The notes: generated from the letters alone by a model not told the origin. A stretch of DNA of 64,000 nt from Hydrurus foetidus (GCA_900617105.1 UYFQ01000001.1:4340001-4404000); one strand, 5' to 3'. Shown: positions 1 through 64,000, numbered from the stretch's first letter. A program made the numbers and translations.

Positions 1-259
1 CGTGGCCAAAATGCGCGAGATCATTTCGCGCCAGCAGTTTGACGTCGCGATTCAGGCCGCGATTGGTGCCAACATCATTGCGCGTGAGACAATTAAAGCC
101 CTGCGCAAAAACGTGATCGCCAAGTGCTACGGCGGCGATATTTCACGCAAACGCAAGCTCCTTGAAAAACAAAAAGCCGGTAAAAAACGCATGAAACAAA
201 TCGGATCCGTTGAAGTGCCGCAAGAGGCATTTCTAGCCATTTTGCAGGTAGAAGACTGA
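1..259 (+). CDS. lepA: Elongation factor 4 (3' part only)
   Basis: C-terminal [30 protein letters not shown] motif; upstream of lepB. Confidence 0.97.
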
Positions 260-1254
260 TGTCAGCAGCAGTCAACAACACCATGGGCAGCATCACCGCC
301 GTTGTGCTGGCCGCATTTGTCGGCTATGGCGCGGCTTGGTATTTCGGCATGGTCGATGGCAATTTTTCATTGCTGCTGTTTCTGGCGGCGGTCGTCACTG
401 GCGTTTATTGGTTAGCCGAGCGGTTTTACTTTCTGCCGCAGCGCTACAAGCAGGTTGAGGCGCTGGACGAAGCAACTGCCAAGCGCCACGCCGAGCTGGC
501 CACCATGGGCATCACCAAAGTCGACACCGACACCAACGAGGCCAAAACCCGCCTTATCATGCAGCCCTGGTGGCTGGACTGGACGGCCGGGCTGTTCCCC
601 GTCATCATCGTGGTGTTTTTGCTGCGCTCCTTTTTGTTTGAGCCGTTCAAAATCCCGTCAGGCTCGATGATTCCGACCTTGATGATCAATGACTTGATCT
701 TGGTGAATAAATTCCACTACGGTGTGCGGCTGCCCGTCATTAACTTGAAGGTGCTCGACAACAACAGCCCGAAGCGTGGCGACGTCATGGTGTTTCGTTA
801 CCCGCCCAAGCCCAGCCTTGACTACATCAAGCGGGTGGTGGGGGTACCGGGTGACGAAGTAGCCTACCTGAACAAGAAGTTGACGATCAACGGCAAGCCC
901 TTGAGCAAAGCAGCGCTGCCCGATTTTTTCGACGAAGACACCATGCGTTATTCAAAGCAGTTTGAAGAAACAACCGATGCCAAGAAATACCGCCTACTCA
1001 ACGATGATGACCGGCGCAGCGGCATTGATGAGCGCGAGGTGATGGACTTCCCGAACAAACAAAATTGCCGCTACAGTAGCGAGGGCGTCATTTGCAAGGT
1101 GCCCGAGGGCCATTACTTCATGATGGGCGACAACCGCGACAATTCGCTTGATTCTCGATTTTGGGGCTTTGTGCCTGAGAAAAACATTGTGGGAAAAGCA
1201 TTTTTTGTGTGGATGAATTTTGGTAATCTCAAGCGTATCGGAACTTTCGACTAA
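259..1254 (+). CDS. lepB: Signal peptidase I
   Basis: EPFKIPSGSM, YIKRVVG and GDNRDNSLDSR motifs. Confidence 0.97.
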   Translation: MSAAVNNTMGSITAVVLAAFVGYGAAWYFGMVDGNFSLLLFLAAVVTGVYWLAERFYFLPQRYKQVEALDEATAKRHAELATMGITKVDTDTNEAKTRLIMQPWWLDWTAGLFPVIIVVFLLRSFLFEPFKIPSGSMIPTLMINDLILVNKFHYGVRLPVINLKVLDNNSPKRGDVMVFRYPPKPSLDYIKRVVGVPGDEVAYLNKKLTINGKPLSKAALPDFFDEDTMRYSKQFEETTDAKKYRLLNDDDRRSGIDEREVMDFPNKQNCRYSSEGVICKVPEGHYFMMGDNRDNSLDSRFWGFVPEKNIVGKAFFVWMNFGNLKRIGTFD

Positions 1255-1295
1255 GTTGCGGCGAGTCAGTGGTCCGTTTCACAAGGAAAAAAAGT

Positions 1296-1637
1296 ATGAA
1301 AAATAAGCAACTCGGGGTTTCTCTTCTTGGCATATTGTTTGTTGGTGGCGTGCTGGCGTTCGGCGCCATCGTCACTGCACAGGTGTTTCCAACCGCGATC
1401 GAGTACCAAGCCATTTCTAAAGCAGTAGGCAAGGCCGCCAGCGGAAACACGGTCCCCGAGGTGCGCAGTATTTTCGATAAGGCTGCTCAAATCGACGACA
1501 TCAAAGCAATTGCGGGTAAAGACCTTGAAGTCACCAAAGAAGGCGACAAAATTGTGGTCAGCTTCGCGTACAACAAAGAAATTCATTTGGGCGGCCCCGC
1601 GTATTTGCTGCTCAAGTACGCTGGCAAATCCAAGTAG
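1296..1637 (+). CDS. DUF4845-type small membrane protein
   Basis: Pilin-like N-terminus (KQLGVSLLG); usual position between lepB and rnc; ATG at 1296 chosen. Confidence 0.8.
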   Translation: MKNKQLGVSLLGILFVGGVLAFGAIVTAQVFPTAIEYQAISKAVGKAASGNTVPEVRSIFDKAAQIDDIKAIAGKDLEVTKEGDKIVVSFAYNKEIHLGGPAYLLLKYAGKSK

Positions 1638-1658
1638 CCTCGCAAAGCAGTTCATTCA

Positions 1659-2354
1659 GTGGGTGTCAGTGCCGCGCTTACTCCAAAACTGTTGGCGCTT
1701 CAGCAGCGTCTTGAGCACGACTTTAAAAACCCGGCGCTGTTGGTGCAGGCGCTTACGCATCGCAGCTTTTCTGCCGACCACAACGAGCGCATTGAGTTTT
1801 TAGGCGATTCTGTCTTAAACTTGGCCGTGGCCGGGCTGCTGTACGAGCGCTTGGGCGAGTTGCCCGAAGGCGATCTCTCGCGAGCGCGGGCCAACCTGGT
1901 TAAACAAGAAACCTTGCACCATATTGCCGAACAGTTAGGGCTGCCAAGCTTGCTCAGGCTTGGCGAGGGTGAAGTTAAATCGGGTGGGCAAAAGCGTCCG
2001 TCAATATTGGCAGACGCGCTTGAAGCGTTAATTGGCGCTGTATTTCTTGACGCTGGGTTTGAGCCGGCTCGTGATCTGGTCAAACGCCTGTTTAAAGATG
2101 TGCAAATCAACGCGCAAATGCAGGCCATTGGCAAAGACCCTAAAACGGAGTTACAAGAGTGGTTGCAAGGCCGAAAAATGAGTTTGCCTATCTACCGGGT
2201 GGTTGGCACGCAAGGCGCGGCGCACCAACAGACTTTTGATGTGGAATGCGAGATCATTGAGTATCGGCACGCAGAACGCGGCATAGGTGCGTCCCGCCGC
2301 TCGGGCGAGCAGGCTGCCGCCGTAGCCATGCTCGCCTATATAAAAACGCTATGA
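1659..2354 (+). CDS. rnc: Ribonuclease III
   Basis: [12 protein letters not shown] signature and C-terminal dsRBD (DPKTELQE). Confidence 0.97.
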
Positions 2355-3379
2355 GCGATAAAAAATTGACACCTGACGAAGTTGCCGCCCAGATACAAGC
2401 CGCTGCCGTGGAAGCCATGATGGCCAAAGCGTTCTCTAAGCGCACCAGCACCACGCCCGCCAAAGATGCACCCGGCGCTCTGCCGGTTCCACCCCTTGAC
2501 TCCCAACGCTGCGGCTTGATTGCTATTGTGGGCAAGCCCAACGTCGGCAAATCAACGCTGCTGAACGCGCTGGTCGGCCAAAAAGTCAGCATCACGTCCC
2601 GCAAGGCGCAAACCACACGCCACCGGATTACCGGCATGAAAACAGTGGGTGCCACCCAGTTTGTATTTGTTGACACGCCGGGTTTTCAAACTCGCCACGG
2701 CAACGCACTGAACCGTTCATTGAACCGGACTGTGGTGGGTGCGGTGAATGATGTGGACTTGATTGTGTTTGTGGTCGAGGCCGGGCAGTTCAACCAGGCC
2801 GACGAAAAGGTGCTGAGCTTGTTGCCTACAGGCACGCCCGCTATTTTGCTAGCCAACAAGTTTGACTTGATTCACCGCCGGGGCGACATTGCGCCGTGGT
2901 TGCAAATGATGCAAACCAAGCGCGATTTTGCCGAGTTTGTGCCTATGTCGGCCAACAGTTCCAAAGACGTCGAGCGCATGTTTGGCATTTGTGAAAAGTA
3001 CCTGCCCCAGCAAGCGTGGATGTACGAGGCCGACGCGCTGACTGACCGCAGCGACCGTTTCATGGCGGCAGAAATGATTCGAGAAAAGCTGTTTCGCCTG
3101 ACGGGTGATGAGCTGCCGTACACCTCAACAGTCATCATCGACAAGTACGAGCAAGAAGGCAACCTGCGCAAAATAGCCGCCACGATTGTGGTTGAACGTG
3201 ACGGCCACAAGGGCATGATCATTGGCGATAAAGGCGAAAAGCTCAAGCGCATGGGCACGGAGGCGCGCCACGAGCTGGAAGCGCTGACGGGCAATAAAGT
3301 GTTTCTTGAGATCTGGGTAAAAGTGCGCTCAGGCTGGGCCGACGACGAAGCACGCGTCAAGACTTTTGGCTATGAGTGA
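2351..3379 (+). CDS. era: GTPase Era
   Basis: [12 protein letters not shown] and NKFD motifs, KH domain. Confidence 0.97.
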
Positions 3380-3388
3380 GTTCAAGCC

Positions 3389-4138
3389 TTGCCAGTCAAA
3401 CGCATCGTTGATGAACCCGCTTATGTCTTGCATCGCTACGACTGGAGTGAGTCCAGTCTGATTCTGGAAGTTTTCACCCGTACCTATGGGCGGGTGGCGT
3501 TGATTGCACGCGGTGCTAAAAAACCCAGCTCTAATTTCAGGCCCATCTTGTTGCCGTTGCAGCCGCTGCACCTAGCCTTCGGTGGTGATGCTGAAATACG
3601 CAACCTTAAAAGTGCCGAATGGCAGGGCGGCCACGTCATGCCGACGGGCGATGCGCTGCTGTCGGGCTACTATTTAAACGAGCTGCTCATGCGCCTGCTG
3701 GCGCGTGATGACCCGCACCCGGTGCTGTTTGACGCGTATGCTGCCACCGTGCAATTACTGGCCAGCCAAAGCATTGACACGCTGCAAGTGGCCTTGCGCG
3801 CATTTGAGCTGCGCCTGCTGCGCGACATTGGTTTTTTGCCCCTGCTTGATGCGCAAACCGCCACGCTGGCCACGCTGGAGCTTGAGACAAACTATGTTCT
3901 GCTGGCAGAAGCCGGCCTGCGTGAAGCGCATGACGACGACCGCAGCGCCTTGAACGGCGCGCAGTGGCTGGCGCTGCAGCAGGCACTGGATGGCGACTCG
4001 CCCTTTGTCGACACCATGCAAGCCTGCGTCAACCATTTGCCTGAGCTGAAAACCCAGCTGCGAGCGCTGCTGCACTACCATTGTGATGTTAAGGTGCTTA
4101 AAACCCGGCAGATGATGATGGATCTGCAAGCTCTATAG
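3389..4138 (+). CDS. recO: DNA repair protein RecO
   Basis: [16 protein letters not shown]-terminus; synteny. Confidence 0.95.
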
Positions 4139-4156
4139 GCTCAGGCATTTCAAAAA

Positions 4157-4927
4157 ATGACCCATAAAACTGCACTTTCAGTCAACGTTAACAAGGTTGC
4201 CTTGCTGCGCAACACGCGGCACTTGGGCATACCGGATGTGGTGCGAGCCGCTCGCATTTGCCTCGAGGCGGGTGCTAATGGCATCACGGTACATCCACGC
4301 CCCGATGAGCGTCATATCCGCAGTGCCGATGTGTTTGAAATTGCCGCGATGATGAAAGACTGGCCCGACCGTGAGTTCAATATCGAAGGCAATCCGTTTC
4401 AAAACCTGATAGGTTTTGTGCACGACCTGTCAGCGCGCGGCCTGCCGCTGCACCAGTGCACCTTTGTACCCGACAGTGAAGACCAGTTCACCAGTGACCA
4501 CGGCTGGGCTTTTCCGCAAGATGCCGATCGACTCAAGCCTTTGATCGATGAGGTTCATGCACGCCGAGTCCGAGTCAGTCTGTTCATGGACCCGATTCCT
4601 GAAGCCATGGCCGCAGCGAAAGCCGTCGGCGCTGACCGGGTTGAGTTCTATACCGAAAGTTATGCCAGCGCGTTCAATTCGTCCCAAAAATCAGAAGCGT
4701 TAAGCCGTTTTACCCAATCAGCACGTGCAGCAGCAGCTATTGATTTAGGAGTAAACGCAGGCCATGATTTGAACCGTGACAACCTCACCGAATTTTTAAA
4801 AGCCGTTCCCGGCGTGCTGGAAGTGTCGATTGGCCATGCGCTGGTGGCTGATGCGCTGGAGTTGGGTTACGCGCCAACGGTCAGAGATTATTTGCGCTGC
4901 ATAGACGAGGCGTTCGCAGGTAAATGA
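4157..4927 (+). CDS. pdxJ: Pyridoxine 5'-phosphate synthase
   Basis: [19 protein letters not shown] and EVSIGHA motifs. Confidence 0.96.
4710..4752 (-). repeat. REP-like copy embedded in pdxJ coding sequence
   Basis: CCCAATCAGCACGTGCAGCAGCAGCTATTGATTTAGGAGT aligns without gaps to the intergenic copies. Confidence 0.75.
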
Positions 4928-5319
4928 TCTTTGGAATAGGCACCGATATTTGCGATGTTCGCCGTATTCGCGCCAGCGTTGAACGCCATGGCGAACGATT
5001 TGCCAAAAAAATCTTGAGCGACGGCGAGATGAAAACCTGGCAAGAGCGCAGCGCCCGATGGCCTGACCGGGGCGTCAGCTTTCTGGCCACCCGCTTTTCA
5101 GCCAAAGAAGCCTTCAGCAAAGCCATCGGCATGGGCATGCGCATGCCCATGACGTGGCGCAACTGCGAGATTACAAAAGAGGCAAGTGGCAAACCTTGCA
5201 TCGTGCTGCATGGCGAGCTGAAGGCGTGGTTTGAAGCGCGCCAGCTCAGCGCCCATGTCAGCGTGACGGACGAAACCGATTACGCTGCCAGCTTTGTGGT
5301 CATCGAGCAAAAAACCTAA
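4924..5319 (+). CDS. acpS: Holo-ACP synthase
   Basis: GIGTDI and [11 protein letters not shown] motifs. Confidence 0.96.
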
Positions 5320-5349
5320 ATTTGGCCTCTTTTGAAGCATAAAATAGGT

Positions 5350-5396
5350 CTGTAGCCCAATAAATACGGGCGCAAGCAGCTCCTGAATTAATAGTA
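5350..5396 (-). repeat. REP-like family copy
   Basis: TAGCCCAATAAATACGGGCGCAAGCAGCT...ATAGT. Confidence 0.9.
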
Positions 5397-5411
5397 ATCA
5401 AATAAACCATC

Positions 5412-6470
5412 ATGACCCAACACGCTCCCCTCATCATCGACATCGCCGGTTTAACGCTGACCAAGGACGACCGCCGCCGCCTGAAAAACCCACTCACGGG
5501 CGGCATCATTTTGTTTGCCCGTAACTGGGAAAACCGCGCGCAGCTCACAGCCTTGTGCGCTGCGATCAAAGCCATTCGCAAAGACCTGCTGATTTGCGTT
5601 GACCATGAAGGTGGGCGCGTGCAGCGCTTTAAAACCGATGGCTTTACCCACCTGCCGCCAATGCGCGCCCTGGGCGAGTTGTGGGTTAAGGACCAGTTGG
5701 CAGCGACCAACGCCGCCACCGCTTGCGGCTACGTGCTGGGTGCAGAGTTGCGCAGCTGCGGCGTTGACTTCAGCTTCACGCCCGTTCTTGACCTCGATTT
5801 TGGTGAAAGCTCCGTCATCGGTGACCGCGCCTTCGGACGTGACCCGCGTGTTGTCACGCTGTTGGCCAAAAGCATGATGCACGGCCTGCTGCAAGCCGGC
5901 ATGGCGAATTGCGGCAAACACTTCCCCGGCCACGGTTTTGTCAAAGCCGATTCGCACCACGAGATTCCTGTCGATAAACGCAGCCTCAAAGCGATTTTGA
6001 CGGACGACGCTGCCCCGTATGAGTGGCTCAACACCACATTGACCAGCGTCATGCCCGCCCACGTGATTTACCCAAAAGTCGACAGCCGGCCAGCGGGCTT
6101 TTCAGAGCAATGGCTGACCTATATCTTGCGTGGGCAACTGGGCTTTGGCGGTGCGATTTTCAGCGACGACCTGAGCATGGCAGGGGCCCGCATCATTGAC
6201 GGCAAACAAGTGTCGTACACCCAGGCAGCAGTCACCGCATTGAATGCAGGCTGCGACATGGTGTTGCTGTGCAACCAGTCAGTAGATGGTGGCAAGGCGG
6301 TTGACGAGCTGCTGGACGGCATGGCCGAGGCGCTGCTCAAAGGCCGCTGGGAAGCGCTTGAATCCAGCGAGCTGCGCAGACTGGATTTACTGCCCACCAC
6401 CAAAGCGCACCATTGGGACGACCTGATGTTGCACCCGGCTTACATGCACGCAATGGGGTTAATTCCATGA
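5412..6470 (+). CDS. nagZ: Beta-N-acetylhexosaminidase (GH3)
   Basis: DHEGGRVQR, KHFPGHG and DSH motifs. Confidence 0.95.
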   Translation: MTQHAPLIIDIAGLTLTKDDRRRLKNPLTGGIILFARNWENRAQLTALCAAIKAIRKDLLICVDHEGGRVQRFKTDGFTHLPPMRALGELWVKDQLAATNAATACGYVLGAELRSCGVDFSFTPVLDLDFGESSVIGDRAFGRDPRVVTLLAKSMMHGLLQAGMANCGKHFPGHGFVKADSHHEIPVDKRSLKAILTDDAAPYEWLNTTLTSVMPAHVIYPKVDSRPAGFSEQWLTYILRGQLGFGGAIFSDDLSMAGARIIDGKQVSYTQAAVTALNAGCDMVLLCNQSVDGGKAVDELLDGMAEALLKGRWEALESSELRRLDLLPTTKAHHWDDLMLHPAYMHAMGLIP

Positions 6471-7429
6471 ACCAAATTTTTGCCAAACCAGTTCACAAAC
6501 GCACCGTCGCCAAGCTTGCACTAGGCTGCCTCACGGCACTAGTCGGCGCGGCTGCCTTCGCGCAAGCGCCTGCGCCCGTGCGGGTCGGCTCCAAAATCGA
6601 CACTGAAGGCAAGCTGCTCGGCAACATGATCGTGCTGGCGCTTGAGGCCAACGGCATTAAAACCCAAAGCAAACTCTCCCTTGGCAACACGCAGGTCATG
6701 CGTGGCGCGCTCACTGCGGGTGAAATTGACATTTACCCCGAGTACACCGGCAACGGTGCCTTCATCTTTGCTGAAGAAAAAAGCCCGGTCTGGAAGAACT
6801 TGCAGTCGGGCTACGAGCGCGTCAAAACGCTTGACCTGGCCAAAAACAAAATTGTCTGGTTGCAACCCGCCCCTGCCAACAACACCTGGACGATTGCGGT
6901 GCGCAAAGACCTGGCGGCAGCCAACAAGCTGGCAACGCTAGGCGAGTTGTCAGCCTGGCTGGCGGGCGCAGGCGCCAAGCCGGGGCAGTTCAAGCTGGCG
7001 GCATCGGCTGAATTTGTCGAGCGCTCTGACGCGCTACCGGCGTTTCAGGCGGCATACAAATTCAAGCTCAAGCCCGAGCAAGTGCTCAGTCTGGCCGGTG
7101 GCGATACGGCGGTCACCATCCGTGCGGCGTACGAAAAAACTTCTGGCGTGAATGCCGCCATGGCCTACGGTACCGATGGCGCAGTAGCCGCGCTGGGCTT
7201 GGTCACGCTCGAAGACCCCCAAAACGTGCAGCCTGTGTACGCGCCTGCGCCCACTGTGCGCGAAGACGTTCTGCAAAAGAACCCCAAAATTGCCGATGCG
7301 CTGGCACCGGTTTTCAAGCTGCTCGACCGCGCCACGCTGCAAACGCTTAACGCCAAAATTCAGCTCGAAGGGCAAGACGCGAAAAAAGTAGCCAGTGATT
7401 TTTTAAAGTCAAAAGGCCTGCTGAAGTAG
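6467..7429 (+). CDS. Osmoprotectant ABC substrate-binding protein (OsmF/YehZ-like)
   Basis: VGSKIDTEG, DIYPEYTG and NNTW motifs; signal peptide. Confidence 0.9.
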   Translation: MNQIFAKPVHKRTVAKLALGCLTALVGAAAFAQAPAPVRVGSKIDTEGKLLGNMIVLALEANGIKTQSKLSLGNTQVMRGALTAGEIDIYPEYTGNGAFIFAEEKSPVWKNLQSGYERVKTLDLAKNKIVWLQPAPANNTWTIAVRKDLAAANKLATLGELSAWLAGAGAKPGQFKLAASAEFVERSDALPAFQAAYKFKLKPEQVLSLAGGDTAVTIRAAYEKTSGVNAAMAYGTDGAVAALGLVTLEDPQNVQPVYAPAPTVREDVLQKNPKIADALAPVFKLLDRATLQTLNAKIQLEGQDAKKVASDFLKSKGLLK

Positions 7430-7469
7430 GCTGCCCCTCCTGACCTGGCCCGACCGAGCCCGATCAAGC

Positions 7470-8681
7470 GTGATCCAGGCAAGGCACCGTAACCCTGTGT
7501 TGGCCAGCCTGGCAGTGCTCAGCCTGGCTGCCCTTTGCGGCTTGCCGTTTTTGCAGATTGCGCCAAATCGGTTGGTGTCAGGCCAGCCGCTGTATTTTTT
7601 CTCGCTGCTTCAGGGCGTGGCTTGGCTGCCCTCTCGCCTGCTTGCCAGCCTGTTGGTTGCAACAGTGGTGGCAGCTAGTGTGGTGTGTTTTCTCAAGCCG
7701 TCCAGGCGGTGGTTAACTGCGGCTTTGGTGTTGACTGCGCTAGCCCTGCCCAGCCTGCTTTGGTTTGCAGCAAGTCAGGCAAGCGCCGGTCTGCAAGGCC
7801 AGACGGGTCTAACCAATTTATCGGGCCTGTCCCGTGCGTCACTCGGCGGCGGGTTCTGGCTCGCTTTTGTGTTGCTTGCCTTTGCCGTCAGCAGCGCGCT
7901 GCAGCAGCTGCGTACCAGCGCGCTGCAATCAGCCGGGGCAGGCGCGGTATTGTTGCTTTGCTTGGCGGTGTTGCTGGCCAGTGGCGCATGCACCGACTTG
8001 TCACTTGTTAAAGAGTACGCCAACCGCGCTGATGGGTTTGCGCAAGTCATTGCGCGGCATTTGCAAATTGTCGCGCTGGCGATGGCGTTCACTCTTGCCA
8101 TTGGCCTGCCGCTGGCATGGGCCGCGCATGTGCGCCCCGCTGTGGGCACGGCAGTGTTTGCCGTGCTGAACATCGTTCAGACCATTCCTTCTATTGCGCT
8201 TTTCGGCTTGTTGATGTTGCCGCTGGCGCTGCTGGCCGCTGCCGCACCTGCACTGGGCCGCGCGGGCATCAGCGGCGTGGGCCTGGCCCCCGCCGTGATT
8301 GCGCTGACGCTGTACGCCTTGCTGCCGGTGGTGCGCAGCACGCTGACCGGCTTGCAGCAAGTCAGCAGCTCAACGGCCAGCGCCGCCTTAGCTTTGGGGC
8401 TAACGCGCCTGCAAGTGCTGTGGGCCGTTGAGCTGCCGCTGGCATTGCCCATTGCGTTGGGCGGTGTGCGCACCGCTGCAGTCGCAACTGTGGGGCTGGC
8501 TGCGGTGTCAGCGCTGATTGGCGCGGGCGGCTTGGGCAGTATTGTGTTTGAGGGGCTGTTTGCCAACGCGCAAGACTTGGTGCTGCTAGGCGTGTTGCCC
8601 ATCGTTGCGCTTGGCGTTTTGACTGATCTGCTTTTTAAAGCGCTCACTGCCTGGGCACGGCTGAAGGCGCAGCCGCAGTGA
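7470..8681 (+). CDS. Osmoprotectant ABC permease (YehY-like)
   Basis: Hydrophobic; QTIPSIAL and IGAGGLG motifs. Confidence 0.88.
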
Positions 8682-9412
8682 CTGCAAACCGCGCACTGCT
8701 AACTGCATTGGCTTCAGGCGCTGTGTTGGCCGCACTGGTTGCAGCGCTGCCGCACTCTGCGCCGTTTTTTGCTTACCTTTTCCCGGCCCTCGAACGCCCG
8801 TTGTACGCCCAAGAACCCTTCGCCGAGCTGCTGCTGCAGCACCTTGTGCTGGTAGCGGTGTCTAGCGGGATGGCCGTTGTAGTTGGCACGGCCATCGGCC
8901 TTTGCGTAACCCGGCGTTGGGGGCAGCCCTTCAAGCCGCTGGTTGAAAGCGTGCTGGCCATTGCCCAGGCCTTTCCCCCGGTGGCGGTGCTGGCGTTGGC
9001 TGTGCCTATTGTGGGTTTTGGCGAGCTGCCTGCGCTGCTTGCGTTGGCGCTTTATGGCTTGCTGCCCGTGGTGCAGGGCGCGCTGGCCGGCCTGCACGGC
9101 GTGCCGCTGGTGCAGCGGCAAGCGGCTTTTAGCCTGGGGCTGACAGCTGGCCAGTGCCTGCGCTACGTCGACATTCCGCTGGCGCTGCCTGTGTGGCTTG
9201 CTGGTGTGCGCACGTCAGTCATCATCAATATCGGCACGGCGACCATTGCGTCTACGGTAGGTGCCAAAACACTGGGTTCGCCGATTATTGTTGGGCTGAG
9301 CGGTTTCAACACGGCCTATGTGTTGCAAGGCGCAGTACTGGTGGCGCTGCTGGCGGTAACGGTGGACTTGATGTTTGAGTGGCTGGCGCGGCGAGCTGCC
9401 TGGCCGACTTGA
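8678..9412 (+). CDS. Osmoprotectant ABC permease (YehW-like)
   Basis: [10 protein letters not shown] and [21 protein letters not shown] motifs. Confidence 0.88.
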
Positions 9413-9431
9413 ATGCAATCACCGAGCAGAA

Positions 9432-9470
9432 TGCTATCAATTCAGAAGCTGCTCGCGCCCGTATTGATTG
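9432..9470 (+). repeat. REP-like family copy
   Basis: TGCTATCAATTCAGAAGCTGCTCGCGCCCGTATTGATTG. Confidence 0.85.
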
Positions 9471-9559
9471 AACGAAACACTTGTTTGATGCTTATTTTGG
9501 CCTGTTTAAGACCGTTTTAAGGCCGAATCAATGCGCGTGCAACACTGACTCGGCACACA

Positions 9560-10228
9560 TCAAGCCAGCGGATTTCCCTCGGCCACCATGCCGCCCCATT
9601 GGTCCATCGTCAGCAGCCCGCCTGCGGTGTCGGCCTTGTTTTGATCACGCGCGGGCAGGGCGCCTTGAATCACGTCAATGCGCTTCCAGCCCGGAATCGG
9701 CTGCGCGCCGGTGACTGCATCAGGCACGTAACGCGAGCCATTGATGCGCTGCATTTTTGGAATGTAGCGCGGGCAGTTGGTAATGAGTGCGGTGATGTCG
9801 ACCTTGACTGCAAACTGCGCACCGGGAAATCGGCCGACCATGGCTTTGTCATCCGTCAGCGTGGCGCGGCCTTGTACGCGCAGGCGGGCAGGGCGGTCAA
9901 ACGCCATGAAAAGCATGCCAATTTCCGACGTGGTCGCAATATTGCCCATTGAAAAATACATGCCGTTGCCGTCGTAGTTGGGAAACACCAGCGTGCGGTC
10001 ATCAATGATGTTGACGAAGCCTGGCGCGCCGCCCTTGTAGCTGACAGTGGGCGAGCCTTTGTCGTCAACGGATGCGAGCCAAAACATCTCTGCCGAGCTG
10101 ATAAAGCCCTTGTCGGGCTCACTCAGCTCGTCATGAACGATGGCCTGCAACTCGGCATCTGCCAGGTTGCGGGTGTCAAAACGGTCTTGCAGTTTGCGTG
10201 CTTCCTGGGTGTAGCCAAATTGCGCCAT
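9560..10228 (-). CDS. Pyridoxamine 5'-phosphate oxidase-like FMN-binding protein
   Basis: SYKGGAPGFV, FPNYDGNG and NCPRYI motifs. Confidence 0.85.
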   Translation of the reverse strand: MAQFGYTQEARKLQDRFDTRNLADAELQAIVHDELSEPDKGFISSAEMFWLASVDDKGSPTVSYKGGAPGFVNIIDDRTLVFPNYDGNGMYFSMGNIATTSEIGMLFMAFDRPARLRVQGRATLTDDKAMVGRFPGAQFAVKVDITALITNCPRYIPKMQRINGSRYVPDAVTGAQPIPGWKRIDVIQGALPARDQNKADTAGGLLTMDQWGGMVAEGNPLA

Positions 10229-10252
10229 GTTTGCTCCTTGCAAGGTTGAGGT

Positions 10253-11263
10253 TTAGTTTTGCTCGGCGGTTGACTCAGCCGCCTGACGCAGGCCCTGGTC
10301 AAAGTTCACCACCGGGCGGCGGCGGGTGGTGTCCAGCATCAGGCGGGTCACGTCGGGGCGTGAATAGTGGCCGACTGGGTCAGCGGCGGCTTTGGCGACC
10401 GAGATCATTGGCAAGCTGATGTCGGCGTACAAAATGCCTTCCACGTCTTCGGCCAGCGGCTCGCACAGGGGGCGGCCATCGGGCCCAAAAATCATCGAAT
10501 AGCCGCCGCCGGCTTTGCCGGTTTCAGGGTTCAGCATGCCGCGCTTGTCGGGTGTGTCGCACAGCATGTCGAACGTGTCGTTGCCGGTAATGGCCACTGC
10601 GGCCAGCACGTAGCAACCGCCTTCTACCGCATACACCTGGCTGGCCGCCATGTTGACCTGGCTGCCCAGCGCGTACGCGCCGCCGCGGTACAGCGTGAAC
10701 GATGGCCACGCAGCCACATGCACCTGCTCTTGCATTGAATACATGGCGTACTTTGACAGCGGCTGCAAGTGCTCCCAGCAGCACAGCCCGCCCACGCGGC
10801 CCACGCTGGTGTCGGCGACGCGGAAATCAGAGCCGTCACCTTCACCAAACAGCGTGCGCTCAACGTGTGTCGGCTTGAGCTTGCGGCGCGCGTAAATCAG
10901 CTTGCCGTCATCGCCAATCAGCGCTTGAGCCATGAACAAACTGCCGCCATCAATCTCGGTAAAACCAATCATCACGTTGATGTTGTTGCGGCCCGCGGCT
11001 GCACAAAGCTCAGCCATCTCTGGCCCGTCAACCCGCATTGAATTGGCGTGGTAACGCGGCACAAACTGCAGGCCCCACGCCGGTGCGCCCAGCCACAGCC
11101 ACCAAGGGTAGCCGGGTAGCCAGGTCTCGGGGAAGGCAATCAGCTTGGCGCCGTTTTTGGCGGCTTCGTCAATCAGTTTGATGGATTTGGCAAGCGTGGC
11201 CTGCAAGTCCATGTAAACGGGCGCAGCCTGAATAACGGCTGCTTTAAAGTTTTGATGCACCAT
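10253..11263 (-). CDS. Nitrilase (carbon-nitrogen hydrolase)
   Basis: [16 protein letters not shown] and LCCWEH catalytic-triad motifs; ATG at 11263 follows an AGGGA RBS. Confidence 0.93.
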
Positions 11264-11498
11264 AAAAATCCCTGTAAAAATGGGTTTAACCCGGCTCGAT
11301 TGGCATGAAAAAGCGCTGCCGAACAGACAACGCTCTTCATCGAATACTAGGGGCGGCGCACGGAAACGACTTGACTGTGAGCGCGCCTGGTCATGCCTGC
11401 AGGCGCGCGGCGCACCCGCACTTACCCGGTAGCCGTTTGCCAATCAAGAGCCCTGGTGCTAGCATGAAAACTCATCTATTTCGCTGCTCTTGCCCCGC

Positions 11499-12497
11499 AT
11501 GCCCGCTGTTCTGTCTATCGACAACTTGCCTCTGCCCAAGCGCGAAGTCGCCTGGCGCGATGCGGTGTGCGACACCTTTGTGCGACTTGAGTGCAAGCCC
11601 GAGCCGCACGCACCGTTGCACGGGCGACTGGAGGCAGGCACGGTGGGCGCGCTGCACATCGCGCGTGTTACCGCATCACCCCAGCACGTTGAACGCACGG
11701 CCATTCGCGCAGCACAAGACGACCAAGCCTATGTGCTGATGAGCGTGCAGCTGCGCGGGCGCACGCTGGTGCGCCAAGGCGCAAGCGAGGCCATGCTGAC
11801 GCCAGGCTGCATTGCTTTTTATGACACCGCCCGGCCATACACCTTGACGCTGCCGGGCGACTTTGACCAGCTGGTGGTGCAAATACCGCGGCAAGCGCTG
11901 GCTGACAGCGTGCCACGTGGCTTGGCACACATGGCTAAGCGCCTGAATGCATCCAACCCGTTTGCGCAGGCTATTTTGGCGCTGGCCCCGCAGCTGCTGC
12001 GCATGGTTGATTCAGCCAGCCACGCCATGGCACAGCGCACAGCCGCTGCCGCGCAAGAGCTGATCAGCCTGGCGCTTGACTCGCTTGACGGCAACCTTGA
12101 TGCCAGTGCACCCACGGCTTCGGCGCAGCCAAGCGGCAAGTTGCACAGTAAAGCTGCACACGGCCCGGCTGCCGACGCATTGGCGTGGCGCACGCGCGAC
12201 TTGATTGGCCGCCAGTTAGACGACACCGCGCTGACACCGCGCCTGCTGGCCGCGCAGGTGTGCGTGTCGCTGCGGCGCTTGCAAGAGGTTTTTCAGGCGC
12301 AGGGCACCACGCTGTCTGATTGCATTTGGGACATGCGGCTGGAGTTTGCGCGCAGCCTGCTGGCGGCGCCTCATCAGGCCGAGTCGGTCAGCACCATCGC
12401 CTACCGCGCAGGTTTTAGTGATGTGGCGCATTTCAGCCGACGCTTCAAGCAGCGCTATGGTGTGCCGCCCAGTGCTTATCGCAGTACGTTGAGCTAA
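11499..12497 (+). CDS. AraC-family regulator (NitR-like), divergent from the nitrilase
   Basis: C-terminal IAYRAGFSDVAHFSRRFKQRYG. Confidence 0.9.
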   Translation: MPAVLSIDNLPLPKREVAWRDAVCDTFVRLECKPEPHAPLHGRLEAGTVGALHIARVTASPQHVERTAIRAAQDDQAYVLMSVQLRGRTLVRQGASEAMLTPGCIAFYDTARPYTLTLPGDFDQLVVQIPRQALADSVPRGLAHMAKRLNASNPFAQAILALAPQLLRMVDSASHAMAQRTAAAAQELISLALDSLDGNLDASAPTASAQPSGKLHSKAAHGPAADALAWRTRDLIGRQLDDTALTPRLLAAQVCVSLRRLQEVFQAQGTTLSDCIWDMRLEFARSLLAAPHQAESVSTIAYRAGFSDVAHFSRRFKQRYGVPPSAYRSTLS

Positions 12498-12518
12498 TTT
12501 GCCGGGGCGGGTGTTTTT

Positions 12519-12568
12519 TGCTATTAATTAAATAGCTGCTCGCGCCCGTATTTATTGGCCTGAAGGCC
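12519..12568 (+). repeat. REP-like family copy
   Basis: TGCTATTAATTAAATAGCTGCTCGCGCCCGTATTTATTGGCCTGAAGGCC. Confidence 0.92.
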
Positions 12569-12630
12569 AAATTTAATGCAAAAAACGCCCTAAAACAGGC
12601 ATTTGTAAGCGAATTAACTTCGGATCTTTT

Positions 12631-13746
12631 TCAGCCTCTGGTTTGCTGATAAGCCCAAGTCAGCCAGTGCATCAGCGCCTGCAAGTCAGTAGCCTCAACG
12701 GTGGCGCCGCACCAAATACGCAGGCCAGCAGGCGCATCTTTGTACGCGCCAATGTCGTAAGCCACGCCTTCGGCGTCAAGCAGCGCCACCATTTTTTTAA
12801 CTTGTTCAGCTGTGGCCTTTAACGTCATGCAAACGCTGGTGTTAGACACCGTTGCCGGGTCTTTTGCCAGAAATGCAATCCAGTCATTAACTGCCACAAA
12901 GTCTTCAATCACCTTCAAATTGGCCCGGCTTTTTGCAATCAAACCCGGCAAGCCGCCAATGCTGTTGGCCCACTGCAGCGCATCAAGGTAGTCAGCCACG
13001 CACAACATCGACGGCGTGTTGATCGTGTCGCCCTTGAACAAACCCTCGTTCAATTTGCCATTCGCCGTCATGCGAAAAACCTTGGGCATGGGCCAGGGCG
13101 GCGTGTAGGCCTCTAGTCGCTCAACCGCACGCGGGCTCAATATCAGCATGCCGTGCGCGCCTTCACCACCCAACACTTTTTGCCACGAATAAGTGATCAC
13201 GTCCAGCTTGTGCCAAGGCATGTCCATGGCAAAGATGGCCGATGTGGCGTCGCACAGCGTCAGCCCGGCGCGATCATCGGGAATCCAGTCGCCGTTCGGC
13301 ACCTTGACGCCTGACGTCGTGCCGTTCCACACAAACACCACATCGTTGTCAAAATTCACGCTGGCCAAGTCAGGCAAGTCGCCATAGTCAGCCTTGATCA
13401 CCCGCGTGTTCGGCAACTTGAGCTGCTCAAGAATGTCGTTCGTCCAGGTGGCGCTGAAGGTTTCCCATTCCAGCACATCCACTCCGCGCGGCCCCAGCAG
13501 CGACCACATCGCCATTTCAATCGCGCCCGTGTCAGAACCCGGCACCACCGCGACGCGGTAGCCAGCAGGCAGCCCGAGAATGCGCGCCGTCTCACTGCAC
13601 ACCAAACCCAGTGCTTTTTTGCCGATAGCAGAGCGGTGCGAGCGGCCCAGCGTGTCGAGCTGCAGCTTGCTCACGTCATAGCCGGGGCGCTTGGCGCATG
13701 GGCCTGAGGAGAAGTTGGGGTTTTGGGGTTTTAGGGTGGGTTGCAT
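12631..13746 (-). CDS. serC: Phosphoserine aminotransferase
   Basis: [30 protein letters not shown] and TINTPS motifs. Confidence 0.92.
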
Positions 13747-13859
13747 GGGGGTTTCTTCGTAAGTCCATGAAGAATTTTCGGGCAGTTCCGAATGCTGCGG
13801 TTGGTTTGTTATCTTAGCAAGGGAGGGGCAGGTGTAGTGCGGGTGCTAAATGTACGGGG

Positions 13860-13943
13860 GTAGGGCGGGCTAGCGAAGCGTAATCAGACGGATGTTTTGG
13901 TGTTCTGGCGCAGGTCGGGTTACGCTACGCTGAACCGACCTAC
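13860..13943. repeat. GTAG-type REP doublet (inverted pair)
   Basis: GTAGGGCGGGCTAGCGAAGCGTAATC ... GGGTTACGCTACGCTGAACCGACCTAC; a related partial copy lies near 21753. Confidence 0.75.
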
Positions 13944-14030
13944 AGGGCGATGAGTTTGATTTGTGGTGTATCCTGCCGTGCTTGATGAAGGCTCAATCAC
14001 GCGGGTCATCTCAAGCTCTAAGGGGGAAGC

Positions 14031-14423
14031 ATGGGTCTAACCGATTGGTTTTCAGCAACATCAAGGAAGAGTGCAGCAGCCGCGTCTGTCGAGGCCTATC
14101 TTGAAATATGTCAACGACAAGGTTTATTCGCTGGCAACCCCGCTCAAACAGCCAACAAGTTAATTGAAGCTGCCAGCACCGAAGCGCCGTCACTGGTCAA
14201 GGGCCGCTTCAGACCGATGGTTTTTGCGTCCGGCGCACTTGCGATAACCGTGACCAACCTTGAAGACAACTATCCCGCTCGTTCCTTGTACGCAATGGCG
14301 CTGAGTGCAATGATGAAGGGGGCATTGGTCGAAGACCGGTTAACTTCTGCGGACATGCGAATTCTTGAGGGCTGTGAACTTGTGCTACGCCGATTTAACG
14401 AACAGCCCAGTCCTATCCTTTAA
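14031..14423 (+). CDS. Hypothetical protein
   Basis: 130-aa ORF with GGGGGAAG RBS; no family recognised. Confidence 0.7.
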   Translation: MGLTDWFSATSRKSAAAASVEAYLEICQRQGLFAGNPAQTANKLIEAASTEAPSLVKGRFRPMVFASGALAITVTNLEDNYPARSLYAMALSAMMKGALVEDRLTSADMRILEGCELVLRRFNEQPSPIL

Positions 14424-14468
14424 GTGCAAACAATCTTGCTACCCCCACAATTCAACAAGAAAGAATCC

Positions 14469-14774
14469 ATGTTCAATAACAAACTGGCCGTACTCGCTAT
14501 CGTTTTTCTGTCTGGTTGCCAAGCAGCCATATACGGCACCGCATCCGACTTCGACAAGTTGTCACTTGGAATGACCAAGGCGCAGGTTATTCAAACTCTT
14601 GGCTCTCCAGTGTCAGTAAGTGCGGACGGAGACAAGGGTGAGGAATACTTAATCTACAAGCGCATGAAGCATGCTGTCTCCGCATGGTCTAGGACTTATT
14701 CGGTAACCCTCCGTGGTGGCAAGGTTGTTAAGTACGGTGAACAGTACGACGAAAAGAATATCAATATTTTTTGA
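14469..14774 (+). CDS. Small lipoprotein (SmpA/OmlA-like fold)
   Basis: Lipobox LSGC; LSLGMTKAQVIQTLGSP motif. Confidence 0.75.
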   Translation: MFNNKLAVLAIVFLSGCQAAIYGTASDFDKLSLGMTKAQVIQTLGSPVSVSADGDKGEEYLIYKRMKHAVSAWSRTYSVTLRGGKVVKYGEQYDEKNINIF

Positions 14775-14869
14775 CCCTGCGCGGCAACGGGGTCAGATAC
14801 CGTCTTGCAATGCAACATTGCTCTGCCCGATATCCCCACATGACAAGACTCTCAAGTGCCGCCCAGCTC

Positions 14870-15080
14870 ACTATCAATAAAGTAGCTGCTTGCGCCCGTA
14901 TCCATTGGTCTAGGGCCATTTTTCGCACCTAGAAACGGCTCAAAAAGGCAGTTTTCAAGCAAACAAACGCTCTTTTGAGGCTACTTCAAGCCATTTTTAA
15001 GCCTCAAGAAGACATTTTTACCCATTAAATCAGCCTCTAGACCAATAAATACGTGCGCAAGAAGCTACGAAATAAATAGC
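14870..15080. repeat. REPIN-like element: two inverted REP copies plus spacer
   Basis: Inverted REP pair; spacer closely similar to that of 15871-16080. Confidence 0.9.
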
Positions 15081-15222
15081 ATCTTGAAGTCGCAAATTGC
15101 GACTTCAAGTGGATGAACTTTTGTTGGCTGAGCATGAACATGAAGCCCGGTTGAAACGCCTCCAAATTCTGGCCGACCAAAACTTGAAGGTCACATCTTC
15201 AAATTGATCGGCCATCAAATTA

Positions 15223-15238
15223 CTGTACATAAATACAG
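15223..15238. promoter_or_regulatory. LexA (SOS) box
   Basis: CTGTACATAAATACAG = CTGT-N8-ACAG, ~40 bp before the ORF6N gene. Confidence 0.85.
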
Positions 15239-15276
15239 TTATTTGATAAAATGCAACGCTAACTTGGGAGCGCAGC

Positions 15277-15822
15277 ATGAACCAATCGACAGATGCCATA
15301 TCCGCGCAGGCTTTGGCTGGGCGTATCGTGGTGATTCGCGGGCATAGGGTGTTGCTGGACTCGGATTTGGCTGAGTTGTATGAGGTAAAGACAAAGCGAT
15401 TCAATGAACAAGTCCGTCGCAACCTCAATCGCTTCCCGCCTGACTTCATGTTTAGCCTGACGCAGGCGGAGTTCGAAAGTTTGAGGTCGCAAATTGCGAC
15501 CTCAAACCGTGGCGGCCGCCGTTACCTGCCTATGGCCTTCACCGAGCATGGCGCCATCATGGCCGCTAGCGTTCTCAACTCAGACCGGGCAGTACAGATG
15601 AGCGTTTACGTGGTGCGTGCCTTTGTCCAGTTACGTACGATGCTGCTGGACCACAAGGCGCTGGCCGACAAGCTGGCCAGCCTGGAGCGGCGGGTGTCGC
15701 ATCATGACAATTCATTGGCTGAGGTGATTGAAGCCATTCGCGCGCTGATGGTGCAGCCCAAGCCCGCCAGTCGCCCGATTGGCTTTACGGCTGATGTGAC
15801 TGGGAAGCCTGCCAAGCGGTAA
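15277..15822 (+). CDS. ORF6N-domain DNA-binding protein
   Basis: RGHRVLLDSDLAELYEV, RNLNRFPPDFMF and AFTEHGA motifs. Confidence 0.9.
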   Translation: MNQSTDAISAQALAGRIVVIRGHRVLLDSDLAELYEVKTKRFNEQVRRNLNRFPPDFMFSLTQAEFESLRSQIATSNRGGRRYLPMAFTEHGAIMAASVLNSDRAVQMSVYVVRAFVQLRTMLLDHKALADKLASLERRVSHHDNSLAEVIEAIRALMVQPKPASRPIGFTADVTGKPAKR

Positions 15823-15870
15823 TTTTGCCTGCACGACGGACTTGGCTTGGCAGCGAGGTTGAGTAGCTTT

Positions 15871-16080
15871 ACTATTAATAAAGTAGCTGCTTACGCCCGT
15901 ATCCATTGGCCTGGAGCCACTTTTGGCACCTAAAAACGGCTCTAAAAAGCAGTTTCCAAGCAAACAAACGCTCTTTTGAAGCTAATTCAACCAATTTTTA
16001 CGCCCCAAGAAGGCGTTTTTAATCATCAAATCAGCCTCTAGAGCAATGAAAACGTGCGTGAGAAGCTATCAAAATAATAC
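15871..16080. repeat. REPIN-like element, direct repeat of 14870-15080
   Basis: Shared spacer segment CAAGCAAACAAACGCTCTTTTGA. Confidence 0.9.
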
Positions 16081-16213
16081 CGAATTGAAGCAATGAGAAG
16101 ACGTAAGTGATGCGGCGTTGGCGCTGATTGTGTATTTGGGCCAAGTCAAGTTAAATGGTCAAGCTCAGGGTTGATGGCTGGTGTGCAAAATCAGCCGAGC
16201 AGAAGGAAGCACC

Positions 16214-17620
16214 ATGCTTGAAAAATTCGATGCGATTGTGATTGGTGCGGGCCAGGCTGGCCCGGCGCTGGCAGTGAGGTGCGGCAAGGAAGGGCTTAAG
16301 ACCGCCCTGATTGAGAGACATCATTTTGGCGGCACGTGCGTCAACAACGGTTGCGTGCCAACCAAGAGCATGGTGGCCAGTGCGCGCGTGGCGCATGTGG
16401 CGCGCCATGCAAGCGATTTTGGTGTGATGCTGGACGCGCCAATGCGGGTAGACATGGCGCGGGTCATGGCGCGCAAAGATGCGATCGTGCTGCAATCGCG
16501 CAGTGGCGTGCGCAGCTGGCTGGACGGCGCAAAAAACGTCACAGTGCTTGAAGGGCAGGCCATCTTCAGTGGCCCGCATACCGTGCGTGTTGACGCGCGT
16601 GAGCTTGAAGCGCCGCGCATTTTTATCAACGTGGGCGGCCGGGCCGCCGAGCCAGACATGCCGGGCATTGCCGATGTGCCGCACTTGAACAACGCACGCA
16701 TCATGCACCTGACCGAGCTGCCCGAGCACCTGATTGTGGTCGGCGGCAGCTACATTGGCCTGGAGTTTGCGCAAATGTACCGGCGCTTTGGCAGCCGGGT
16801 GACGGTGGTTGAAAGCGGCCCGCGGCTGATTGGCCGTGAGGATGCGGATGTGTCTGAGGCCATTCGCGCCGTATTGGCGGGCGAGGGGATCGAGTTTCGG
16901 CTGAACGCGACTTGTATCGGGCTTGAGCGGCACGGGCAGGGTGTTGCCGTTACTGCCAGTTGCACGGCGGGCGAGCCGCACATTGACGGCTCGCACATTT
17001 TGATGGCCACCGGGCGCGTGCCCAATACGCACGACTTGGGTTTGGAAGCGGCGGGCGTGCAGTTAGATGCGAAAGGTTACGTGGTGGTGGGCGAGGATTT
17101 GCAGACCAATGTGGCGGGCGTGTACGCGCTGGGTGACTGCAATGGCCGCGGTGCCTTTACCCACACCAGCTGGAACGACTACGAAATAGTTGCCAGCAAT
17201 TTGTTCGACGATCTATCAGGCGACCTAGCCCGAAAAGTCAGCGACCGCATTCCCGCCTACGCGCTGTTTGTAGACCCACCGCTGGGGCGCGTGGGCCTGA
17301 CGCACGCGCAGGTGCAGGCCACTGGTCGGCCCGCGTTGACCGCAAAGCTGATGATGACCAAGGTAGGCCGTGCCAAAGAGATGGGCGAAACCGCAGGCTT
17401 CATGAAGATAGCGGTGGACGCTGAGACGCATCACATTCTTGGCGCAGCGATTTTCGGCGTGCGCGGGGACGAGGTGGTGCAAGCTGTGCTGGAAGTGATG
17501 GCGGCCAAGCAGCCGTACACCGTTATCACGCGTGGCATGCATATTCACCCAACGGTGACTGAAATGTTGCCCACGCTGCTGGAAGGTTTGAAGCCGATGG
17601 AACAAGGCGCGGCTAGTTAA
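16214..17620 (+). CDS. FAD-dependent pyridine nucleotide-disulfide oxidoreductase
   Basis: GAGQAG, GGTCVNNGCVPTK and HIHPTVTE motifs. Confidence 0.88.
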   Translation: MLEKFDAIVIGAGQAGPALAVRCGKEGLKTALIERHHFGGTCVNNGCVPTKSMVASARVAHVARHASDFGVMLDAPMRVDMARVMARKDAIVLQSRSGVRSWLDGAKNVTVLEGQAIFSGPHTVRVDARELEAPRIFINVGGRAAEPDMPGIADVPHLNNARIMHLTELPEHLIVVGGSYIGLEFAQMYRRFGSRVTVVESGPRLIGREDADVSEAIRAVLAGEGIEFRLNATCIGLERHGQGVAVTASCTAGEPHIDGSHILMATGRVPNTHDLGLEAAGVQLDAKGYVVVGEDLQTNVAGVYALGDCNGRGAFTHTSWNDYEIVASNLFDDLSGDLARKVSDRIPAYALFVDPPLGRVGLTHAQVQATGRPALTAKLMMTKVGRAKEMGETAGFMKIAVDAETHHILGAAIFGVRGDEVVQAVLEVMAAKQPYTVITRGMHIHPTVTEMLPTLLEGLKPMEQGAAS

Positions 17621-17664
17621 GCCGTAGGCCAAGCCAGCTCGTGCACGGTGATTGACCTGGCGGT

Positions 17665-18807
17665 TTATGGAATTGCCGATGGCTTGGTTACTTGCTTCAT
17701 CAAGTTGTCGTCCCATTTGCCACCATCAACTTTGATGTGGGCTGCTGCGCCCAGCAAAACTGCTTCGATGAGGTTGTGTGACAAATAGACGTAAGTGCCT
17801 GGCTGTTTGAACTTATAGGTGAACGCCCCAGCTGATCCCGCTGCGATGACCCAGCTCTCCAGCCCGGTCGCCGGTTTATCGGCCAGATTGCCGCGTTCCC
17901 ACACATAGTCGCCGTGGCCGCCAATCAGGTGGGGATACGACGGCCTGTTGGCCTGCGCATGTATGAAAAAAACGGTCTCGCCTACTTTAGCCGTCATGGC
18001 ATTCGCGCCGGTCAGTGCGCCTTTCGCCCCGCTAAACACCACATGGGTGGGCACCAGCCCCGCCATGACCTTGAGGTCATCGCCGAACGAGGAGATCGGG
18101 TCTGGATAGCGCTTGTAGTTGCCGTCAGCATCTTTAGGAAGGTAATAGTCCTGCTCGCCAATGTAGTAGGCGCGGTCGTAGCGCAGAGGCTTACCCAGGT
18201 CATCCCGCAGCCCCGCTTTCGGCAGCACGAGCACCGCCCCATTCATGCCGTGAACCACATGCCACGGGGTCATCTGCCCACCTGGGGCGCAGTGGTAGAC
18301 AAACGTGCCGGGCTTGATGGCTTTCCAGCGCAAGACCACCTGCTCGCCTGGCTGGACATTGGTGAGCTCGCCGCCGCCCAATGCGCCTGTGGCCGCATGG
18401 AAATCCACGTTGTGCGGGAGCTGATTGGTCTTGGGGTTGACCAGCGTGAGCTCGACATCGTCTCCTTCATGCACCACGATGAGCGGACCAGGTACGCTGC
18501 CGTTAAAGGTAAAAGCCCAAACAAACACGCCAGGTTCGACTTCAATCTCTTTTTCTTCAATCACCATTTTTACTTCAACGATGCGGGGTTTGATTGAAGG
18601 GGCTTGGCTATGCATCGGCACGCCGGGCGGTTTGACCAGTTGCTGGACTACGCGCTCCAGACCTTTGATGTCTGGAGGCTTTCCAACGGACATGGGTTCT
18701 GCCGCTGGAGCAGGCAAAGCAGTCAGCATGCACGTTAAGGCTAGCGAAAGTGCAGCTAAGTTGAGGCGAAGGCGGGTCATGATCAGGCTCCTGTGCAAGG
18801 CTGACAT
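17665..18807 (-). CDS. nirK: Copper-containing nitrite reductase
   Basis: HNVDFH, YHCAP..WHVVHGM, PHLIGGH and SHNLIEA copper motifs; signal peptide; start uncertain. Confidence 0.95.
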   Translation of the reverse strand: MSALHRSLIMTRLRLNLAALSLALTCMLTALPAPAAEPMSVGKPPDIKGLERVVQQLVKPPGVPMHSQAPSIKPRIVEVKMVIEEKEIEVEPGVFVWAFTFNGSVPGPLIVVHEGDDVELTLVNPKTNQLPHNVDFHAATGALGGGELTNVQPGEQVVLRWKAIKPGTFVYHCAPGGQMTPWHVVHGMNGAVLVLPKAGLRDDLGKPLRYDRAYYIGEQDYYLPKDADGNYKRYPDPISSFGDDLKVMAGLVPTHVVFSGAKGALTGANAMTAKVGETVFFIHAQANRPSYPHLIGGHGDYVWERGNLADKPATGLESWVIAAGSAGAFTYKFKQPGTYVYLSHNLIEAVLLGAAAHIKVDGGKWDDNLMKQVTKPSAIP

Positions 18808-18877
18808 CCAGGATTTGGAAGCCCATCTTCTGTCTTTTGCACCGAATTTATGCTAACCGTGCCGCACCAAAAACAGT

Positions 18878-18891
18878 TTGATGTAGATCAA
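18878..18891. promoter_or_regulatory. FNR/DNR/NnrR box upstream of nirK
   Basis: TTGATGTAGATCAA = TTGAT-N4-ATCAA. Confidence 0.88.
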
Positions 18892-19017
18892 CAGCTGGCG
18901 ATGCAAGCTGCGGGCAGGCAGAGGGTGAGCGAGCGAAAAAACTGCAGGCAAAGCTACAAAAATGAGGTTTAAAAAAGTGTCACCTATCTTCTCAAAATAA
19001 CAATGCCGGGCGGATTC

Positions 19018-19060
19018 ACTATTAAAAAAATAGCTGTTCGCGCCTGTATTAATTGGGCTG
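19018..19060 (+). repeat. REP-like family copy
   Basis: ACTATTAAAAAAATAGCTGTTCGCGCCTGTATTAATTGGGCT. Confidence 0.85.
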
Positions 19061-19269
19061 GGTCAACCTGTCAGTCAAAGACAGCGCGCTGCAAACTGAG
19101 CTGCAGTCTGTGGCGATTCATGCGCCGATTCATGCGCCGAGAGAGGCTGCGTTTCTCGATGCGCTGGGGGATGAGCTTACTCGCATGACGTACTTTTTAA
19201 GCTTGCTGTCCCACTGACTGGTTTGCAAACCTGGCGCTGCCTGTTTTGGCCCACACCGGCACGGTGCGT

Positions 19270-20361
19270 TTAATGGCGCAGTAACTTTTGGGTTTGGGTT
19301 TGGCCTTGGCGCAGCGCGCTGGGTGTGACGCCAAACCAGCGCTTGGCGGTGCGGCTGAAGTTAGAGGTGTCCTGGTAGCCAAGCTGCTGGGCGATGTCTT
19401 CTACGCTTTGGCGCGTGTTCAGCAGCAACCAGCGTGCCCTGGTCTGTTGATGCACGTCTAGTAGTTTTTGAAACGAGCTGTTTTCTTGTGCCAAATGGCG
19501 GCTCAAGCTGCGTTCCGAGACGCCGCAGGCGGTGGCGACCGTGGTCAATTGTGGGTAGTGTCCGCTTGGGGTACGCGCTATCAATCCTGCTACCCGCTGC
19601 GACAGGCTTTGTACCTGCAGCTCTTGGAGCACCCCCTCACATTCTTGGCAGGCCGCGCTGTGCGCCTTCGCGTCAGCACCTAAACAGGACAGGCGCAATA
19701 CCGCTTTGGTCACTTGCAGCGCCAGCACTGGTTGACCAAAGCGAACGTCCAAACACAACAAGCGGGCGTACTGTGCTGCCCAGCGGGGCGCTACCAGCGG
19801 CAGATCCAATACCAAACCTGGCGGCAAACTGCCCAAAGCCGCCTGCAGCATACGCACCAGGGAGGCAGCCATCGCGTCCACCATGAAGGCATAAGCATCG
19901 CCCCAATCTAGCTGGGCAACTGCCTGCAAACTGGCACCGCCAGCAGTGGTTTGTAGCGTCCAAACGAAACTGTCCTCTCGCACAGCAAAGTAACGGGCAA
20001 CAATTTCCAGGGATTGCTGCACGGTAGGCGCGGTCACTGCTGCGTAACCCAAAGGGCCGTGCGCCGAGATGGGCACTAAAACGCCAAGCTCTAAGCCCAG
20101 CCAAGGTTTTTGCGTTGCTTGCATCGCGGCGCAGACAAAGCGAATCACAGTTGTTTGCGACAGCCGATGCTCATTTTTCAGCAAATCGTCCCATGACAAG
20201 GCTGCTGCCGCCAGCACCTCGTCACTGTCAGCCACCGTTTGTTGCAGCAGCATTCGCAGCAGTCGGGCATAAATGGGATGGACGGGGTTGGCTACGCTGG
20301 GTGGGTGCGTGCCAGCACCCGTGCCCTGGGGTTTCCCCGCGTTCTGATGCTGAATAGCCAT
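19270..20361 (-). CDS. AraC-family regulator, divergent from alkB
   Basis: HGPLGYA ligand-domain motif; IAQQLGYQDTSNFSRTAKRWFG; start uncertain. Confidence 0.88.
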   Translation of the reverse strand: MAIQHQNAGKPQGTGAGTHPPSVANPVHPIYARLLRMLLQQTVADSDEVLAAAALSWDDLLKNEHRLSQTTVIRFVCAAMQATQKPWLGLELGVLVPISAHGPLGYAAVTAPTVQQSLEIVARYFAVREDSFVWTLQTTAGGASLQAVAQLDWGDAYAFMVDAMAASLVRMLQAALGSLPPGLVLDLPLVAPRWAAQYARLLCLDVRFGQPVLALQVTKAVLRLSCLGADAKAHSAACQECEGVLQELQVQSLSQRVAGLIARTPSGHYPQLTTVATACGVSERSLSRHLAQENSSFQKLLDVHQQTRARWLLLNTRQSVEDIAQQLGYQDTSNFSRTAKRWFGVTPSALRQGQTQTQKLLRH

Positions 20362-20477
20362 GTTTGGCAGTTTAAGACGATCACTTGGCGGCACGATCGG
20401 TACAAACCCATGTGGAAACGTTGAATACTCAGAGCTGAGAACAGCTGCTTTGTTTAGATTTTTTTGAAGGATCGTTC

Positions 20478-21686
20478 ATGTCTGCTAACGCGTCCCCGCC
20501 CCACGCTATGACCGCTGACGTTCCGTACCGCGACCGAAAGCGCTTTGCTTGGGCGGTTGCATTGTTGGTACCGTTATTTTCTGGGGCGGGGCCTGTCTTA
20601 TGGTGGTTCAATCCGGTGTCGTTGATGCTTTGGATTCCGGTGGTTTTTGTATATGGCGTGGTGCCCATCCTTGATGGGATGTTGGGGCAAGACACCAGCA
20701 ACCCGCCTGAATCAGCCGTGCCCCAGCTGGAGGCTGACCCGTACTACCGCCTGATTACTTTTGCCTTGGTGCCGCTGCTGTGGGCAGCATTTATCGGTGC
20801 GGCGTGGTTCAGCCAAACCGCAGGCCTTACCGCAGTGGGGATGTTCGGACTGATTGTTTCGACCGGCTTGGTCGGTGGTTTTTGTATCAATTTAGGCCAT
20901 GAAATCGGCCACAAAAAAACACGAGTTGAGCGCTGGCTGGCCAAGCTGATCCTGGCTCCGTCGTTTTATGGTCACTTCACCATTGAACACAACCGTGGCC
21001 ACCACCGCGATGTGGCGACGCCAAGCGACCCGGCTTCATCAAGAATGGGCGAAACCCTGTGGCGCTTTGTGGGGCGTGAAATGCCGGGGGCGCTTCGTCG
21101 CGCTTGGGCGCTTGAGCGCGAACGAACGCGGCTTGATGGTCAAGCGTTCTGGTCATGGCACAACGAGATCCTGCAAACCGCCGCGATCAGCGCGCTTTTG
21201 TGGGCCGCGCTGTGCGGGTGGCTGGGTCCGCAGGTGTTGTGGTTTTTGTTGCCCGTCGCACTGTGGACTAACTTTCAATTGACCTTGGCCAACTACATTG
21301 AACACTACGGCCTGCTGCGCCAACAAGCCCCAAAAGGTCGTTATGAAACCTGCAAACCCCACCACTCTTGGAACAGTAACCATACCTTTTCAAACTGGGC
21401 GACGTTTCATTTGCAGCGCCATTCTGACCACCATGCCCACCCGATGCGGCGCTACCAGTCGCTGCGCCACTTTGAAGAGGCACCGCAGCTACCTGCGGGC
21501 TACTCCGCCATGTTTGTGGTGGCCTTCATTCCGCCGCTGTGGTTTGCCATGATGGACAAGCGCTTGCTTGCCGCTGTTGACCATGACCCTACGCGCATTA
21601 ACTTTGCGCCCGGCAAGCGCAAGCGCCTGATCGCCAAGCATGGGTTGGAAGAAGTGCTTCCGCCCACGTCGCCTGTTGATGCCTAG
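20478..21686 (+). CDS. alkB: Alkane 1-monooxygenase
   Basis: His boxes HEIGHK, EHNRGHH, NYIEHYG and LQRHSDHHA. Confidence 0.95.
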   Translation: MSANASPPHAMTADVPYRDRKRFAWAVALLVPLFSGAGPVLWWFNPVSLMLWIPVVFVYGVVPILDGMLGQDTSNPPESAVPQLEADPYYRLITFALVPLLWAAFIGAAWFSQTAGLTAVGMFGLIVSTGLVGGFCINLGHEIGHKKTRVERWLAKLILAPSFYGHFTIEHNRGHHRDVATPSDPASSRMGETLWRFVGREMPGALRRAWALERERTRLDGQAFWSWHNEILQTAAISALLWAALCGWLGPQVLWFLLPVALWTNFQLTLANYIEHYGLLRQQAPKGRYETCKPHHSWNSNHTFSNWATFHLQRHSDHHAHPMRRYQSLRHFEEAPQLPAGYSAMFVVAFIPPLWFAMMDKRLLAAVDHDPTRINFAPGKRKRLIAKHGLEEVLPPTSPVDA

Positions 21687-21799
21687 GTCTTGTTTTGTTA
21701 GGCGCGAAAGCGTGCGCTTTCCATACCCTCGGCGGCCTGATACCGTAAAAACGCAGGTCGGTTAGCGAAGCGTCACCGTTCCTGCGGGACATGTTTGAC

Positions 21800-22303
21800 C
21801 TATGAAGGCCAATCCAGCTTGCCGCTGGTGTCCATGTGCGTCAGGTACACGCGCAAGTCAAACTCGTACTGGTGGTACTGCGGCTCCATGTAAGTGCAGA
21901 GCTTGTAGAAGTCCTTGTCGTGGTCTTTTTCTTTGATGTGCGCCAGCTCGTGCACCGTGATCATTTTTAAGAACTCATCCGGCACTTCTTTGAACAACGA
22001 TGACACGCGAATTTCGCGTTTGGCTTTGAGCTTGTTGCCCTGCACACGGCTGATTTGCGTGTGGGTGCCCAGCGCGTGGGCAATGACTTGCAGGCGGTTG
22101 TCAAACGCTACTTTTGACAGCGGCTCAGAGCTGCGCAAGAACTCATTTTTAAGCCCCATCACGTAGTCGTACAGCGCCTTGTCGGTGCGCACGCTGTGGA
22201 TGCGCGGGTATTTTTTCAGCAGCATGTCGCCCAGCTTGCCTTGGCTTTGCAGTTGCTGCACTTGCGATTGCAGGCTTTCGGGGTAGGCGCTGAGGTATTT
22301 CAC
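21800..22303 (-). CDS. YgjP-like zinc-dependent hydrolase
   Basis: VHELAH motif; MKYLSAYP N-terminus. Confidence 0.85.
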   Translation of the reverse strand: MKYLSAYPESLQSQVQQLQSQGKLGDMLLKKYPRIHSVRTDKALYDYVMGLKNEFLRSSEPLSKVAFDNRLQVIAHALGTHTQISRVQGNKLKAKREIRVSSLFKEVPDEFLKMITVHELAHIKEKDHDKDFYKLCTYMEPQYHQYEFDLRVYLTHMDTSGKLDWPS

Positions 22304-22313
22304 TTGGGATAAT

Positions 22314-22363
22314 TACTATTAATTTAGGAGCTGTTTGGCCCCGTATTTATTGGGTTATAGGCC
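22314..22363 (+). repeat. REP-like family copy
   Basis: TACTATTAATTTAGGAGCTG..CCCGTATTTATTGGGTTATAGGCC. Confidence 0.85.
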
Positions 22364-22399
22364 TAAAAAACACATTTTTAGCAGTTTTTAAACCGCTAG

Positions 22400-22434
22400 C
22401 CCTCACCCCTGCCCGCTCCCAATGGGAGAGGGAG
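22400..22434. repeat. CCCTCACCCC..GGGAGAGGG palindromic REP-type hairpin after lysS
   Basis: CCCTCACCCCTGCCCGCTCCCAATGGGAGAGGGAG; single copy in the window. Confidence 0.6.
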
Positions 22435-22438
22435 TAAA

Positions 22439-24004
22439 TCAAACTTCCCGCCTTAGGGCCGGGAACAAGATCACATCCCGAATGCTGGCGCTGTCTGTCA
22501 GAAGCATCATCAGCCGATCGATGCCCACCCCGCAACCACCGGTGGGGGGCATGCCGTATTCCAGCGCGCGCACAAAGTCGTGGTCGTAAAACATGGCTTC
22601 GTCGTCGCCGCTGTCCTTGGCGGCTACTTGCGCGTTAAAGCGAGCGGCTTGCTCTTGGGCGTCGTTCAGCTCGCTAAAACCATTGCCGAACTCGCGGCCG
22701 GTGATGTACAGCTCGAATCGCTCGGTGACTTCTGGGCGGCTGTCGTTGGCGCGTGCCAGTGGCGATATTTCGGTCGGGTGTTCCATGATGAAGGTCGGCT
22801 GCCAGAGCTTTTCTTCGACGGTTTCTTCAAAGTACATGACCTGCAGACTGGCGAGTGACCGCGTGCTGAGGCGGTCTTTTTGTTCGTTAAAACCCAGCTT
22901 TTTCAGCTTCTCCGTCAGCCAGACGGCATCGTCTACGCCTGCATCCACGCCGAGGGCTGAATCGGTGTGCTTCAAAATCGCTTCACGGATCGTCAGGCGT
23001 TCAAATGGCTGGCTCAAATCGACGGGCTTGTCGGCGTAACTTAGTTGCAATGAACCGCAGATCTTTTGCGCCACATCGCGAATCAGCGCTTCGGTAAAGT
23101 TCATCAAGTCTTCGTAGTTCCACCACGCGGCATAGAACTCCATCATCGTGAATTCCGGATTGTGGCGCACGCTGATGCCTTCGTTGCGGTAGCTGCGGTT
23201 GATCTCAAACACGCGCTCAAAGCCGCCAACGATCAGCCGCTTCAGGTACAGCTCGGGTGCAATGCGCAAGAACATTTCCTGGTCCAGCGCGTTGTGGTGC
23301 GTTTTGAATGGTTTGGCATTGGCCCCGCCAGGTATCGGGTGCAGCATCGGCGTTTCGACTTCCAGAAAGTCATTTGCCACCATAAATTCACGAATGCCAC
23401 TGACCGCTTTGCTGCGCGCCATAAAGCGTTTGCGGGCCGACTCGTCAGTGATCAAGTCCACATAGCGCTGGCGGTACTTGACCTCCTGGTCGGCCATGCC
23501 GTGAAACTTGTCGGGCAGCGGGCGCAGGCTTTTCGTCACAAGCCTGATGCCGGTGGCGTGAATCGACAACTCGCCGGTTTTGGTTTTAAACAGCGTGCCA
23601 GTGGCCCAAACAATATCGCCCAAGTCCCAGTGCTTGAAAGCGTTGTGAACGTCTTCGCCCACGCCTTCGTTGTTGATGTACACCTGAATGCGGCCGCCCG
23701 ATGGGCCAAACGATGCGTCTTGCAGCGTAGCAAAACTGGCCTTGCCCATCACGCGCTTGAGCATCATGCGGCCCGCCACGCTGACCGTTGCGGCCAGCGG
23801 CTCTAGCTCTTCTTTGGTTTTGCTGTCGTATTGGGCAAATAGTGCTTCGGCCCGGTGGGCGGGCTTGATGTCGTTGGGGAAAGCAATGCCAGCGGTGCGC
23901 AGGGCTTTGAGCTTTTCACGTCGCTCAACCATCAACTGGTTTTCATCTTGCGGGACGGGGGAGGTTACCGAGGCGGCAGGCTGGGGCGTGGTTTGAATGG
24001 TCAT
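22439..24004 (-). CDS. lysS: Lysine--tRNA ligase (class II)
   Basis: [21 protein letters not shown] and GIDRL motifs; start reassigned to MTIQ. Confidence 0.97.
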
Positions 24005-24115
24005 GTAGCGGCTGTTGGTTCGGCTGGTTTGGCAATTAATGCCTGATTTTAAGTTTTTACGGGGCGTGCCAGCCAAATACGCCGGCATACAGGCTCTACA
24101 GCTGGGGCCTGTGCC

Positions 24116-25639
24116 TTGATAATCGGGACAATGTTTTTGCGCGCTGGTCTTTTTTCGCTTGCTCTGCTGCTGGTCAGTCGACTGTTGGGGCTTGCCCGCG
24201 AGTCCGCATTGGCGTCGGCTTTTGGCGCCAGCGGCATGGGCGACGCCATCATTGTGATGTTTACGCTGCCCGACTTGTTGGTGGGCGTGCTGGTCAGTGG
24301 TGCGCTGGCTTATGTACTGGTGCCCGCGTGGGCGGCGCAACCGGCGCAAATTCGAACCGATAAAACCAGGTCATTAACATTGATTTTGGCGCTTGGCGGC
24401 GTGGCGGTCGGTGGGTTGGTGTGGGTCTTCAGGCAGGCTGTGGTGGCGGCGCTGGCACCGGGCTTATCAAGCGACATGGCGGCACTGGCGGCGGCTTCGT
24501 TGGGCTACAGCGCTGCCGTGCTGCCACTGGCCATGGTGGCCGCGTTGTGGGCTACGCGGCTGCAGCATGAGCGTGATTTTGTCGGCATGTATGCCGCTAA
24601 TGTGGTGGTTAACCTAATTTTGGTGACCGGTTTGCTGGCCGTGGGCGGCGGTTTGTGGGCTTTTCGCGGTATTGCTTTTAACGTGGTCAATGCCCTAGGT
24701 GGGTGCCTGGTGGCGGCGATGGTTATTCGGCTGGTATGGCTGGGCTGGCGGCTCTTTAAAACCGAACCTCCAGTTTCTAACGCGAGCCATAAAAAGTCGA
24801 CAACCGCATGGCCAGCTGCCCATTTGTGGCTGTGGGCGGCATTGTCATCTGCGCTGGTGCTGCTGCTGCCGCTGGTGGCACGCAGTTTGGTGTCGCAGTC
24901 GGGCGAGGGCGCGCTGGCCAGTTTTAACTACGCGTGGAAGCTGATTGAACTGCCGCTGCTGCTGGCGATTCAGTTGGTGGCGAGCATTGCTTTCCCGGCC
25001 ATTGCGGCTGCGCCCGCCGATTCGCTTGAGCGCCAGCGCGCGCTTGCCATGGCCTTCGCGTTGGCCTGGAGTTTGGCGTGCGCGGCTGTAGCGGTGGTGG
25101 GGGTATTCGCCAGGCCGCTGGCTAATGTGCTGTTTGGTTGGGGCAGCATGACCCCTGCGGGCATTGATGTTATTGCCCATTGGGCCGCTATTGGTGTGTG
25201 GTCGCTGCTGCCGCAGGCGCTAATTGCCGTGCTGCTGACCGTGATGGCCATAGCCCATCGCATGCGCGTGGCGGTGTTTGCTTTCGCTGCGGCCGTGATT
25301 GGCTTGTTAGCGGTGGGGCTGGCCGTGCCTGCGCAAGGAGAAGTGGTGATGCTGGCCATCAACATCACGCTTGGGGCAGTGGCGCTTGCGTTGCTGGCCA
25401 CTGAGCGGCGCAGCATTCGGGGTGCGCTGCCGTTGAGCGCATTGGCTGCACCGTTGGCGGCCTGCATCGTACTGGTGTGGTTTAAACCGCTGTGGGTGGG
25501 TGTAAGCCTGCCCGTCGCTATCATTGTCGCAGTTGCTTATGGGCTGCTGGTATTGGGGGTTGGGGTGGCTTGCAGCTCTGTGCTCAGAACATTTGCTTTG
25601 CAAAAAATTACCCGCCGCCCAATTTTTCCGTCCGCATAG
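24116..25639 (+). CDS. MurJ/MviN-like flippase
   Basis: [14 protein letters not shown] and YAWKLIELP; multi-TM. Confidence 0.8.
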
Positions 25640-25641
25640 CC

Positions 25642-26469
25642 ATGATTGATTTGCTCGCCATTACCAATTTGCCAGCGCTTGCCCGGCAGTTCGATGCGCT
25701 GCCAGGCGTGCGCCTGTTTGTTGACCTGGAGCGCAACGGCAAGGCGGCGCGGCAAGCTGGACGCAGCACGTTTATTAGCAACCACCACATGCAAGACGTG
25801 GGGCGCATTAAAGCGGTGCTGAAAAACGCTAGGTTGATGGTGCGTGTTAATCCGTACGAAGCAGGCAATGCCGCGGCAAGTAGCGCCGAGATTGATGCAG
25901 TGCTGGCGCAGGGGGCAGACATGATCATGCTTCCGATGTTCCATAGCGCTGCCGAGCTGCGCGCGTTTGCTGGCTTGGTGGGCGCGCGAGTGCCTGTTGT
26001 GGCTTTGCTTGAAACGCAAGGCGCTTTGAGATCTATCAATGACTGGGCGGGCACGCCGGGGCTGGCCGAAGTTTTTATTGGGCTGAACGACTTGCATGTG
26101 GCTCTGGGCTGCCAATTTATGTTTGAGCCGCTGGCTATGGGGCATGTGGACAGCGTTGCAAAAGTAGCCAAGGCGCACGGCCTGCGATTTGGCTTTGGCG
26201 GCATTGCGCGTATGGATGAGGGGGCGCTGCCCGGGCGCGATGTGCTGGCAGAGCATGGCCGACTTGGCTCTGATGCTGTGATTTTGTCGCGCACGTTTTT
26301 TAGAGATGACCTTGCAGTGTCAGCAGTCACACTGGAAGAGGCGATCAACGCACTGCGGCGCTGCGAAGCCGAGCTTGCCCTGCGCAGCGCCGCTGATGTG
26401 GCAGTTGACCAAGCGCGAATCAACGCCGCGATTAACCACTTGGCTCAAGCTGAGAGCGCCGCACCATGA
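25642..26469 (+). CDS. HpcH/HpaI aldolase/citrate-lyase family protein
   Basis: FVDLE, VRVNP, LLET and IGLNDL motifs. Confidence 0.8.
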   Translation: MIDLLAITNLPALARQFDALPGVRLFVDLERNGKAARQAGRSTFISNHHMQDVGRIKAVLKNARLMVRVNPYEAGNAAASSAEIDAVLAQGADMIMLPMFHSAAELRAFAGLVGARVPVVALLETQGALRSINDWAGTPGLAEVFIGLNDLHVALGCQFMFEPLAMGHVDSVAKVAKAHGLRFGFGGIARMDEGALPGRDVLAEHGRLGSDAVILSRTFFRDDLAVSAVTLEEAINALRRCEAELALRSAADVAVDQARINAAINHLAQAESAAP

Positions 26470-27020
26470 AGCGATTGATCGACATCGTGCTGGCTTGTTT
26501 GGCGCTGCTGGTGCTGTCGCCTTTGCTGCTGGTCGCCAGCTTGGCCGTGTGGCTTGACTCAGGGCGGCCTGTCTTTTTCAGGCAAACCCGGGTGGGGCTC
26601 AATGGCAACAAGTTTGGCATGTTTAAATTTCGCAGCATGCGGACGAACGCTGAATCAACAGGCCCTTACTTCACGCAAAGCAACGACCCGCGTATCACCC
26701 GCGTCGGTAAATTTATTCGCCGCACCAGCATTGACGAGCTGCCGCAACTCGTCAACGTGCTGCTGGGCGACATGAGCCTGGTGGGCCCGCGGCCAGACGT
26801 GCCAGCGCAGCAGCCGTTGTACAGCGCTGATGAATGGCAACAGCGCTGCAGTGTGCTGCCTGGGATTACCGGACTGGCGCAGGCGCAGATTCGTTCAATG
26901 GGCACCCATCAAGATCGGCTGGCGCTGGACTTGCGCTACACGCGCGAGCAAAGCCTGTGGCTGGACATCAAAATCTTGTGGCGCACGCTAGGCCGACTCA
27001 ATGGCAAAGGCGGCAACTGA
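26466..27020 (+). CDS. Initiating sugar-1-phosphate transferase (PglC-like)
   Basis: KFRSM, DELPQL and [10 protein letters not shown] motifs. Confidence 0.92.
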
Positions 27021-28819
27021 TGTGCGGCATATTTGGCTACTGGAGCCGTAGCCGCACGCCGCTGGGTGACGCCGCGCTGGAGACGATGGCGCAAAAGCTG
27101 GTGCATCGTGGGCCAGACGATGAGGGCATTTGGCACCAGCCCCAGCGTGGCGTGGGCATTGGCAACCGGCGGTTATCCATCATTGACATTGGCGGCGGGC
27201 ACCAGCCGTTTGTCAGCGACGATGGCCAGGTCGCCGTGGTGCAAAACGGCGAGATATTTAACTTCATTGAACTGGCCAACGAGCTGCGTGCGCAGGGCGT
27301 GCAACTCAAAACCGCATCAGACACCGAAGTGATTTTGCGGCTTTATGAGCGCGAGGGCATCGGCTTTGTCAGCAAACTGAACGGCATGTTTGCCATTGCA
27401 ATTGACGATGCACGCGAAGATGCCTTGTACCTGGTGCGCGACCGGATTGGCGTTAAGCCGCTTTGTGTGCTGGATGATGGCGAGCGCATGCTTTTTGCCT
27501 CAGAAATCAAGGCAATTCTGCCTGTAGCCGAATTAAATCGGGCGCGAGCAGCTATTGATTTAGTAGCGATTCACCACTACCTGACGTTTAACTACATTCC
27601 CGCGCCGTGGACGGTTTACGAGAACATCAAGCACGTGATGCCCGGCACGTGGACGAAATTTACCCGCAAGCCAGGCGCAGCGGGCGTGCAAACCCAGCGC
27701 TGGTGGAGCTTGGCCGACCAGCGCGAGCGTGACTTTGAATTTGACGATTGGTCAGCGCAGTTCATGTCGATTCTGGACGACGCCACACGCATCAGGCTGC
27801 GCGCTGATGTGCCATTTGGCGCATTTTTATCAGGCGGCGTAGACAGCAGCACGGTGGTGGGCCTAATGGCGCGACACGTTACCCGCCCGGTCAAAACATT
27901 TTGCATTGGCTTTGAAGACCCGCGCTATGACGAATCCGCTTTTGCCTCGCAGGCGGCGCAACGCTTTGGCTGTGACCACACGATGGAAGTCGCTGAGCTG
28001 AACATGCTCGCGTCGTGGCCCAAGGTGCTGCACCACCTAGACCAGCCGCACGGAGATGCGTCTTTTATGCCCACGCTTCGGGTGAGTGAGCTGGCAGCCA
28101 AGCACGTCAAGGTGGTGCTAACAGGTGATGGGGGTGATGAGCTGTTTGCAGGGTACGACAAATACGCAGCGTTTTTTGCAAGGCCTGACGGGCAAACCAT
28201 GCCGGCTGCTGATTTTCAGCGGCAGTATTTCGATTCAATCTCACTGTTTTCAACCGCCGCAAAAAACGCGCTGTACCAGCCACACGTGCGCAAGCAGCTC
28301 GCAGGCATCGACAGTTTTGAGCAGGCCGCCAAGCCTTGGTTTGATGAGGCGCAGCATTTCGACCGCGTTAATCAGGCACTGTATTTGGATATGCAGCTGC
28401 TGCTCAGCGGCAACAATTTAGTCAAACCCGACCGCATGGGCATGGCCGTCAGCATTGAGGCGCGCACGCCGTTTTTAGACTACCGCATGATGGAGTTTGC
28501 TTTCCAGTCGCGCGGTGCTACCAAGCTGTCGAGCCAAGGCGACAAAAAGCACTGGTTTAAAAAAGCCGCCGCGCCCTTGATTGGTGAGAATTTGGCGCAC
28601 CGCAAAAAGCAGATGTTTACCGTGCCGGTGGGTGACTGGTTTAAAGGTGCAAGTTACCCGTGGCTAAGGAATACGCTACAAAAAAGTGAGCTAATTACGC
28701 CTATATTTGTTGGGCTAGAGATCGATTTAATGCTTGAAAAGCACCGTACAGGCGCTGCCAACTACACCCGCGAGTTGCGGGCACTGGCGGCATTAGCGTT
28801 GTGGGGCGAAGCGCTATGA
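27020..28819 (+). CDS. asnB: Asparagine synthase-like amidotransferase (glycan modifying)
   Basis: MCGI start, HRGPD, LSGGVDSS and TGDGGDE motifs. Confidence 0.9.
   Translation: MCGIFGYWSRSRTPLGDAALETMAQKLVHRGPDDEGIWHQPQRGVGIGNRRLSIIDIGGGHQPFVSDDGQVAVVQNGEIFNFIELANELRAQGVQLKTASDTEVILRLYEREGIGFVSKLNGMFAIAIDDAREDALYLVRDRIGVKPLCVLDDGERMLFASEIKAILPVAELNRARAAIDLVAIHHYLTFNYIPAPWTVYENIKHVMPGTWTKFTRKPGAAGVQTQRWWSLADQRERDFEFDDWSAQFMSILDDATRIRLRADVPFGAFLSGGVDSSTVVGLMARHVTRPVKTFCIGFEDPRYDESAFASQAAQRFGCDHTMEVAELNMLASWPKVLHHLDQPHGDASFMPTLRVSELAAKHVKVVLTGDGGDELFAGYDKYAAFFARPDGQTMPAADFQRQYFDSISLFSTAAKNALYQPHVRKQLAGIDSFEQAAKPWFDEAQHFDRVNQALYLDMQLLLSGNNLVKPDRMGMAVSIEARTPFLDYRMMEFAFQSRGATKLSSQGDKKHWFKKAAAPLIGENLAHRKKQMFTVPVGDWFKGASYPWLRNTLQKSELITPIFVGLEIDLMLEKHRTGAANYTRELRALAALALWGEAL
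27520..27568 (-). repeat. REP-like copy embedded in asnB
   Basis: GCCTGTAGCCGAATTAAATCGGGCGCGAGCAGCTATTGATTTAGTAGCG. Confidence 0.9.
28674..28720 (+). repeat. Second REP-like copy embedded in asnB
   Basis: CGCTACAAAAAAGTGAGCTAATTACGCCTATATTTGTTGGGCTAGAG. Confidence 0.75.
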
Positions 28820-30066
28820 AAGTGCTCTTTGTCAGTTATGGGGGAGGACATATTGAAATGTGCCTGCCTGTCATCCGTGCATTGCGACAGGTGGTAGAAC
28901 AATGTGAGGTGCGTTTGTTGGCTTTGACTACCGCGTTCGATGTGGCTAAACGTGCTGGAGAGTCGCCATTGGGCTACGCCGACTTCTGCAACCAGGCTGA
29001 CGTTAAGCGGGCGCTGGCTTATGGAGAACAACTGCTGCACGACCAGCAACATCCAACCGTGTTGCGGCAAGAATCCCTAGCCTATCTGGGATTTAATTTT
29101 TTGGAATGGGTGCGTGTTGAAGGCGAGTCAGTGGCTTGGGAGCGCTGGCGCAACATCGGCCGCCGCGGATTTTTGCCGCTGCATTTTTTTGATCACGTTT
29201 TACGTACAGAAAAACCAGATGTTGTGGTTGCCACCAACTCTCCTAGATCCGAACAAGCTGCTTTGCAGGCCGCTAACGCTTTGGGTATCCCAAGCCTGTC
29301 GATGGTCGATCTTTTTGCATTGCCTGGTGACCCTTACCTTCAGCGTTCACACCATGCAACACGAATTGCAGTGCTGGCTGAGACTACTCGACACAATCTG
29401 ATGGTTGCTGGTGTGGATTCTTCACGTATCGTCGTGACTGGCAATCCAGCCTTCGATGCCTTGACGCTACCTCCATTTGTGGACGGTGGCTCGAAGTGGC
29501 GCCGATTACTGGGCTGGCAAGACCAGCATGTCATTTTCTGGGCTGGGCACTTGGAGCCAGATGATGCGCAGCCTCTTGATTGGGCAGGCAGCGGACTTGG
29601 GCAGCTCGTGCAGGATCGATTGGTGCAATGGGTTTTAGCTCGTAACGACGTATGCCTGGCCGTTCGCTACCACCCGAATGAGTGGCACAAATTTGCCCGA
29701 CCTCCAGCGCATCCGCGGGTATATTGGAGTCAGCCAGATCAAACCGCTTTAATGCCGGTGTTGGCAGGATGCGATCAAGTCGTTGTTCAGGCCACGACAG
29801 TGGGATTGCAGGCAAGTAAGGCAGGCAAGCGCGTTGTCAGTCTGCCTTTTTCCCCGACAGTCAAGCATTCTGGCCTCGACTATGCACAACTGGGCATATC
29901 TGTCGGGGCAAACAGCCTGGAACACATCGTGCCTGTTTTGGAACAAGGCATTGGCATGGTTGCCAGCCACCAGAGTAGCGATACAGCGGACTCATCGGCG
30001 GCGATGGCGGTAGCGCAGCTGATTGCAAATCTTGCGGTAGGCACAACCCAGAGCACTGCAATATGA
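28816..30066 (+). CDS. GT-B fold glycosyltransferase-like protein
   Basis: SYGGGH, VVTGNPAFD and RYHPNE motifs. Confidence 0.7.
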   Translation: MKVLFVSYGGGHIEMCLPVIRALRQVVEQCEVRLLALTTAFDVAKRAGESPLGYADFCNQADVKRALAYGEQLLHDQQHPTVLRQESLAYLGFNFLEWVRVEGESVAWERWRNIGRRGFLPLHFFDHVLRTEKPDVVVATNSPRSEQAALQAANALGIPSLSMVDLFALPGDPYLQRSHHATRIAVLAETTRHNLMVAGVDSSRIVVTGNPAFDALTLPPFVDGGSKWRRLLGWQDQHVIFWAGHLEPDDAQPLDWAGSGLGQLVQDRLVQWVLARNDVCLAVRYHPNEWHKFARPPAHPRVYWSQPDQTALMPVLAGCDQVVVQATTVGLQASKAGKRVVSLPFSPTVKHSGLDYAQLGISVGANSLEHIVPVLEQGIGMVASHQSSDTADSSAAMAVAQLIANLAVGTTQSTAI

Positions 30067-30788
30067 GTTCAGACAAAAAATTACGCGTGCTTGGCCTGAT
30101 ATTGGCACGCGGCGGCAGTAAGCGATTGCCCGGAAAAAACCTTCAGCCAATGCTTGGTAAACCTTTAATTTCATGGACCATCGAGGCATCCTTGGCTTGC
30201 CCTCTGATTTGCCAGACCGTCGTCTCAACGGATTCGCAAGCTATTGCCGATGTTGCTCTTGCTGCGGGCGCCAGCGTGCCGTTCCTGCGTCCAGCAGAGT
30301 TGGCTCGCGATGAAAGTAGCTCGGCTGATGCGACGCTCCATGCACTTCAGTATTTGTTCGACCTTGAGGCGCAGGCGTTTGACGTCGTCGTGTTGTTAGA
30401 ACCAACATCTCCCTTGCGTGCGAGCAGTGATTTGAAAGGTGTCATTGAGCTTTTCAGCCAACAGTGGGAAAACACTGACGCCGTAGTAACTGTGGGAGCT
30501 GTTGGGTTGGAGCAGCCAGACGTGATGAAGTGCATGGACGAAGACGGATTTATTTCGCCTTGGCTGGCTGCTGTGACCGACGCAAAACGATTGCAATCGC
30601 GTCCCTTGTTTCCTTATGGTGTTGCTTATGCCATCAAAGTGTCCGCGCTTCAGAAATGGAGATCTTTTTACCCGCCACGTGTGGTCGGCTATCCTCTTGA
30701 GCGATGGCAAAACTACGAAGTTGATGACGCGTTCGATTTTGTGTGTGTCGCATCTATCATGGCGTACATGCAAGAAAGGACAACATGA
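30063..30788 (+). CDS. Acylneuraminate cytidylyltransferase (NeuA-like)
   Basis: ILARGGSKRLPGKN and EPTSPLR motifs. Confidence 0.9.
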   Translation: MSSDKKLRVLGLILARGGSKRLPGKNLQPMLGKPLISWTIEASLACPLICQTVVSTDSQAIADVALAAGASVPFLRPAELARDESSSADATLHALQYLFDLEAQAFDVVVLLEPTSPLRASSDLKGVIELFSQQWENTDAVVTVGAVGLEQPDVMKCMDEDGFISPWLAAVTDAKRLQSRPLFPYGVAYAIKVSALQKWRSFYPPRVVGYPLERWQNYEVDDAFDFVCVASIMAYMQERTT

Positions 30789-31792
30789 AAGTATTAGTTG
30801 TGGGGCTCGGATCAATGGGTAAGCGCCGGGTGCGCTGCCTCCAGCACCATGGAGTCAAGTCGATTTCTGGATTCGACATTAGCGCTGCGCGCCGTGAAGC
30901 CGCCGTACTTGAATACGGCATCGAAGAAGTGACTAGTCTGACTGGAACAGACTTGAAGGAGTTTGATGCAGTAATCGTTGCTACTCCGCCTGACCAACAC
31001 CACAGCGTCATGGCTTGGGCAATTGATGCGGCGGTTCCCTGCTTTGTAGAGGCTAGCGTCGTACGAGAACCACTGCCACACCTGCTGCAGCGCGCGCGAG
31101 CACTGAATGTGTTGATAGCTCCGTCCTGCACCCTTCGTTTTCACCCGGCTGTACGCGACATTACGGCAATTGTGAAGTCCGAAAAATATGGGAAGGTTTG
31201 CAATTTTTCTTACCACTGCGGCCAGTATTTGCCCGATTGGCATCCTTGGGAAAAGGTTTCTGATTACTACGTTTCCAACCCATTGACGGGTGGCGCGCGC
31301 GAAATCGTACCTTTTGAGTTGACATGGTTGGTTGACGCGTTTGGTTGGCCGGTTTCAGCCACAGGAGTCAAGATGAAGACCACCGACGTCGGCGCACCCA
31401 TTGACGACACTTACGCCATGCTGCTCAGATTTCAAGACTTTGTGGGCAGTCTTGTCATTGATGTAGTAGCACGCCAGGCAACTCGCAAGCTCACGTTAAA
31501 TTTCGAAAAGGCCACATTGGCATGGGATTGGAATGAAGGCATCGTGAAAATACATGAGGTTCAACCAAATCGCCTGATTGAAATGCATCAACCAAAAGCC
31601 AGTGCATATGCTGGCTACCACCAAAACATAAGCGAAGCGATGTATCTTGATGAGATCGGCAGTTTTCTCGCTGCTGTGGCTGGAACGCAAGTATTCCCGC
31701 ACACGCTAGAAGCGGATATTCGGGTGCTGGAGTTGCTTGAGTTGGTCGAGGCGTCTTCCAATCGGGCTTTTTTACAGGTCGGTGAGTTATGA
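30785..31792 (+). CDS. Gfo/Idh/MocA oxidoreductase
   Basis: VGLGSMGKRR and GQYLPDWHPWE motifs. Confidence 0.85.
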   Translation: MKVLVVGLGSMGKRRVRCLQHHGVKSISGFDISAARREAAVLEYGIEEVTSLTGTDLKEFDAVIVATPPDQHHSVMAWAIDAAVPCFVEASVVREPLPHLLQRARALNVLIAPSCTLRFHPAVRDITAIVKSEKYGKVCNFSYHCGQYLPDWHPWEKVSDYYVSNPLTGGAREIVPFELTWLVDAFGWPVSATGVKMKTTDVGAPIDDTYAMLLRFQDFVGSLVIDVVARQATRKLTLNFEKATLAWDWNEGIVKIHEVQPNRLIEMHQPKASAYAGYHQNISEAMYLDEIGSFLAAVAGTQVFPHTLEADIRVLELLELVEASSNRAFLQVGEL

Positions 31793-33150
31793 CAAGTTCC
31801 TACAGCGAACGGTTGCACAGAGTTATTCCCGGCGGCGCCCATACTTATTCCCGAGGTGATGATCAACACCCCCTCAATGCGCCAGAAATTTTAGTCAGCG
31901 GAAAAGGCGCTTATGTCACGGCGCCTGATGGCCGCACTTTGCTCGACTACGGCATGGGTCTGCGCGCCGTGACTTTGGGATACGCCAATGAACGGGTTAA
32001 CCGCGCGGCAGTTCGAGGTATGGAGTTGGGCGTTAATCTGACGCGTGCATCTGTCGTGGAACTGGAAGCCGCAGAGCGCTTGGTTTCCTTAATTGATGGC
32101 GCTGATATGGTGAAGTTTGCAAAAAACGGATCTAACGTCACCACCGCGGCTGCTAAAGTCGCCCGGGCTTACACACGGCGTCGATATATCTGCGTGCCCC
32201 GGCAGCAACCATTTTTCTCCTTCGACGACTGGTTTATCGGGGCTACACAACTCAGGCGCGGTGTTCCTGCGGAGCACCATGTCGGCACTCTGCTTTTTGA
32301 CTACGGCGATGTGTCTTCTCTTCAAGCACTTTTTGATGCGTATCCAGGCGATATAGCTGGTGTGATGCTTGAGCCGGCCACAACTTTGGGCCCTTGCGAA
32401 ACTTGCCCGAGAAATGACAGGCTAAAGCCGCCAGCATGCATGACCTGCCCAAGCTACAGCGAAAACTTTCTTGTGCAGGTGGAGCGGTTATGCCGCAAAG
32501 AGGGCGCGCTATTTATCTTGGACGAAATGATCACCGGATTTCGGTGGCACCTTAAAGGAGCGCAACATCTTTTTGGCGTTACACCCGATTTGACAACCTT
32601 CGGCAAAGGCATGGCCAACGGATTTGCCGTAGCTGCGCTGCTTGGTAAGCGTGAAATCATGGAGGTCGGGGCCATTAACCTGCCCGGACAGGAACGTACC
32701 TTTCTGATGTCCACCACGCACGGCGGAGAAATGGCCAGTCTGTCAGCGTTTTTAGAAACTGTCGATATTTATGAAGAGTCTGCCGTAGCTGACCATTTAT
32801 GGGACTACGGGGCAAAGTTGATGCTGGGTTTGGAATCTTTGGCGCGAGATGCAGGTGTTGCGCACGCATTTAAATTGCAGGGTAATGCGATTTCAATGAA
32901 CTACGTGACGTTGGGTGAAGATGGTCAACCGAACCTGCAAATGCGTACTTTGTTCGCCCAGGAGATGGTTCGTAACGGTGTGCTGATGCCCTGGATCGCG
33001 CAGAGTTTTGCGCATGGCGACCGCGAACTTGACTGTACCCTGGTGGCTGCACGCAAGGCGCTGGCTGTGTATGCACAAGCCTTGCAGCAGGGGGTTGAGC
33101 ATTTTCTTGAAGGGCCGGCCATAAGACCAGTTTTCAGGCAATTCAATTGA
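31789..33150 (+). CDS. Class III aminotransferase (GSA-aminomutase-like)
   Basis: FILDEMITGFR and TFGKGMANG motifs. Confidence 0.88.
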   Translation: MTSSYSERLHRVIPGGAHTYSRGDDQHPLNAPEILVSGKGAYVTAPDGRTLLDYGMGLRAVTLGYANERVNRAAVRGMELGVNLTRASVVELEAAERLVSLIDGADMVKFAKNGSNVTTAAAKVARAYTRRRYICVPRQQPFFSFDDWFIGATQLRRGVPAEHHVGTLLFDYGDVSSLQALFDAYPGDIAGVMLEPATTLGPCETCPRNDRLKPPACMTCPSYSENFLVQVERLCRKEGALFILDEMITGFRWHLKGAQHLFGVTPDLTTFGKGMANGFAVAALLGKREIMEVGAINLPGQERTFLMSTTHGGEMASLSAFLETVDIYEESAVADHLWDYGAKLMLGLESLARDAGVAHAFKLQGNAISMNYVTLGEDGQPNLQMRTLFAQEMVRNGVLMPWIAQSFAHGDRELDCTLVAARKALAVYAQALQQGVEHFLEGPAIRPVFRQFN

Positions 33151-33944
33151 TGCCCTTTCAACAGCACGACTTCCGCCTGGACGGAAAAATTATCGTCATA
33201 ACAGGCGCTGCAGGCATCTTGGGTGCAGCGGCTGTTGCCCGTTTTATAGAGTCTGGCGCTCGGGTTTGCGCATTGGACGTGGCTGAAGAAGGACTTGACG
33301 CTCTGGGACCTGCGCACGATCAGTTATTGAAGTTACCCGTGAACATCACAAATCGCGATAGTTTGGTTGAAGCTCAGCAAGCATTGGTTAAGCGGTGGGG
33401 TACCGCCGATGTTTTGTTCAACAATGCTGCGACCAAAAGCGAAAACTTTTTCGCCCCCTTTGAAGACTTTCCGTTAAACGACTGGAATGAGGTCATGGCG
33501 GTCAACCTGACCGGTGCCATGTTGTGTTGCCAGGTATTTGGCTCGCCAATGGCCCGACGCAGTAGCGGTGCGATTGTCAACACACTCTCAATTTACGGTG
33601 TGGTAGCGCCTGATCAGCGCATCTACGAGGGCTCGGAGTACCTTGGCCGAGCCATCAACACGCCCGCTATTTATTCGGCCAGTAAAGCTGGCCTGTGGGG
33701 CTTGACCAAATATCTGGCGAGTTACTGGGGGGGGCGCGGCGTACGGGTCAACGCCGTGACTCCAGGCGGCGTGCACAGTGGGCAAAACGAAACGTTCGTT
33801 GAGAAGTATTCCAGTCGCGTACCTTTGGGCCGAATGGCATCGGGTGATGACATTGTTAACGCTATGACTTTCTTGGCAAGTGACGCGTCTGCGTACATCA
33901 ATGGCCATAACCTGGTTGTCGACGGTGGCTGGACCGTATGGTGA
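33150..33944 (+). CDS. SDR oxidoreductase
   Basis: TGAAGILG, YSASK and LVVDGG motifs. Confidence 0.88.
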   Translation: MPFQQHDFRLDGKIIVITGAAGILGAAAVARFIESGARVCALDVAEEGLDALGPAHDQLLKLPVNITNRDSLVEAQQALVKRWGTADVLFNNAATKSENFFAPFEDFPLNDWNEVMAVNLTGAMLCCQVFGSPMARRSSGAIVNTLSIYGVVAPDQRIYEGSEYLGRAINTPAIYSASKAGLWGLTKYLASYWGGRGVRVNAVTPGGVHSGQNETFVEKYSSRVPLGRMASGDDIVNAMTFLASDASAYINGHNLVVDGGWTVW

Positions 33945-34975
33945 AGTCGAATAAGCATGTTTTTGTTATCGCTGAAGCTGGTGTAAATCACAATGGCGAC
34001 GTCGCACTGGCCCTGCAGCTCTGCGACGCTGCTCATAGAGCAGGTGCGGATGCGGTCAAGTTCCAAACATTTCGCGCTGAAGACTTGGTTATTCGTGGTG
34101 CGCCGACAGCTGAGTATCAAGCGCGCCAGACAGGCGATCAAGACCAGTTTTTAATGCTGCAGCGGCTGGAACTTTCTGAAACCCAACACCAGGACATCAA
34201 GGCACATTGCGATGCGATTGGGATCGAATTTTTCTCCACACCGTTTTCGGTCAGCGCGGTAGACATGCTGGTCAAGCTGGGCGTCAAGCGATTAAAGCTT
34301 TCTTCCGGTGAATTAACACACCGTGCTCTGGTAGAGCATGCTGCAGCCAGCCAATTACCGCTGCTCATGTCGACAGGCATGGGCACCATGGAAGAAATCA
34401 CCGAGGCGGTGGCCTGGGTCAATTCAGCGCGTGGGCACCTGCGCAGCGTCGTGGTGTTGCATTGCACGTCTGCTTATCCAGCGCCCGACGACACGCTCAA
34501 CCTCTTGGCTATGAAAAGTATGGCGCGAGACTTGAATGTTGCTGTTGGGTACTCCGATCACAGCTTGGGAATTGAAGCGCCCATTGCAGCTGTTGCGCTG
34601 GGTGCAGGCGTCGTTGAAAAGCACTTGACGCTTGATCAAAAAATGGCCGGCCCCGACCACCGTGCATCGCTTGAACCCGAAGAATTTGCGCGGATGGTTC
34701 AAGGCATTCGCCGCGTCAGCGCCATGCTGGGCGATGGTGTAAAGGCCCCCTTACCTGAAGAGCTGGACACGGCTCGCGTAGCCAGGCGTAGCGTCGTTGC
34801 CGCAGTGAACATTGCTGCAAACGAGGTCATCACCGCTGACATGCTCGTTTGCCGCCGGCCGGCAACTGGTATTGCGCCTCGCGATTTGCAACGAGTTGTC
34901 GGTCAAAGCGCGCGAACTGCGATGGCTGCTGGGTCGGTGCTGCAGTGGGATCAGTTACGCCCAGCTACCCTATGA
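33938..34975 (+). CDS. neuB: Nonulosonic acid synthase (NeuB family)
   Basis: IAEAGVNHNG, VKFQTF, GYSDHS and EKHLT motifs; SAF domain. Confidence 0.93.
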   Translation: MVKSNKHVFVIAEAGVNHNGDVALALQLCDAAHRAGADAVKFQTFRAEDLVIRGAPTAEYQARQTGDQDQFLMLQRLELSETQHQDIKAHCDAIGIEFFSTPFSVSAVDMLVKLGVKRLKLSSGELTHRALVEHAAASQLPLLMSTGMGTMEEITEAVAWVNSARGHLRSVVVLHCTSAYPAPDDTLNLLAMKSMARDLNVAVGYSDHSLGIEAPIAAVALGAGVVEKHLTLDQKMAGPDHRASLEPEEFARMVQGIRRVSAMLGDGVKAPLPEELDTARVARRSVVAAVNIAANEVITADMLVCRRPATGIAPRDLQRVVGQSARTAMAAGSVLQWDQLRPATL

Positions 34976-36117
34976 ATGTCCCTGCGAAGCCTTTGCGAAA
35001 AATTATTTACCTTAGCGGTACGCGTGCTGACTTTGGTTTGATGAAGTCGTCACTTTTGTTGCTTTCAGAGGTGGCCGACCTCAGCATTGCAGTCACCGGC
35101 ATGCACTTGGCACCCGGTTTTGGCCAGACGATTGATGACATTCGTGCGGCTGGTTTGCGAATTTGTGGTGAAGTGCCGATTGACGTCGCGAGCCGCACAG
35201 CACACAGCATGTCCGTGGGTATCGGTGAGTGCCTTATTGGCATGACAGCCCTTTTGCAGCGCGAAAAGCCTGATATCTTGGTGCTGCTGGGTGATCGTGG
35301 GGAAATGCTGTCCGGTGCGATTGCGGCTTTGCATCTTGGCATTGTGTGCGTGCATATTCATGGTGGTGAACGCTCGGGCACGGTAGATGAGCCCGTCAGG
35401 CATGCCATCAGCAAGCTCAGTCATTACCACTTGGTGGCAACATCCGAATCAAAAGAACGCTTGATACGTATGGGTGAGCGCGCAGATGCGGTGCATGTCA
35501 CTGGCGCTCCTGGTCTGGACGGTCTTTTGGAGATCGCTGAGAAGTCAATCAAAGACGTCGAACTGGCGTTGAATCTGCCGCTAAATCAGTCATTTATTTT
35601 GGCGGTTTTTCATCCTGTCGTGCAGCAGGCTTTTGACGCCTACACACAAACCAACAACTTGTTGATGGCTTTGAAAAGAGCGGGGTTACCAGTCATTTGG
35701 CTGGAGCCAAACTCTGATGCTGGCTCGAATGACGTACTCAAAGCGCTGGCTGACATTGGGTTGCCTGCAAGCTCAAGTCAATTCAAACATCTGGACAGGG
35801 GTTTGTTCGCTGCTGCCATGAAGCACTGCTCTGTAATGGTGGGCAACTCATCAGCCGGGATCATTGAGGCGGCTTCGTTTTCAACGCCAGTCATCAATGT
35901 GGGCGACAGACAGCGGTTGCGTGAAAGAAGTGCGAATGTCATGGATGTAGCGCCCGAAGCTCATGCCATCTACACGGCTATTAGAAATGCACTGCAAACC
36001 GGAAAAGTGCCATGTGACAATAGCTACGGTGACGGACAGGCTGGCCCGCGTATTGCCAGTCTTTTGACGACATTTGCCCTAGACCCCTCGGTGCTGGACA
36101 AGTCCAACAGTTACTAA
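34972..36117 (+). CDS. neuC: Hydrolysing NDP-sugar 2-epimerase (NeuC family)
   Basis: GTRADFG, LGDRGE, HIHGGE and GNSSAGIIEA motifs. Confidence 0.92.
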   Translation: MNVPAKPLRKIIYLSGTRADFGLMKSSLLLLSEVADLSIAVTGMHLAPGFGQTIDDIRAAGLRICGEVPIDVASRTAHSMSVGIGECLIGMTALLQREKPDILVLLGDRGEMLSGAIAALHLGIVCVHIHGGERSGTVDEPVRHAISKLSHYHLVATSESKERLIRMGERADAVHVTGAPGLDGLLEIAEKSIKDVELALNLPLNQSFILAVFHPVVQQAFDAYTQTNNLLMALKRAGLPVIWLEPNSDAGSNDVLKALADIGLPASSSQFKHLDRGLFAAAMKHCSVMVGNSSAGIIEAASFSTPVINVGDRQRLRERSANVMDVAPEAHAIYTAIRNALQTGKVPCDNSYGDGQAGPRIASLLTTFALDPSVLDKSNSY

Positions 36118-36154
36118 AAAGCTACTGAACAATAACCCTTTTGGCCGCCTCGAC

Positions 36155-36793
36155 ATGAGTTCTCCCAAGTCATTTGACGCAGCGCCCCCTCTGTTGATAT
36201 TTGGAGCGGGTGGTCATGGGCGTGTATTGGCTGATGCAGCGCTGCTCGCGTACAAGTGGAGCCGTATTGTTGTGTCAGACCGCGCACTTCCCGCGAATCA
36301 GTCCGAACTTTTGCCAAGTGTCAGCCTGCTTGAGGCCGACGTTGCGTTAGCGTTGGACCCCTTGGTTCATATTGCTATCGGTAACAACCACTTCAGGCAA
36401 AAAGAGGCTGGCGCATGGGGGCATGAGCGCTTGGTATCGATTGTGCATCCTGCGGCTGTGGTTTCAGTTTTTAGCAATTTGGGCTCTGGTTGCTTTGTGG
36501 CGGCTGGTGCTGTTATCGGACCTTTGGCGCAGCTTGGCATGGGCGTTATCGTCAACCATGGTGCCGTGGTTGATCATGACGTTGAAGTTGGCGCGTTTTC
36601 ACATATTGCCCCCAACGCGGCGTTGGGTGGGCATGTCAAACTTGGCCAGCGCGTACTCATTGGCAGTGGCGCTACGGTGCTCCCATCTGTCGAGATCGGT
36701 GACGACGTGATCGTCGGAGCTGGCGCTGTGGTGAATGCAAATCTTTTGGAGCCTGGTACGTACGCAGGCATTCCAGCAAGGAAAATCTTATGA
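36155..36793 (+). CDS. NeuD/PglD-family acetyltransferase
   Basis: GAGGHG, hexapeptide repeats, VDHD. Confidence 0.9.
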   Translation: MSSPKSFDAAPPLLIFGAGGHGRVLADAALLAYKWSRIVVSDRALPANQSELLPSVSLLEADVALALDPLVHIAIGNNHFRQKEAGAWGHERLVSIVHPAAVVSVFSNLGSGCFVAAGAVIGPLAQLGMGVIVNHGAVVDHDVEVGAFSHIAPNAALGGHVKLGQRVLIGSGATVLPSVEIGDDVIVGAGAVVNANLLEPGTYAGIPARKIL

Positions 36794-38295
36794 GCCCCAG
36801 CGAACTTCAACTGCTGTGCGTCAAACCAGCCATGACCTTGCGCGATACCTTGATGCGCATGGAGCAAGCAACGCGCGGTATTTTGTTGGTGCTTGATGAC
36901 CATGGCAAATTAGCGCGAACTTTGACCGACGGCGATTTACGCAGGGCTATTTTGAAGGGTTTGGGCGACTCCTCTTTATTGAACGACTTGCCAGCAGCCA
37001 CCCCGATCACTGTCAATGAGGAAGCAAACTCCGCTGATGTCCTTCGCATCATGGATGCGCATCAAATTGATCACTTACCGGTTCTGGACGCTGCTTCAAA
37101 GCCCGTAGATGTGATTTTCCGTCGCGAGTTGTCGCAACGCATCTGGTTGTCTTCACCGCATTTGGGCGATGAGGAAACGGCCTTTGTTGAAGAGGCTTTC
37201 AAATCAAACTGGATCGCCCCGATGGGCCCCCACGTAAATGCGTTTGAGACTGAACTGGCAACCCATGTCGGCGTGGGGTACGCTGCGGCCGTCAGTTCGG
37301 GCACTGCAGCTATTCATTTAGGCTTGATTCTTTTAGGCGTAAAGTCTGGTGATACCGTTTTCTGCTCGTCGTTGACTTTTGTAGGCAGTTGTAACCCTAT
37401 TTTGTATTGCGGCGCTCGGCCGGTTTTCATAGACTCCGAGCCATCCACCTGGAACATGTCTCCCAATGCACTCGAGCAGGCCTTTATCTGGGCCAAGCGG
37501 GAAAATCGTTTACCGGCTTGCGTCATCCTCGTGAACCTTTATGGACAGAGTGCCGATATGGACGCGCTGCTCCCCATTTGCGAGCTTTATGGTGTCCCCG
37601 TGCTGGAAGACGCCGCAGAGTCCCTCGGTGCTAGCTATAAAGGTAAGGCCAGCGGTGCCTTTGGCCGCGTTGCCGTTTACTCGTTTAACGGAAATAAGAT
37701 CATTACCACTTCGGGTGGCGGTATGCTCGTTGCGGACGACCCTGACTTAGTCGCTCGCTCGCGCAAACTGGCTACGCAAGCGCGGGAGCCTGCTGCCCAC
37801 TACGAACATGTTGAAGTGGGTTTTAACTATCGCATGAGCAACATCCTGGCTGGTATCGGCAGGGGCCAACTGAAGGTCTTGACGCAGCGCGTGATGCAGC
37901 GCAGGCGCGTGCACGAACGCTACGCCGAAGCTTTCGCAGACTTGGCGCAAATTCAGTGGATGCCCGAGCCTGACGATTACCACTCCACCCGCTGGTTGAC
38001 CTGCTTTACGCTAAAAGGACCGGATGCGTCTCAGAGATGTGGGCAGATCATGCGGGCGCTAGAGCGCCACCAAATTGAAGCACGGCCTGTCTGGAAGCCC
38101 ATGCACATGCAGCCGTTGTTCAACGGCGCACCGTATTTCTCGCACGCATCTGGCACAGATGTTTCTGCAAATCTTTTTCAGACAGGTATTTGCCTTCCAT
38201 CTGGCTCAAACCTGAGCGAGGCAGAGCAAGACAGGGTGATCGATAACTTGCGTCACGCGCTGGCAATAACTAGCGAGCGTCATGCTGTTGCGTAA
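36790..38295 (+). CDS. CBS-domain + DegT/DnrJ sugar aminotransferase fusion
   Basis: N-terminal LTDGDLRR CBS pair; C-terminal SSGTAA, EDAAE and SFNGNKIITTSGGG. Confidence 0.88.
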   Translation: MSPSELQLLCVKPAMTLRDTLMRMEQATRGILLVLDDHGKLARTLTDGDLRRAILKGLGDSSLLNDLPAATPITVNEEANSADVLRIMDAHQIDHLPVLDAASKPVDVIFRRELSQRIWLSSPHLGDEETAFVEEAFKSNWIAPMGPHVNAFETELATHVGVGYAAAVSSGTAAIHLGLILLGVKSGDTVFCSSLTFVGSCNPILYCGARPVFIDSEPSTWNMSPNALEQAFIWAKRENRLPACVILVNLYGQSADMDALLPICELYGVPVLEDAAESLGASYKGKASGAFGRVAVYSFNGNKIITTSGGGMLVADDPDLVARSRKLATQAREPAAHYEHVEVGFNYRMSNILAGIGRGQLKVLTQRVMQRRRVHERYAEAFADLAQIQWMPEPDDYHSTRWLTCFTLKGPDASQRCGQIMRALERHQIEARPVWKPMHMQPLFNGAPYFSHASGTDVSANLFQTGICLPSGSNLSEAEQDRVIDNLRHALAITSERHAVA

Positions 38296-40090
38296 AGATG
38301 TTTTTCCATTTTGGGCGATTGACGTCGCACTGGTCGGCCTAGCCTGGTGGCTAGCCTTCTGGCTCCGCTTCAACTTCGATATTCCCCAAGAGTTTGAAGC
38401 GGTGGCGCTGCAGAGTGCCCGATGGATGTTGCCTTGCTTCATCATTGGATTGGCGGCAGCCAAGGTATACCGCCAAGTGTGGCGCTATATCGGCCTTCCT
38501 GAGCTGCGGCAGCTTGGCTGGGGCGTGTTGGTGTCTGGTGTGTTGTCTGCGGTCGTCATTTTGATGCTGCGGGTGCCTTCGTTTCCGCGCTCGGTGTTGT
38601 TGTTGCACCCATTGGTTGCGCTGGTATTGCTGGGTGCCGCGCGGGCGGGCTGGCGTACAGTTACTGAACAAACCAAGCTCGCCGACGGCTCCAAGCCGCT
38701 GCTGATTATTGGCTCGCTTAAAGACGCTGCCGATGCCTTACGTGCCTTGAAGGGGTCTGCGCAGTGGCATTGCGTGGGAATTGCGTCGCCACTGGCCGCA
38801 GACCAAGGTGCTTACCTCAATCAGATTCCGGTGTTGGGCTTGCCAGCTTCGGTGGCAACCATCGCGCAGGCGACTGGCGCCACTACAGCTTTGATAGCTA
38901 GCCCGCCCGGCTCTGAGGTGCGGCGCGATGTGCTGCTTAAATCGACCCAAGCTGGCCTCACTCTTTTAACCATGCCTCGGCCAGACGAATGGCTGCGCAG
39001 TGACGGCTCTAGCCCCCGAAAAATCGAGCTTGAAGACCTGTTGGGTCGGCAGGCGGTGGAACTCAACCTGCAGGGGCTGGGTGAGCTTTTTGCGGGTAAA
39101 ACGGTGTGTGTGTCAGGCGCTGGCGGCTCGATTGGTGCGGAGCTTTGCCGCCAGATTGCGCGCTTGGGCGCGCTTCGGCTGGTTTGTATTGACTCTTCAG
39201 AAATCGCAGTTTACAAGCTGGAACAAGAGCTGCGTGAAGCGCACCCGCAAATGCAGGGCCTGTACTACACCGCCAACGTGCGCGAGCTTGACCGGCTGCG
39301 CGCCATTGCCATGCAGCACAAGCCGTCGGTGTTTTTTCATGCGGCGGCGTACAAGCATGTGCCGCTGATGGAGTCGCACAACGAGATTGAAGCCGTTCGC
39401 ACCAACATTTTGGGTACGTTGCATGCAGCCCGTGCGGCGGGTGAGTGCGGGGCGCAAAAGTTTGTGTTGATCTCAACCGACAAAGCCGTTAACCCGACCA
39501 ACATCATGGGCGCGACCAAGCGCATGGCCGAGCTGGTGGTGCAAAGCGTGGCGCTTGAATTTGCTGCGACGTCTTATGTGTCCGTACGCTTTGGTAACGT
39601 GCTGGGTTCTAGTGGGTCGGTGGTGCCGCTGTTTACAGAGCAGATTGCCAAGGGCGGGCCAATCACGGTCACTCACCCCGACATCGTGCGCTACTTCATG
39701 ACGATTCCCGAAGCCGCTCGCTTGGTGCTGCAGGCGGGCTTGATGGGCAGCAGCGGCCAAATTTATGTGCTGGACATGGGCGAGCCCATGAAAATTGCAG
39801 AGCTGGCCCGCATGATGATTCGGCTTTCGGGCAAAAGCGAGCAAGACATTCCGCTGTCATTTACTGGCTTGCGCCCGGGCGAAAAGCTGTTTGAAGAGCT
39901 GCTGGCCAACGATGAAACCACCGAACCTACGCCGCACCCCAAATTGCGTGTCGCCAAAAGTTCGGGATTGCAGGCCGTACAGATTACAGCTGTTGTTCGC
40001 TGGATAGATGAGGCTGGCCCGTCCCCAAGCAGTCAGCACGTCAGGCAGTGGCTGCGCAGCCAGGTGCCAGAGTACAAATCACCTGCCTAA
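38282..40090 (+). CDS. Membrane NDP-sugar 4,6-dehydratase (PglF/WbpM-like)
   Basis: GAGGSIG, HAAAYKHVP and STDKAVNPTNIMGATK motifs. Confidence 0.92.
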   Translation: MLLRKDVFPFWAIDVALVGLAWWLAFWLRFNFDIPQEFEAVALQSARWMLPCFIIGLAAAKVYRQVWRYIGLPELRQLGWGVLVSGVLSAVVILMLRVPSFPRSVLLLHPLVALVLLGAARAGWRTVTEQTKLADGSKPLLIIGSLKDAADALRALKGSAQWHCVGIASPLAADQGAYLNQIPVLGLPASVATIAQATGATTALIASPPGSEVRRDVLLKSTQAGLTLLTMPRPDEWLRSDGSSPRKIELEDLLGRQAVELNLQGLGELFAGKTVCVSGAGGSIGAELCRQIARLGALRLVCIDSSEIAVYKLEQELREAHPQMQGLYYTANVRELDRLRAIAMQHKPSVFFHAAAYKHVPLMESHNEIEAVRTNILGTLHAARAAGECGAQKFVLISTDKAVNPTNIMGATKRMAELVVQSVALEFAATSYVSVRFGNVLGSSGSVVPLFTEQIAKGGPITVTHPDIVRYFMTIPEAARLVLQAGLMGSSGQIYVLDMGEPMKIAELARMMIRLSGKSEQDIPLSFTGLRPGEKLFEELLANDETTEPTPHPKLRVAKSSGLQAVQITAVVRWIDEAGPSPSSQHVRQWLRSQVPEYKSPA

Positions 40091-40149
40091 TGTGGTGGGT
40101 GAGGGGGTAGTTGCACCCGCAAGTTGAACAAACGCTCGCGTCCTCACGC

Positions 40150-40821
40150 TTAAAACGAAATCCCGGTGCGCTCCAAAATGTCGCTGACCAGCTCCAGGCG
40201 AACCAGCGGGTTGTCCAGCACCATCAGGCGCTGCTTGAGCTCAACCGGAATCGGCAAAAGCTCGCACCAGCGATTGGCCACCCAGCCGCAATCGTCGAGC
40301 AAGTAGGGCGCCAGCACCGGCATTTGGTCAGCCGTGATGCCGCGCTGCTGCAGTGTTTTGATCAATTTGCCGAGCGCGTTGGCGCATGACTGAAGATCAG
40401 TCGGCACGTTGACTTCGATGTCGCTGCGCTGCCGCTCAACGTCCGCAATCCACAGGCCGTGCTTAAGCTTTTCCCGATTTGAAATCATAAAGCGCTGTGC
40501 GCCTTCGCAGCGAATGACCATTAACCCAGGTTGCGGAACTGAAAACTCGGTGATGGTGGCCAGCGTGCCGATGGTGTTGAAGTCTTCTGTGGCAAAGCCG
40601 TCTGCATTCGGATTATTTTGCGCATTGGCCGGGTCGGCCCTGCGCACTTCAGAGCCTTCCGTGAGCGCCACCACGCCAAACGGCGCGCCTGTTTTGTGAC
40701 ATTTGCCGATCATGTCAAGGTAGCGCACTTCAAAAATCCGCAGCGGCAAAAGTCCGCCCGGGTAAAGCACCGTCCCCAGTGGGAACAGTGGCAAGGACGA
40801 CAAGATAAGACTTTCAGACAT
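40150..40821 (-). CDS. LON peptidase substrate-binding domain protein
   Basis: LPLFPLGTVLYPGGLLPLRIFEVRY. Confidence 0.88.
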   Translation of the reverse strand: MSESLILSSLPLFPLGTVLYPGGLLPLRIFEVRYLDMIGKCHKTGAPFGVVALTEGSEVRRADPANAQNNPNADGFATEDFNTIGTLATITEFSVPQPGLMVIRCEGAQRFMISNREKLKHGLWIADVERQRSDIEVNVPTDLQSCANALGKLIKTLQQRGITADQMPVLAPYLLDDCGWVANRWCELLPIPVELKQRLMVLDNPLVRLELVSDILERTGISF

Positions 40822-40989
40822 GAACAGCGCTTTAAGGTGAGCGGGGCGGTTATGAAGTGTCTGAAATCATCTCACAACACGATTGACCTGTGGGTTTGGT
40901 CGGCTCTGCATGCGGTGAAGACTAAAGTTGGTTAGCTGATCCGAAATTGGCCATATCAGGGCAAAAATACGCCACTTAAGTGCTTTTTA

Positions 40990-41030
40990 CTCAATAAATA
41001 CGGGCGCGAGCAGCTACTAACTATATAGCG
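40990..41030 (-). repeat. REP-like family copy
   Basis: CAATAAATACGGGCGCGAGCAGCTACTAACTATATAGCG. Confidence 0.9.
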
Positions 41031-41042
41031 CTTCCAGCGCCA

Positions 41043-41915
41043 TCAAGCCACGGCATCGGCTGGCTGCCTGAGCAGCATTGCCAAGGTCGAGGCGACGGTT
41101 TTGCGCAGCTCACGGCGGTCGCAGATCAAGTCAATAGCGCCTTTGGTTTGCAAGAACTCCGAGCGCTGAAACCCCTCTGGCAGCGTGACTCGCACCGTAG
41201 ATTCAATCACGCGCGGGCCAGCAAAGCCAATTAGGGCTTTGGGTTCGGCAACCACCACGTCACCCAAAAAGGCAAACCCTGCCGACACGCCGCCCATGGT
41301 CGGGTCGGTCAGAACGCTGATGTACGGCAGCCCTTTTTTGGCTAGTCGGGTTAGGGCGGCGTTGGTTTTTGCCATTTGCATCAAGGAAAGGAGCCCCTCT
41401 TGCATTCGCGCGCCACCCGTTGCGGTAAAGCAGATAAACGGCACTTTTTGCTCAATAGCGGCGTGTACGCCGCGCACAAAGCGCTCGCCGACCACGCTGC
41501 CCATGCTGCCACCCATAAAGTCAAACTCAAAACACGCCGCCACTACGCCGATGCTGTGCACTGCGCCACCCATCACAATCAGCGCGTCAGTCTCGCCCGT
41601 GGTTTCAAGTGCTTCTTTCAAGCGCTCAGGGTATTTGCGGCTGTCTTTGAACTTGAGCGGGTCGATTGGCATCACCTCCTGGCCCAACTCGTAACGGCCT
41701 TCTGGGTCTAAAAAAGCGTCCAGCCGCTGGCGCGCGCCAATGCGGTGATGGTGACTGCATTGCGGGCACACATTCTGGTTTTTTTCAAGGTCAGTCTTGT
41801 ACAAAACCGCTTCGCAACTGGGGCATTTGATCCACAGCCCTTCAGGCACGCTGCGGCGCTCTGCTGGGTCAGTTGGAGATATTTTGGGGGGAAGAAGTTT
41901 TTCTAACCAAGACAT
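41043..41915 (-). CDS. accD: Acetyl-CoA carboxylase carboxyltransferase beta
   Basis: Zn finger, FMGGSMG and GGARMQE motifs. Confidence 0.97.
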
Positions 41916-42014
41916 AAATAAAGTCCTTAAGGCAGTTCATCAACGCTGCATAGCTGGGGTGCAAATGCTGTTCAGGGGCTAAAAAAGGCTAAAAATACGG
42001 TGAATTCGAGCGTT

Positions 42015-42057
42015 CAGGCAACTAAAACGGGCGCGAGCAGCTCATATTTTAATAGCG
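42015..42057 (-). repeat. REP-like family copy
   Basis: ACGGGCGCGAGCAGCTCATATTTTAATAGCG. Confidence 0.85.
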
Positions 42058-42149
42058 TTTGACTTCAATTTGGTTTCTGAACTTTATTGCAATACCGGTA
42101 GAAGCTGGGCAACAAAAAGCGGCGCTTTGCTGCCGAAACAGGCATCAGT

Positions 42150-42626
42150 TTACCCACGCCCCAAGCTGCTTAGCTGGCCCGCGTCTAGCTGGGCAAGCAG
42201 CTGGCGCAGCGCATCGGCGTTTTGGGGTTCTTTGGCATTGTCAAGGGCATCGGCCAGCACATCGCGAATGTCCTCACCGGTGACCAGTTCCATGTCCCAA
42301 TCGGGAAACATTCGCTCGCGAATTTCCTCACCAGAAGCCAGATGCACCACCTGATCGTGGCGATTGTCGGTGGTTATCCGGGCCATCAACGTCATCACGT
42401 TGTCTCGGGGCCCCTCTAACCACTGAAAAAATATGCCGCTGCCAAACACCAGCAGACCCGTAATGCCGTGCACCGGATTCCAGCGCCGCGACACTTCCAG
42501 AATTTTGGCGACAGCTGCGTCGTCAACTCCAACGGCAGCACGGCTGCAGTAAACCGCATTGTGCAAAAGGGGAAAGGCGTGACCAGAAATCGGTTCGTCA
42601 CTTTGGCCAAAAGGGTGATTGCTCAT
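42150..42626 (-). CDS. Stand-alone BLUF blue-light sensor
   Basis: YCS, ITGLL, FFQWLEG, DNRH and FPDWDM motifs. Confidence 0.9.
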   Translation of the reverse strand: MSNHPFGQSDEPISGHAFPLLHNAVYCSRAAVGVDDAAVAKILEVSRRWNPVHGITGLLVFGSGIFFQWLEGPRDNVMTLMARITTDNRHDQVVHLASGEEIRERMFPDWDMELVTGEDIRDVLADALDNAKEPQNADALRQLLAQLDAGQLSSLGRG

Positions 42627-42765
42627 CGGGCTTCCTGTTGAGAGATTGCAGTGAGCATAACCGGGCGCTGGCAGCGCCTTTAAAGACTGATTTTCAAACG
42701 CCGTTGGCGCCCGTCTTCATTTGGCATAAACACGAATCAAGAACCAGCAACATGCGGCGGTTTCG

Positions 42766-43869
42766 CTATGACTGGGGATTTAAAAAACACTCCATGCGAC
42801 CAAGCTCATCCCCCAACGCGGCGCGAAATGCCTTGTCTTGGGGCGCTTGGCCTGCAACATAGCCCAGCTCGGCTTGCAGTGCACCACCACTGACTGACAG
42901 GTTTCCCCAGCCAATGACCTGGTCGCGCCAGAGCAAGGGCAGGGCGCAGTAGCCGCGAATGCGTTTGGCTGCGGGCGTGTAGGCTTCAAAGCGATACGCC
43001 CAGCCCCACAGCAACTCAAAACGGCGGCGGTCCCACACGACAGGGTCAAACGGGGCGAGCAGGCGCACGGTGCCGGCTTGCGCAGTGGCGTGGCGCTTGG
43101 CTGTGGGTGACTCGCCTGGCGGCCAGTACCAGGCCGTGCCGTCTACCTCAGCGCTTGGCAGCCGTACTTTGGCGCGCGCAAAGGCCGCTGGGCGCAGGGC
43201 ATCCCATTGCGGCGCACCGCCGCGCAGCATGCTGATCAGCTCACGCAAAGAGCGTTCAGGCAGCGGCGCGTATTTGTGCACGATGACATCCACCAACGCG
43301 TCCATCGCCGCAGCCGGATCGGGCTCAGCTTGTGGCAAATGCGCAGCCACCGCATAGGTACGCACACCGCCAACACGCGCAGCAATACGAAGTTGACCGC
43401 GAAAATGCATGCCATCAAGCAGTTGCGTGCTGGCGTTGGTTGAGCCGCCAAACCAGTTGCGCACGCTGCCATGTGCAAAATGGGCAGCAACCTCGCGCGG
43501 GTGCACCGTACCGCGCTCTTGCACAAAAGCCAACACGGCCTGTGCCTGCGCTGCGCGCTCTTTGGTCCATGCCAAGCGCGGCGTGCGGGGATGCATCAGC
43601 GCCTGCGTGCTGCGCGGCAAAAAGCCGTAATTAACAAAAAAGTCTTCCTCCACACCAAGTGCCGAATAGCGCCGCTCCAAATCGCCAGCGCGATAGCCTT
43701 TGACGCGATGCCGCAGCGTTAAATCCTGTGCCCGCGCCGGCGCACGAATCGGGTCTGCCTGCACAAAGCCGAGTCGCTTGATGGCCGCAGGCAGCGAGGT
43801 TGGCGCAAACAAGGTACGTGCGACTGCATAGCTGCGCAGGGCATCAAGGGTGACGGGCGTGGCGGGCAT
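42766..43869 (-). CDS. YcaQ/AlkZ-like winged-helix crosslink DNA glycosylase
   Basis: VQADPI, LAPFDP and YRFEAYTPAAKR motifs. Confidence 0.85.
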   Translation of the reverse strand: MPATPVTLDALRSYAVARTLFAPTSLPAAIKRLGFVQADPIRAPARAQDLTLRHRVKGYRAGDLERRYSALGVEEDFFVNYGFLPRSTQALMHPRTPRLAWTKERAAQAQAVLAFVQERGTVHPREVAAHFAHGSVRNWFGGSTNASTQLLDGMHFRGQLRIAARVGGVRTYAVAAHLPQAEPDPAAAMDALVDVIVHKYAPLPERSLRELISMLRGGAPQWDALRPAAFARAKVRLPSAEVDGTAWYWPPGESPTAKRHATAQAGTVRLLAPFDPVVWDRRRFELLWGWAYRFEAYTPAAKRIRGYCALPLLWRDQVIGWGNLSVSGGALQAELGYVAGQAPQDKAFRAALGDELGRMECFLNPQS

Positions 43870-43888
43870 GTTGGAGGGGTATTCAATT

Positions 43889-44089
43889 TACTATATATTT
43901 AATAGCTGCTCGCGCCCGTATTTATTGGCCTGCGGAGATTTTCAGCACCTAAAAAGGACGATTTTTGAGTCAATTTAATCATTCCCACAGTGATTTGGGT
44001 CAGCCAACGGCTTAAAAATGCATATTTTTGGTGATTTTTAGGACTCGGGCCAATAAATACCGGTGTGATGAGCTACATAAATAGTAGCA
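43889..44089. repeat. REPIN-like element (inverted REP pair)
   Basis: Inverted pair; spacer resembles that of 47648-47858. Confidence 0.88.
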
Positions 44090-44224
44090 ATTTAGGACCT
44101 TGCCGCAGCGATTGAGGTCAGTTGAAGTGCTGGTATGACCGCCTGATGAGTGCGAATCTAGTTCTTGCTACAAAAGAATCTGTCGTGCAAAAGTCTAGTT
44201 TGCACTTCCCTGATATTTGTATTG

Positions 44225-44244
44225 TAATATCGCCTAAGATATTA
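44225..44244. promoter_or_regulatory. Putative TA operator palindrome
   Basis: TAATATC-GCCTAA-GATATTA immediately before the toxin ATG. Confidence 0.55.
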
Positions 44245-44247
44245 TTT

Positions 44248-44664
44248 ATGCTGCTGGTTTTAGACACTGACGTCATCGTAAGCGCCATGCGCAGCCCAAC
44301 AGGCGCATCTGCTGAGCTTTTGCGGCTGGTCAGGCAACGAAAGCTGTCGATGGGGGTTAGCGTTGCGCTGGCTTTGGAGTACGAGGCGGTTTGCCTGAGA
44401 GCCGAGCACGCGCGCGCTGCTGGCTTGACGCAGCAAGACGCGTTGATTTTTGTGGATGCGGTCGTGGCAATGGCCATGCCTGTTGCAGTTCATTACCGCT
44501 GGAGACCGCAACTGCGAGACCCGGCAGACGAGATGGTGCTGGAAGCTGCGGTCAATGCCAAAGCCGATGCCTTGTTGACATTTAATTTGCGTCACTTTCA
44601 GTCTGCAGCCCTTTCTTTTGGGTTGCAGGTTCAACGACCTGGTGAATTTTTAAGGAGCCTCTGA
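44248..44664 (+). CDS. PIN-family toxin
   Basis: VLDTDV, DPADEMVLEAA and TFNLRHF motifs. Confidence 0.88.
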   Translation: MLLVLDTDVIVSAMRSPTGASAELLRLVRQRKLSMGVSVALALEYEAVCLRAEHARAAGLTQQDALIFVDAVVAMAMPVAVHYRWRPQLRDPADEMVLEAAVNAKADALLTFNLRHFQSAALSFGLQVQRPGEFLRSL

Positions 44665-44909
44665 TGAGCGATGTAGCCACTTATCCCCTGCGCTTGCCGC
44701 GCTCCCTGAAGGCCGGTATTGAGCGCGTGAGCAAACGCGACGGCACCAGCATCAACCAGTTTGTAGCCATGGCGGCTGCTGAAAAGCTGGCCGCGCTGGA
44801 TGCAGAAGACTACTTTCGCAGCCGTGTTGCGCGAGCGGACCTGGCTGCGTTTGACCGCATCATGTCCCGTGCAGGCGGTGAACCGCCGCGTGAAGGGGAT
44901 GAGCGCTAA
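44664..44909 (+). CDS. RHH-type antitoxin
   Basis: YPLRLPRSL..SINQFV; coupled to the PIN gene. Confidence 0.85.
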   Translation: MSDVATYPLRLPRSLKAGIERVSKRDGTSINQFVAMAAAEKLAALDAEDYFRSRVARADLAAFDRIMSRAGGEPPREGDER

Positions 44910-44919
44910 GGTTTTGGTT

Positions 44920-44968
44920 TGCTATATTTTTAAGAGCTGATTGCGCATGGATTTATTGGCTTGCAGGC
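44920..44968 (+). repeat. REP-like family copy
   Basis: TGCTATATTTTTAAGAGCTGATTGCGCATGGATTTATTGGCTTGCAGGC. Confidence 0.8.
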
Positions 44969-45206
44969 TTATATGATGCTTGAAAAGATAATAAATGTTG
45001 CTTTGCAAGACCTGACCCCAAGCCCTATTGGGCAAGTGCGTGAATGTGGAATTGGTGGCGGCGTGACACCGCCTGATGTTCGATGGATGAACGGTAGGGG
45101 ATGCGATATTGAAGGACCCCTTTGTTTTGACTCCATTGTTTCGCGCTGCCTCAGCCTAGGCGCTCACTGACAATGGGTACTAACTCCTAAAAAATCAAAC
45201 ATCCAT

Positions 45207-45605
45207 ATGCGTTCCATCATCGTTCCTTTCGCCCTGCTGCTTTGTGGTGTTGCAGGCGCAGCAGACAATTCTGCGTTAATCCTTCAAATGTCGGAAAGTG
45301 AGCTAGCGGCCGAGATGAAAGCAGGGGTCAGCATATTTAACAAGGAACTTCCGATGCGGGTGAATGCCAGTACTGTTTTACAAAGTGTCTCGTACACTTT
45401 ATTCGACAAGGTTTACATGTACCGCTACGCGACAACCGATCCAATGGACAATAACGCGCAGCGAGCAGCAATAGTTAAACAGCAGTGTGCATCGCCCAAT
45501 CTGTCTGCCTTTATGAAGCGGGGCATAACGCTACGGAGTCTTTACTTCGGCCCCAACCAGAAAATGACGGACATCGAAGTGCGGATCATTGATTGCGCCA
45601 AGTAA
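45207..45605 (+). CDS. Hypothetical exported protein
   Basis: Signal peptide; 132 aa; no family recognised. Confidence 0.7.
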   Translation: MRSIIVPFALLLCGVAGAADNSALILQMSESELAAEMKAGVSIFNKELPMRVNASTVLQSVSYTLFDKVYMYRYATTDPMDNNAQRAAIVKQQCASPNLSAFMKRGITLRSLYFGPNQKMTDIEVRIIDCAK

Positions 45606-45741
45606 TCTCTACGAAAAGGCTTGAGCGTCGAGCACGTAGCCAGCTGTCGTCAAATGCTCGTCGACACTAGGCGAAATAAACGCCTATGTCCAGGTAGCAA
45701 AGAAGAAAGCCCCAAAAGATGACCTTTTTCGTAGCCTTGAA

Positions 45742-45927
45742 TTAAATGTCCTTCGACTCAGCAGTCGATTTTTTCTTTCCGCTTACAGCGAGCCGATAGG
45801 AAAAAAAGACGAGAGCGCAGCTAAGGGAGGCAAGGAAGAGTCCGGCGGGCGTTTGCAGCGTGCGAGCGTTGAACGGAAAGAAGCCAATGCCCAAGAGGAG
45901 AAGGATTAGAGCTCCGAAGATACGCAT
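45742..45927 (-). CDS. Small hypothetical two-TM protein
   Basis: Two hydrophobic segments, basic tail, AGAG RBS. Confidence 0.5.
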   Translation of the reverse strand: MRIFGALILLLLGIGFFPFNARTLQTPAGLFLASLSCALVFFSYRLAVSGKKKSTAESKDI

Positions 45928-46110
45928 ACTAACTCTCTATGTTGGGAATATTGGCAAAGTGTACTCCCGTACCGTCTGGCTGTGACTCGATTCCGAAGAC
46001 TACAGATCGCCTTGAGGCTGGATGTTGCTGTGTCAAGCAACATCCTTCTTTGTCATTAAATTTCTCCACGAAGAAATTCGGGGTCAAGGAGAGAAAACGG
46101 GGTCAGACTC

Positions 46111-47568
46111 CAATACTGTTCAGTTAGAAGTATTTTTAACTCGAATGACAGTTTGAATCAGCACATTCAAGGGCTCATCGCCTTTTCTCGAAGGATAGTA
46201 GCTGGTTCGTCTTTTGACCACCCTCGGGTTTCTTTTGCCTCGTGAACTGACAGATTTGGCGCGGGCTACGCAGTTGATCACCTCTGCATACCAAATTGCA
46301 TAGCGCTCAGGGGGGAACAGCCCCAGCATGGGGCAGCTTGCAGCGCACGATTTGAAGACTCTTTTTAAACGACAGCTCATCGGGATCAATGTCCTTTTGC
46401 AGCGCCGCCTCATGCATCAAGCGGCGCACCGCAAAGTGCGCCAGCCACAACCCATAGAACTCTTGCCTGACCAAGTCTGGCGTCTTGCTGCGAAGCACCA
46501 CCCTTGCACCCCGCAGATGAGTCTTCATCTCTTTGAGCGTCGTCTCAATCTCCCAGCGCTCGTGATACACCTGTGCAAGCTCGTGCGCAGTTGCGACTTC
46601 AGGATCGAGCAAACTTGTTACCAGCCTGTACAGCGGCTCGGCCTGGGGGTCGCCATCAATGAAGTACTCGACCACTCTGACAGGCAAGCTTTGCAAACTG
46701 GGGTCTTTGTTACCGCGGCTTGGATTTAAGTGCGACAGGTATGAGCCATCGGGTAGCGCTTGATCCACTGGCAGTATGTTGTTCTTTTTGGCTCGCCACA
46801 GCAACTGAGCGCCTGTCTGGCGCGCCTTTGCCCATGCTTTGTAGCCCAGAAAGTACCGGTCGGCTAGCAGCAGCATGTCGGGCTTTAGTTTGGGCAATAG
46901 CTTGTCAAATAAGGTGATCTCGCTGTCGGTATACGCGCCATGGGCTAATGCGAACATGACGTGCGTGCCGCCCTCTACCAATCCAGCAAAGCGCAGTTGC
47001 GCATAGCCTGCGACACCGACATTAGCGGTCGGGCCGCCAAAGGCCTCAATGTTGGCGCTTTCGTGGGCTAAGTCCAGTGTGCTGCCATCGACGCTGACCA
47101 GGCGCATTCCTTTGAACCAGGCACCCTTCGTGTGCGGCTGGGCTATCGGCATCAAGCACTCATTGGCCAGGCGCTCCATAACTTGCCAGCTCAGGCGGCT
47201 GCGCGCCTGGGACAGGGCTGATTTGGTGATTTCGCGCTTGATGGGTGAGCCTAGAAAGCTCATTGCTTCAAGGGTCAAACGCAGCACTTCTTCGTAAGCC
47301 ACGCCCATGTAAAGCCCGAGAGCCAAGACGTAGTAAACAACGCCATGGGCGGGCAAGTCACGCTGTCTTTGGGACTGCCTGCCAGTGTCTTGAAGTATTT
47401 GGTGAATCTTGGCCAGCGGGCAGACCTGAGCCAGCAGGCCGACGCTTAAGTAGTCTGCGATTCGTGTGCCCGTGGGTAGCACTGCTTTGGTTCTTGCCAT
47501 GAAGCCTCCAGTTGGTGATGCAACTGGAATACAAGTTTACTTCAAATTTTACTAACTGAACAGTATTG
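46111..47568 (-). mobile_element. IS4-family insertion sequence
   Basis: 17-bp terminal inverted repeats CAATACTGTTCAGTTAG / CTAACTGAACAGTATTG. Confidence 0.93.
46307..47500 (-). CDS. IS4-family DDE transposase
   Basis: VDGS, ADRYF and YHERWEIE..KEMK (YREK) motifs. Confidence 0.93.
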   Translation of the reverse strand: MARTKAVLPTGTRIADYLSVGLLAQVCPLAKIHQILQDTGRQSQRQRDLPAHGVVYYVLALGLYMGVAYEEVLRLTLEAMSFLGSPIKREITKSALSQARSRLSWQVMERLANECLMPIAQPHTKGAWFKGMRLVSVDGSTLDLAHESANIEAFGGPTANVGVAGYAQLRFAGLVEGGTHVMFALAHGAYTDSEITLFDKLLPKLKPDMLLLADRYFLGYKAWAKARQTGAQLLWRAKKNNILPVDQALPDGSYLSHLNPSRGNKDPSLQSLPVRVVEYFIDGDPQAEPLYRLVTSLLDPEVATAHELAQVYHERWEIETTLKEMKTHLRGARVVLRSKTPDLVRQEFYGLWLAHFAVRRLMHEAALQKDIDPDELSFKKSLQIVRCKLPHAGAVPP

Positions 47569-47647
47569 GGTCAGATACCGTCTTGCAAACAAACAATTCT
47601 TTGATCAACATCCGCCGCGTCACAGGAGCCACAAGTATCCTCAACTC

Positions 47648-47858
47648 ACTATCAATAAAGTAGCTGCTCGCGCACGAATCTATTTGCCTGGAGGCACTTT
47701 TCATACCTAAAAATGACGATTTTTGAGTCGTTTCGGGCATCCCCACGGCAATTTGAACCAGCCACAGCTCAAAAAAGCCTTTTTCAACCCGATTTCAGGT
47801 GTAATTTTGGCCTCTAGCCCAATGAATACGGGCGCAAGCAGCTATATAAGTAATAGCG
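47648..47858. repeat. REPIN-like element (inverted REP pair)
   Basis: ACTATCAATAAAGTAGCTGC ... GGGCGCAAGCAGCTATATAAGTAATAGCG. Confidence 0.9.
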
Positions 47859-47872
47859 ATTGAATCGCCAAC

Positions 47873-47965
47873 CACCTCAAGAATCCAGCGCCACCCGAAT
47901 CTCTGCCAGGAAGTCGTGCGCTACGCCAGCCACCTTGCCCCGCGGTGCATTTTCAATTTGCTGGA
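47873..47965 (-). pseudogene. Duplicated 3' end of trpA
   Basis: 84/93 identical to 48718-48810 by manual alignment. Confidence 0.93.
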
Positions 47966-48022
47966 GAGGAGTAAGGGGGGACGAGCAATGGGATGCATAT
48001 TCCAATTAGACGCAAGAACCAT

Positions 48023-48334
48023 TCATGCGGCACCATGCACAGCAAGCTCGCTCCAGGGCTGAATGCGTGAAATCACTTTACCCGCCGCATCTTCGGCGCA
48101 TTTCACGTCGTAATTGCTTTGCAGGTTTAACCAGAACTGATGCGAGGTGTTAAAAAACCGCGCCAGTCGCAAGGCGGTGTCAGCGCTAATCCCGCGCCTT
48201 TCCCGCACAATTTCGTTGATGCGGGCTGGGGTCACATTCAATGCCCGCGCCAGGGCGTTGCTTGACAATCCCAATGGCAGCATAAATTCTTCGCGTAGTT
48301 GCTCACCTGGGTGGATGGGAGGTAATTTTTTCAT
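48023..48334 (-). CDS. higA: HigA-family antitoxin
   Basis: IHPGE, ISADTALRLA and FWLNLQ motifs. Confidence 0.92.
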   Translation of the reverse strand: MKKLPPIHPGEQLREEFMLPLGLSSNALARALNVTPARINEIVRERRGISADTALRLARFFNTSHQFWLNLQSNYDVKCAEDAAGKVISRIQPWSELAVHGAA

Positions 48335-48345
48335 AGCTAATTCCT

Positions 48346-48624
48346 TCAGTGGTAATCAACAATCTCAACATTTTCAGGTCCACTAGTTGTCCAGACAAAG
48401 CACACGCGGAACTGATCATTGATGCGAATGCTGTGCTGCCCTTTTCGATTCCCGAGCAAGGCCTCCAATCGATTGCCTGGTGGAGAACCAAGATCATTGA
48501 GTTCGCCAGCAGCATCAAGCTGATCTAACTTTCGCCGCGCGACTGCTTCGATGTTCACCCAGCGAGCGACTCGCCTGCGCTGATACAGAGCCGACGTGTC
48601 ATTGCTGGCAAACGACTGAATCAT
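48346..48624 (-). CDS. higB: HigB/RelE-family toxin
   Basis: PPGNRLEAL, SIRINDQFRVCF and VDYH motifs. Confidence 0.92.
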   Translation of the reverse strand: MIQSFASNDTSALYQRRRVARWVNIEAVARRKLDQLDAAGELNDLGSPPGNRLEALLGNRKGQHSIRINDQFRVCFVWTTSGPENVEIVDYH

Positions 48625-48721
48625 CTTTGTATTGTATATCGGTCTTCGATATGGGGTAAGTCAATCTTAAAACAGATGACTTCCAGGCATCCTGTGAGCA
48701 GCTGTGTAAATTGCAGACACC

Positions 48722-49531
48722 TCAAGAATCCAGCGCCACCCGAATCTCCGCCAGGAACTCGTGCGCTACGCCCGCCACCTTGTCACGCGGCGCATTCTCA
48801 ATCAGCTGGATGATCTTGCTGCCTATCACCACCGCGTCGGCTACCTTGCCAACTGCTTTGGCTGTGGCGGCATCGCGTATGCCAAAACCTACGCCCACCG
48901 GTATGCTGACGTGCTGGCGGATTCTGGGCAGCATGGCCTCGACTGCGCCTGTGTCCAGGTTGCCTGCGCCGGTCACGCCTTTGAGCGACACGTAGTACAC
49001 GTAGCCGCTGGCCACGCGTGCCACCTGGGCCATGCGCTCGTCTGTGCTGGTGGGGGCCAGCAAGAAGATGAGGTCCATGTTGTGGGCGCGCAAACTGGCG
49101 GCAAAGGCTTCGCATTCTTCGGGCGGGTAGTCGACGATCAGCATGCCGTCTACGCCTGCGGTGGATGCGTGTTTGATGAAGCTGCCAGCGCCGTTTTTGA
49201 TCTCATAGCGCTCGACCGGGTTGGCGTAGCCCATCAGCACGATGGGGGTGCTTTTGTCTTGCGTGCGGAAGGCTGTGACCATGTCGAGCACCTTGGCCAG
49301 ACCAATGCCGAGGGCCAGCGCCTTTTCACCGGCTTTTTGAATCACCGGGCCGTCGGCGCTGGGGTCTGAAAACGGGATGCCGAGCTCAATCACGTCGGCC
49401 CCGGCGCTGACCATGCCGTGCATCAGGTCAGGGGTGACATCGGCATACGGAAAGCCAGCCATGACGTAGGGGATCAGCGCGGTTTTGTTTTGCGCTTTGA
49501 GCTTTGAGAGGGTGGTTTGAATTCGGGTCAT
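48722..49531 (-). CDS. trpA: Tryptophan synthase alpha
   Basis: [17 protein letters not shown] and VGFGI motifs. Confidence 0.97.
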
Positions 49532-50820
49532 TTTGCAAACTCAACAACATGCTCATTGCCCTTGACCGACTGGCCTTTGCAGCTCGGGCGGCAATAAAAA
49601 TCGGCGTTGCTCAAGTCAGCCACGGTGCCGATATCTTTGTCGCCGCGGCCTGACAGGTTGACCAAGATCGACTGGTCAGCCCGCATGGTTTTGGCCAGCT
49701 TCATGGCGTAGGCCACCGCGTGGGCGGATTCAAGCGCGGGGATGATGCCTTCGGTGCGGCAGGTGTAGTGAAACGCATCCAGCGCTTCCTTGTCGGTGAT
49801 GCCGACGTATTCAGCCCGGCCAATATCTTTTAAAAACGCGTGCTCGGGGCCGACGCCGGGGTAGTCCAGGCCGGCGCTGATGCTGTGCGTTTCAGTGACC
49901 TGGCCGTCGTCGTCTTGCAGCACGTAGGTGCGGTTGCCGTGCAGCACTCCGGGCAGGCCGCGTTGCAGCGATGCGGAATGTTTGCCGGTGTCCATGCCTT
50001 CGCCCGCAGCTTCAACGCCAATCAGGCGGGTGTTTTCATAAGCAATGTACGGGTGAAAAATACCCATCGCATTGCTGCCGCCGCCGACGCACGCAATCAC
50101 CGCATCAGGTTGTTTGCCGTTGTTCACGTTATTGGAAAGCGACGCAAGCATCGCTGGCATCTGTTCGATGCATTCGTTGCCAATCACGCTCTGAAAGTCG
50201 CGCACCATCATCGGGTACGGGTGCGGCCCGGCTACGGTGCCAATGATGTAGAAGGTGTTGTCTACATTGGCCACCCAGTCGCGCATGGCTTCATTCAGCG
50301 CGTCTTTTAATGTTTTGCTACCTGATTCGACCGGCACCACTGTTGCGCCCAGCAGCTTCATGCGGTACACGTTGGGGCTTTGGCGTTTGACGTCTTCACT
50401 GCCCATGTACACCAGACATTCCAGCCCATACCTGGCGCAAATCGTGGCGGTGGCTACGCCGTGCTGGCCTGCGCCCGTTTCTGCAATCACGCGCGGTTTG
50501 CCCATGCGTTTGGCCAGCATGGCCTGGCCGATGGTGTTGTTGATTTTGTGCGCGCCGGTGTGGTTCAGGTCTTCACGCTTGAGGTAAATCTGCGCGCCAC
50601 CTTGCTCTCGGCTCATGCGGGCGGCGTGGTAAATCGGGGAAGGGCGGCCTACAAAGTGTGCCAGCTCGTACTGGAATTCTTTTAAAAATTCAGGTTCGTG
50701 CTGGTATTTTGCGTAGGCCTCTTTTAGCTCAGTGAGCGCGTGGGTCAGGGTTTCAGATACAAAACTGCCGCCGTAAACGCCGAAGTGACCTTTAAGATCA
50801 GGTTGTTGGTACTCGTACAT
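49528..50820 (-). CDS. trpB: Tryptophan synthase beta
   Basis: HTGAHKINN and ETGAGQHG motifs. Confidence 0.97.
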
Positions 50821-51511
50821 TTGAAATCTCGCTTCTTGCAAATTGGTCATCGGCAGCACGGACGGCTGCTACGAATTGATGGATAAGGAGAGCGTTTTTG
50901 ATTCCCTTGGAAATCTCAACGCCCGAGCTCACATCGACAGCCAGCGTTTTACCGCGTGGCCGGACTTGCAAAATGCCATCGCCCACGTTTGCAGGTGTGA
51001 GTCCACCAGACAAAACGAGGTGAGCATTGACGCTTGGAGGAAGCAGTGACCAATTGAATGTTTTTCCGCCGCCACCAAAACCTTCGACATGCGCGTCTAA
51101 AAGTATGGCTTGAGCTTGTTTGGAATCTTCTACATATTTTACGAGATCGAAATCCAGTGGTGCGTTTGGGGTCTCTGCGTTGATGGGGATGCGTGCTGCC
51201 TTAATGAACGGGCGGGCTATTTGTAAGCACATTTCGGGTGTTTCATCACCGTGAAATTGCACTAAAGCGCCCTGAATACGGGCGCAGGCAGCTATTATTT
51301 CAGTAGCGGATGCATTGACGAACAACAATACTGGTGTGACGAATGGGGGAAGGCGGGCAGCTAATTCGGCCGCTCGCTCGGCACTGACGTAACGCGCGCT
51401 GGGCTCGTAAAGCACAAAGCCAACCGCATCAGCACCTGCGGCAACAGCGGCGTCAACGTCTTGTTCGCGGGTCAGGCCGCAGATTTTGATTCGGGTTCTT
51501 GCTTGGTTCAT
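50798..51511 (-). CDS. trpF: Phosphoribosylanthranilate isomerase
   Basis: IKICGL, QFHGDE and VDVSSGVE motifs. Confidence 0.96.
51261..51308 (-). repeat. REP-like copy embedded in trpF
   Basis: TGAATACGGGCGCAGGCAGCTATTATTTCAGTAGCG. Confidence 0.9.
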
Positions 51512-52308
51512 GGCAGCCAATCATATGACGCTGCCTTGGTTGGCAAGCCGTATTTTTCTTCGTAAACCGGGCCCAGAAAGTACAAACCATCAGGCGAAAA
51601 AGTCGGCGCCGCCGCATCACGCCGCCTCGCCGCCAGCACGCCGACTATCCACTCAGGCTTTTCAAAACCCTGGCCCACCGCCACCAGGCAGCCCATGATG
51701 TTGCGAATCATGTGATGCAAAAAGGCGTTGGCTTGGAATTCAAAGCGCCAGTAGGGCGAACCGGGTTTTTGCATGATGTCAATGCGTTGAATATTTTTGA
51801 CCGGCGACTTGGCCTGGCACTGCGCAGCGCGAAATGAGCTGAAGTCATGCTCACCCAGCAAATACGCCGCCGCTTCGCGCATTTTTTCACCATCCAATGG
51901 ACGATAAATCCAGCCAACCCGACTCGCTTCCACACTCGGCCGCACCGGTGATTCAAGCACCACATACGCATAGCGCCGGGCAATCGCGCTGCCGCGGGAA
52001 TGAAATTCATCAGGCACCACACGCGCCCATTGCACAGCAATATCAGGTGGTAAAAAAGCGTTGGTGCCGCGTACCCACGATGCGGTTTCGCGTTCAAGAG
52101 GCGTATCAAAATGCACCACCTGCATCAGGCCGTGAACACCGGCATCAGTGCGGCCGGCGCAGTTGACGCGAATCGCCTGCGTACTGAACTTGGCAAGCGC
52201 CAGCTCAAGCTTGTCTTGAATTGTGTTGCCCGAGAGCTGGCTTTGCCAGCCCTCGTAGGCGCTGCCGTTGTAACTTATGCCCAGCGCTAGTCTCAATACA
52301 CGGCTCAA
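51508..52308 (-). CDS. truA: tRNA pseudouridine(38-40) synthase
   Basis: AGRTDAGVH and FLHHMIR motifs. Confidence 0.96.
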   Translation of the reverse strand: MSRVLRLALGISYNGSAYEGWQSQLSGNTIQDKLELALAKFSTQAIRVNCAGRTDAGVHGLMQVVHFDTPLERETASWVRGTNAFLPPDIAVQWARVVPDEFHSRGSAIARRYAYVVLESPVRPSVEASRVGWIYRPLDGEKMREAAAYLLGEHDFSSFRAAQCQAKSPVKNIQRIDIMQKPGSPYWRFEFQANAFLHHMIRNIMGCLVAVGQGFEKPEWIVGVLAARRRDAAAPTFSPDGLYFLGPVYEEKYGLPTKAASYDWLP

Positions 52309-52318
52309 AAAATAGCTG

Positions 52319-55114
52319 CTACGTCAGCGAGTTTAGAAAAGCCTGAGCTTTGGTTTTTAACCCGCCTTGTGCCTGCGCTACCACTTCATTGGCCAACGAC
52401 CGCGCGCCGTCAGGGTCACCGAGCGCCCGGAACTCTTCAGCCAGAGCAAACTTGGTCTCTAGCGGGCCTTCAGGCACGTAGGCGGACATCGGCTTGGCCG
52501 CGATGGGGCCAACAGTAGAGGACGAATCCAGATCGATCGACAGCGAGTTCATGTCGAATTCGAGCATGCCGCCGCCGAGCACTGCGTCGGAGGCCGCTGC
52601 TGATGGTTTGATGGCCACCAGCGGCTGGGTTTTTGAATAATTCGAATCAGGCCCCTCCGCTGCATTCGCCTTGATCGCCATCGGCTGCGTAGAAACTTTG
52701 ATGTCGTCAAAGTCCATGCTGCCGCTGTCAAACGCTGGCACCGGGTCCAGATTTAAAGAAACATTTGGTTCTATACGCATTGCGGTCGCCACTGGGGCTG
52801 GCGCTGCGGCAGTTGCACGCGACCGCGGAGCACTTACAGGCGCAACTACAGGCGAATCACCTGCTGAAAAGTCTAGGTCCAGATCGAAGTCAACATCGTC
52901 AACGCCGACTGACATGTTGGCCGCAGCCCCATTGGTGGCGCGTAATACTGGCATGGCGTCGCGATCGAACTCCGCGCCTGCTGCACCGATAACTACTCCT
53001 GCGGCAAGGGGGTGGCCACCTGGCTTGTACAGACCGTTGGCTGGGTCTAAATCACGACCCAGCTCTGAGATGTAGGCCCACTCTGGGCCTACGCCATTGG
53101 TCAGAGAAAATGCATCGGTAGCAAGCGATTCAAAGCCTTTGATATCACGCCGCTTGGCGTAAATTTCGCTCAGCTTGCTGTGAATGGCAACGCGTGTCGG
53201 CGTGGTGCGTAACGCCTCTTTAAGAATTTCTTCAGCTTGTAAATCACGACCATAAGCCAGGTAGACGTCGGCCTCGGCCACCGGGTCAACGTCGCCTGCG
53301 GCATCTAATTGGCTAGGCGAATAAACCAGCGATGAGCCCGAAGCCGAAGACTCCCTGGTGTCAACACGTTGGCCGCCACTGGCACCAAAAAACGAATCAG
53401 GTTGCAGTTTGCTCTCTAAAAACGAGCTGTCAACGGCGGCGAGCGAGTCTTTTTTTTTGTAGCGGTAGTAGCCAAAACCGCCGAGCAGTGCCAAAAGCCC
53501 GCCAAGCGCGGGCAGTGCAAACGGGCTGTCAGTAAGTGACTCGACCAAAGTTGGCTCTGGCGGCGGCGGTGCCACGACCTTCTTGGCAGGTACGGGTTTT
53601 GGCGCGGTTGCACTTGCCGGGGCAACAGGCACCGATGCGACAACAATGGGTACGGTCGCACTCGCACTTGCAATGGCTGTAGTGGTGGGGCTTGCCACAA
53701 CCGTGCTTGTTGCCGCTGCTGGTGCCGATGGTGGCGCTGGCGGCGCTGATGCGGTTACCACGGGAAGCGCAGGTGTCGGCACAGGCGTTGGCGAGGGTGT
53801 TACCGTGGCTGCTGGTGCAGGTGCTGCGACGGCTGGTACCGGTGTAGTGGGTTTAATGGCGCTGGCAGCAGGGGTGGCCGTAACCGCAGGCGGTGTTGGC
53901 GCAACCAACACAGGCGCAGCGGCTGGCACAGGTACTGACACACCGGGCGCTTTGGCACCGCTAGCTGGGGAGGCAGGGGCCGCGGGTACCGCAGGGGTGG
54001 CTGTGGTGCCTCTGGCACGTAGCTTGTCGAGGTCGCCAATATTTTTTGAGAGTTCTGCCACACGGGTTGACTCAGCCGCTGCCTGACGATCTTTGGCTAT
54101 TTTTTCTTCAGCAGCAGATTTGCCTTGCACGGCACCTTTTGACAGCGTGAGCTTGTCCGGAGTTTTCGCGGACGAGCCGTTGTCGTCAACTTTGGCTTGC
54201 AGTTTGCCGTCGGCTTGGCGGTCGGCCCCTGCTACTTGGGCAGTGAGCGCACCTTCAGCCAGTTTGCGTCTGAAGTTGTTGAAGTCTTTGGACTGTGCAG
54301 AAATAGTTCGGGTGGCGTCGCCCGCTGATGTCGCGCCGGCAGACTCTTCTGTTGGCAAGTCCAGCACAGCGCCAGATTTGAGGCGGTTGATGTTGCCGCC
54401 AATAAAAGCGCTCGGGTTGTTTTGAAGCATCGCTACCAACATTTGGTCGAGCGAAATGGCTGCTGGCTTGTTTTGACCAGCAATTTTGCCGGCAGTGTCG
54501 CCCGCTTTGACTGTGACCTGTTGGTCGTTGCCTGGCTTCTTTTGCTGCGCATCGGCTTTGGGCCTCGGTACTCGGGCCATGGGCAAGGGCTTGACCTCAC
54601 GTGGCGAAGCGGTTTGGCTTGAAGCCGTGGGCTTTGCTGCTTGCTGAGCGGCCGATGAATTAACGCCGGGCGCAGTGGTGGGGCCGATAGCCCTGCGCAG
54701 GTTGGGCGGGTCAAAAAGCAGCGTGTAGTCACGTACAACGCGCCCTGATGCCCAACTGGCTTCCAGCACTAAATCAACAAAGGGTTCAGTCACCGGTCGG
54801 GGAGTAGTCAAGCGCAGAAACGAGCGGCCGTCGGGGCGTTTTTGCAGAGTTACCTGCATGCCCACCACGGTTGCTGAGTACTCAAGCCCAGCCGCTTTGA
54901 ACGCTGCCGCAGACCCAATACTCAGGCGCAGACTACTGGCTTCTTCGGCATTGATCTCCGCAATATCGACTTCCGCCCGCAAGGTCTCGCCCAACGCAGA
55001 CTGCACAGTCACCCTGCCCAAGGCAAGCGCATGCGCTTCAATACTGGACAGGCTACCCAGCAAGGCGACGGCGCTCGCCAATGCGCCAAACCGCCAACTA
55101 ATGCGTTGAGTCAT
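52319..55114 (-). CDS. fimV: FimV/HubP polar landmark protein
   Basis: LGRVTVQSALGE, LysM-like segment, DPVAEADVYLAYGR; sits between asd and truA; start uncertain. Confidence 0.9.
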   Translation of the reverse strand: MTQRISWRFGALASAVALLGSLSSIEAHALALGRVTVQSALGETLRAEVDIAEINAEEASSLRLSIGSAAAFKAAGLEYSATVVGMQVTLQKRPDGRSFLRLTTPRPVTEPFVDLVLEASWASGRVVRDYTLLFDPPNLRRAIGPTTAPGVNSSAAQQAAKPTASSQTASPREVKPLPMARVPRPKADAQQKKPGNDQQVTVKAGDTAGKIAGQNKPAAISLDQMLVAMLQNNPSAFIGGNINRLKSGAVLDLPTEESAGATSAGDATRTISAQSKDFNNFRRKLAEGALTAQVAGADRQADGKLQAKVDDNGSSAKTPDKLTLSKGAVQGKSAAEEKIAKDRQAAAESTRVAELSKNIGDLDKLRARGTTATPAVPAAPASPASGAKAPGVSVPVPAAAPVLVAPTPPAVTATPAASAIKPTTPVPAVAAPAPAATVTPSPTPVPTPALPVVTASAPPAPPSAPAAATSTVVASPTTTAIASASATVPIVVASVPVAPASATAPKPVPAKKVVAPPPPEPTLVESLTDSPFALPALGGLLALLGGFGYYRYKKKDSLAAVDSSFLESKLQPDSFFGASGGQRVDTRESSASGSSLVYSPSQLDAAGDVDPVAEADVYLAYGRDLQAEEILKEALRTTPTRVAIHSKLSEIYAKRRDIKGFESLATDAFSLTNGVGPEWAYISELGRDLDPANGLYKPGGHPLAAGVVIGAAGAEFDRDAMPVLRATNGAAANMSVGVDDVDFDLDLDFSAGDSPVVAPVSAPRSRATAAAPAPVATAMRIEPNVSLNLDPVPAFDSGSMDFDDIKVSTQPMAIKANAAEGPDSNYSKTQPLVAIKPSAAASDAVLGGGMLEFDMNSLSIDLDSSSTVGPIAAKPMSAYVPEGPLETKFALAEEFRALGDPDGARSLANEVVAQAQGGLKTKAQAFLNSLT

Positions 55115-55397
55115 GGTGTTTGGAGCCTCCTGAGCTCGATCCGTGTGTAACTTTATTTTGCTTGAACGCACAAAAAACCTCGATGCAAATTTCTGAAAAT
55201 CAACCTTAACATCAAGGTGTTACGCTGACAAGCTCAGACATCACCTAAGTGTTTGCAGGCCCCAATTAGGGGTATCTATCCAGTTTTAAATGTTGTCTGT
55301 TGGCAACAGGGTGACGCGCTTTCTTGCACATTGTGACACCAGATGGTTGCGCATTAATCCACATTCCGCAGATTTTCCGGCGGCAATTTAGCCAGCT

Positions 55398-56537
55398 TTA
55401 AGCTTCCAGCAAAATCCGCAGCATGCGACGCAATGGCTCGGCTGCGCCCCACAACAATTGGTCACCCACCGTAAAAGCGCCCAAATAATCCGGCCCCATC
55501 GCCAGCTTGCGCAGGCGGCCGACCGGAATGGTCATCGTGCCCGTAACAGCTACTGGGGTAAGTTGTTGAATGGTCGCGTCGCGGCTGTTTGGCACCACTT
55601 TGACCCAAGCGTTATCGGTGGCAATCATGGCTTCGATGTCAGCCAGCGGCACGTCTTTTTTTAATTTGAGGGTCAACGCCTGGCTGTGGCAGCGCATGGC
55701 GCCCACGCGTACGCAAAAGCCGTCAACTGGCACAGCAGGCAGGCTAAAACCTGCGCCCTGGCCCAAAATTTTGTTGGTTTCTGCGCCAGCTTTCCATTCT
55801 TCCTTGCTCGACCCATCGCCCAAGTCTTTGTCGATCCACGGAATCAGCGAGCCGCCCAGTGGTACGCCAAAGCTGGTTGTCTCGCCAGCCGACAAGCCGT
55901 GTTGCTTTGCAAGAACGCGGCGGTCGATTTCCAAAATCGCAGATTTTGGGTCGTCGAGCAGCGCTTTGACTTCGCCATTGAGCGTGCCAAACTGCGTGAG
56001 CAGTTCGCGCATGTGCTGCGCACCGCCGCCAGATGCCGCCTGGTAGGTCATTGACGTCATCCATTCGACCAAACCGGCCTTGTACAGAGCCCCCACGCCC
56101 ATCAGCATGCAGCTGACCGTGCAGTTGCCGCCGATCCAGTTGTTGCCACCTTTGGCTAGGGCGTTTTGAATCACGGGCAAATTGACCGGGTCCAAAACGA
56201 TGACAGCGTCCGAGTTCATACGCAGCGTCGATGCCGCGTCAATCCAGTGGCCTTGCCAGCCCGCAGCGCGCAGCTTGGGGTAGACCTCTGCCGTGTAGTC
56301 ACCACCTTGCGCGGTGATGATGATGTCGCATTTTTTCAACGCGGCAATGTCCATCGCGTCTTGCAACGTCGTTTCGTTTTTGGCTTGCGCCGGGGCTTTG
56401 CCTCCAGCGTTGGAGGTGGAAAAGAAAATCGGCTCGATCAGCGCGAAGTCGTTTTCCGCAACCATGCGGTCGATGAGTACCGAGCCGACCATGCCGCGCC
56501 AGCCGACGAGGCCGACGGTGTTTTGAGAGTTTTTCAT
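55398..56537 (-). CDS. asd: Aspartate-semialdehyde dehydrogenase
   Basis: [14 protein letters not shown] and [10 protein letters not shown] motifs. Confidence 0.97.
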
Positions 56538-56564
56538 TTGTGTTGCCCTTTTCAAGAAATTGAG

Positions 56565-56713
56565 AATGGGCAGGTCTAGAAATTCAGGTTTTCGGGATGA
56601 AGTGCAAGGCGCACGGAGCTGAGCAACCGGAATGTGCTTGCAGCATATGAGGATTGCGAGCACCGCACAACGCAGCAATTCCCCCGAAAAATGAATTTAT
56701 AGATGTGCCCATT
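56565..56713. repeat. ~150-bp palindromic MITE-like element
   Basis: ~31-bp imperfect terminal inverted repeats (AATGGGCA..TCTA.AAATTCA..TTTTCGGG). Confidence 0.8.
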
Positions 56714-56758
56714 TTTGACCCGGCTCATCGGGCCGATGGGCACGACGAGGCGGGCTTG

Positions 56759-56806
56759 CTAGCCTTTGGTGCCTGTCGTTTTAATAGATGTCTGATTGAC
56801 GTTCAT
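56759..56806 (-). CDS. Putative asd leader peptide MNVNQTSIKTTGTKG
   Basis: 15-codon ORF rich in aspartate-family residues, followed by GC hairpins. Confidence 0.65.
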   Translation of the reverse strand: MNVNQTSIKTTGTKG

Positions 56807-56819
56807 CGCTTTATTGTAA

Positions 56820-57890
56820 TCAAGCCAAAGCCTTAACTACTGCAGTGCCCATTTCAGCCGTGCCAACTTTCGTCATGCCGTCACTGTAAATATCTGGTGT
56901 GCGCAGTCCTTGGGTCAACACTGCATCGACTGCTTTTTCAATTCGCGCAGCAGCTTCAGGCTGGTTCAGGCTGAAGCGCAGCATCATTGCGGCGCTCAAA
57001 ATTGTGGCCAGCGGATTCGCCACGCCTTTGCCTGCAATGTCAGGTGCGCTGCCGTGGCTGGGCTCGTACAGGCCTTGGTTGTTGGCGTTCAGGCTGGCAG
57101 AAGGCAACATGCCGATGCTGCCGGTCAACATCGCGGCGGCGTCAGACAGGATGTCGCCAAACATATTGCCGGTAACGACCACATCGAATTTTTTCGGCGC
57201 TTTTACCAATTGCATGGCTGCGTTGTCGACGTACATGTGGTCGAGCGCTACGTCGGGGTACTGGAGGCCAATCTCGGTGACCACGTCTTTCCAGAGCTGA
57301 AAGGTTTCCAGCACATTGGCTTTGTCAACACTCGTCACACGCTTGCCTCGTTTCCGGGCTGCTTGAAAGGCAACGTGGGCGATACGTTCAATCTCAGGCC
57401 GCGAATAGCGCATGGTGTCAAAAGCCTCCTCGCTGCCCGGAAAGTGCCCATCAACTGCAACACGCCTGCCGCGCGGCTGGCCAAAGTAAATGTCACCCGT
57501 CAGCTCGCGAATAATCAAAATATCCAGCCCACTGACCAGCTCACGCTTCAGGCTTGATGCATCAACGAGTTGCGGGTAGCAAATGGCTGGTCGAAAGTTA
57601 GCAAACAGGCCCAGGTTTTTACGCAGGCCCAAAATGGCTTGCTCCGGGCGTAGCGGGCGGTCAAGCGTGTCGTACTTCCAGTCGCCGACTGCGCCGAACA
57701 AAACGGCATCAGCTTCTTTAGCCAGCTTTAAAGTGGCATCAGGCAGCGGATGGCCAAACGCCTCGTAAGCCGCGCCGCCAACCAATGCGCTTTCAGTCTC
57801 AAACTTCATGTCTAAAACCTTCAAAACCTTGACGGCTTCATCGACGATTTCAGTTCCGATGCCGTCACCGGGGAGGATTGCGATTTTCAT
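56820..57890 (-). CDS. leuB: 3-isopropylmalate dehydrogenase
   Basis: [14 protein letters not shown] and HGSAPDIAG motifs. Confidence 0.97.
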
Positions 57891-57904
57891 ATGGTCAGTA
57901 ACTC

Positions 57905-57950
57905 ACTATTATATTTATAGCTGCTTGCGCCCGTAATTATTTGGCTACAG
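57905..57950 (+). repeat. REP-like family copy
   Basis: ACTATTATATTTATAGCTGCTTGCGCCCGTAATTATTTGGCTACAG. Confidence 0.9.
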
Positions 57951-57988
57951 CATCATTTAACGGGTAAAAAGGGCTAAAAACGTCCAAT

Positions 57989-58639
57989 TTAAGCCGGAAT
58001 GGTATGGTTTAACCAAGGCTTGGTCGCCAAGCGCTCAGCTTCAAACGCCTTGATCTTGTCGCTGTGCCGAAGCGTCAGCCCAATGTCGTCCAGACCATTG
58101 GTCAGGCAGTATTTGCGAAACGCTTCAACAGTGAAGGCAATCTCTTCACCTTGCGGCTTGACGATGACTTGGCGCTCCAAATCAATCGTTAATTGGTAGC
58201 CGGGGAAGGCCAGCGCTTCTGCAAACAATTGCGCCACCTGCGCTTCCGGCAACACGATGGGCAGCAGGCCGTTTTTAAAACTGTTGTTGAAAAAGATGTC
58301 GGCATAACTGGGTGCGATGATGGCGCGAAAGCCGTACTGGTCAAGCGCCCACGGCGCATGTTCACGCGACGAGCCGCAGCCAAAGTTCTTACGCGCCAAC
58401 AGTACCGATGCGCCGTTGTAGCGCTGCTGGTTTAGCACAAAGTCAGGGTTGGGTTTGCGTTTAGTCAAGTCCATGCCCGGCTCGCCCTGGTCAAGATAGC
58501 GCCACGCATCAAACAGATGCGGTCCGAATCCGGTTTTGCGAATCGACTTTAAAAACTGCTTGGGAATGATCGCGTCGGTGTCGACGTTTTCACGGTCCAT
58601 GGGTGCGACCAGGCCGGTGTGTAAGGTAAATTTTTGCAT
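57989..58639 (-). CDS. leuD: Isopropylmalate isomerase small subunit
   Basis: [13 protein letters not shown] and [11 protein letters not shown] motifs. Confidence 0.97.
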
Positions 58640-58650
58640 GGCTTTTCGAC

Positions 58651-58782
58651 TTATTTCTTCGCGGCGTTTTCAAGCACAGAGCCCGCTTTTTGAACGTCTT
58701 GGCCCACGCCTTTGACCGTATTGCAGCCTGCAAGCAGCAGCGCAAAGCCAAGGACAAAAGATGCAAGGATGGTGGACTTCAT
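58651..58782 (-). CDS. Entericidin A/B family lipoprotein (not in ORF track)
   Basis: Manual translation [43 protein letters not shown]. Confidence 0.9.
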
Positions 58783-58818
58783 GAAGATTCCCCTTAAAAA
58801 TATTAAAACAACCAGACT

Positions 58819-59031
58819 TCAGGCAAACATCAATCTGCCGCGTGCCTCAGGAATAACGCGCCCTAGCGATACGGCTGTTTCCAGCCACTGGCCAATGATG
58901 ATTTGCGCATTGCTCAATGCATCCTGATAGCTCGCGCCGTCAGCCATGCAGCCCGGTAGCTCAGGCACTTCAGCAATGTAGGCTGAATCCGCGTCGCTCC
59001 AGAAAATGATGATTTCGTATTTGCTATTCAT
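58819..59031 (-). CDS. hicB: HicB-family antitoxin
   Basis: YIAEVPELPGCMADG motif. Confidence 0.9.
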   Translation of the reverse strand: MNSKYEIIIFWSDADSAYIAEVPELPGCMADGASYQDALSNAQIIIGQWLETAVSLGRVIPEARGRLMFA

Positions 59032-59042
59032 CGCCGAGCTCC

Positions 59043-59300
59043 TTAATTTTCTAATTCAGCCAGTTTGTACTTCACAACCAATTCCCTGACTTGTTTGACC
59101 TGATAAGGCTTTGCCATGCCGCTGACAGGCTGCAAGTTGATGATGTCAACAACATCGGCTCTTGTGCAAATGTGGTGCGAACCCTTGATGCGCACATTAA
59201 ACTCAAAATATTCGAGTAATTTGAGCAAGTCTGCAAAGCGAATGTTCTGGTCACCTCGACCAGAAAGTAAGCTGAGCAGTAGCTTTTGGAGTTGACTCAT
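59043..59300 (-). CDS. hicA: HicA-family toxin
   Basis: RIKGSHH and AKPYQVKQV motifs. Confidence 0.88.
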   Translation of the reverse strand: MSQLQKLLLSLLSGRGDQNIRFADLLKLLEYFEFNVRIKGSHHICTRADVVDIINLQPVSGMAKPYQVKQVRELVVKYKLAELEN

Positions 59301-59315
59301 GCGATGCAGCTCAAG

Positions 59316-60746
59316 TTAAACGAACCGACGCACGTCAACAAAATGCCCGTGCACAGCCGCAGCAGCCGCCATCGCAGGTGACACCAAATGCGTTCGCCCA
59401 CCCGCGCCCTGGCGGCCTTCAAAGTTGCGATTGCTTGTCGAAGCGCAGCGCTCGCCAGGCTCCAGCTTGTCGGCGTTCATGGCCAGGCACATGCTGCAGC
59501 CGGGTTCGCGCCACTCAAAGCCTGCGGCTTTAAAAATCACGTCCAGGCCTTCGCGCTCGGCTTGTTCTTTGACCAAACCTGAGCCGGGCACAACCAGTGC
59601 CAGTTTGATATTTTTAGCCACCTTTTGGCCGATTTTTTTGATCACAGCTGCAGCCTCGCGCATGTCTTCGATGCGGCTGTTGGTGCAGCTGCCGATGAAA
59701 ACTTTGTCGATGTACAAGTCGTTCAATGCTTTGCCGGGCTCCAGGCCCATGTACTTCAGAGCGCGCTCGATGGCATCGCGCTTGTTGGCGTCTTTTTCTT
59801 TGTCAGGGTCGGGCACGATGTCATTGATCGACAGCACCATCTCTGGGGATGTGCCCCAGGTGACTTGCGGCAACAGTTCGCTGGCGTCCAGCTCCACGGT
59901 TTTGTCAAATACCGCGCCAGCGTCCGACTGCAGCGTTGACCAGTATTTGACGGCCATGTCCCACTCAACCCCAGTGGGTGCCAGCAAACGGCCTTTGCAG
60001 TAGTCAATGGTTTTCTGGTCGACTGCCACCAGCCCAGCCCGCGCACCGGCTTCAATGGCCATGTTGCAAACCGTCATGCGGCCTTCCATGCTGAGTGCCC
60101 TGATGGCCGCGCCCGCAAACTCAATGGTGTAGCCCGTGCCGCCAGCCGTGCCAATTTTGCCGATGATGGCCAGTACGATGTCCTTGCCGGTGCAGCCTGC
60201 GGGCAACGTGCCCTCAACTTTGATGAGCAGGTTTTTGGCCTTCTTGGCCAGCAGTGTGTTGGTGGCCAGCACGTGCTCGACCTCACTGGTGCCGATGCCG
60301 TGCGCCAGCGCGCCAAACGCGCCGTGGGTAGACGTGTGCGAGTCGCCGCAAACAACAGTCATGCCCGGCAAAGTCGCGCCGTTTTCAGGCCCCATTACGT
60401 GCACGATACCCTGGCGCTTAGACATGAACGGGAAAAACGCCGCTGCGCCAAATTCTTTGATGTTCGCATCCAGTGTGGTGATTTGCTCTTTGCTGACCAG
60501 GTCAGTGATGCCGTCGTAACCCAGCTCCCGGCCGGTGGTGGGCGTGTTGTGGTCAGCCGTGGCCACGATGGAGCTGATGCGCCAGACTTTGCGTTTGGCT
60601 TCGCGAAGGCCTTCAAAGGCTTGCGGGCTGGTGACTTCATGCACCAGGTGGCGGTCAATGTACAAGATGGACGTGCCGTCTTCTTCGGTGTGAATGACGT
60701 GTTCATCCCAGATTTTGTCGTAGAGTGTCTTCGTTGTATTGGCCAT
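59316..60746 (-). CDS. leuC: Isopropylmalate isomerase large subunit
   Basis: [19 protein letters not shown] and GCSMC motifs. Confidence 0.97.
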
Positions 60747-60771
60747 GTTTTTCTTTCGGGAATAGCTGATT

Positions 60772-61731
60772 TTAAGTGTCTTGCGTGGCTTGGTGCTCGG
60801 CAGTCAGGTGCTCCACCAGCAGCCGAGCCGTGACCGGCAGCGTTGAAAAGTCCCGCGCCACCAAATTGATGGGCCGCGTGGCCCAGTCGTCCAGCAATTC
60901 AATCGATTCCAGCTCTCCCACGCCGTGCATCAGCTCAAAGGCGCGTTGCGGCATCACGCCCACACCCAAGCCGTTTTCAATCATGCGGCACATTGCGTCT
61001 AGCCCCGTGACGTGAATGCGCAGCTTGATGGTGCGACCGACCGCTGCAGCGGCCTGCTGCATGGCGATGTAAATTGAGCTGTTGGTGTGCAGGCCGACCA
61101 GGTCGTAATCTAATGACGCTTCAAAATATATAGTTGCTTGCGCACGTAGAACGTGGCCTTTGGGCACAATCAATACCAGTTTGTCGGTACGGTAGGGCAG
61201 GGTTTGCAAGTCTCCCACACCGCTCGCGGTGTTACGTATACCGTCTGTAATATTGCAAATCCCCAAATCAGCCGCACCCTCGGTCACCGCCCTCACCACC
61301 TCGGTGCTCAGGTGCTCTTCCAGGTCAATTTTCACCTCCGGGTGGGTGCGAATGAACGCGCCCAGGTCTTCAGGCAAAAACTGCACGATGGCGGAAATGC
61401 TGGCGTGCACGCGCACATGGCCATGCACGCCATCGGCGTATTCGCTCAGTTCGCCCTGCATTTTTTCAAGGCTGAACAGCACCGACCTGGCATGGTGCAG
61501 CAGGCTTTCGCCCGCAGGCGTCAAGCTCACACCGCGTGTGTGGCGGTAGAGCAGGGCGGTGCCCAAAGTCGCTTCAAGGTCACTGAGCCGCTTACTGACG
61601 GCCGACGCCGCTATAAATTCCCGCTCCGCCGCCTTGCCGATGCTGCCCAGCTCGCACACAGCCACAAAGAGCTGAAGCGAGGTCAGGTCGATGCGGCGGG
61701 CAAAGTTGCGTTCTGATGTTTTGGGAGTCAT
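60772..61731 (-). CDS. LysR-family regulator
   Basis: N-terminal HTH ([16 protein letters not shown]), LTPAGE. Confidence 0.93.
61117..61165 (+). repeat. REP-like copy embedded in the LysR gene
   Basis: CGCTTCAAAATATATAGTTGCTTGCGCACGTAGAACGTGGCCT. Confidence 0.7.
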
Positions 61732-61896
61732 GGGTTAAATCCATCGTGAAAGACGATGCTGCGTTATTTTGCAACGGGCAACTATTTTTCGTCGTCGCGA
61801 TTAGAGATGCCAGACTTGCCGAAAACGGTTGATTCTGAAAAAAACGCCTCGGCCGGTCAGTTTTTATCAAAAAGGGCTATTTTTAGTTGTATTTTC

Positions 61897-61946
61897 GGCC
61901 TTTAGCCCAATAAATACAGGCGCGATCAGCTCATTAATTCATAGCG
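61897..61946 (-). repeat. REP-like family copy
   Basis: GGCCTTTAGCCCAATAAATACAGGCGCGATCAGCTCATTAATTCATAGCG. Confidence 0.9.
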
Positions 61947-61999
61947 TTACGCCATGCGCCAAGGCAGCATGTGTATCAGCTAACAATGCATCCAGAGTT

Positions 62000-62767
62000 T
62001 TAGCATTTAAGAAATTCAGCGACTGCCGTTAACGCCAACTTCGGCTGGTCCCGGTGCGGCGAATGCCCGCAATCAGCAAGCCTAACTTGCTGGGCATGCG
62101 GCGCTGCCAAAGCGATTTCGTCCAGTTGAGCCATCGTGCCGTAAGCGTCATCAATGCCCTGAATCAGCAGCAGCGGCGCGGTGATCTGGCGGCACTCATC
62201 ACGAATGTCAAAACTGCGAAAACCAGTTGACAGCCACACATCATTCCACTGGTAAAAAGCGCCGTCTACGTCCGCATGGTGTTTGGCAAGGCTGCTTTTA
62301 AGCGCACCCGATTCATAGGCCACTTTGGCTTGTGCAATTGCGCTTAGTGCGATGGCCTCAACCATCACATGCGGCGCCATGGCAATGCAGGCAGCAGTCG
62401 GGTGCTTGCTGGCATACAGCAGGGCAATGGTGGCGCCGTCTGAATGGCCCAACAACACCGGGTTGGCCATGTTTAGCTCCGCCAGCAGTGCGGGCAACAC
62501 GTCATAGGCCTCGTGGTGCATGTAGTCGGGTTGCAGTGTTCCCCGACCAGGCGGTGCGGGCTGCGATTGCCCGTAACCAAGCCGCGAATAAACGATGCCA
62601 GCGCGCTGCGTGGCGGCGCACACGGCCAGCGGCCAGTCCAGCCCGCGCTGCGTCCACGCGCTAACGCTGCCCAGGCCTTCATGCAAGAAAACAATCGGCG
62701 AAAGGGCAGCGTTGCCCGTAATCCAACGAACCTCCAGCTGCTGACCGTTGACGTTGAGTAACTGCAT
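62000..62767 (-). CDS. Alpha/beta hydrolase
   Basis: LHEGLG, GHSDG and GHSPH motifs. Confidence 0.9.
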   Translation of the reverse strand: MQLLNVNGQQLEVRWITGNAALSPIVFLHEGLGSVSAWTQRGLDWPLAVCAATQRAGIVYSRLGYGQSQPAPPGRGTLQPDYMHHEAYDVLPALLAELNMANPVLLGHSDGATIALLYASKHPTAACIAMAPHVMVEAIALSAIAQAKVAYESGALKSSLAKHHADVDGAFYQWNDVWLSTGFRSFDIRDECRQITAPLLLIQGIDDAYGTMAQLDEIALAAPHAQQVRLADCGHSPHRDQPKLALTAVAEFLKC

Positions 62768-62968
62768 AGTTGGTATCGTTTAGCCAAAGTTGGAAAATTG
62801 GGGCGTCCTCCGGTGCAATTGTGGAACAAGGTGCGCTTGCGCCACCACAACTGGAGTTCCGCTAATGTCACCCACTCCAGCAGCAAGTTTTGGAATTTCA
62901 GTCTCGAACCCGGAACAGGTTTTTAAACGTTTCAAACTTCTTAAACCCGCTATGAAAGACCCCAAGCC

Positions 62969-63214
62969 ATGAGCAGCTACGCCCTTCGCCTTCCAGAGTC
63001 CCTTAAAAGCGCCTCGAGGCGCATTGCCGCCGCAGACGACACCACCATGAACCAGCTTTTCGTTGTCGCCATTGCCGAAAAAATCAGCGCCATGGAAACG
63101 GCCGACTTCTTTGAGCGCCGCAGCGCGAATGCATCCAGATCCAAAGCAGACAAAGTCTGGGCCAAGGTAGGTCATAAAAACGTCATACCAGAGGACCGCT
63201 GGACAAAGTTTTGA
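62969..63214 (+). CDS. RHH-type antitoxin, paralog of 44664-44909
   Basis: YALRLPESL..TMNQLFVVAIAEKISA. Confidence 0.82.
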   Translation: MSSYALRLPESLKSASRRIAAADDTTMNQLFVVAIAEKISAMETADFFERRSANASRSKADKVWAKVGHKNVIPEDRWTKF

Positions 63215-63272
63215 ACAGATAAGGTTGCCCCAACTCGCGGCTCGGGTTTCATGCCACCCGATTTGTAAATAG

Positions 63273-63836
63273 CTACTTGGCCACCGCCGCCAAAAACTCA
63301 TCACTGTCAAAACCATTCTTCATGTGGTGCCCCTTGACCACCAGGTACGGCACAGCGGTTTTGGGGTCCAACGCTTGCAGCTGCGCCAGGCAACTGCTGT
63401 CCTTGTCAATCTCGCATATTTCAGCCTTGAACCCTTGCTGCGCCAGCCAGCCCTTGGCCTGCGTGCAGTACGGACACCAGGTGGCGCTGTACATCACCAC
63501 ATCACTAGCCTGCGTGCTGGCCGCAAGCTGGGCAATCTGTGCCGTGGTGGGGTTGGCGGTGGCTGCTGTGCTGGTGCGCGCGCCGGAATAGTTCAATCCC
63601 AACCAGGCGCCCTGCACCACCATGTAAACCGCAAACAACTTGCCCCAAGGCACTTGACTAAGCAGCCCGCCGCCACTGCCACTGGCCCGCGCGGCATGCG
63701 CCCGCTGCACCGAAGGCAAAGCCGCCGAGCCACCCCCCGCTTTGGCATAAGCCACCCCGCAAGCAGGGCACTGCCAGTCGGGGACAACGGCGTTCGAGGG
63801 GCGAACTGTGCGGCATTTGGGGCAAATGGTGGGCAT
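63273..63836 (-). CDS. Zn-ribbon + TM + glutaredoxin-like protein
   Basis: CPKC/CPAC pair, hydrophobic segment, WCPYC. Confidence 0.8.
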   Translation of the reverse strand: MPTICPKCRTVRPSNAVVPDWQCPACGVAYAKAGGGSAALPSVQRAHAARASGSGGGLLSQVPWGKLFAVYMVVQGAWLGLNYSGARTSTAATANPTTAQIAQLAASTQASDVVMYSATWCPYCTQAKGWLAQQGFKAEICEIDKDSSCLAQLQALDPKTAVPYLVVKGHHMKNGFDSDEFLAAVAK

Positions 63837-63859
63837 GGGGTTATTTGCAAAAAGCCTGC

Positions 63860-64000
63860 TTAAACGTCAATTTCAAAGCCATACAGGCTGATGCCGCCTT
63901 CAACGCCAATCGGACCGCGGCTGACATACTTGCGAGTGCTGGCGTCGTAATAACGGCGGTCGTTGTAGTGCAGGCCCGTTTCACTGTCAAAGTACTAGCC
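63860..64000 (-). pseudogene. RHS repeat-associated core remnant
   Basis: Manual translation G*YFDSETGLHYNDRRYYDASTRKYVSRGPIGVEGGISLYGFEIDV*. Confidence 0.85.

Follow-up and report, generated by a model that had tools for sequence, protein, structure and literature searches.

A dispersed 65-bp-scale motif overlaid on codons in Comamonadaceae, a candidate DNA-uptake-type signal

Described uptake sequences and dispersed repeats

Uptake sequences are known only in the Pasteurellaceae and Neisseria, where they are non-palindromic, 9-30 bp long and present at about 0.8-0.9 per kb (PMC2817400). The H. influenzae signal pairs a core with one-sided tracts in helical phase (PMC3458573), and some new Neisseria DUS have been reported to arise from recombination (PMC2397512). 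Sequence-selective uptake has also been described in a member of the Comamonadaceae, Verminephrobacter (PMC4212676). Two repeats are reported in the same bacterial family: BRE of Betaproteobacteria, about 90 bp long, 69% GC, often in tandem and with at most 29 copies, some of them genic (PMC3110155), and the Verminephrobacter repeat VeiPR1, which is named in PMC3975124 and makes up 2.3% of its genome.

We analysed a motif found in a window, the whole stretch of 64,000 nucleotides, the host of which is a Polaromonas-like genome. Like USS and DUS, the motif is degenerate and scattered in hundreds to thousands of copies, over-represented on both strands, with lineage variants and no copy-paste signature; a third or more are genic at poorly conserved residues, and the spacing may be more even than random. 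With USS it shares a core and phased AT-rich tracts on one side. It is neither short nor non-palindromic, being 2-6 times longer than USS/DUS with a palindromic core, and unlike them it is less dense and patchy within genera; its inverted pairs of about 212 bp are not terminator hairpins, and some copies come with a length gain.

High copy number, a mainly intergenic location, patchiness and some inverted pairs of fixed spacing recall the REP/REPIN-RAYT systems, but neither a flanking cognate RAYT, nor a compensatory stem, nor identical copies were found, and single copies prevail. The REP label given in the earlier note was given up, because the local RAYTs are flanked by their own GGGGTCAG-type repeat and occur with or without the motif. 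BRE is set apart by description, since it differs in size, GC content, tandem state and copy number, whereas VeiPR1 may be related to the motif.

Shape, copies and distribution of the motif

Copy statistics were taken from 904 kb of a 3.6-Mb relative, G031, with genes from our own caller, which recovers 58 of the 59 stops in the window. The repeat family proposed earlier is real, yet its length of some 48 bp was an underestimate: the motif spans about 65 bp, its first 50 columns hold about 57 bits, and AT-rich tracts in phase extend to at least 85 bp. Its core is a 17-bp palindrome with a 7-bp AT-rich centre, which would fit the T-N11-A pattern of LysR boxes, and the spacer of the core is constant in length in 185/189 copies. 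A second GC-rich box pair is centred 24 bp from the core, and the AT-rich tracts lie on one side with a period of 10.5 bp; within these tracts TpA steps are depleted. Left and right half-sites are independent draws from one small set, and the arms do not covary (pairing 43 versus 42.1 and 58 versus 61.0 expected by chance). All 195 copies are distinct, their nearest-neighbour similarity over 50 bp is no greater than in Markov simulations, and linkage between columns fades over about 25 bp.

An intergenic location, near gene ends, is the commonest, and 69 of the 197 copies in the G031 sample are genic, in both orientations. Coding and intergenic copies share lineage dialects, and dialect shifts are genome-wide. 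Phage genes contain copies as well; in the sugar cluster of the window, copies occur in asnB alone. The two strands gave 353 and 351 matches in G031 (1 for the reversed pattern) and 298 and 269 in G001 (0 for the reversed pattern). Densities range from 0.2 to 0.36 copies per kb, with a mild depletion in low-GC bins (by GC quintile, 0.88 copies per 5 kb versus 1.2-1.4), and the CV of spacing is 0.73 versus 0.87 for random placement (p=0.007, 153 gaps), to which the regularity of intergenic regions may contribute. A polar replication signal is not supported, since the strand bias is weak (42 versus 68) and due to one contig; an apparent strand run among the G182 matches listed is probably an effect of the list, the scan of the first 200 kb being balanced. 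Plasmids and phages searched by blastn with one 66-bp copy gave no matches, weak evidence from so short and degenerate a query.

The family is patchy, from 0 to more than 700 copies per genome, with two matches each in the near-complete congeners G028 and G002. Near relatives with and without it (G036 versus G029 and G008) provide a natural experiment on how a DNA signal reshapes proteins. In appearance the motif is a signal of the Comamonadaceae that a protein binds on double-stranded DNA.

With the 18 intergenic copies of the window as its sole training set, a 50-column weight matrix gave 23 matches above 5 bits, namely those 18 and exactly the five coding sites (Table 1). The latter score about 17-54 bits, whereas 200 codon shuffles of the window genes yielded a mean of 0.005 matches above 5 bits and none above 10 bits. 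The five sites and their peptides, reported earlier inside intact genes, were recovered at the same places, in open frames whose genes match pdxJ, an asparagine synthase, trpF and a LysR regulator. Both orientations are indeed used, but the frames amount to three of six: one antisense frame common to the pdxJ, first asnB and lysR copies, and two sense frames for trpF and the second asnB copy. Tail-to-tail pairs measure 211-213 bp in 11/14 cases (the others 202, 170 and 346) with unrelated interiors; they are mainly restricted to two hotspot families, and single copies predominate. A MITE was discarded, as single copies prevail and the four window pairs show no target-site duplication. About half of 20 aligned relatives also carry the acpS-nagZ copy, and most aligned relatives the leuB-leuD copy. 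Intergenic spacers tend to be longer with the motif; that of acpS-nagZ is 60-106 bp with it versus 12-90 bp without.

Table 1. Copies of the motif in the window
Feature	Position	Strand	Details
pdxJ coding copy	4704-4753	-	antisense, partial, 17.1 bits; gene 4157-4927 (+)
intergenic copy, acpS-nagZ	5347-5396	-	weight matrix
intergenic copy	9432-9481	+	weight matrix
intergenic copy	12519-12568	+	weight matrix
tail-to-tail pair	14869-15081	.	213 bp
tail-to-tail pair	15870-16082	.	213 bp; 84% identity to the pair at 14869
intergenic copy	19017-19066	+	weight matrix
intergenic copy	22314-22363	+	weight matrix
asnB coding copy 1	27519-27568	-	antisense, near-complete, 53.9 bits; asparagine-synthase-family gene 27017-28819 (+)
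asnB coding copy 2	28674-28723	+	sense, 35.6 bits; same gene as copy 1
intergenic copy	40981-41030	-	weight matrix
intergenic copy	42008-42057	-	weight matrix
tail-to-tail pair	43889-44089	.	201 bp
intergenic copy	44920-44969	+	weight matrix
tail-to-tail pair	47647-47858	.	212 bp
trpF coding copy	51259-51308	-	sense, 24.1 bits; gene 50798-51520 (-)
intergenic copy, leuB-leuD	57904-57953	+	weight matrix
lysR coding copy	61117-61166	+	antisense, partial, 16.8 bits; LysR gene 60772-61731 (-)
intergenic copy	61897-61946	-	weight matrix

Overlay on codons and length gain in proteins

The five window copies are in-place, essentially length-neutral substitutions across four intact genes, as the earlier note had supposed. 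No indel was found at the pdxJ and trpF sites in genus orthologues (31/31 and 30/30) or at the lysR site in 120/120 proteins; the second asnB site is gap-free in 120/120 and the first in 106/120, the latter being +3 relative to the distant 7ylz. The PdxJ, TrpF and LysR segments also align without gaps to solved structures. For TrpF, an alignment-based model, used because the single-sequence fold was unusable (pLDDT 37), places the motif over helix 72-81 and the greater part of strand 86-89, so that the suggested replacement of a native helix is supported, with the following strand overlaid as well. Among 17-residue windows, the asnB and lysR sites rank in the most variable 0.5-4%.

Like Rickettsia palindromic elements and intragenic REPs, the motif is a dispersed repeat read in frame in housekeeping proteins, and in relatives part of the copies occupy inserted loops (PMC10969869, PMC3733652). 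It differs from both in that no residues are added by the five window copies, a stable hairpin is not formed, all copies are distinct and partial matches grade continuously across orthologues. The contrast with the Rickettsia elements, drawn already in the earlier note, does not hold cleanly for the whole family. Homologues were compared for 16 of the 69 coding copies of G031, and eight of these 16 are in segments longer than at least some homologues, by up to about 21 codons; the other eight, like the five window sites, are length-neutral, and genic copies without indels at poorly conserved residues are usual for uptake sequences. HemD has gained 20 to 21 codons relative to 3/4 homologues, with an insert whose length is kept in 118/120 homologues while its residues vary; ComEC has gained up to 21, and the LysR orthologue of L061 carries 20 extra codons adjoining the same core. 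Because of the lengthened G031 copies and the L061 LysR, the family is one of both overwriting and length gain. The lengthened segments mostly hold the strongest coding copies, a tendency that point mutation alone leaves unexplained.

Synonymous codon choice spells the motif. With the amino acids fixed, four window sites exceed synonymous reshuffling with z of 4.8, 3.5, 5.5 and 2.3 (lysR lies outside this test), versus z of -1.6 to 0.6 in seven rows from genomes with at most 3 copies per Mb. The denser the motif is across a genome, the higher the sites score (Spearman 0.70, n=31; 0.65, n=30; 0.96 and 0.81, n=8 each), and across genera the correlation is 0.65 for trpF (n=35) and 0.20 for lysR; with phylogenetic contrasts the correlation of site score and density drops to r 0.45-0.48, without significance in rank tests. 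The lysR motif sits on three separate branches of the lysR tree. Several motif-rich genomes are without a given site, the motif-poor G035 retains the pdxJ codons, and coding copies are lost mostly in genomes that lost the whole family. Synonymous divergence is 0.26 in the core versus 0.45 outside, and 0.28 versus 0.39, a partly circular comparison as it takes in motif-positive genomes only, and therefore left out of the evidence. Parsimony on a two-gene tree places gains at three successive nodes and makes losses abrupt, with weak deep support and probable recombination that weaken any call between stepwise and block gain; the four contig sets compared showed no presence/absence polymorphism that could be interpreted. 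In practical terms the motif accounts for rare-codon, hypervariable stretches of Comamonadaceae proteins that could be mistaken for positive selection.

Possible readers of the motif

Of the two mechanisms offered earlier, gene-conversion-like spreading and selection for a protein-binding site, the second is better supported by the independent half-sites, the codon choice, the TpA depletion and the 10.5-bp phasing, and we infer that some protein reads the motif. The reading that we prefer, with a probability of roughly 0.45, is that the motif is a double-stranded signal read by a protein that favours uptake in natural transformation. Such a protein would bind the motif, and motif-bearing DNA would be taken up preferentially; biased uptake and homologous recombination might then fix changes that improve a site, so that partial matches would accumulate in genes where the protein tolerates them, by analogy with the described build-up of uptake sequences in Haemophilus and Neisseria. 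Some of the copies probably began as short patches templated on other copies, and the length gains of about 60 bp would follow from this. The equal strand counts, the share of genic copies, the shared dialects, the copies in phage genes and perhaps the even spacing resemble uptake sequences; the palindromic core, the length, the low density, the want of a receptor and the weaker correlations after phylogenetic contrasts speak against this reading. The motif would then be a candidate, held tentatively, for a third and unusually long DNA-uptake-type signal. Still somewhat more speculative is the full picture in which Comamonadaceae hold a third, independently evolved uptake signal, several-fold longer than USS/DUS and with a palindromic core, whose drive recodes helices of essential enzymes, seeds loops of about 20 residues, rewrites resident phage genes and toggles on and off between sister species. 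If this is true, the existence of a third and much longer system among abundant bacteria of fresh water and soil would alter the view of how common self-DNA recognition is, and the sequence-selective uptake of Verminephrobacter would have a concrete candidate signal in the motif.

The same architecture would suit a protein that organises the chromosome in the cytoplasm, such as a dimer of dimers on the two boxes that bends the phased tail, with selection for density overwriting tolerant codons. The twofold-symmetric core with its possible fit to LysR boxes, independent half-sites, second box 24 bp away and phasing favour it, and the near-constant length of the pairs suggests helical geometry. 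We nevertheless consider it unlikely: it needs selection at each site to change residues of essential enzymes at hundreds of sites while congeners lack the family, copies occur in phage genes, the strand bias is weak, and a candidate protein was not identified.

Likewise improbable is a selfish element, itself non-autonomous, that a copying enzyme or ectopic short-patch recombination spreads. It would insert about 60 bp into loops and spacers, sometimes as a same-length replacement, and owe its protein-site look to the mobilising enzyme; SPDIR makes templated microindels of 3-100 bp and is boosted by transformation (10.1101/2023.11.22.568220). Length gains near motif size in HemD, ComEC and the L061 LysR, the longer spacers, the dialect shifts, patchiness, duplicated pairs and linkage decay all agree with it. 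Yet no copies are identical, neighbours are no closer than simulated, the four window pairs have no target-site duplication, orthologous sites retain copies in different species and genera, the HemD insert is constant in length and not in residues, neutral copying would leave TpA steps undepleted, and RAYTs, present in 75/80 genomes irrespective of the motif, have a different repeat at 10/11 loci. Should the motif prove to be a site for chromosome wrapping, or a copying element that leaves length unchanged, it would be equally undescribed in the literature searched. A hairpin of RNA or single-stranded DNA (terminator, stabiliser or REP-type stem) with incidental coding copies is very improbable and largely excluded, for the two short palindromes and the many intergenic copies near gene ends are set against the lack of arm covariation and of an Rfam match, the use of both orientations in genes, and folding z of +0.45 to -2.14 in six strands with no shared structure.

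For the uptake-type signal, no receptor was identified. ComEC and PilT-family ATPases (78/80 genomes each) and a ComP-domain pilin (5/5) are present whether or not the motif is. PilY1 was found in 38/43 motif-rich versus 21/37 motif-poor genomes; outside the genus it is in 20/26 motif-poor genomes (Fisher p=0.07), and within the genus the association depends on kin. In the motif-free G002 and G028 the minor-pilin operon is inverted and lacks PilY1, which three motif-rich genomes have, too few genomes to weigh. The FimT C-termini of six genomes, searched for the Legionella motif, gave no clear split. RAYTs were rejected as the cognate enzyme on the counts given above; at one RAYT locus (L140), motif copies lie on both sides in the same orientation.

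Coding copies of the motif

The motif, a dispersed repeat of about 65 bp, is a real feature of this DNA and not an ordinary one. A 50-column weight matrix trained on 18 intergenic copies gave 23 matches above 5 bits in the window, 18 of them intergenic and the others at the five coding sites, such that every copy placed by the earlier note inside an intact ORF was recovered. Codon-shuffled background never approached these scores: 200 shuffles gave a mean of 0.005 matches and zero above 10 bits. The host genes, by match pdxJ, asparagine synthase, trpF and a LysR regulator, are intact in all four cases, and the copies occupy three reading frames. Within the 904 kb scanned of G031, a motif-rich relative, 69 of the 197 copies lie within genes, and two alanine-coding frames hold 55 of these 69. 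Since LeuB shares 95% identity with a Polaromonas record and PdxJ 99% with that of genome G001, the window is assigned to a Polaromonas-like member of the Comamonadaceae.

Coding copies of the motif and other features of the window
Feature	Position	Strand	Matrix score (bits)
Motif copy, pdxJ	4704-4753	-	17.1
Motif copy, asnB site 1	27519-27568	-	53.9
Motif copy, asnB site 2	28674-28723	+	35.6
Motif copy, trpF	51259-51308	-	24.1
Motif copy, lysR	61117-61166	+	16.8
Tail-to-tail pairs (~212 bp) flanking small variable genes	14788-16082; 43889-48620		
Repeat starting GGGGTCAG	14788; 46098; 47567		
Polysaccharide biosynthesis cluster	24116-40090		
Dispersed repeat, ~143 bp	56567-56710		
Direct repeat, 93 bp	47873-47965 / 48718-48810		

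Overlay and lengthened copies

That the repeat overwrites codons without adding residues, as first proposed, stands at the window sites. The comparison with genus orthologues revealed no insertion or gap in pdxJ (31/31) or trpF (30/30; G032, a compared genome, is left out of both counts and of the density correlations), and local length was equal in 120/120 protein homologues for lysR and for asnB site 2. At asnB site 1 it was equal in 106/120, the remaining 14 carrying 4 or 9 more residues just upstream. TrpF, PdxJ and LysR align with solved structures without gaps at the site; for asnB site 1 the difference is +3 residues against the distant structure 7ylz, whose alignment does not cover site 2. 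The proposed replacement of a native helix in trpF agrees with the predicted structure (mean pLDDT 88), which puts the site over helix 72-81 and strand 86-89. Ranked by variability, the asnB and lysR sites come within the top 0.5-4% of 17-residue windows.

As the sole route, overwriting did not hold. Among the 16 of 69 G031 coding copies compared with homologues (pooled counts that may include G032 rows), eight are length-neutral (12-45 bits) and eight lie in segments exceeding some homologues (44-77 bits). The HemD segment is longer by 20 to 21 codons, its residues varying at a length constant in 118/120 homologues; ComEC gains up to 21, one LysR orthologue has the same core adjoined by 20 extra codons, and intergenic spacers with the motif tend to exceed those without. 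These gains suggest that some copies probably started as templated patches or insertions. The strongest G031 coding copy (L326:13017) belongs to the competence gene comEC, where it occupies a variable loop; 8 of 16 comEC genes examined had the motif at this position.

Distribution and upkeep

A survey with a 26-letter pattern, allowing two mismatches, gave 0-724 matches in 40 genus genomes, against 0-6 for the reversed pattern. Of 50 named genomes, 16 had 54-640 matches and the others at most 15, the motif-rich ones spanning Polaromonas, Rhodoferax, Variovorax, Acidovorax, Comamonas, Ca. Aalborgicola and others. A core-only pattern agreed with this picture and had zero matches in 4/4 genomes of other families. 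In IMG/VR, 74 stretches match, over half of them within gene calls, terminase, primase and repressors among them. The motif stands in frame in phage terminase, primase and portal genes, and recurs near the 3' end of small phage repressor-like genes (L339, L345, L346, L349, L355, L356, L363, L365, L395). The polysaccharide cluster is made up of sugar genes, some of them neuABCD-like. The asnB of this cluster carries two copies, yet it was found in only 9/151 genus genomes.

With amino acids fixed, codon choice in the window favours the motif (z 4.8 for pdxJ, 3.5 for trpF, 5.5 and 2.3 for asnB). For many relatives, whose proteins are 76-80% identical, the same test gave z 3-6; for genomes with at most 3 copies per Mb it gave -1.6 to 0.6. 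There are counter-examples on either side: G035 is motif-poor and has kept the motif codons in pdxJ, and given sites are absent from several motif-rich genomes. Site score followed genome-wide motif density (Spearman 0.70, 0.65, 0.96, 0.81), across genera for trpF (0.65, n=35) with no correlation for lysR (0.20, n=19); independent contrasts gave r 0.45-0.48, with non-significant rank tests. The motif is present at the lysR site on three separate branches and at the trpF site on many. As judged by eye in small samples, the coding copies of a genome share their lineage dialect of the 3' half with its intergenic copies. A Rhodoferax trpF (L013), from a genome with zero core-pattern matches, still has a motif-like patch, which is likely left over from a system since lost.

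The account that best joins the overlay in place, the graded matches, the apparently even spacing, the dialects and the copies in phages takes the motif as a putative uptake-type signal driven by biased transformation; we give it a probability of about 0.45. The motif is not the short, non-palindromic sequence that defines the USS and DUS uptake sequences of Pasteurellaceae and Neisseriaceae, and a survey of ComEC, PilT-family and PilY1 proteins in 80 genomes found no receptor for it; we therefore liken its putative working to that of a USS or DUS and do not class it as either.

Anatomy and candidate partners

A conserved linker joins the 17-bp core (RCTMY, seven AT-rich bases, RKAGC) to a second pair of GC-rich boxes, whose centre lies 24 bp further along; AT-rich tracts at a 10.5-bp period come next, and 50 columns carry about 57 bits. 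Among the G031 copies spacer lengths are nearly constant (core 185/189, second spacer 137/138), half-sites are independent, pairing at chance level, and TpA steps are depleted (35 observed against 54 expected in the core, 42 against 83 in the tail). Together with the lack of a common fold among the single strands, these features suggest a double-stranded protein-binding signal. That the motif is the site of a cytoplasmic wrapping protein we regard as an unlikely account, and that it is a copying element seems just as doubtful. The G031 copies with full context are all distinct (195/195), with a median nearest-neighbour identity over 50 bp of 0.86 against 0.85-0.86 in Markov simulations and a slight excess over 70 bp. 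The motif has no match in Rfam, and its reading as an RNA hairpin is highly improbable.

Tail-to-tail pairs measure 211-213 bp in 11/14 (a pooled count that may include G032 rows). In the window the small genes that they border are ORF6N, a PIN toxin pair, a HigA antitoxin next to an ORF of 92 aa, and IS4; in relatives other genes occupy both hotspots, so that the pairs may mark the limits of gene cassettes.

The REP-like label was not borne out. RAYT genes, associated with REP repeats, are present in 75/80 genomes irrespective of the motif, and 10/11 RAYT loci carry a different repeat, which excludes RAYT as the cognate enzyme. The sole exception (L140:1350-2281, genome G220) is a RAYT of another subfamily with a motif copy on either side in the same orientation; the GGGGTCAG repeat was not detected at this locus. 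Elsewhere that repeat (also L141-L146, L452-L456) flanks the conserved RAYT adjoining the glutamate synthase gene and borders accessory RAYTs, and the window IS4 lies between two pieces of this type.

ComEC and PilT-family genes each occur in 78/80 genomes. PilY1 was found in 24/29 motif-rich against 1/11 motif-poor genomes within the genus, and in 14/14 against 20/26 outside; as the genomes are related by kinship and many are incomplete, we treat this association as a lead. The motif-free G002 and G028 have a single PilT-family gene and, between nrdR and ribD, an inverted fimT-pilVWXE operon without PilY1 (L407/L408).

VeiPR1, a repeat named for Verminephrobacter, may be related to the motif. 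Full-text searching, with subscription papers and theses outside its scope, found no description of the motif, which is apparently undescribed in the print so covered. There is a slight possibility that it matches the CGTC elements, under which the strain list of PMC3733652 places P. naphthalenivorans.

Two further repeats lie in the window. The one of about 143 bp, with no Rfam match, is matched at 83-88% several times across G031, G113 and G001; the units of the direct repeat, 90% identical, stand on either side of the HigA antitoxin and its neighbour ORF.
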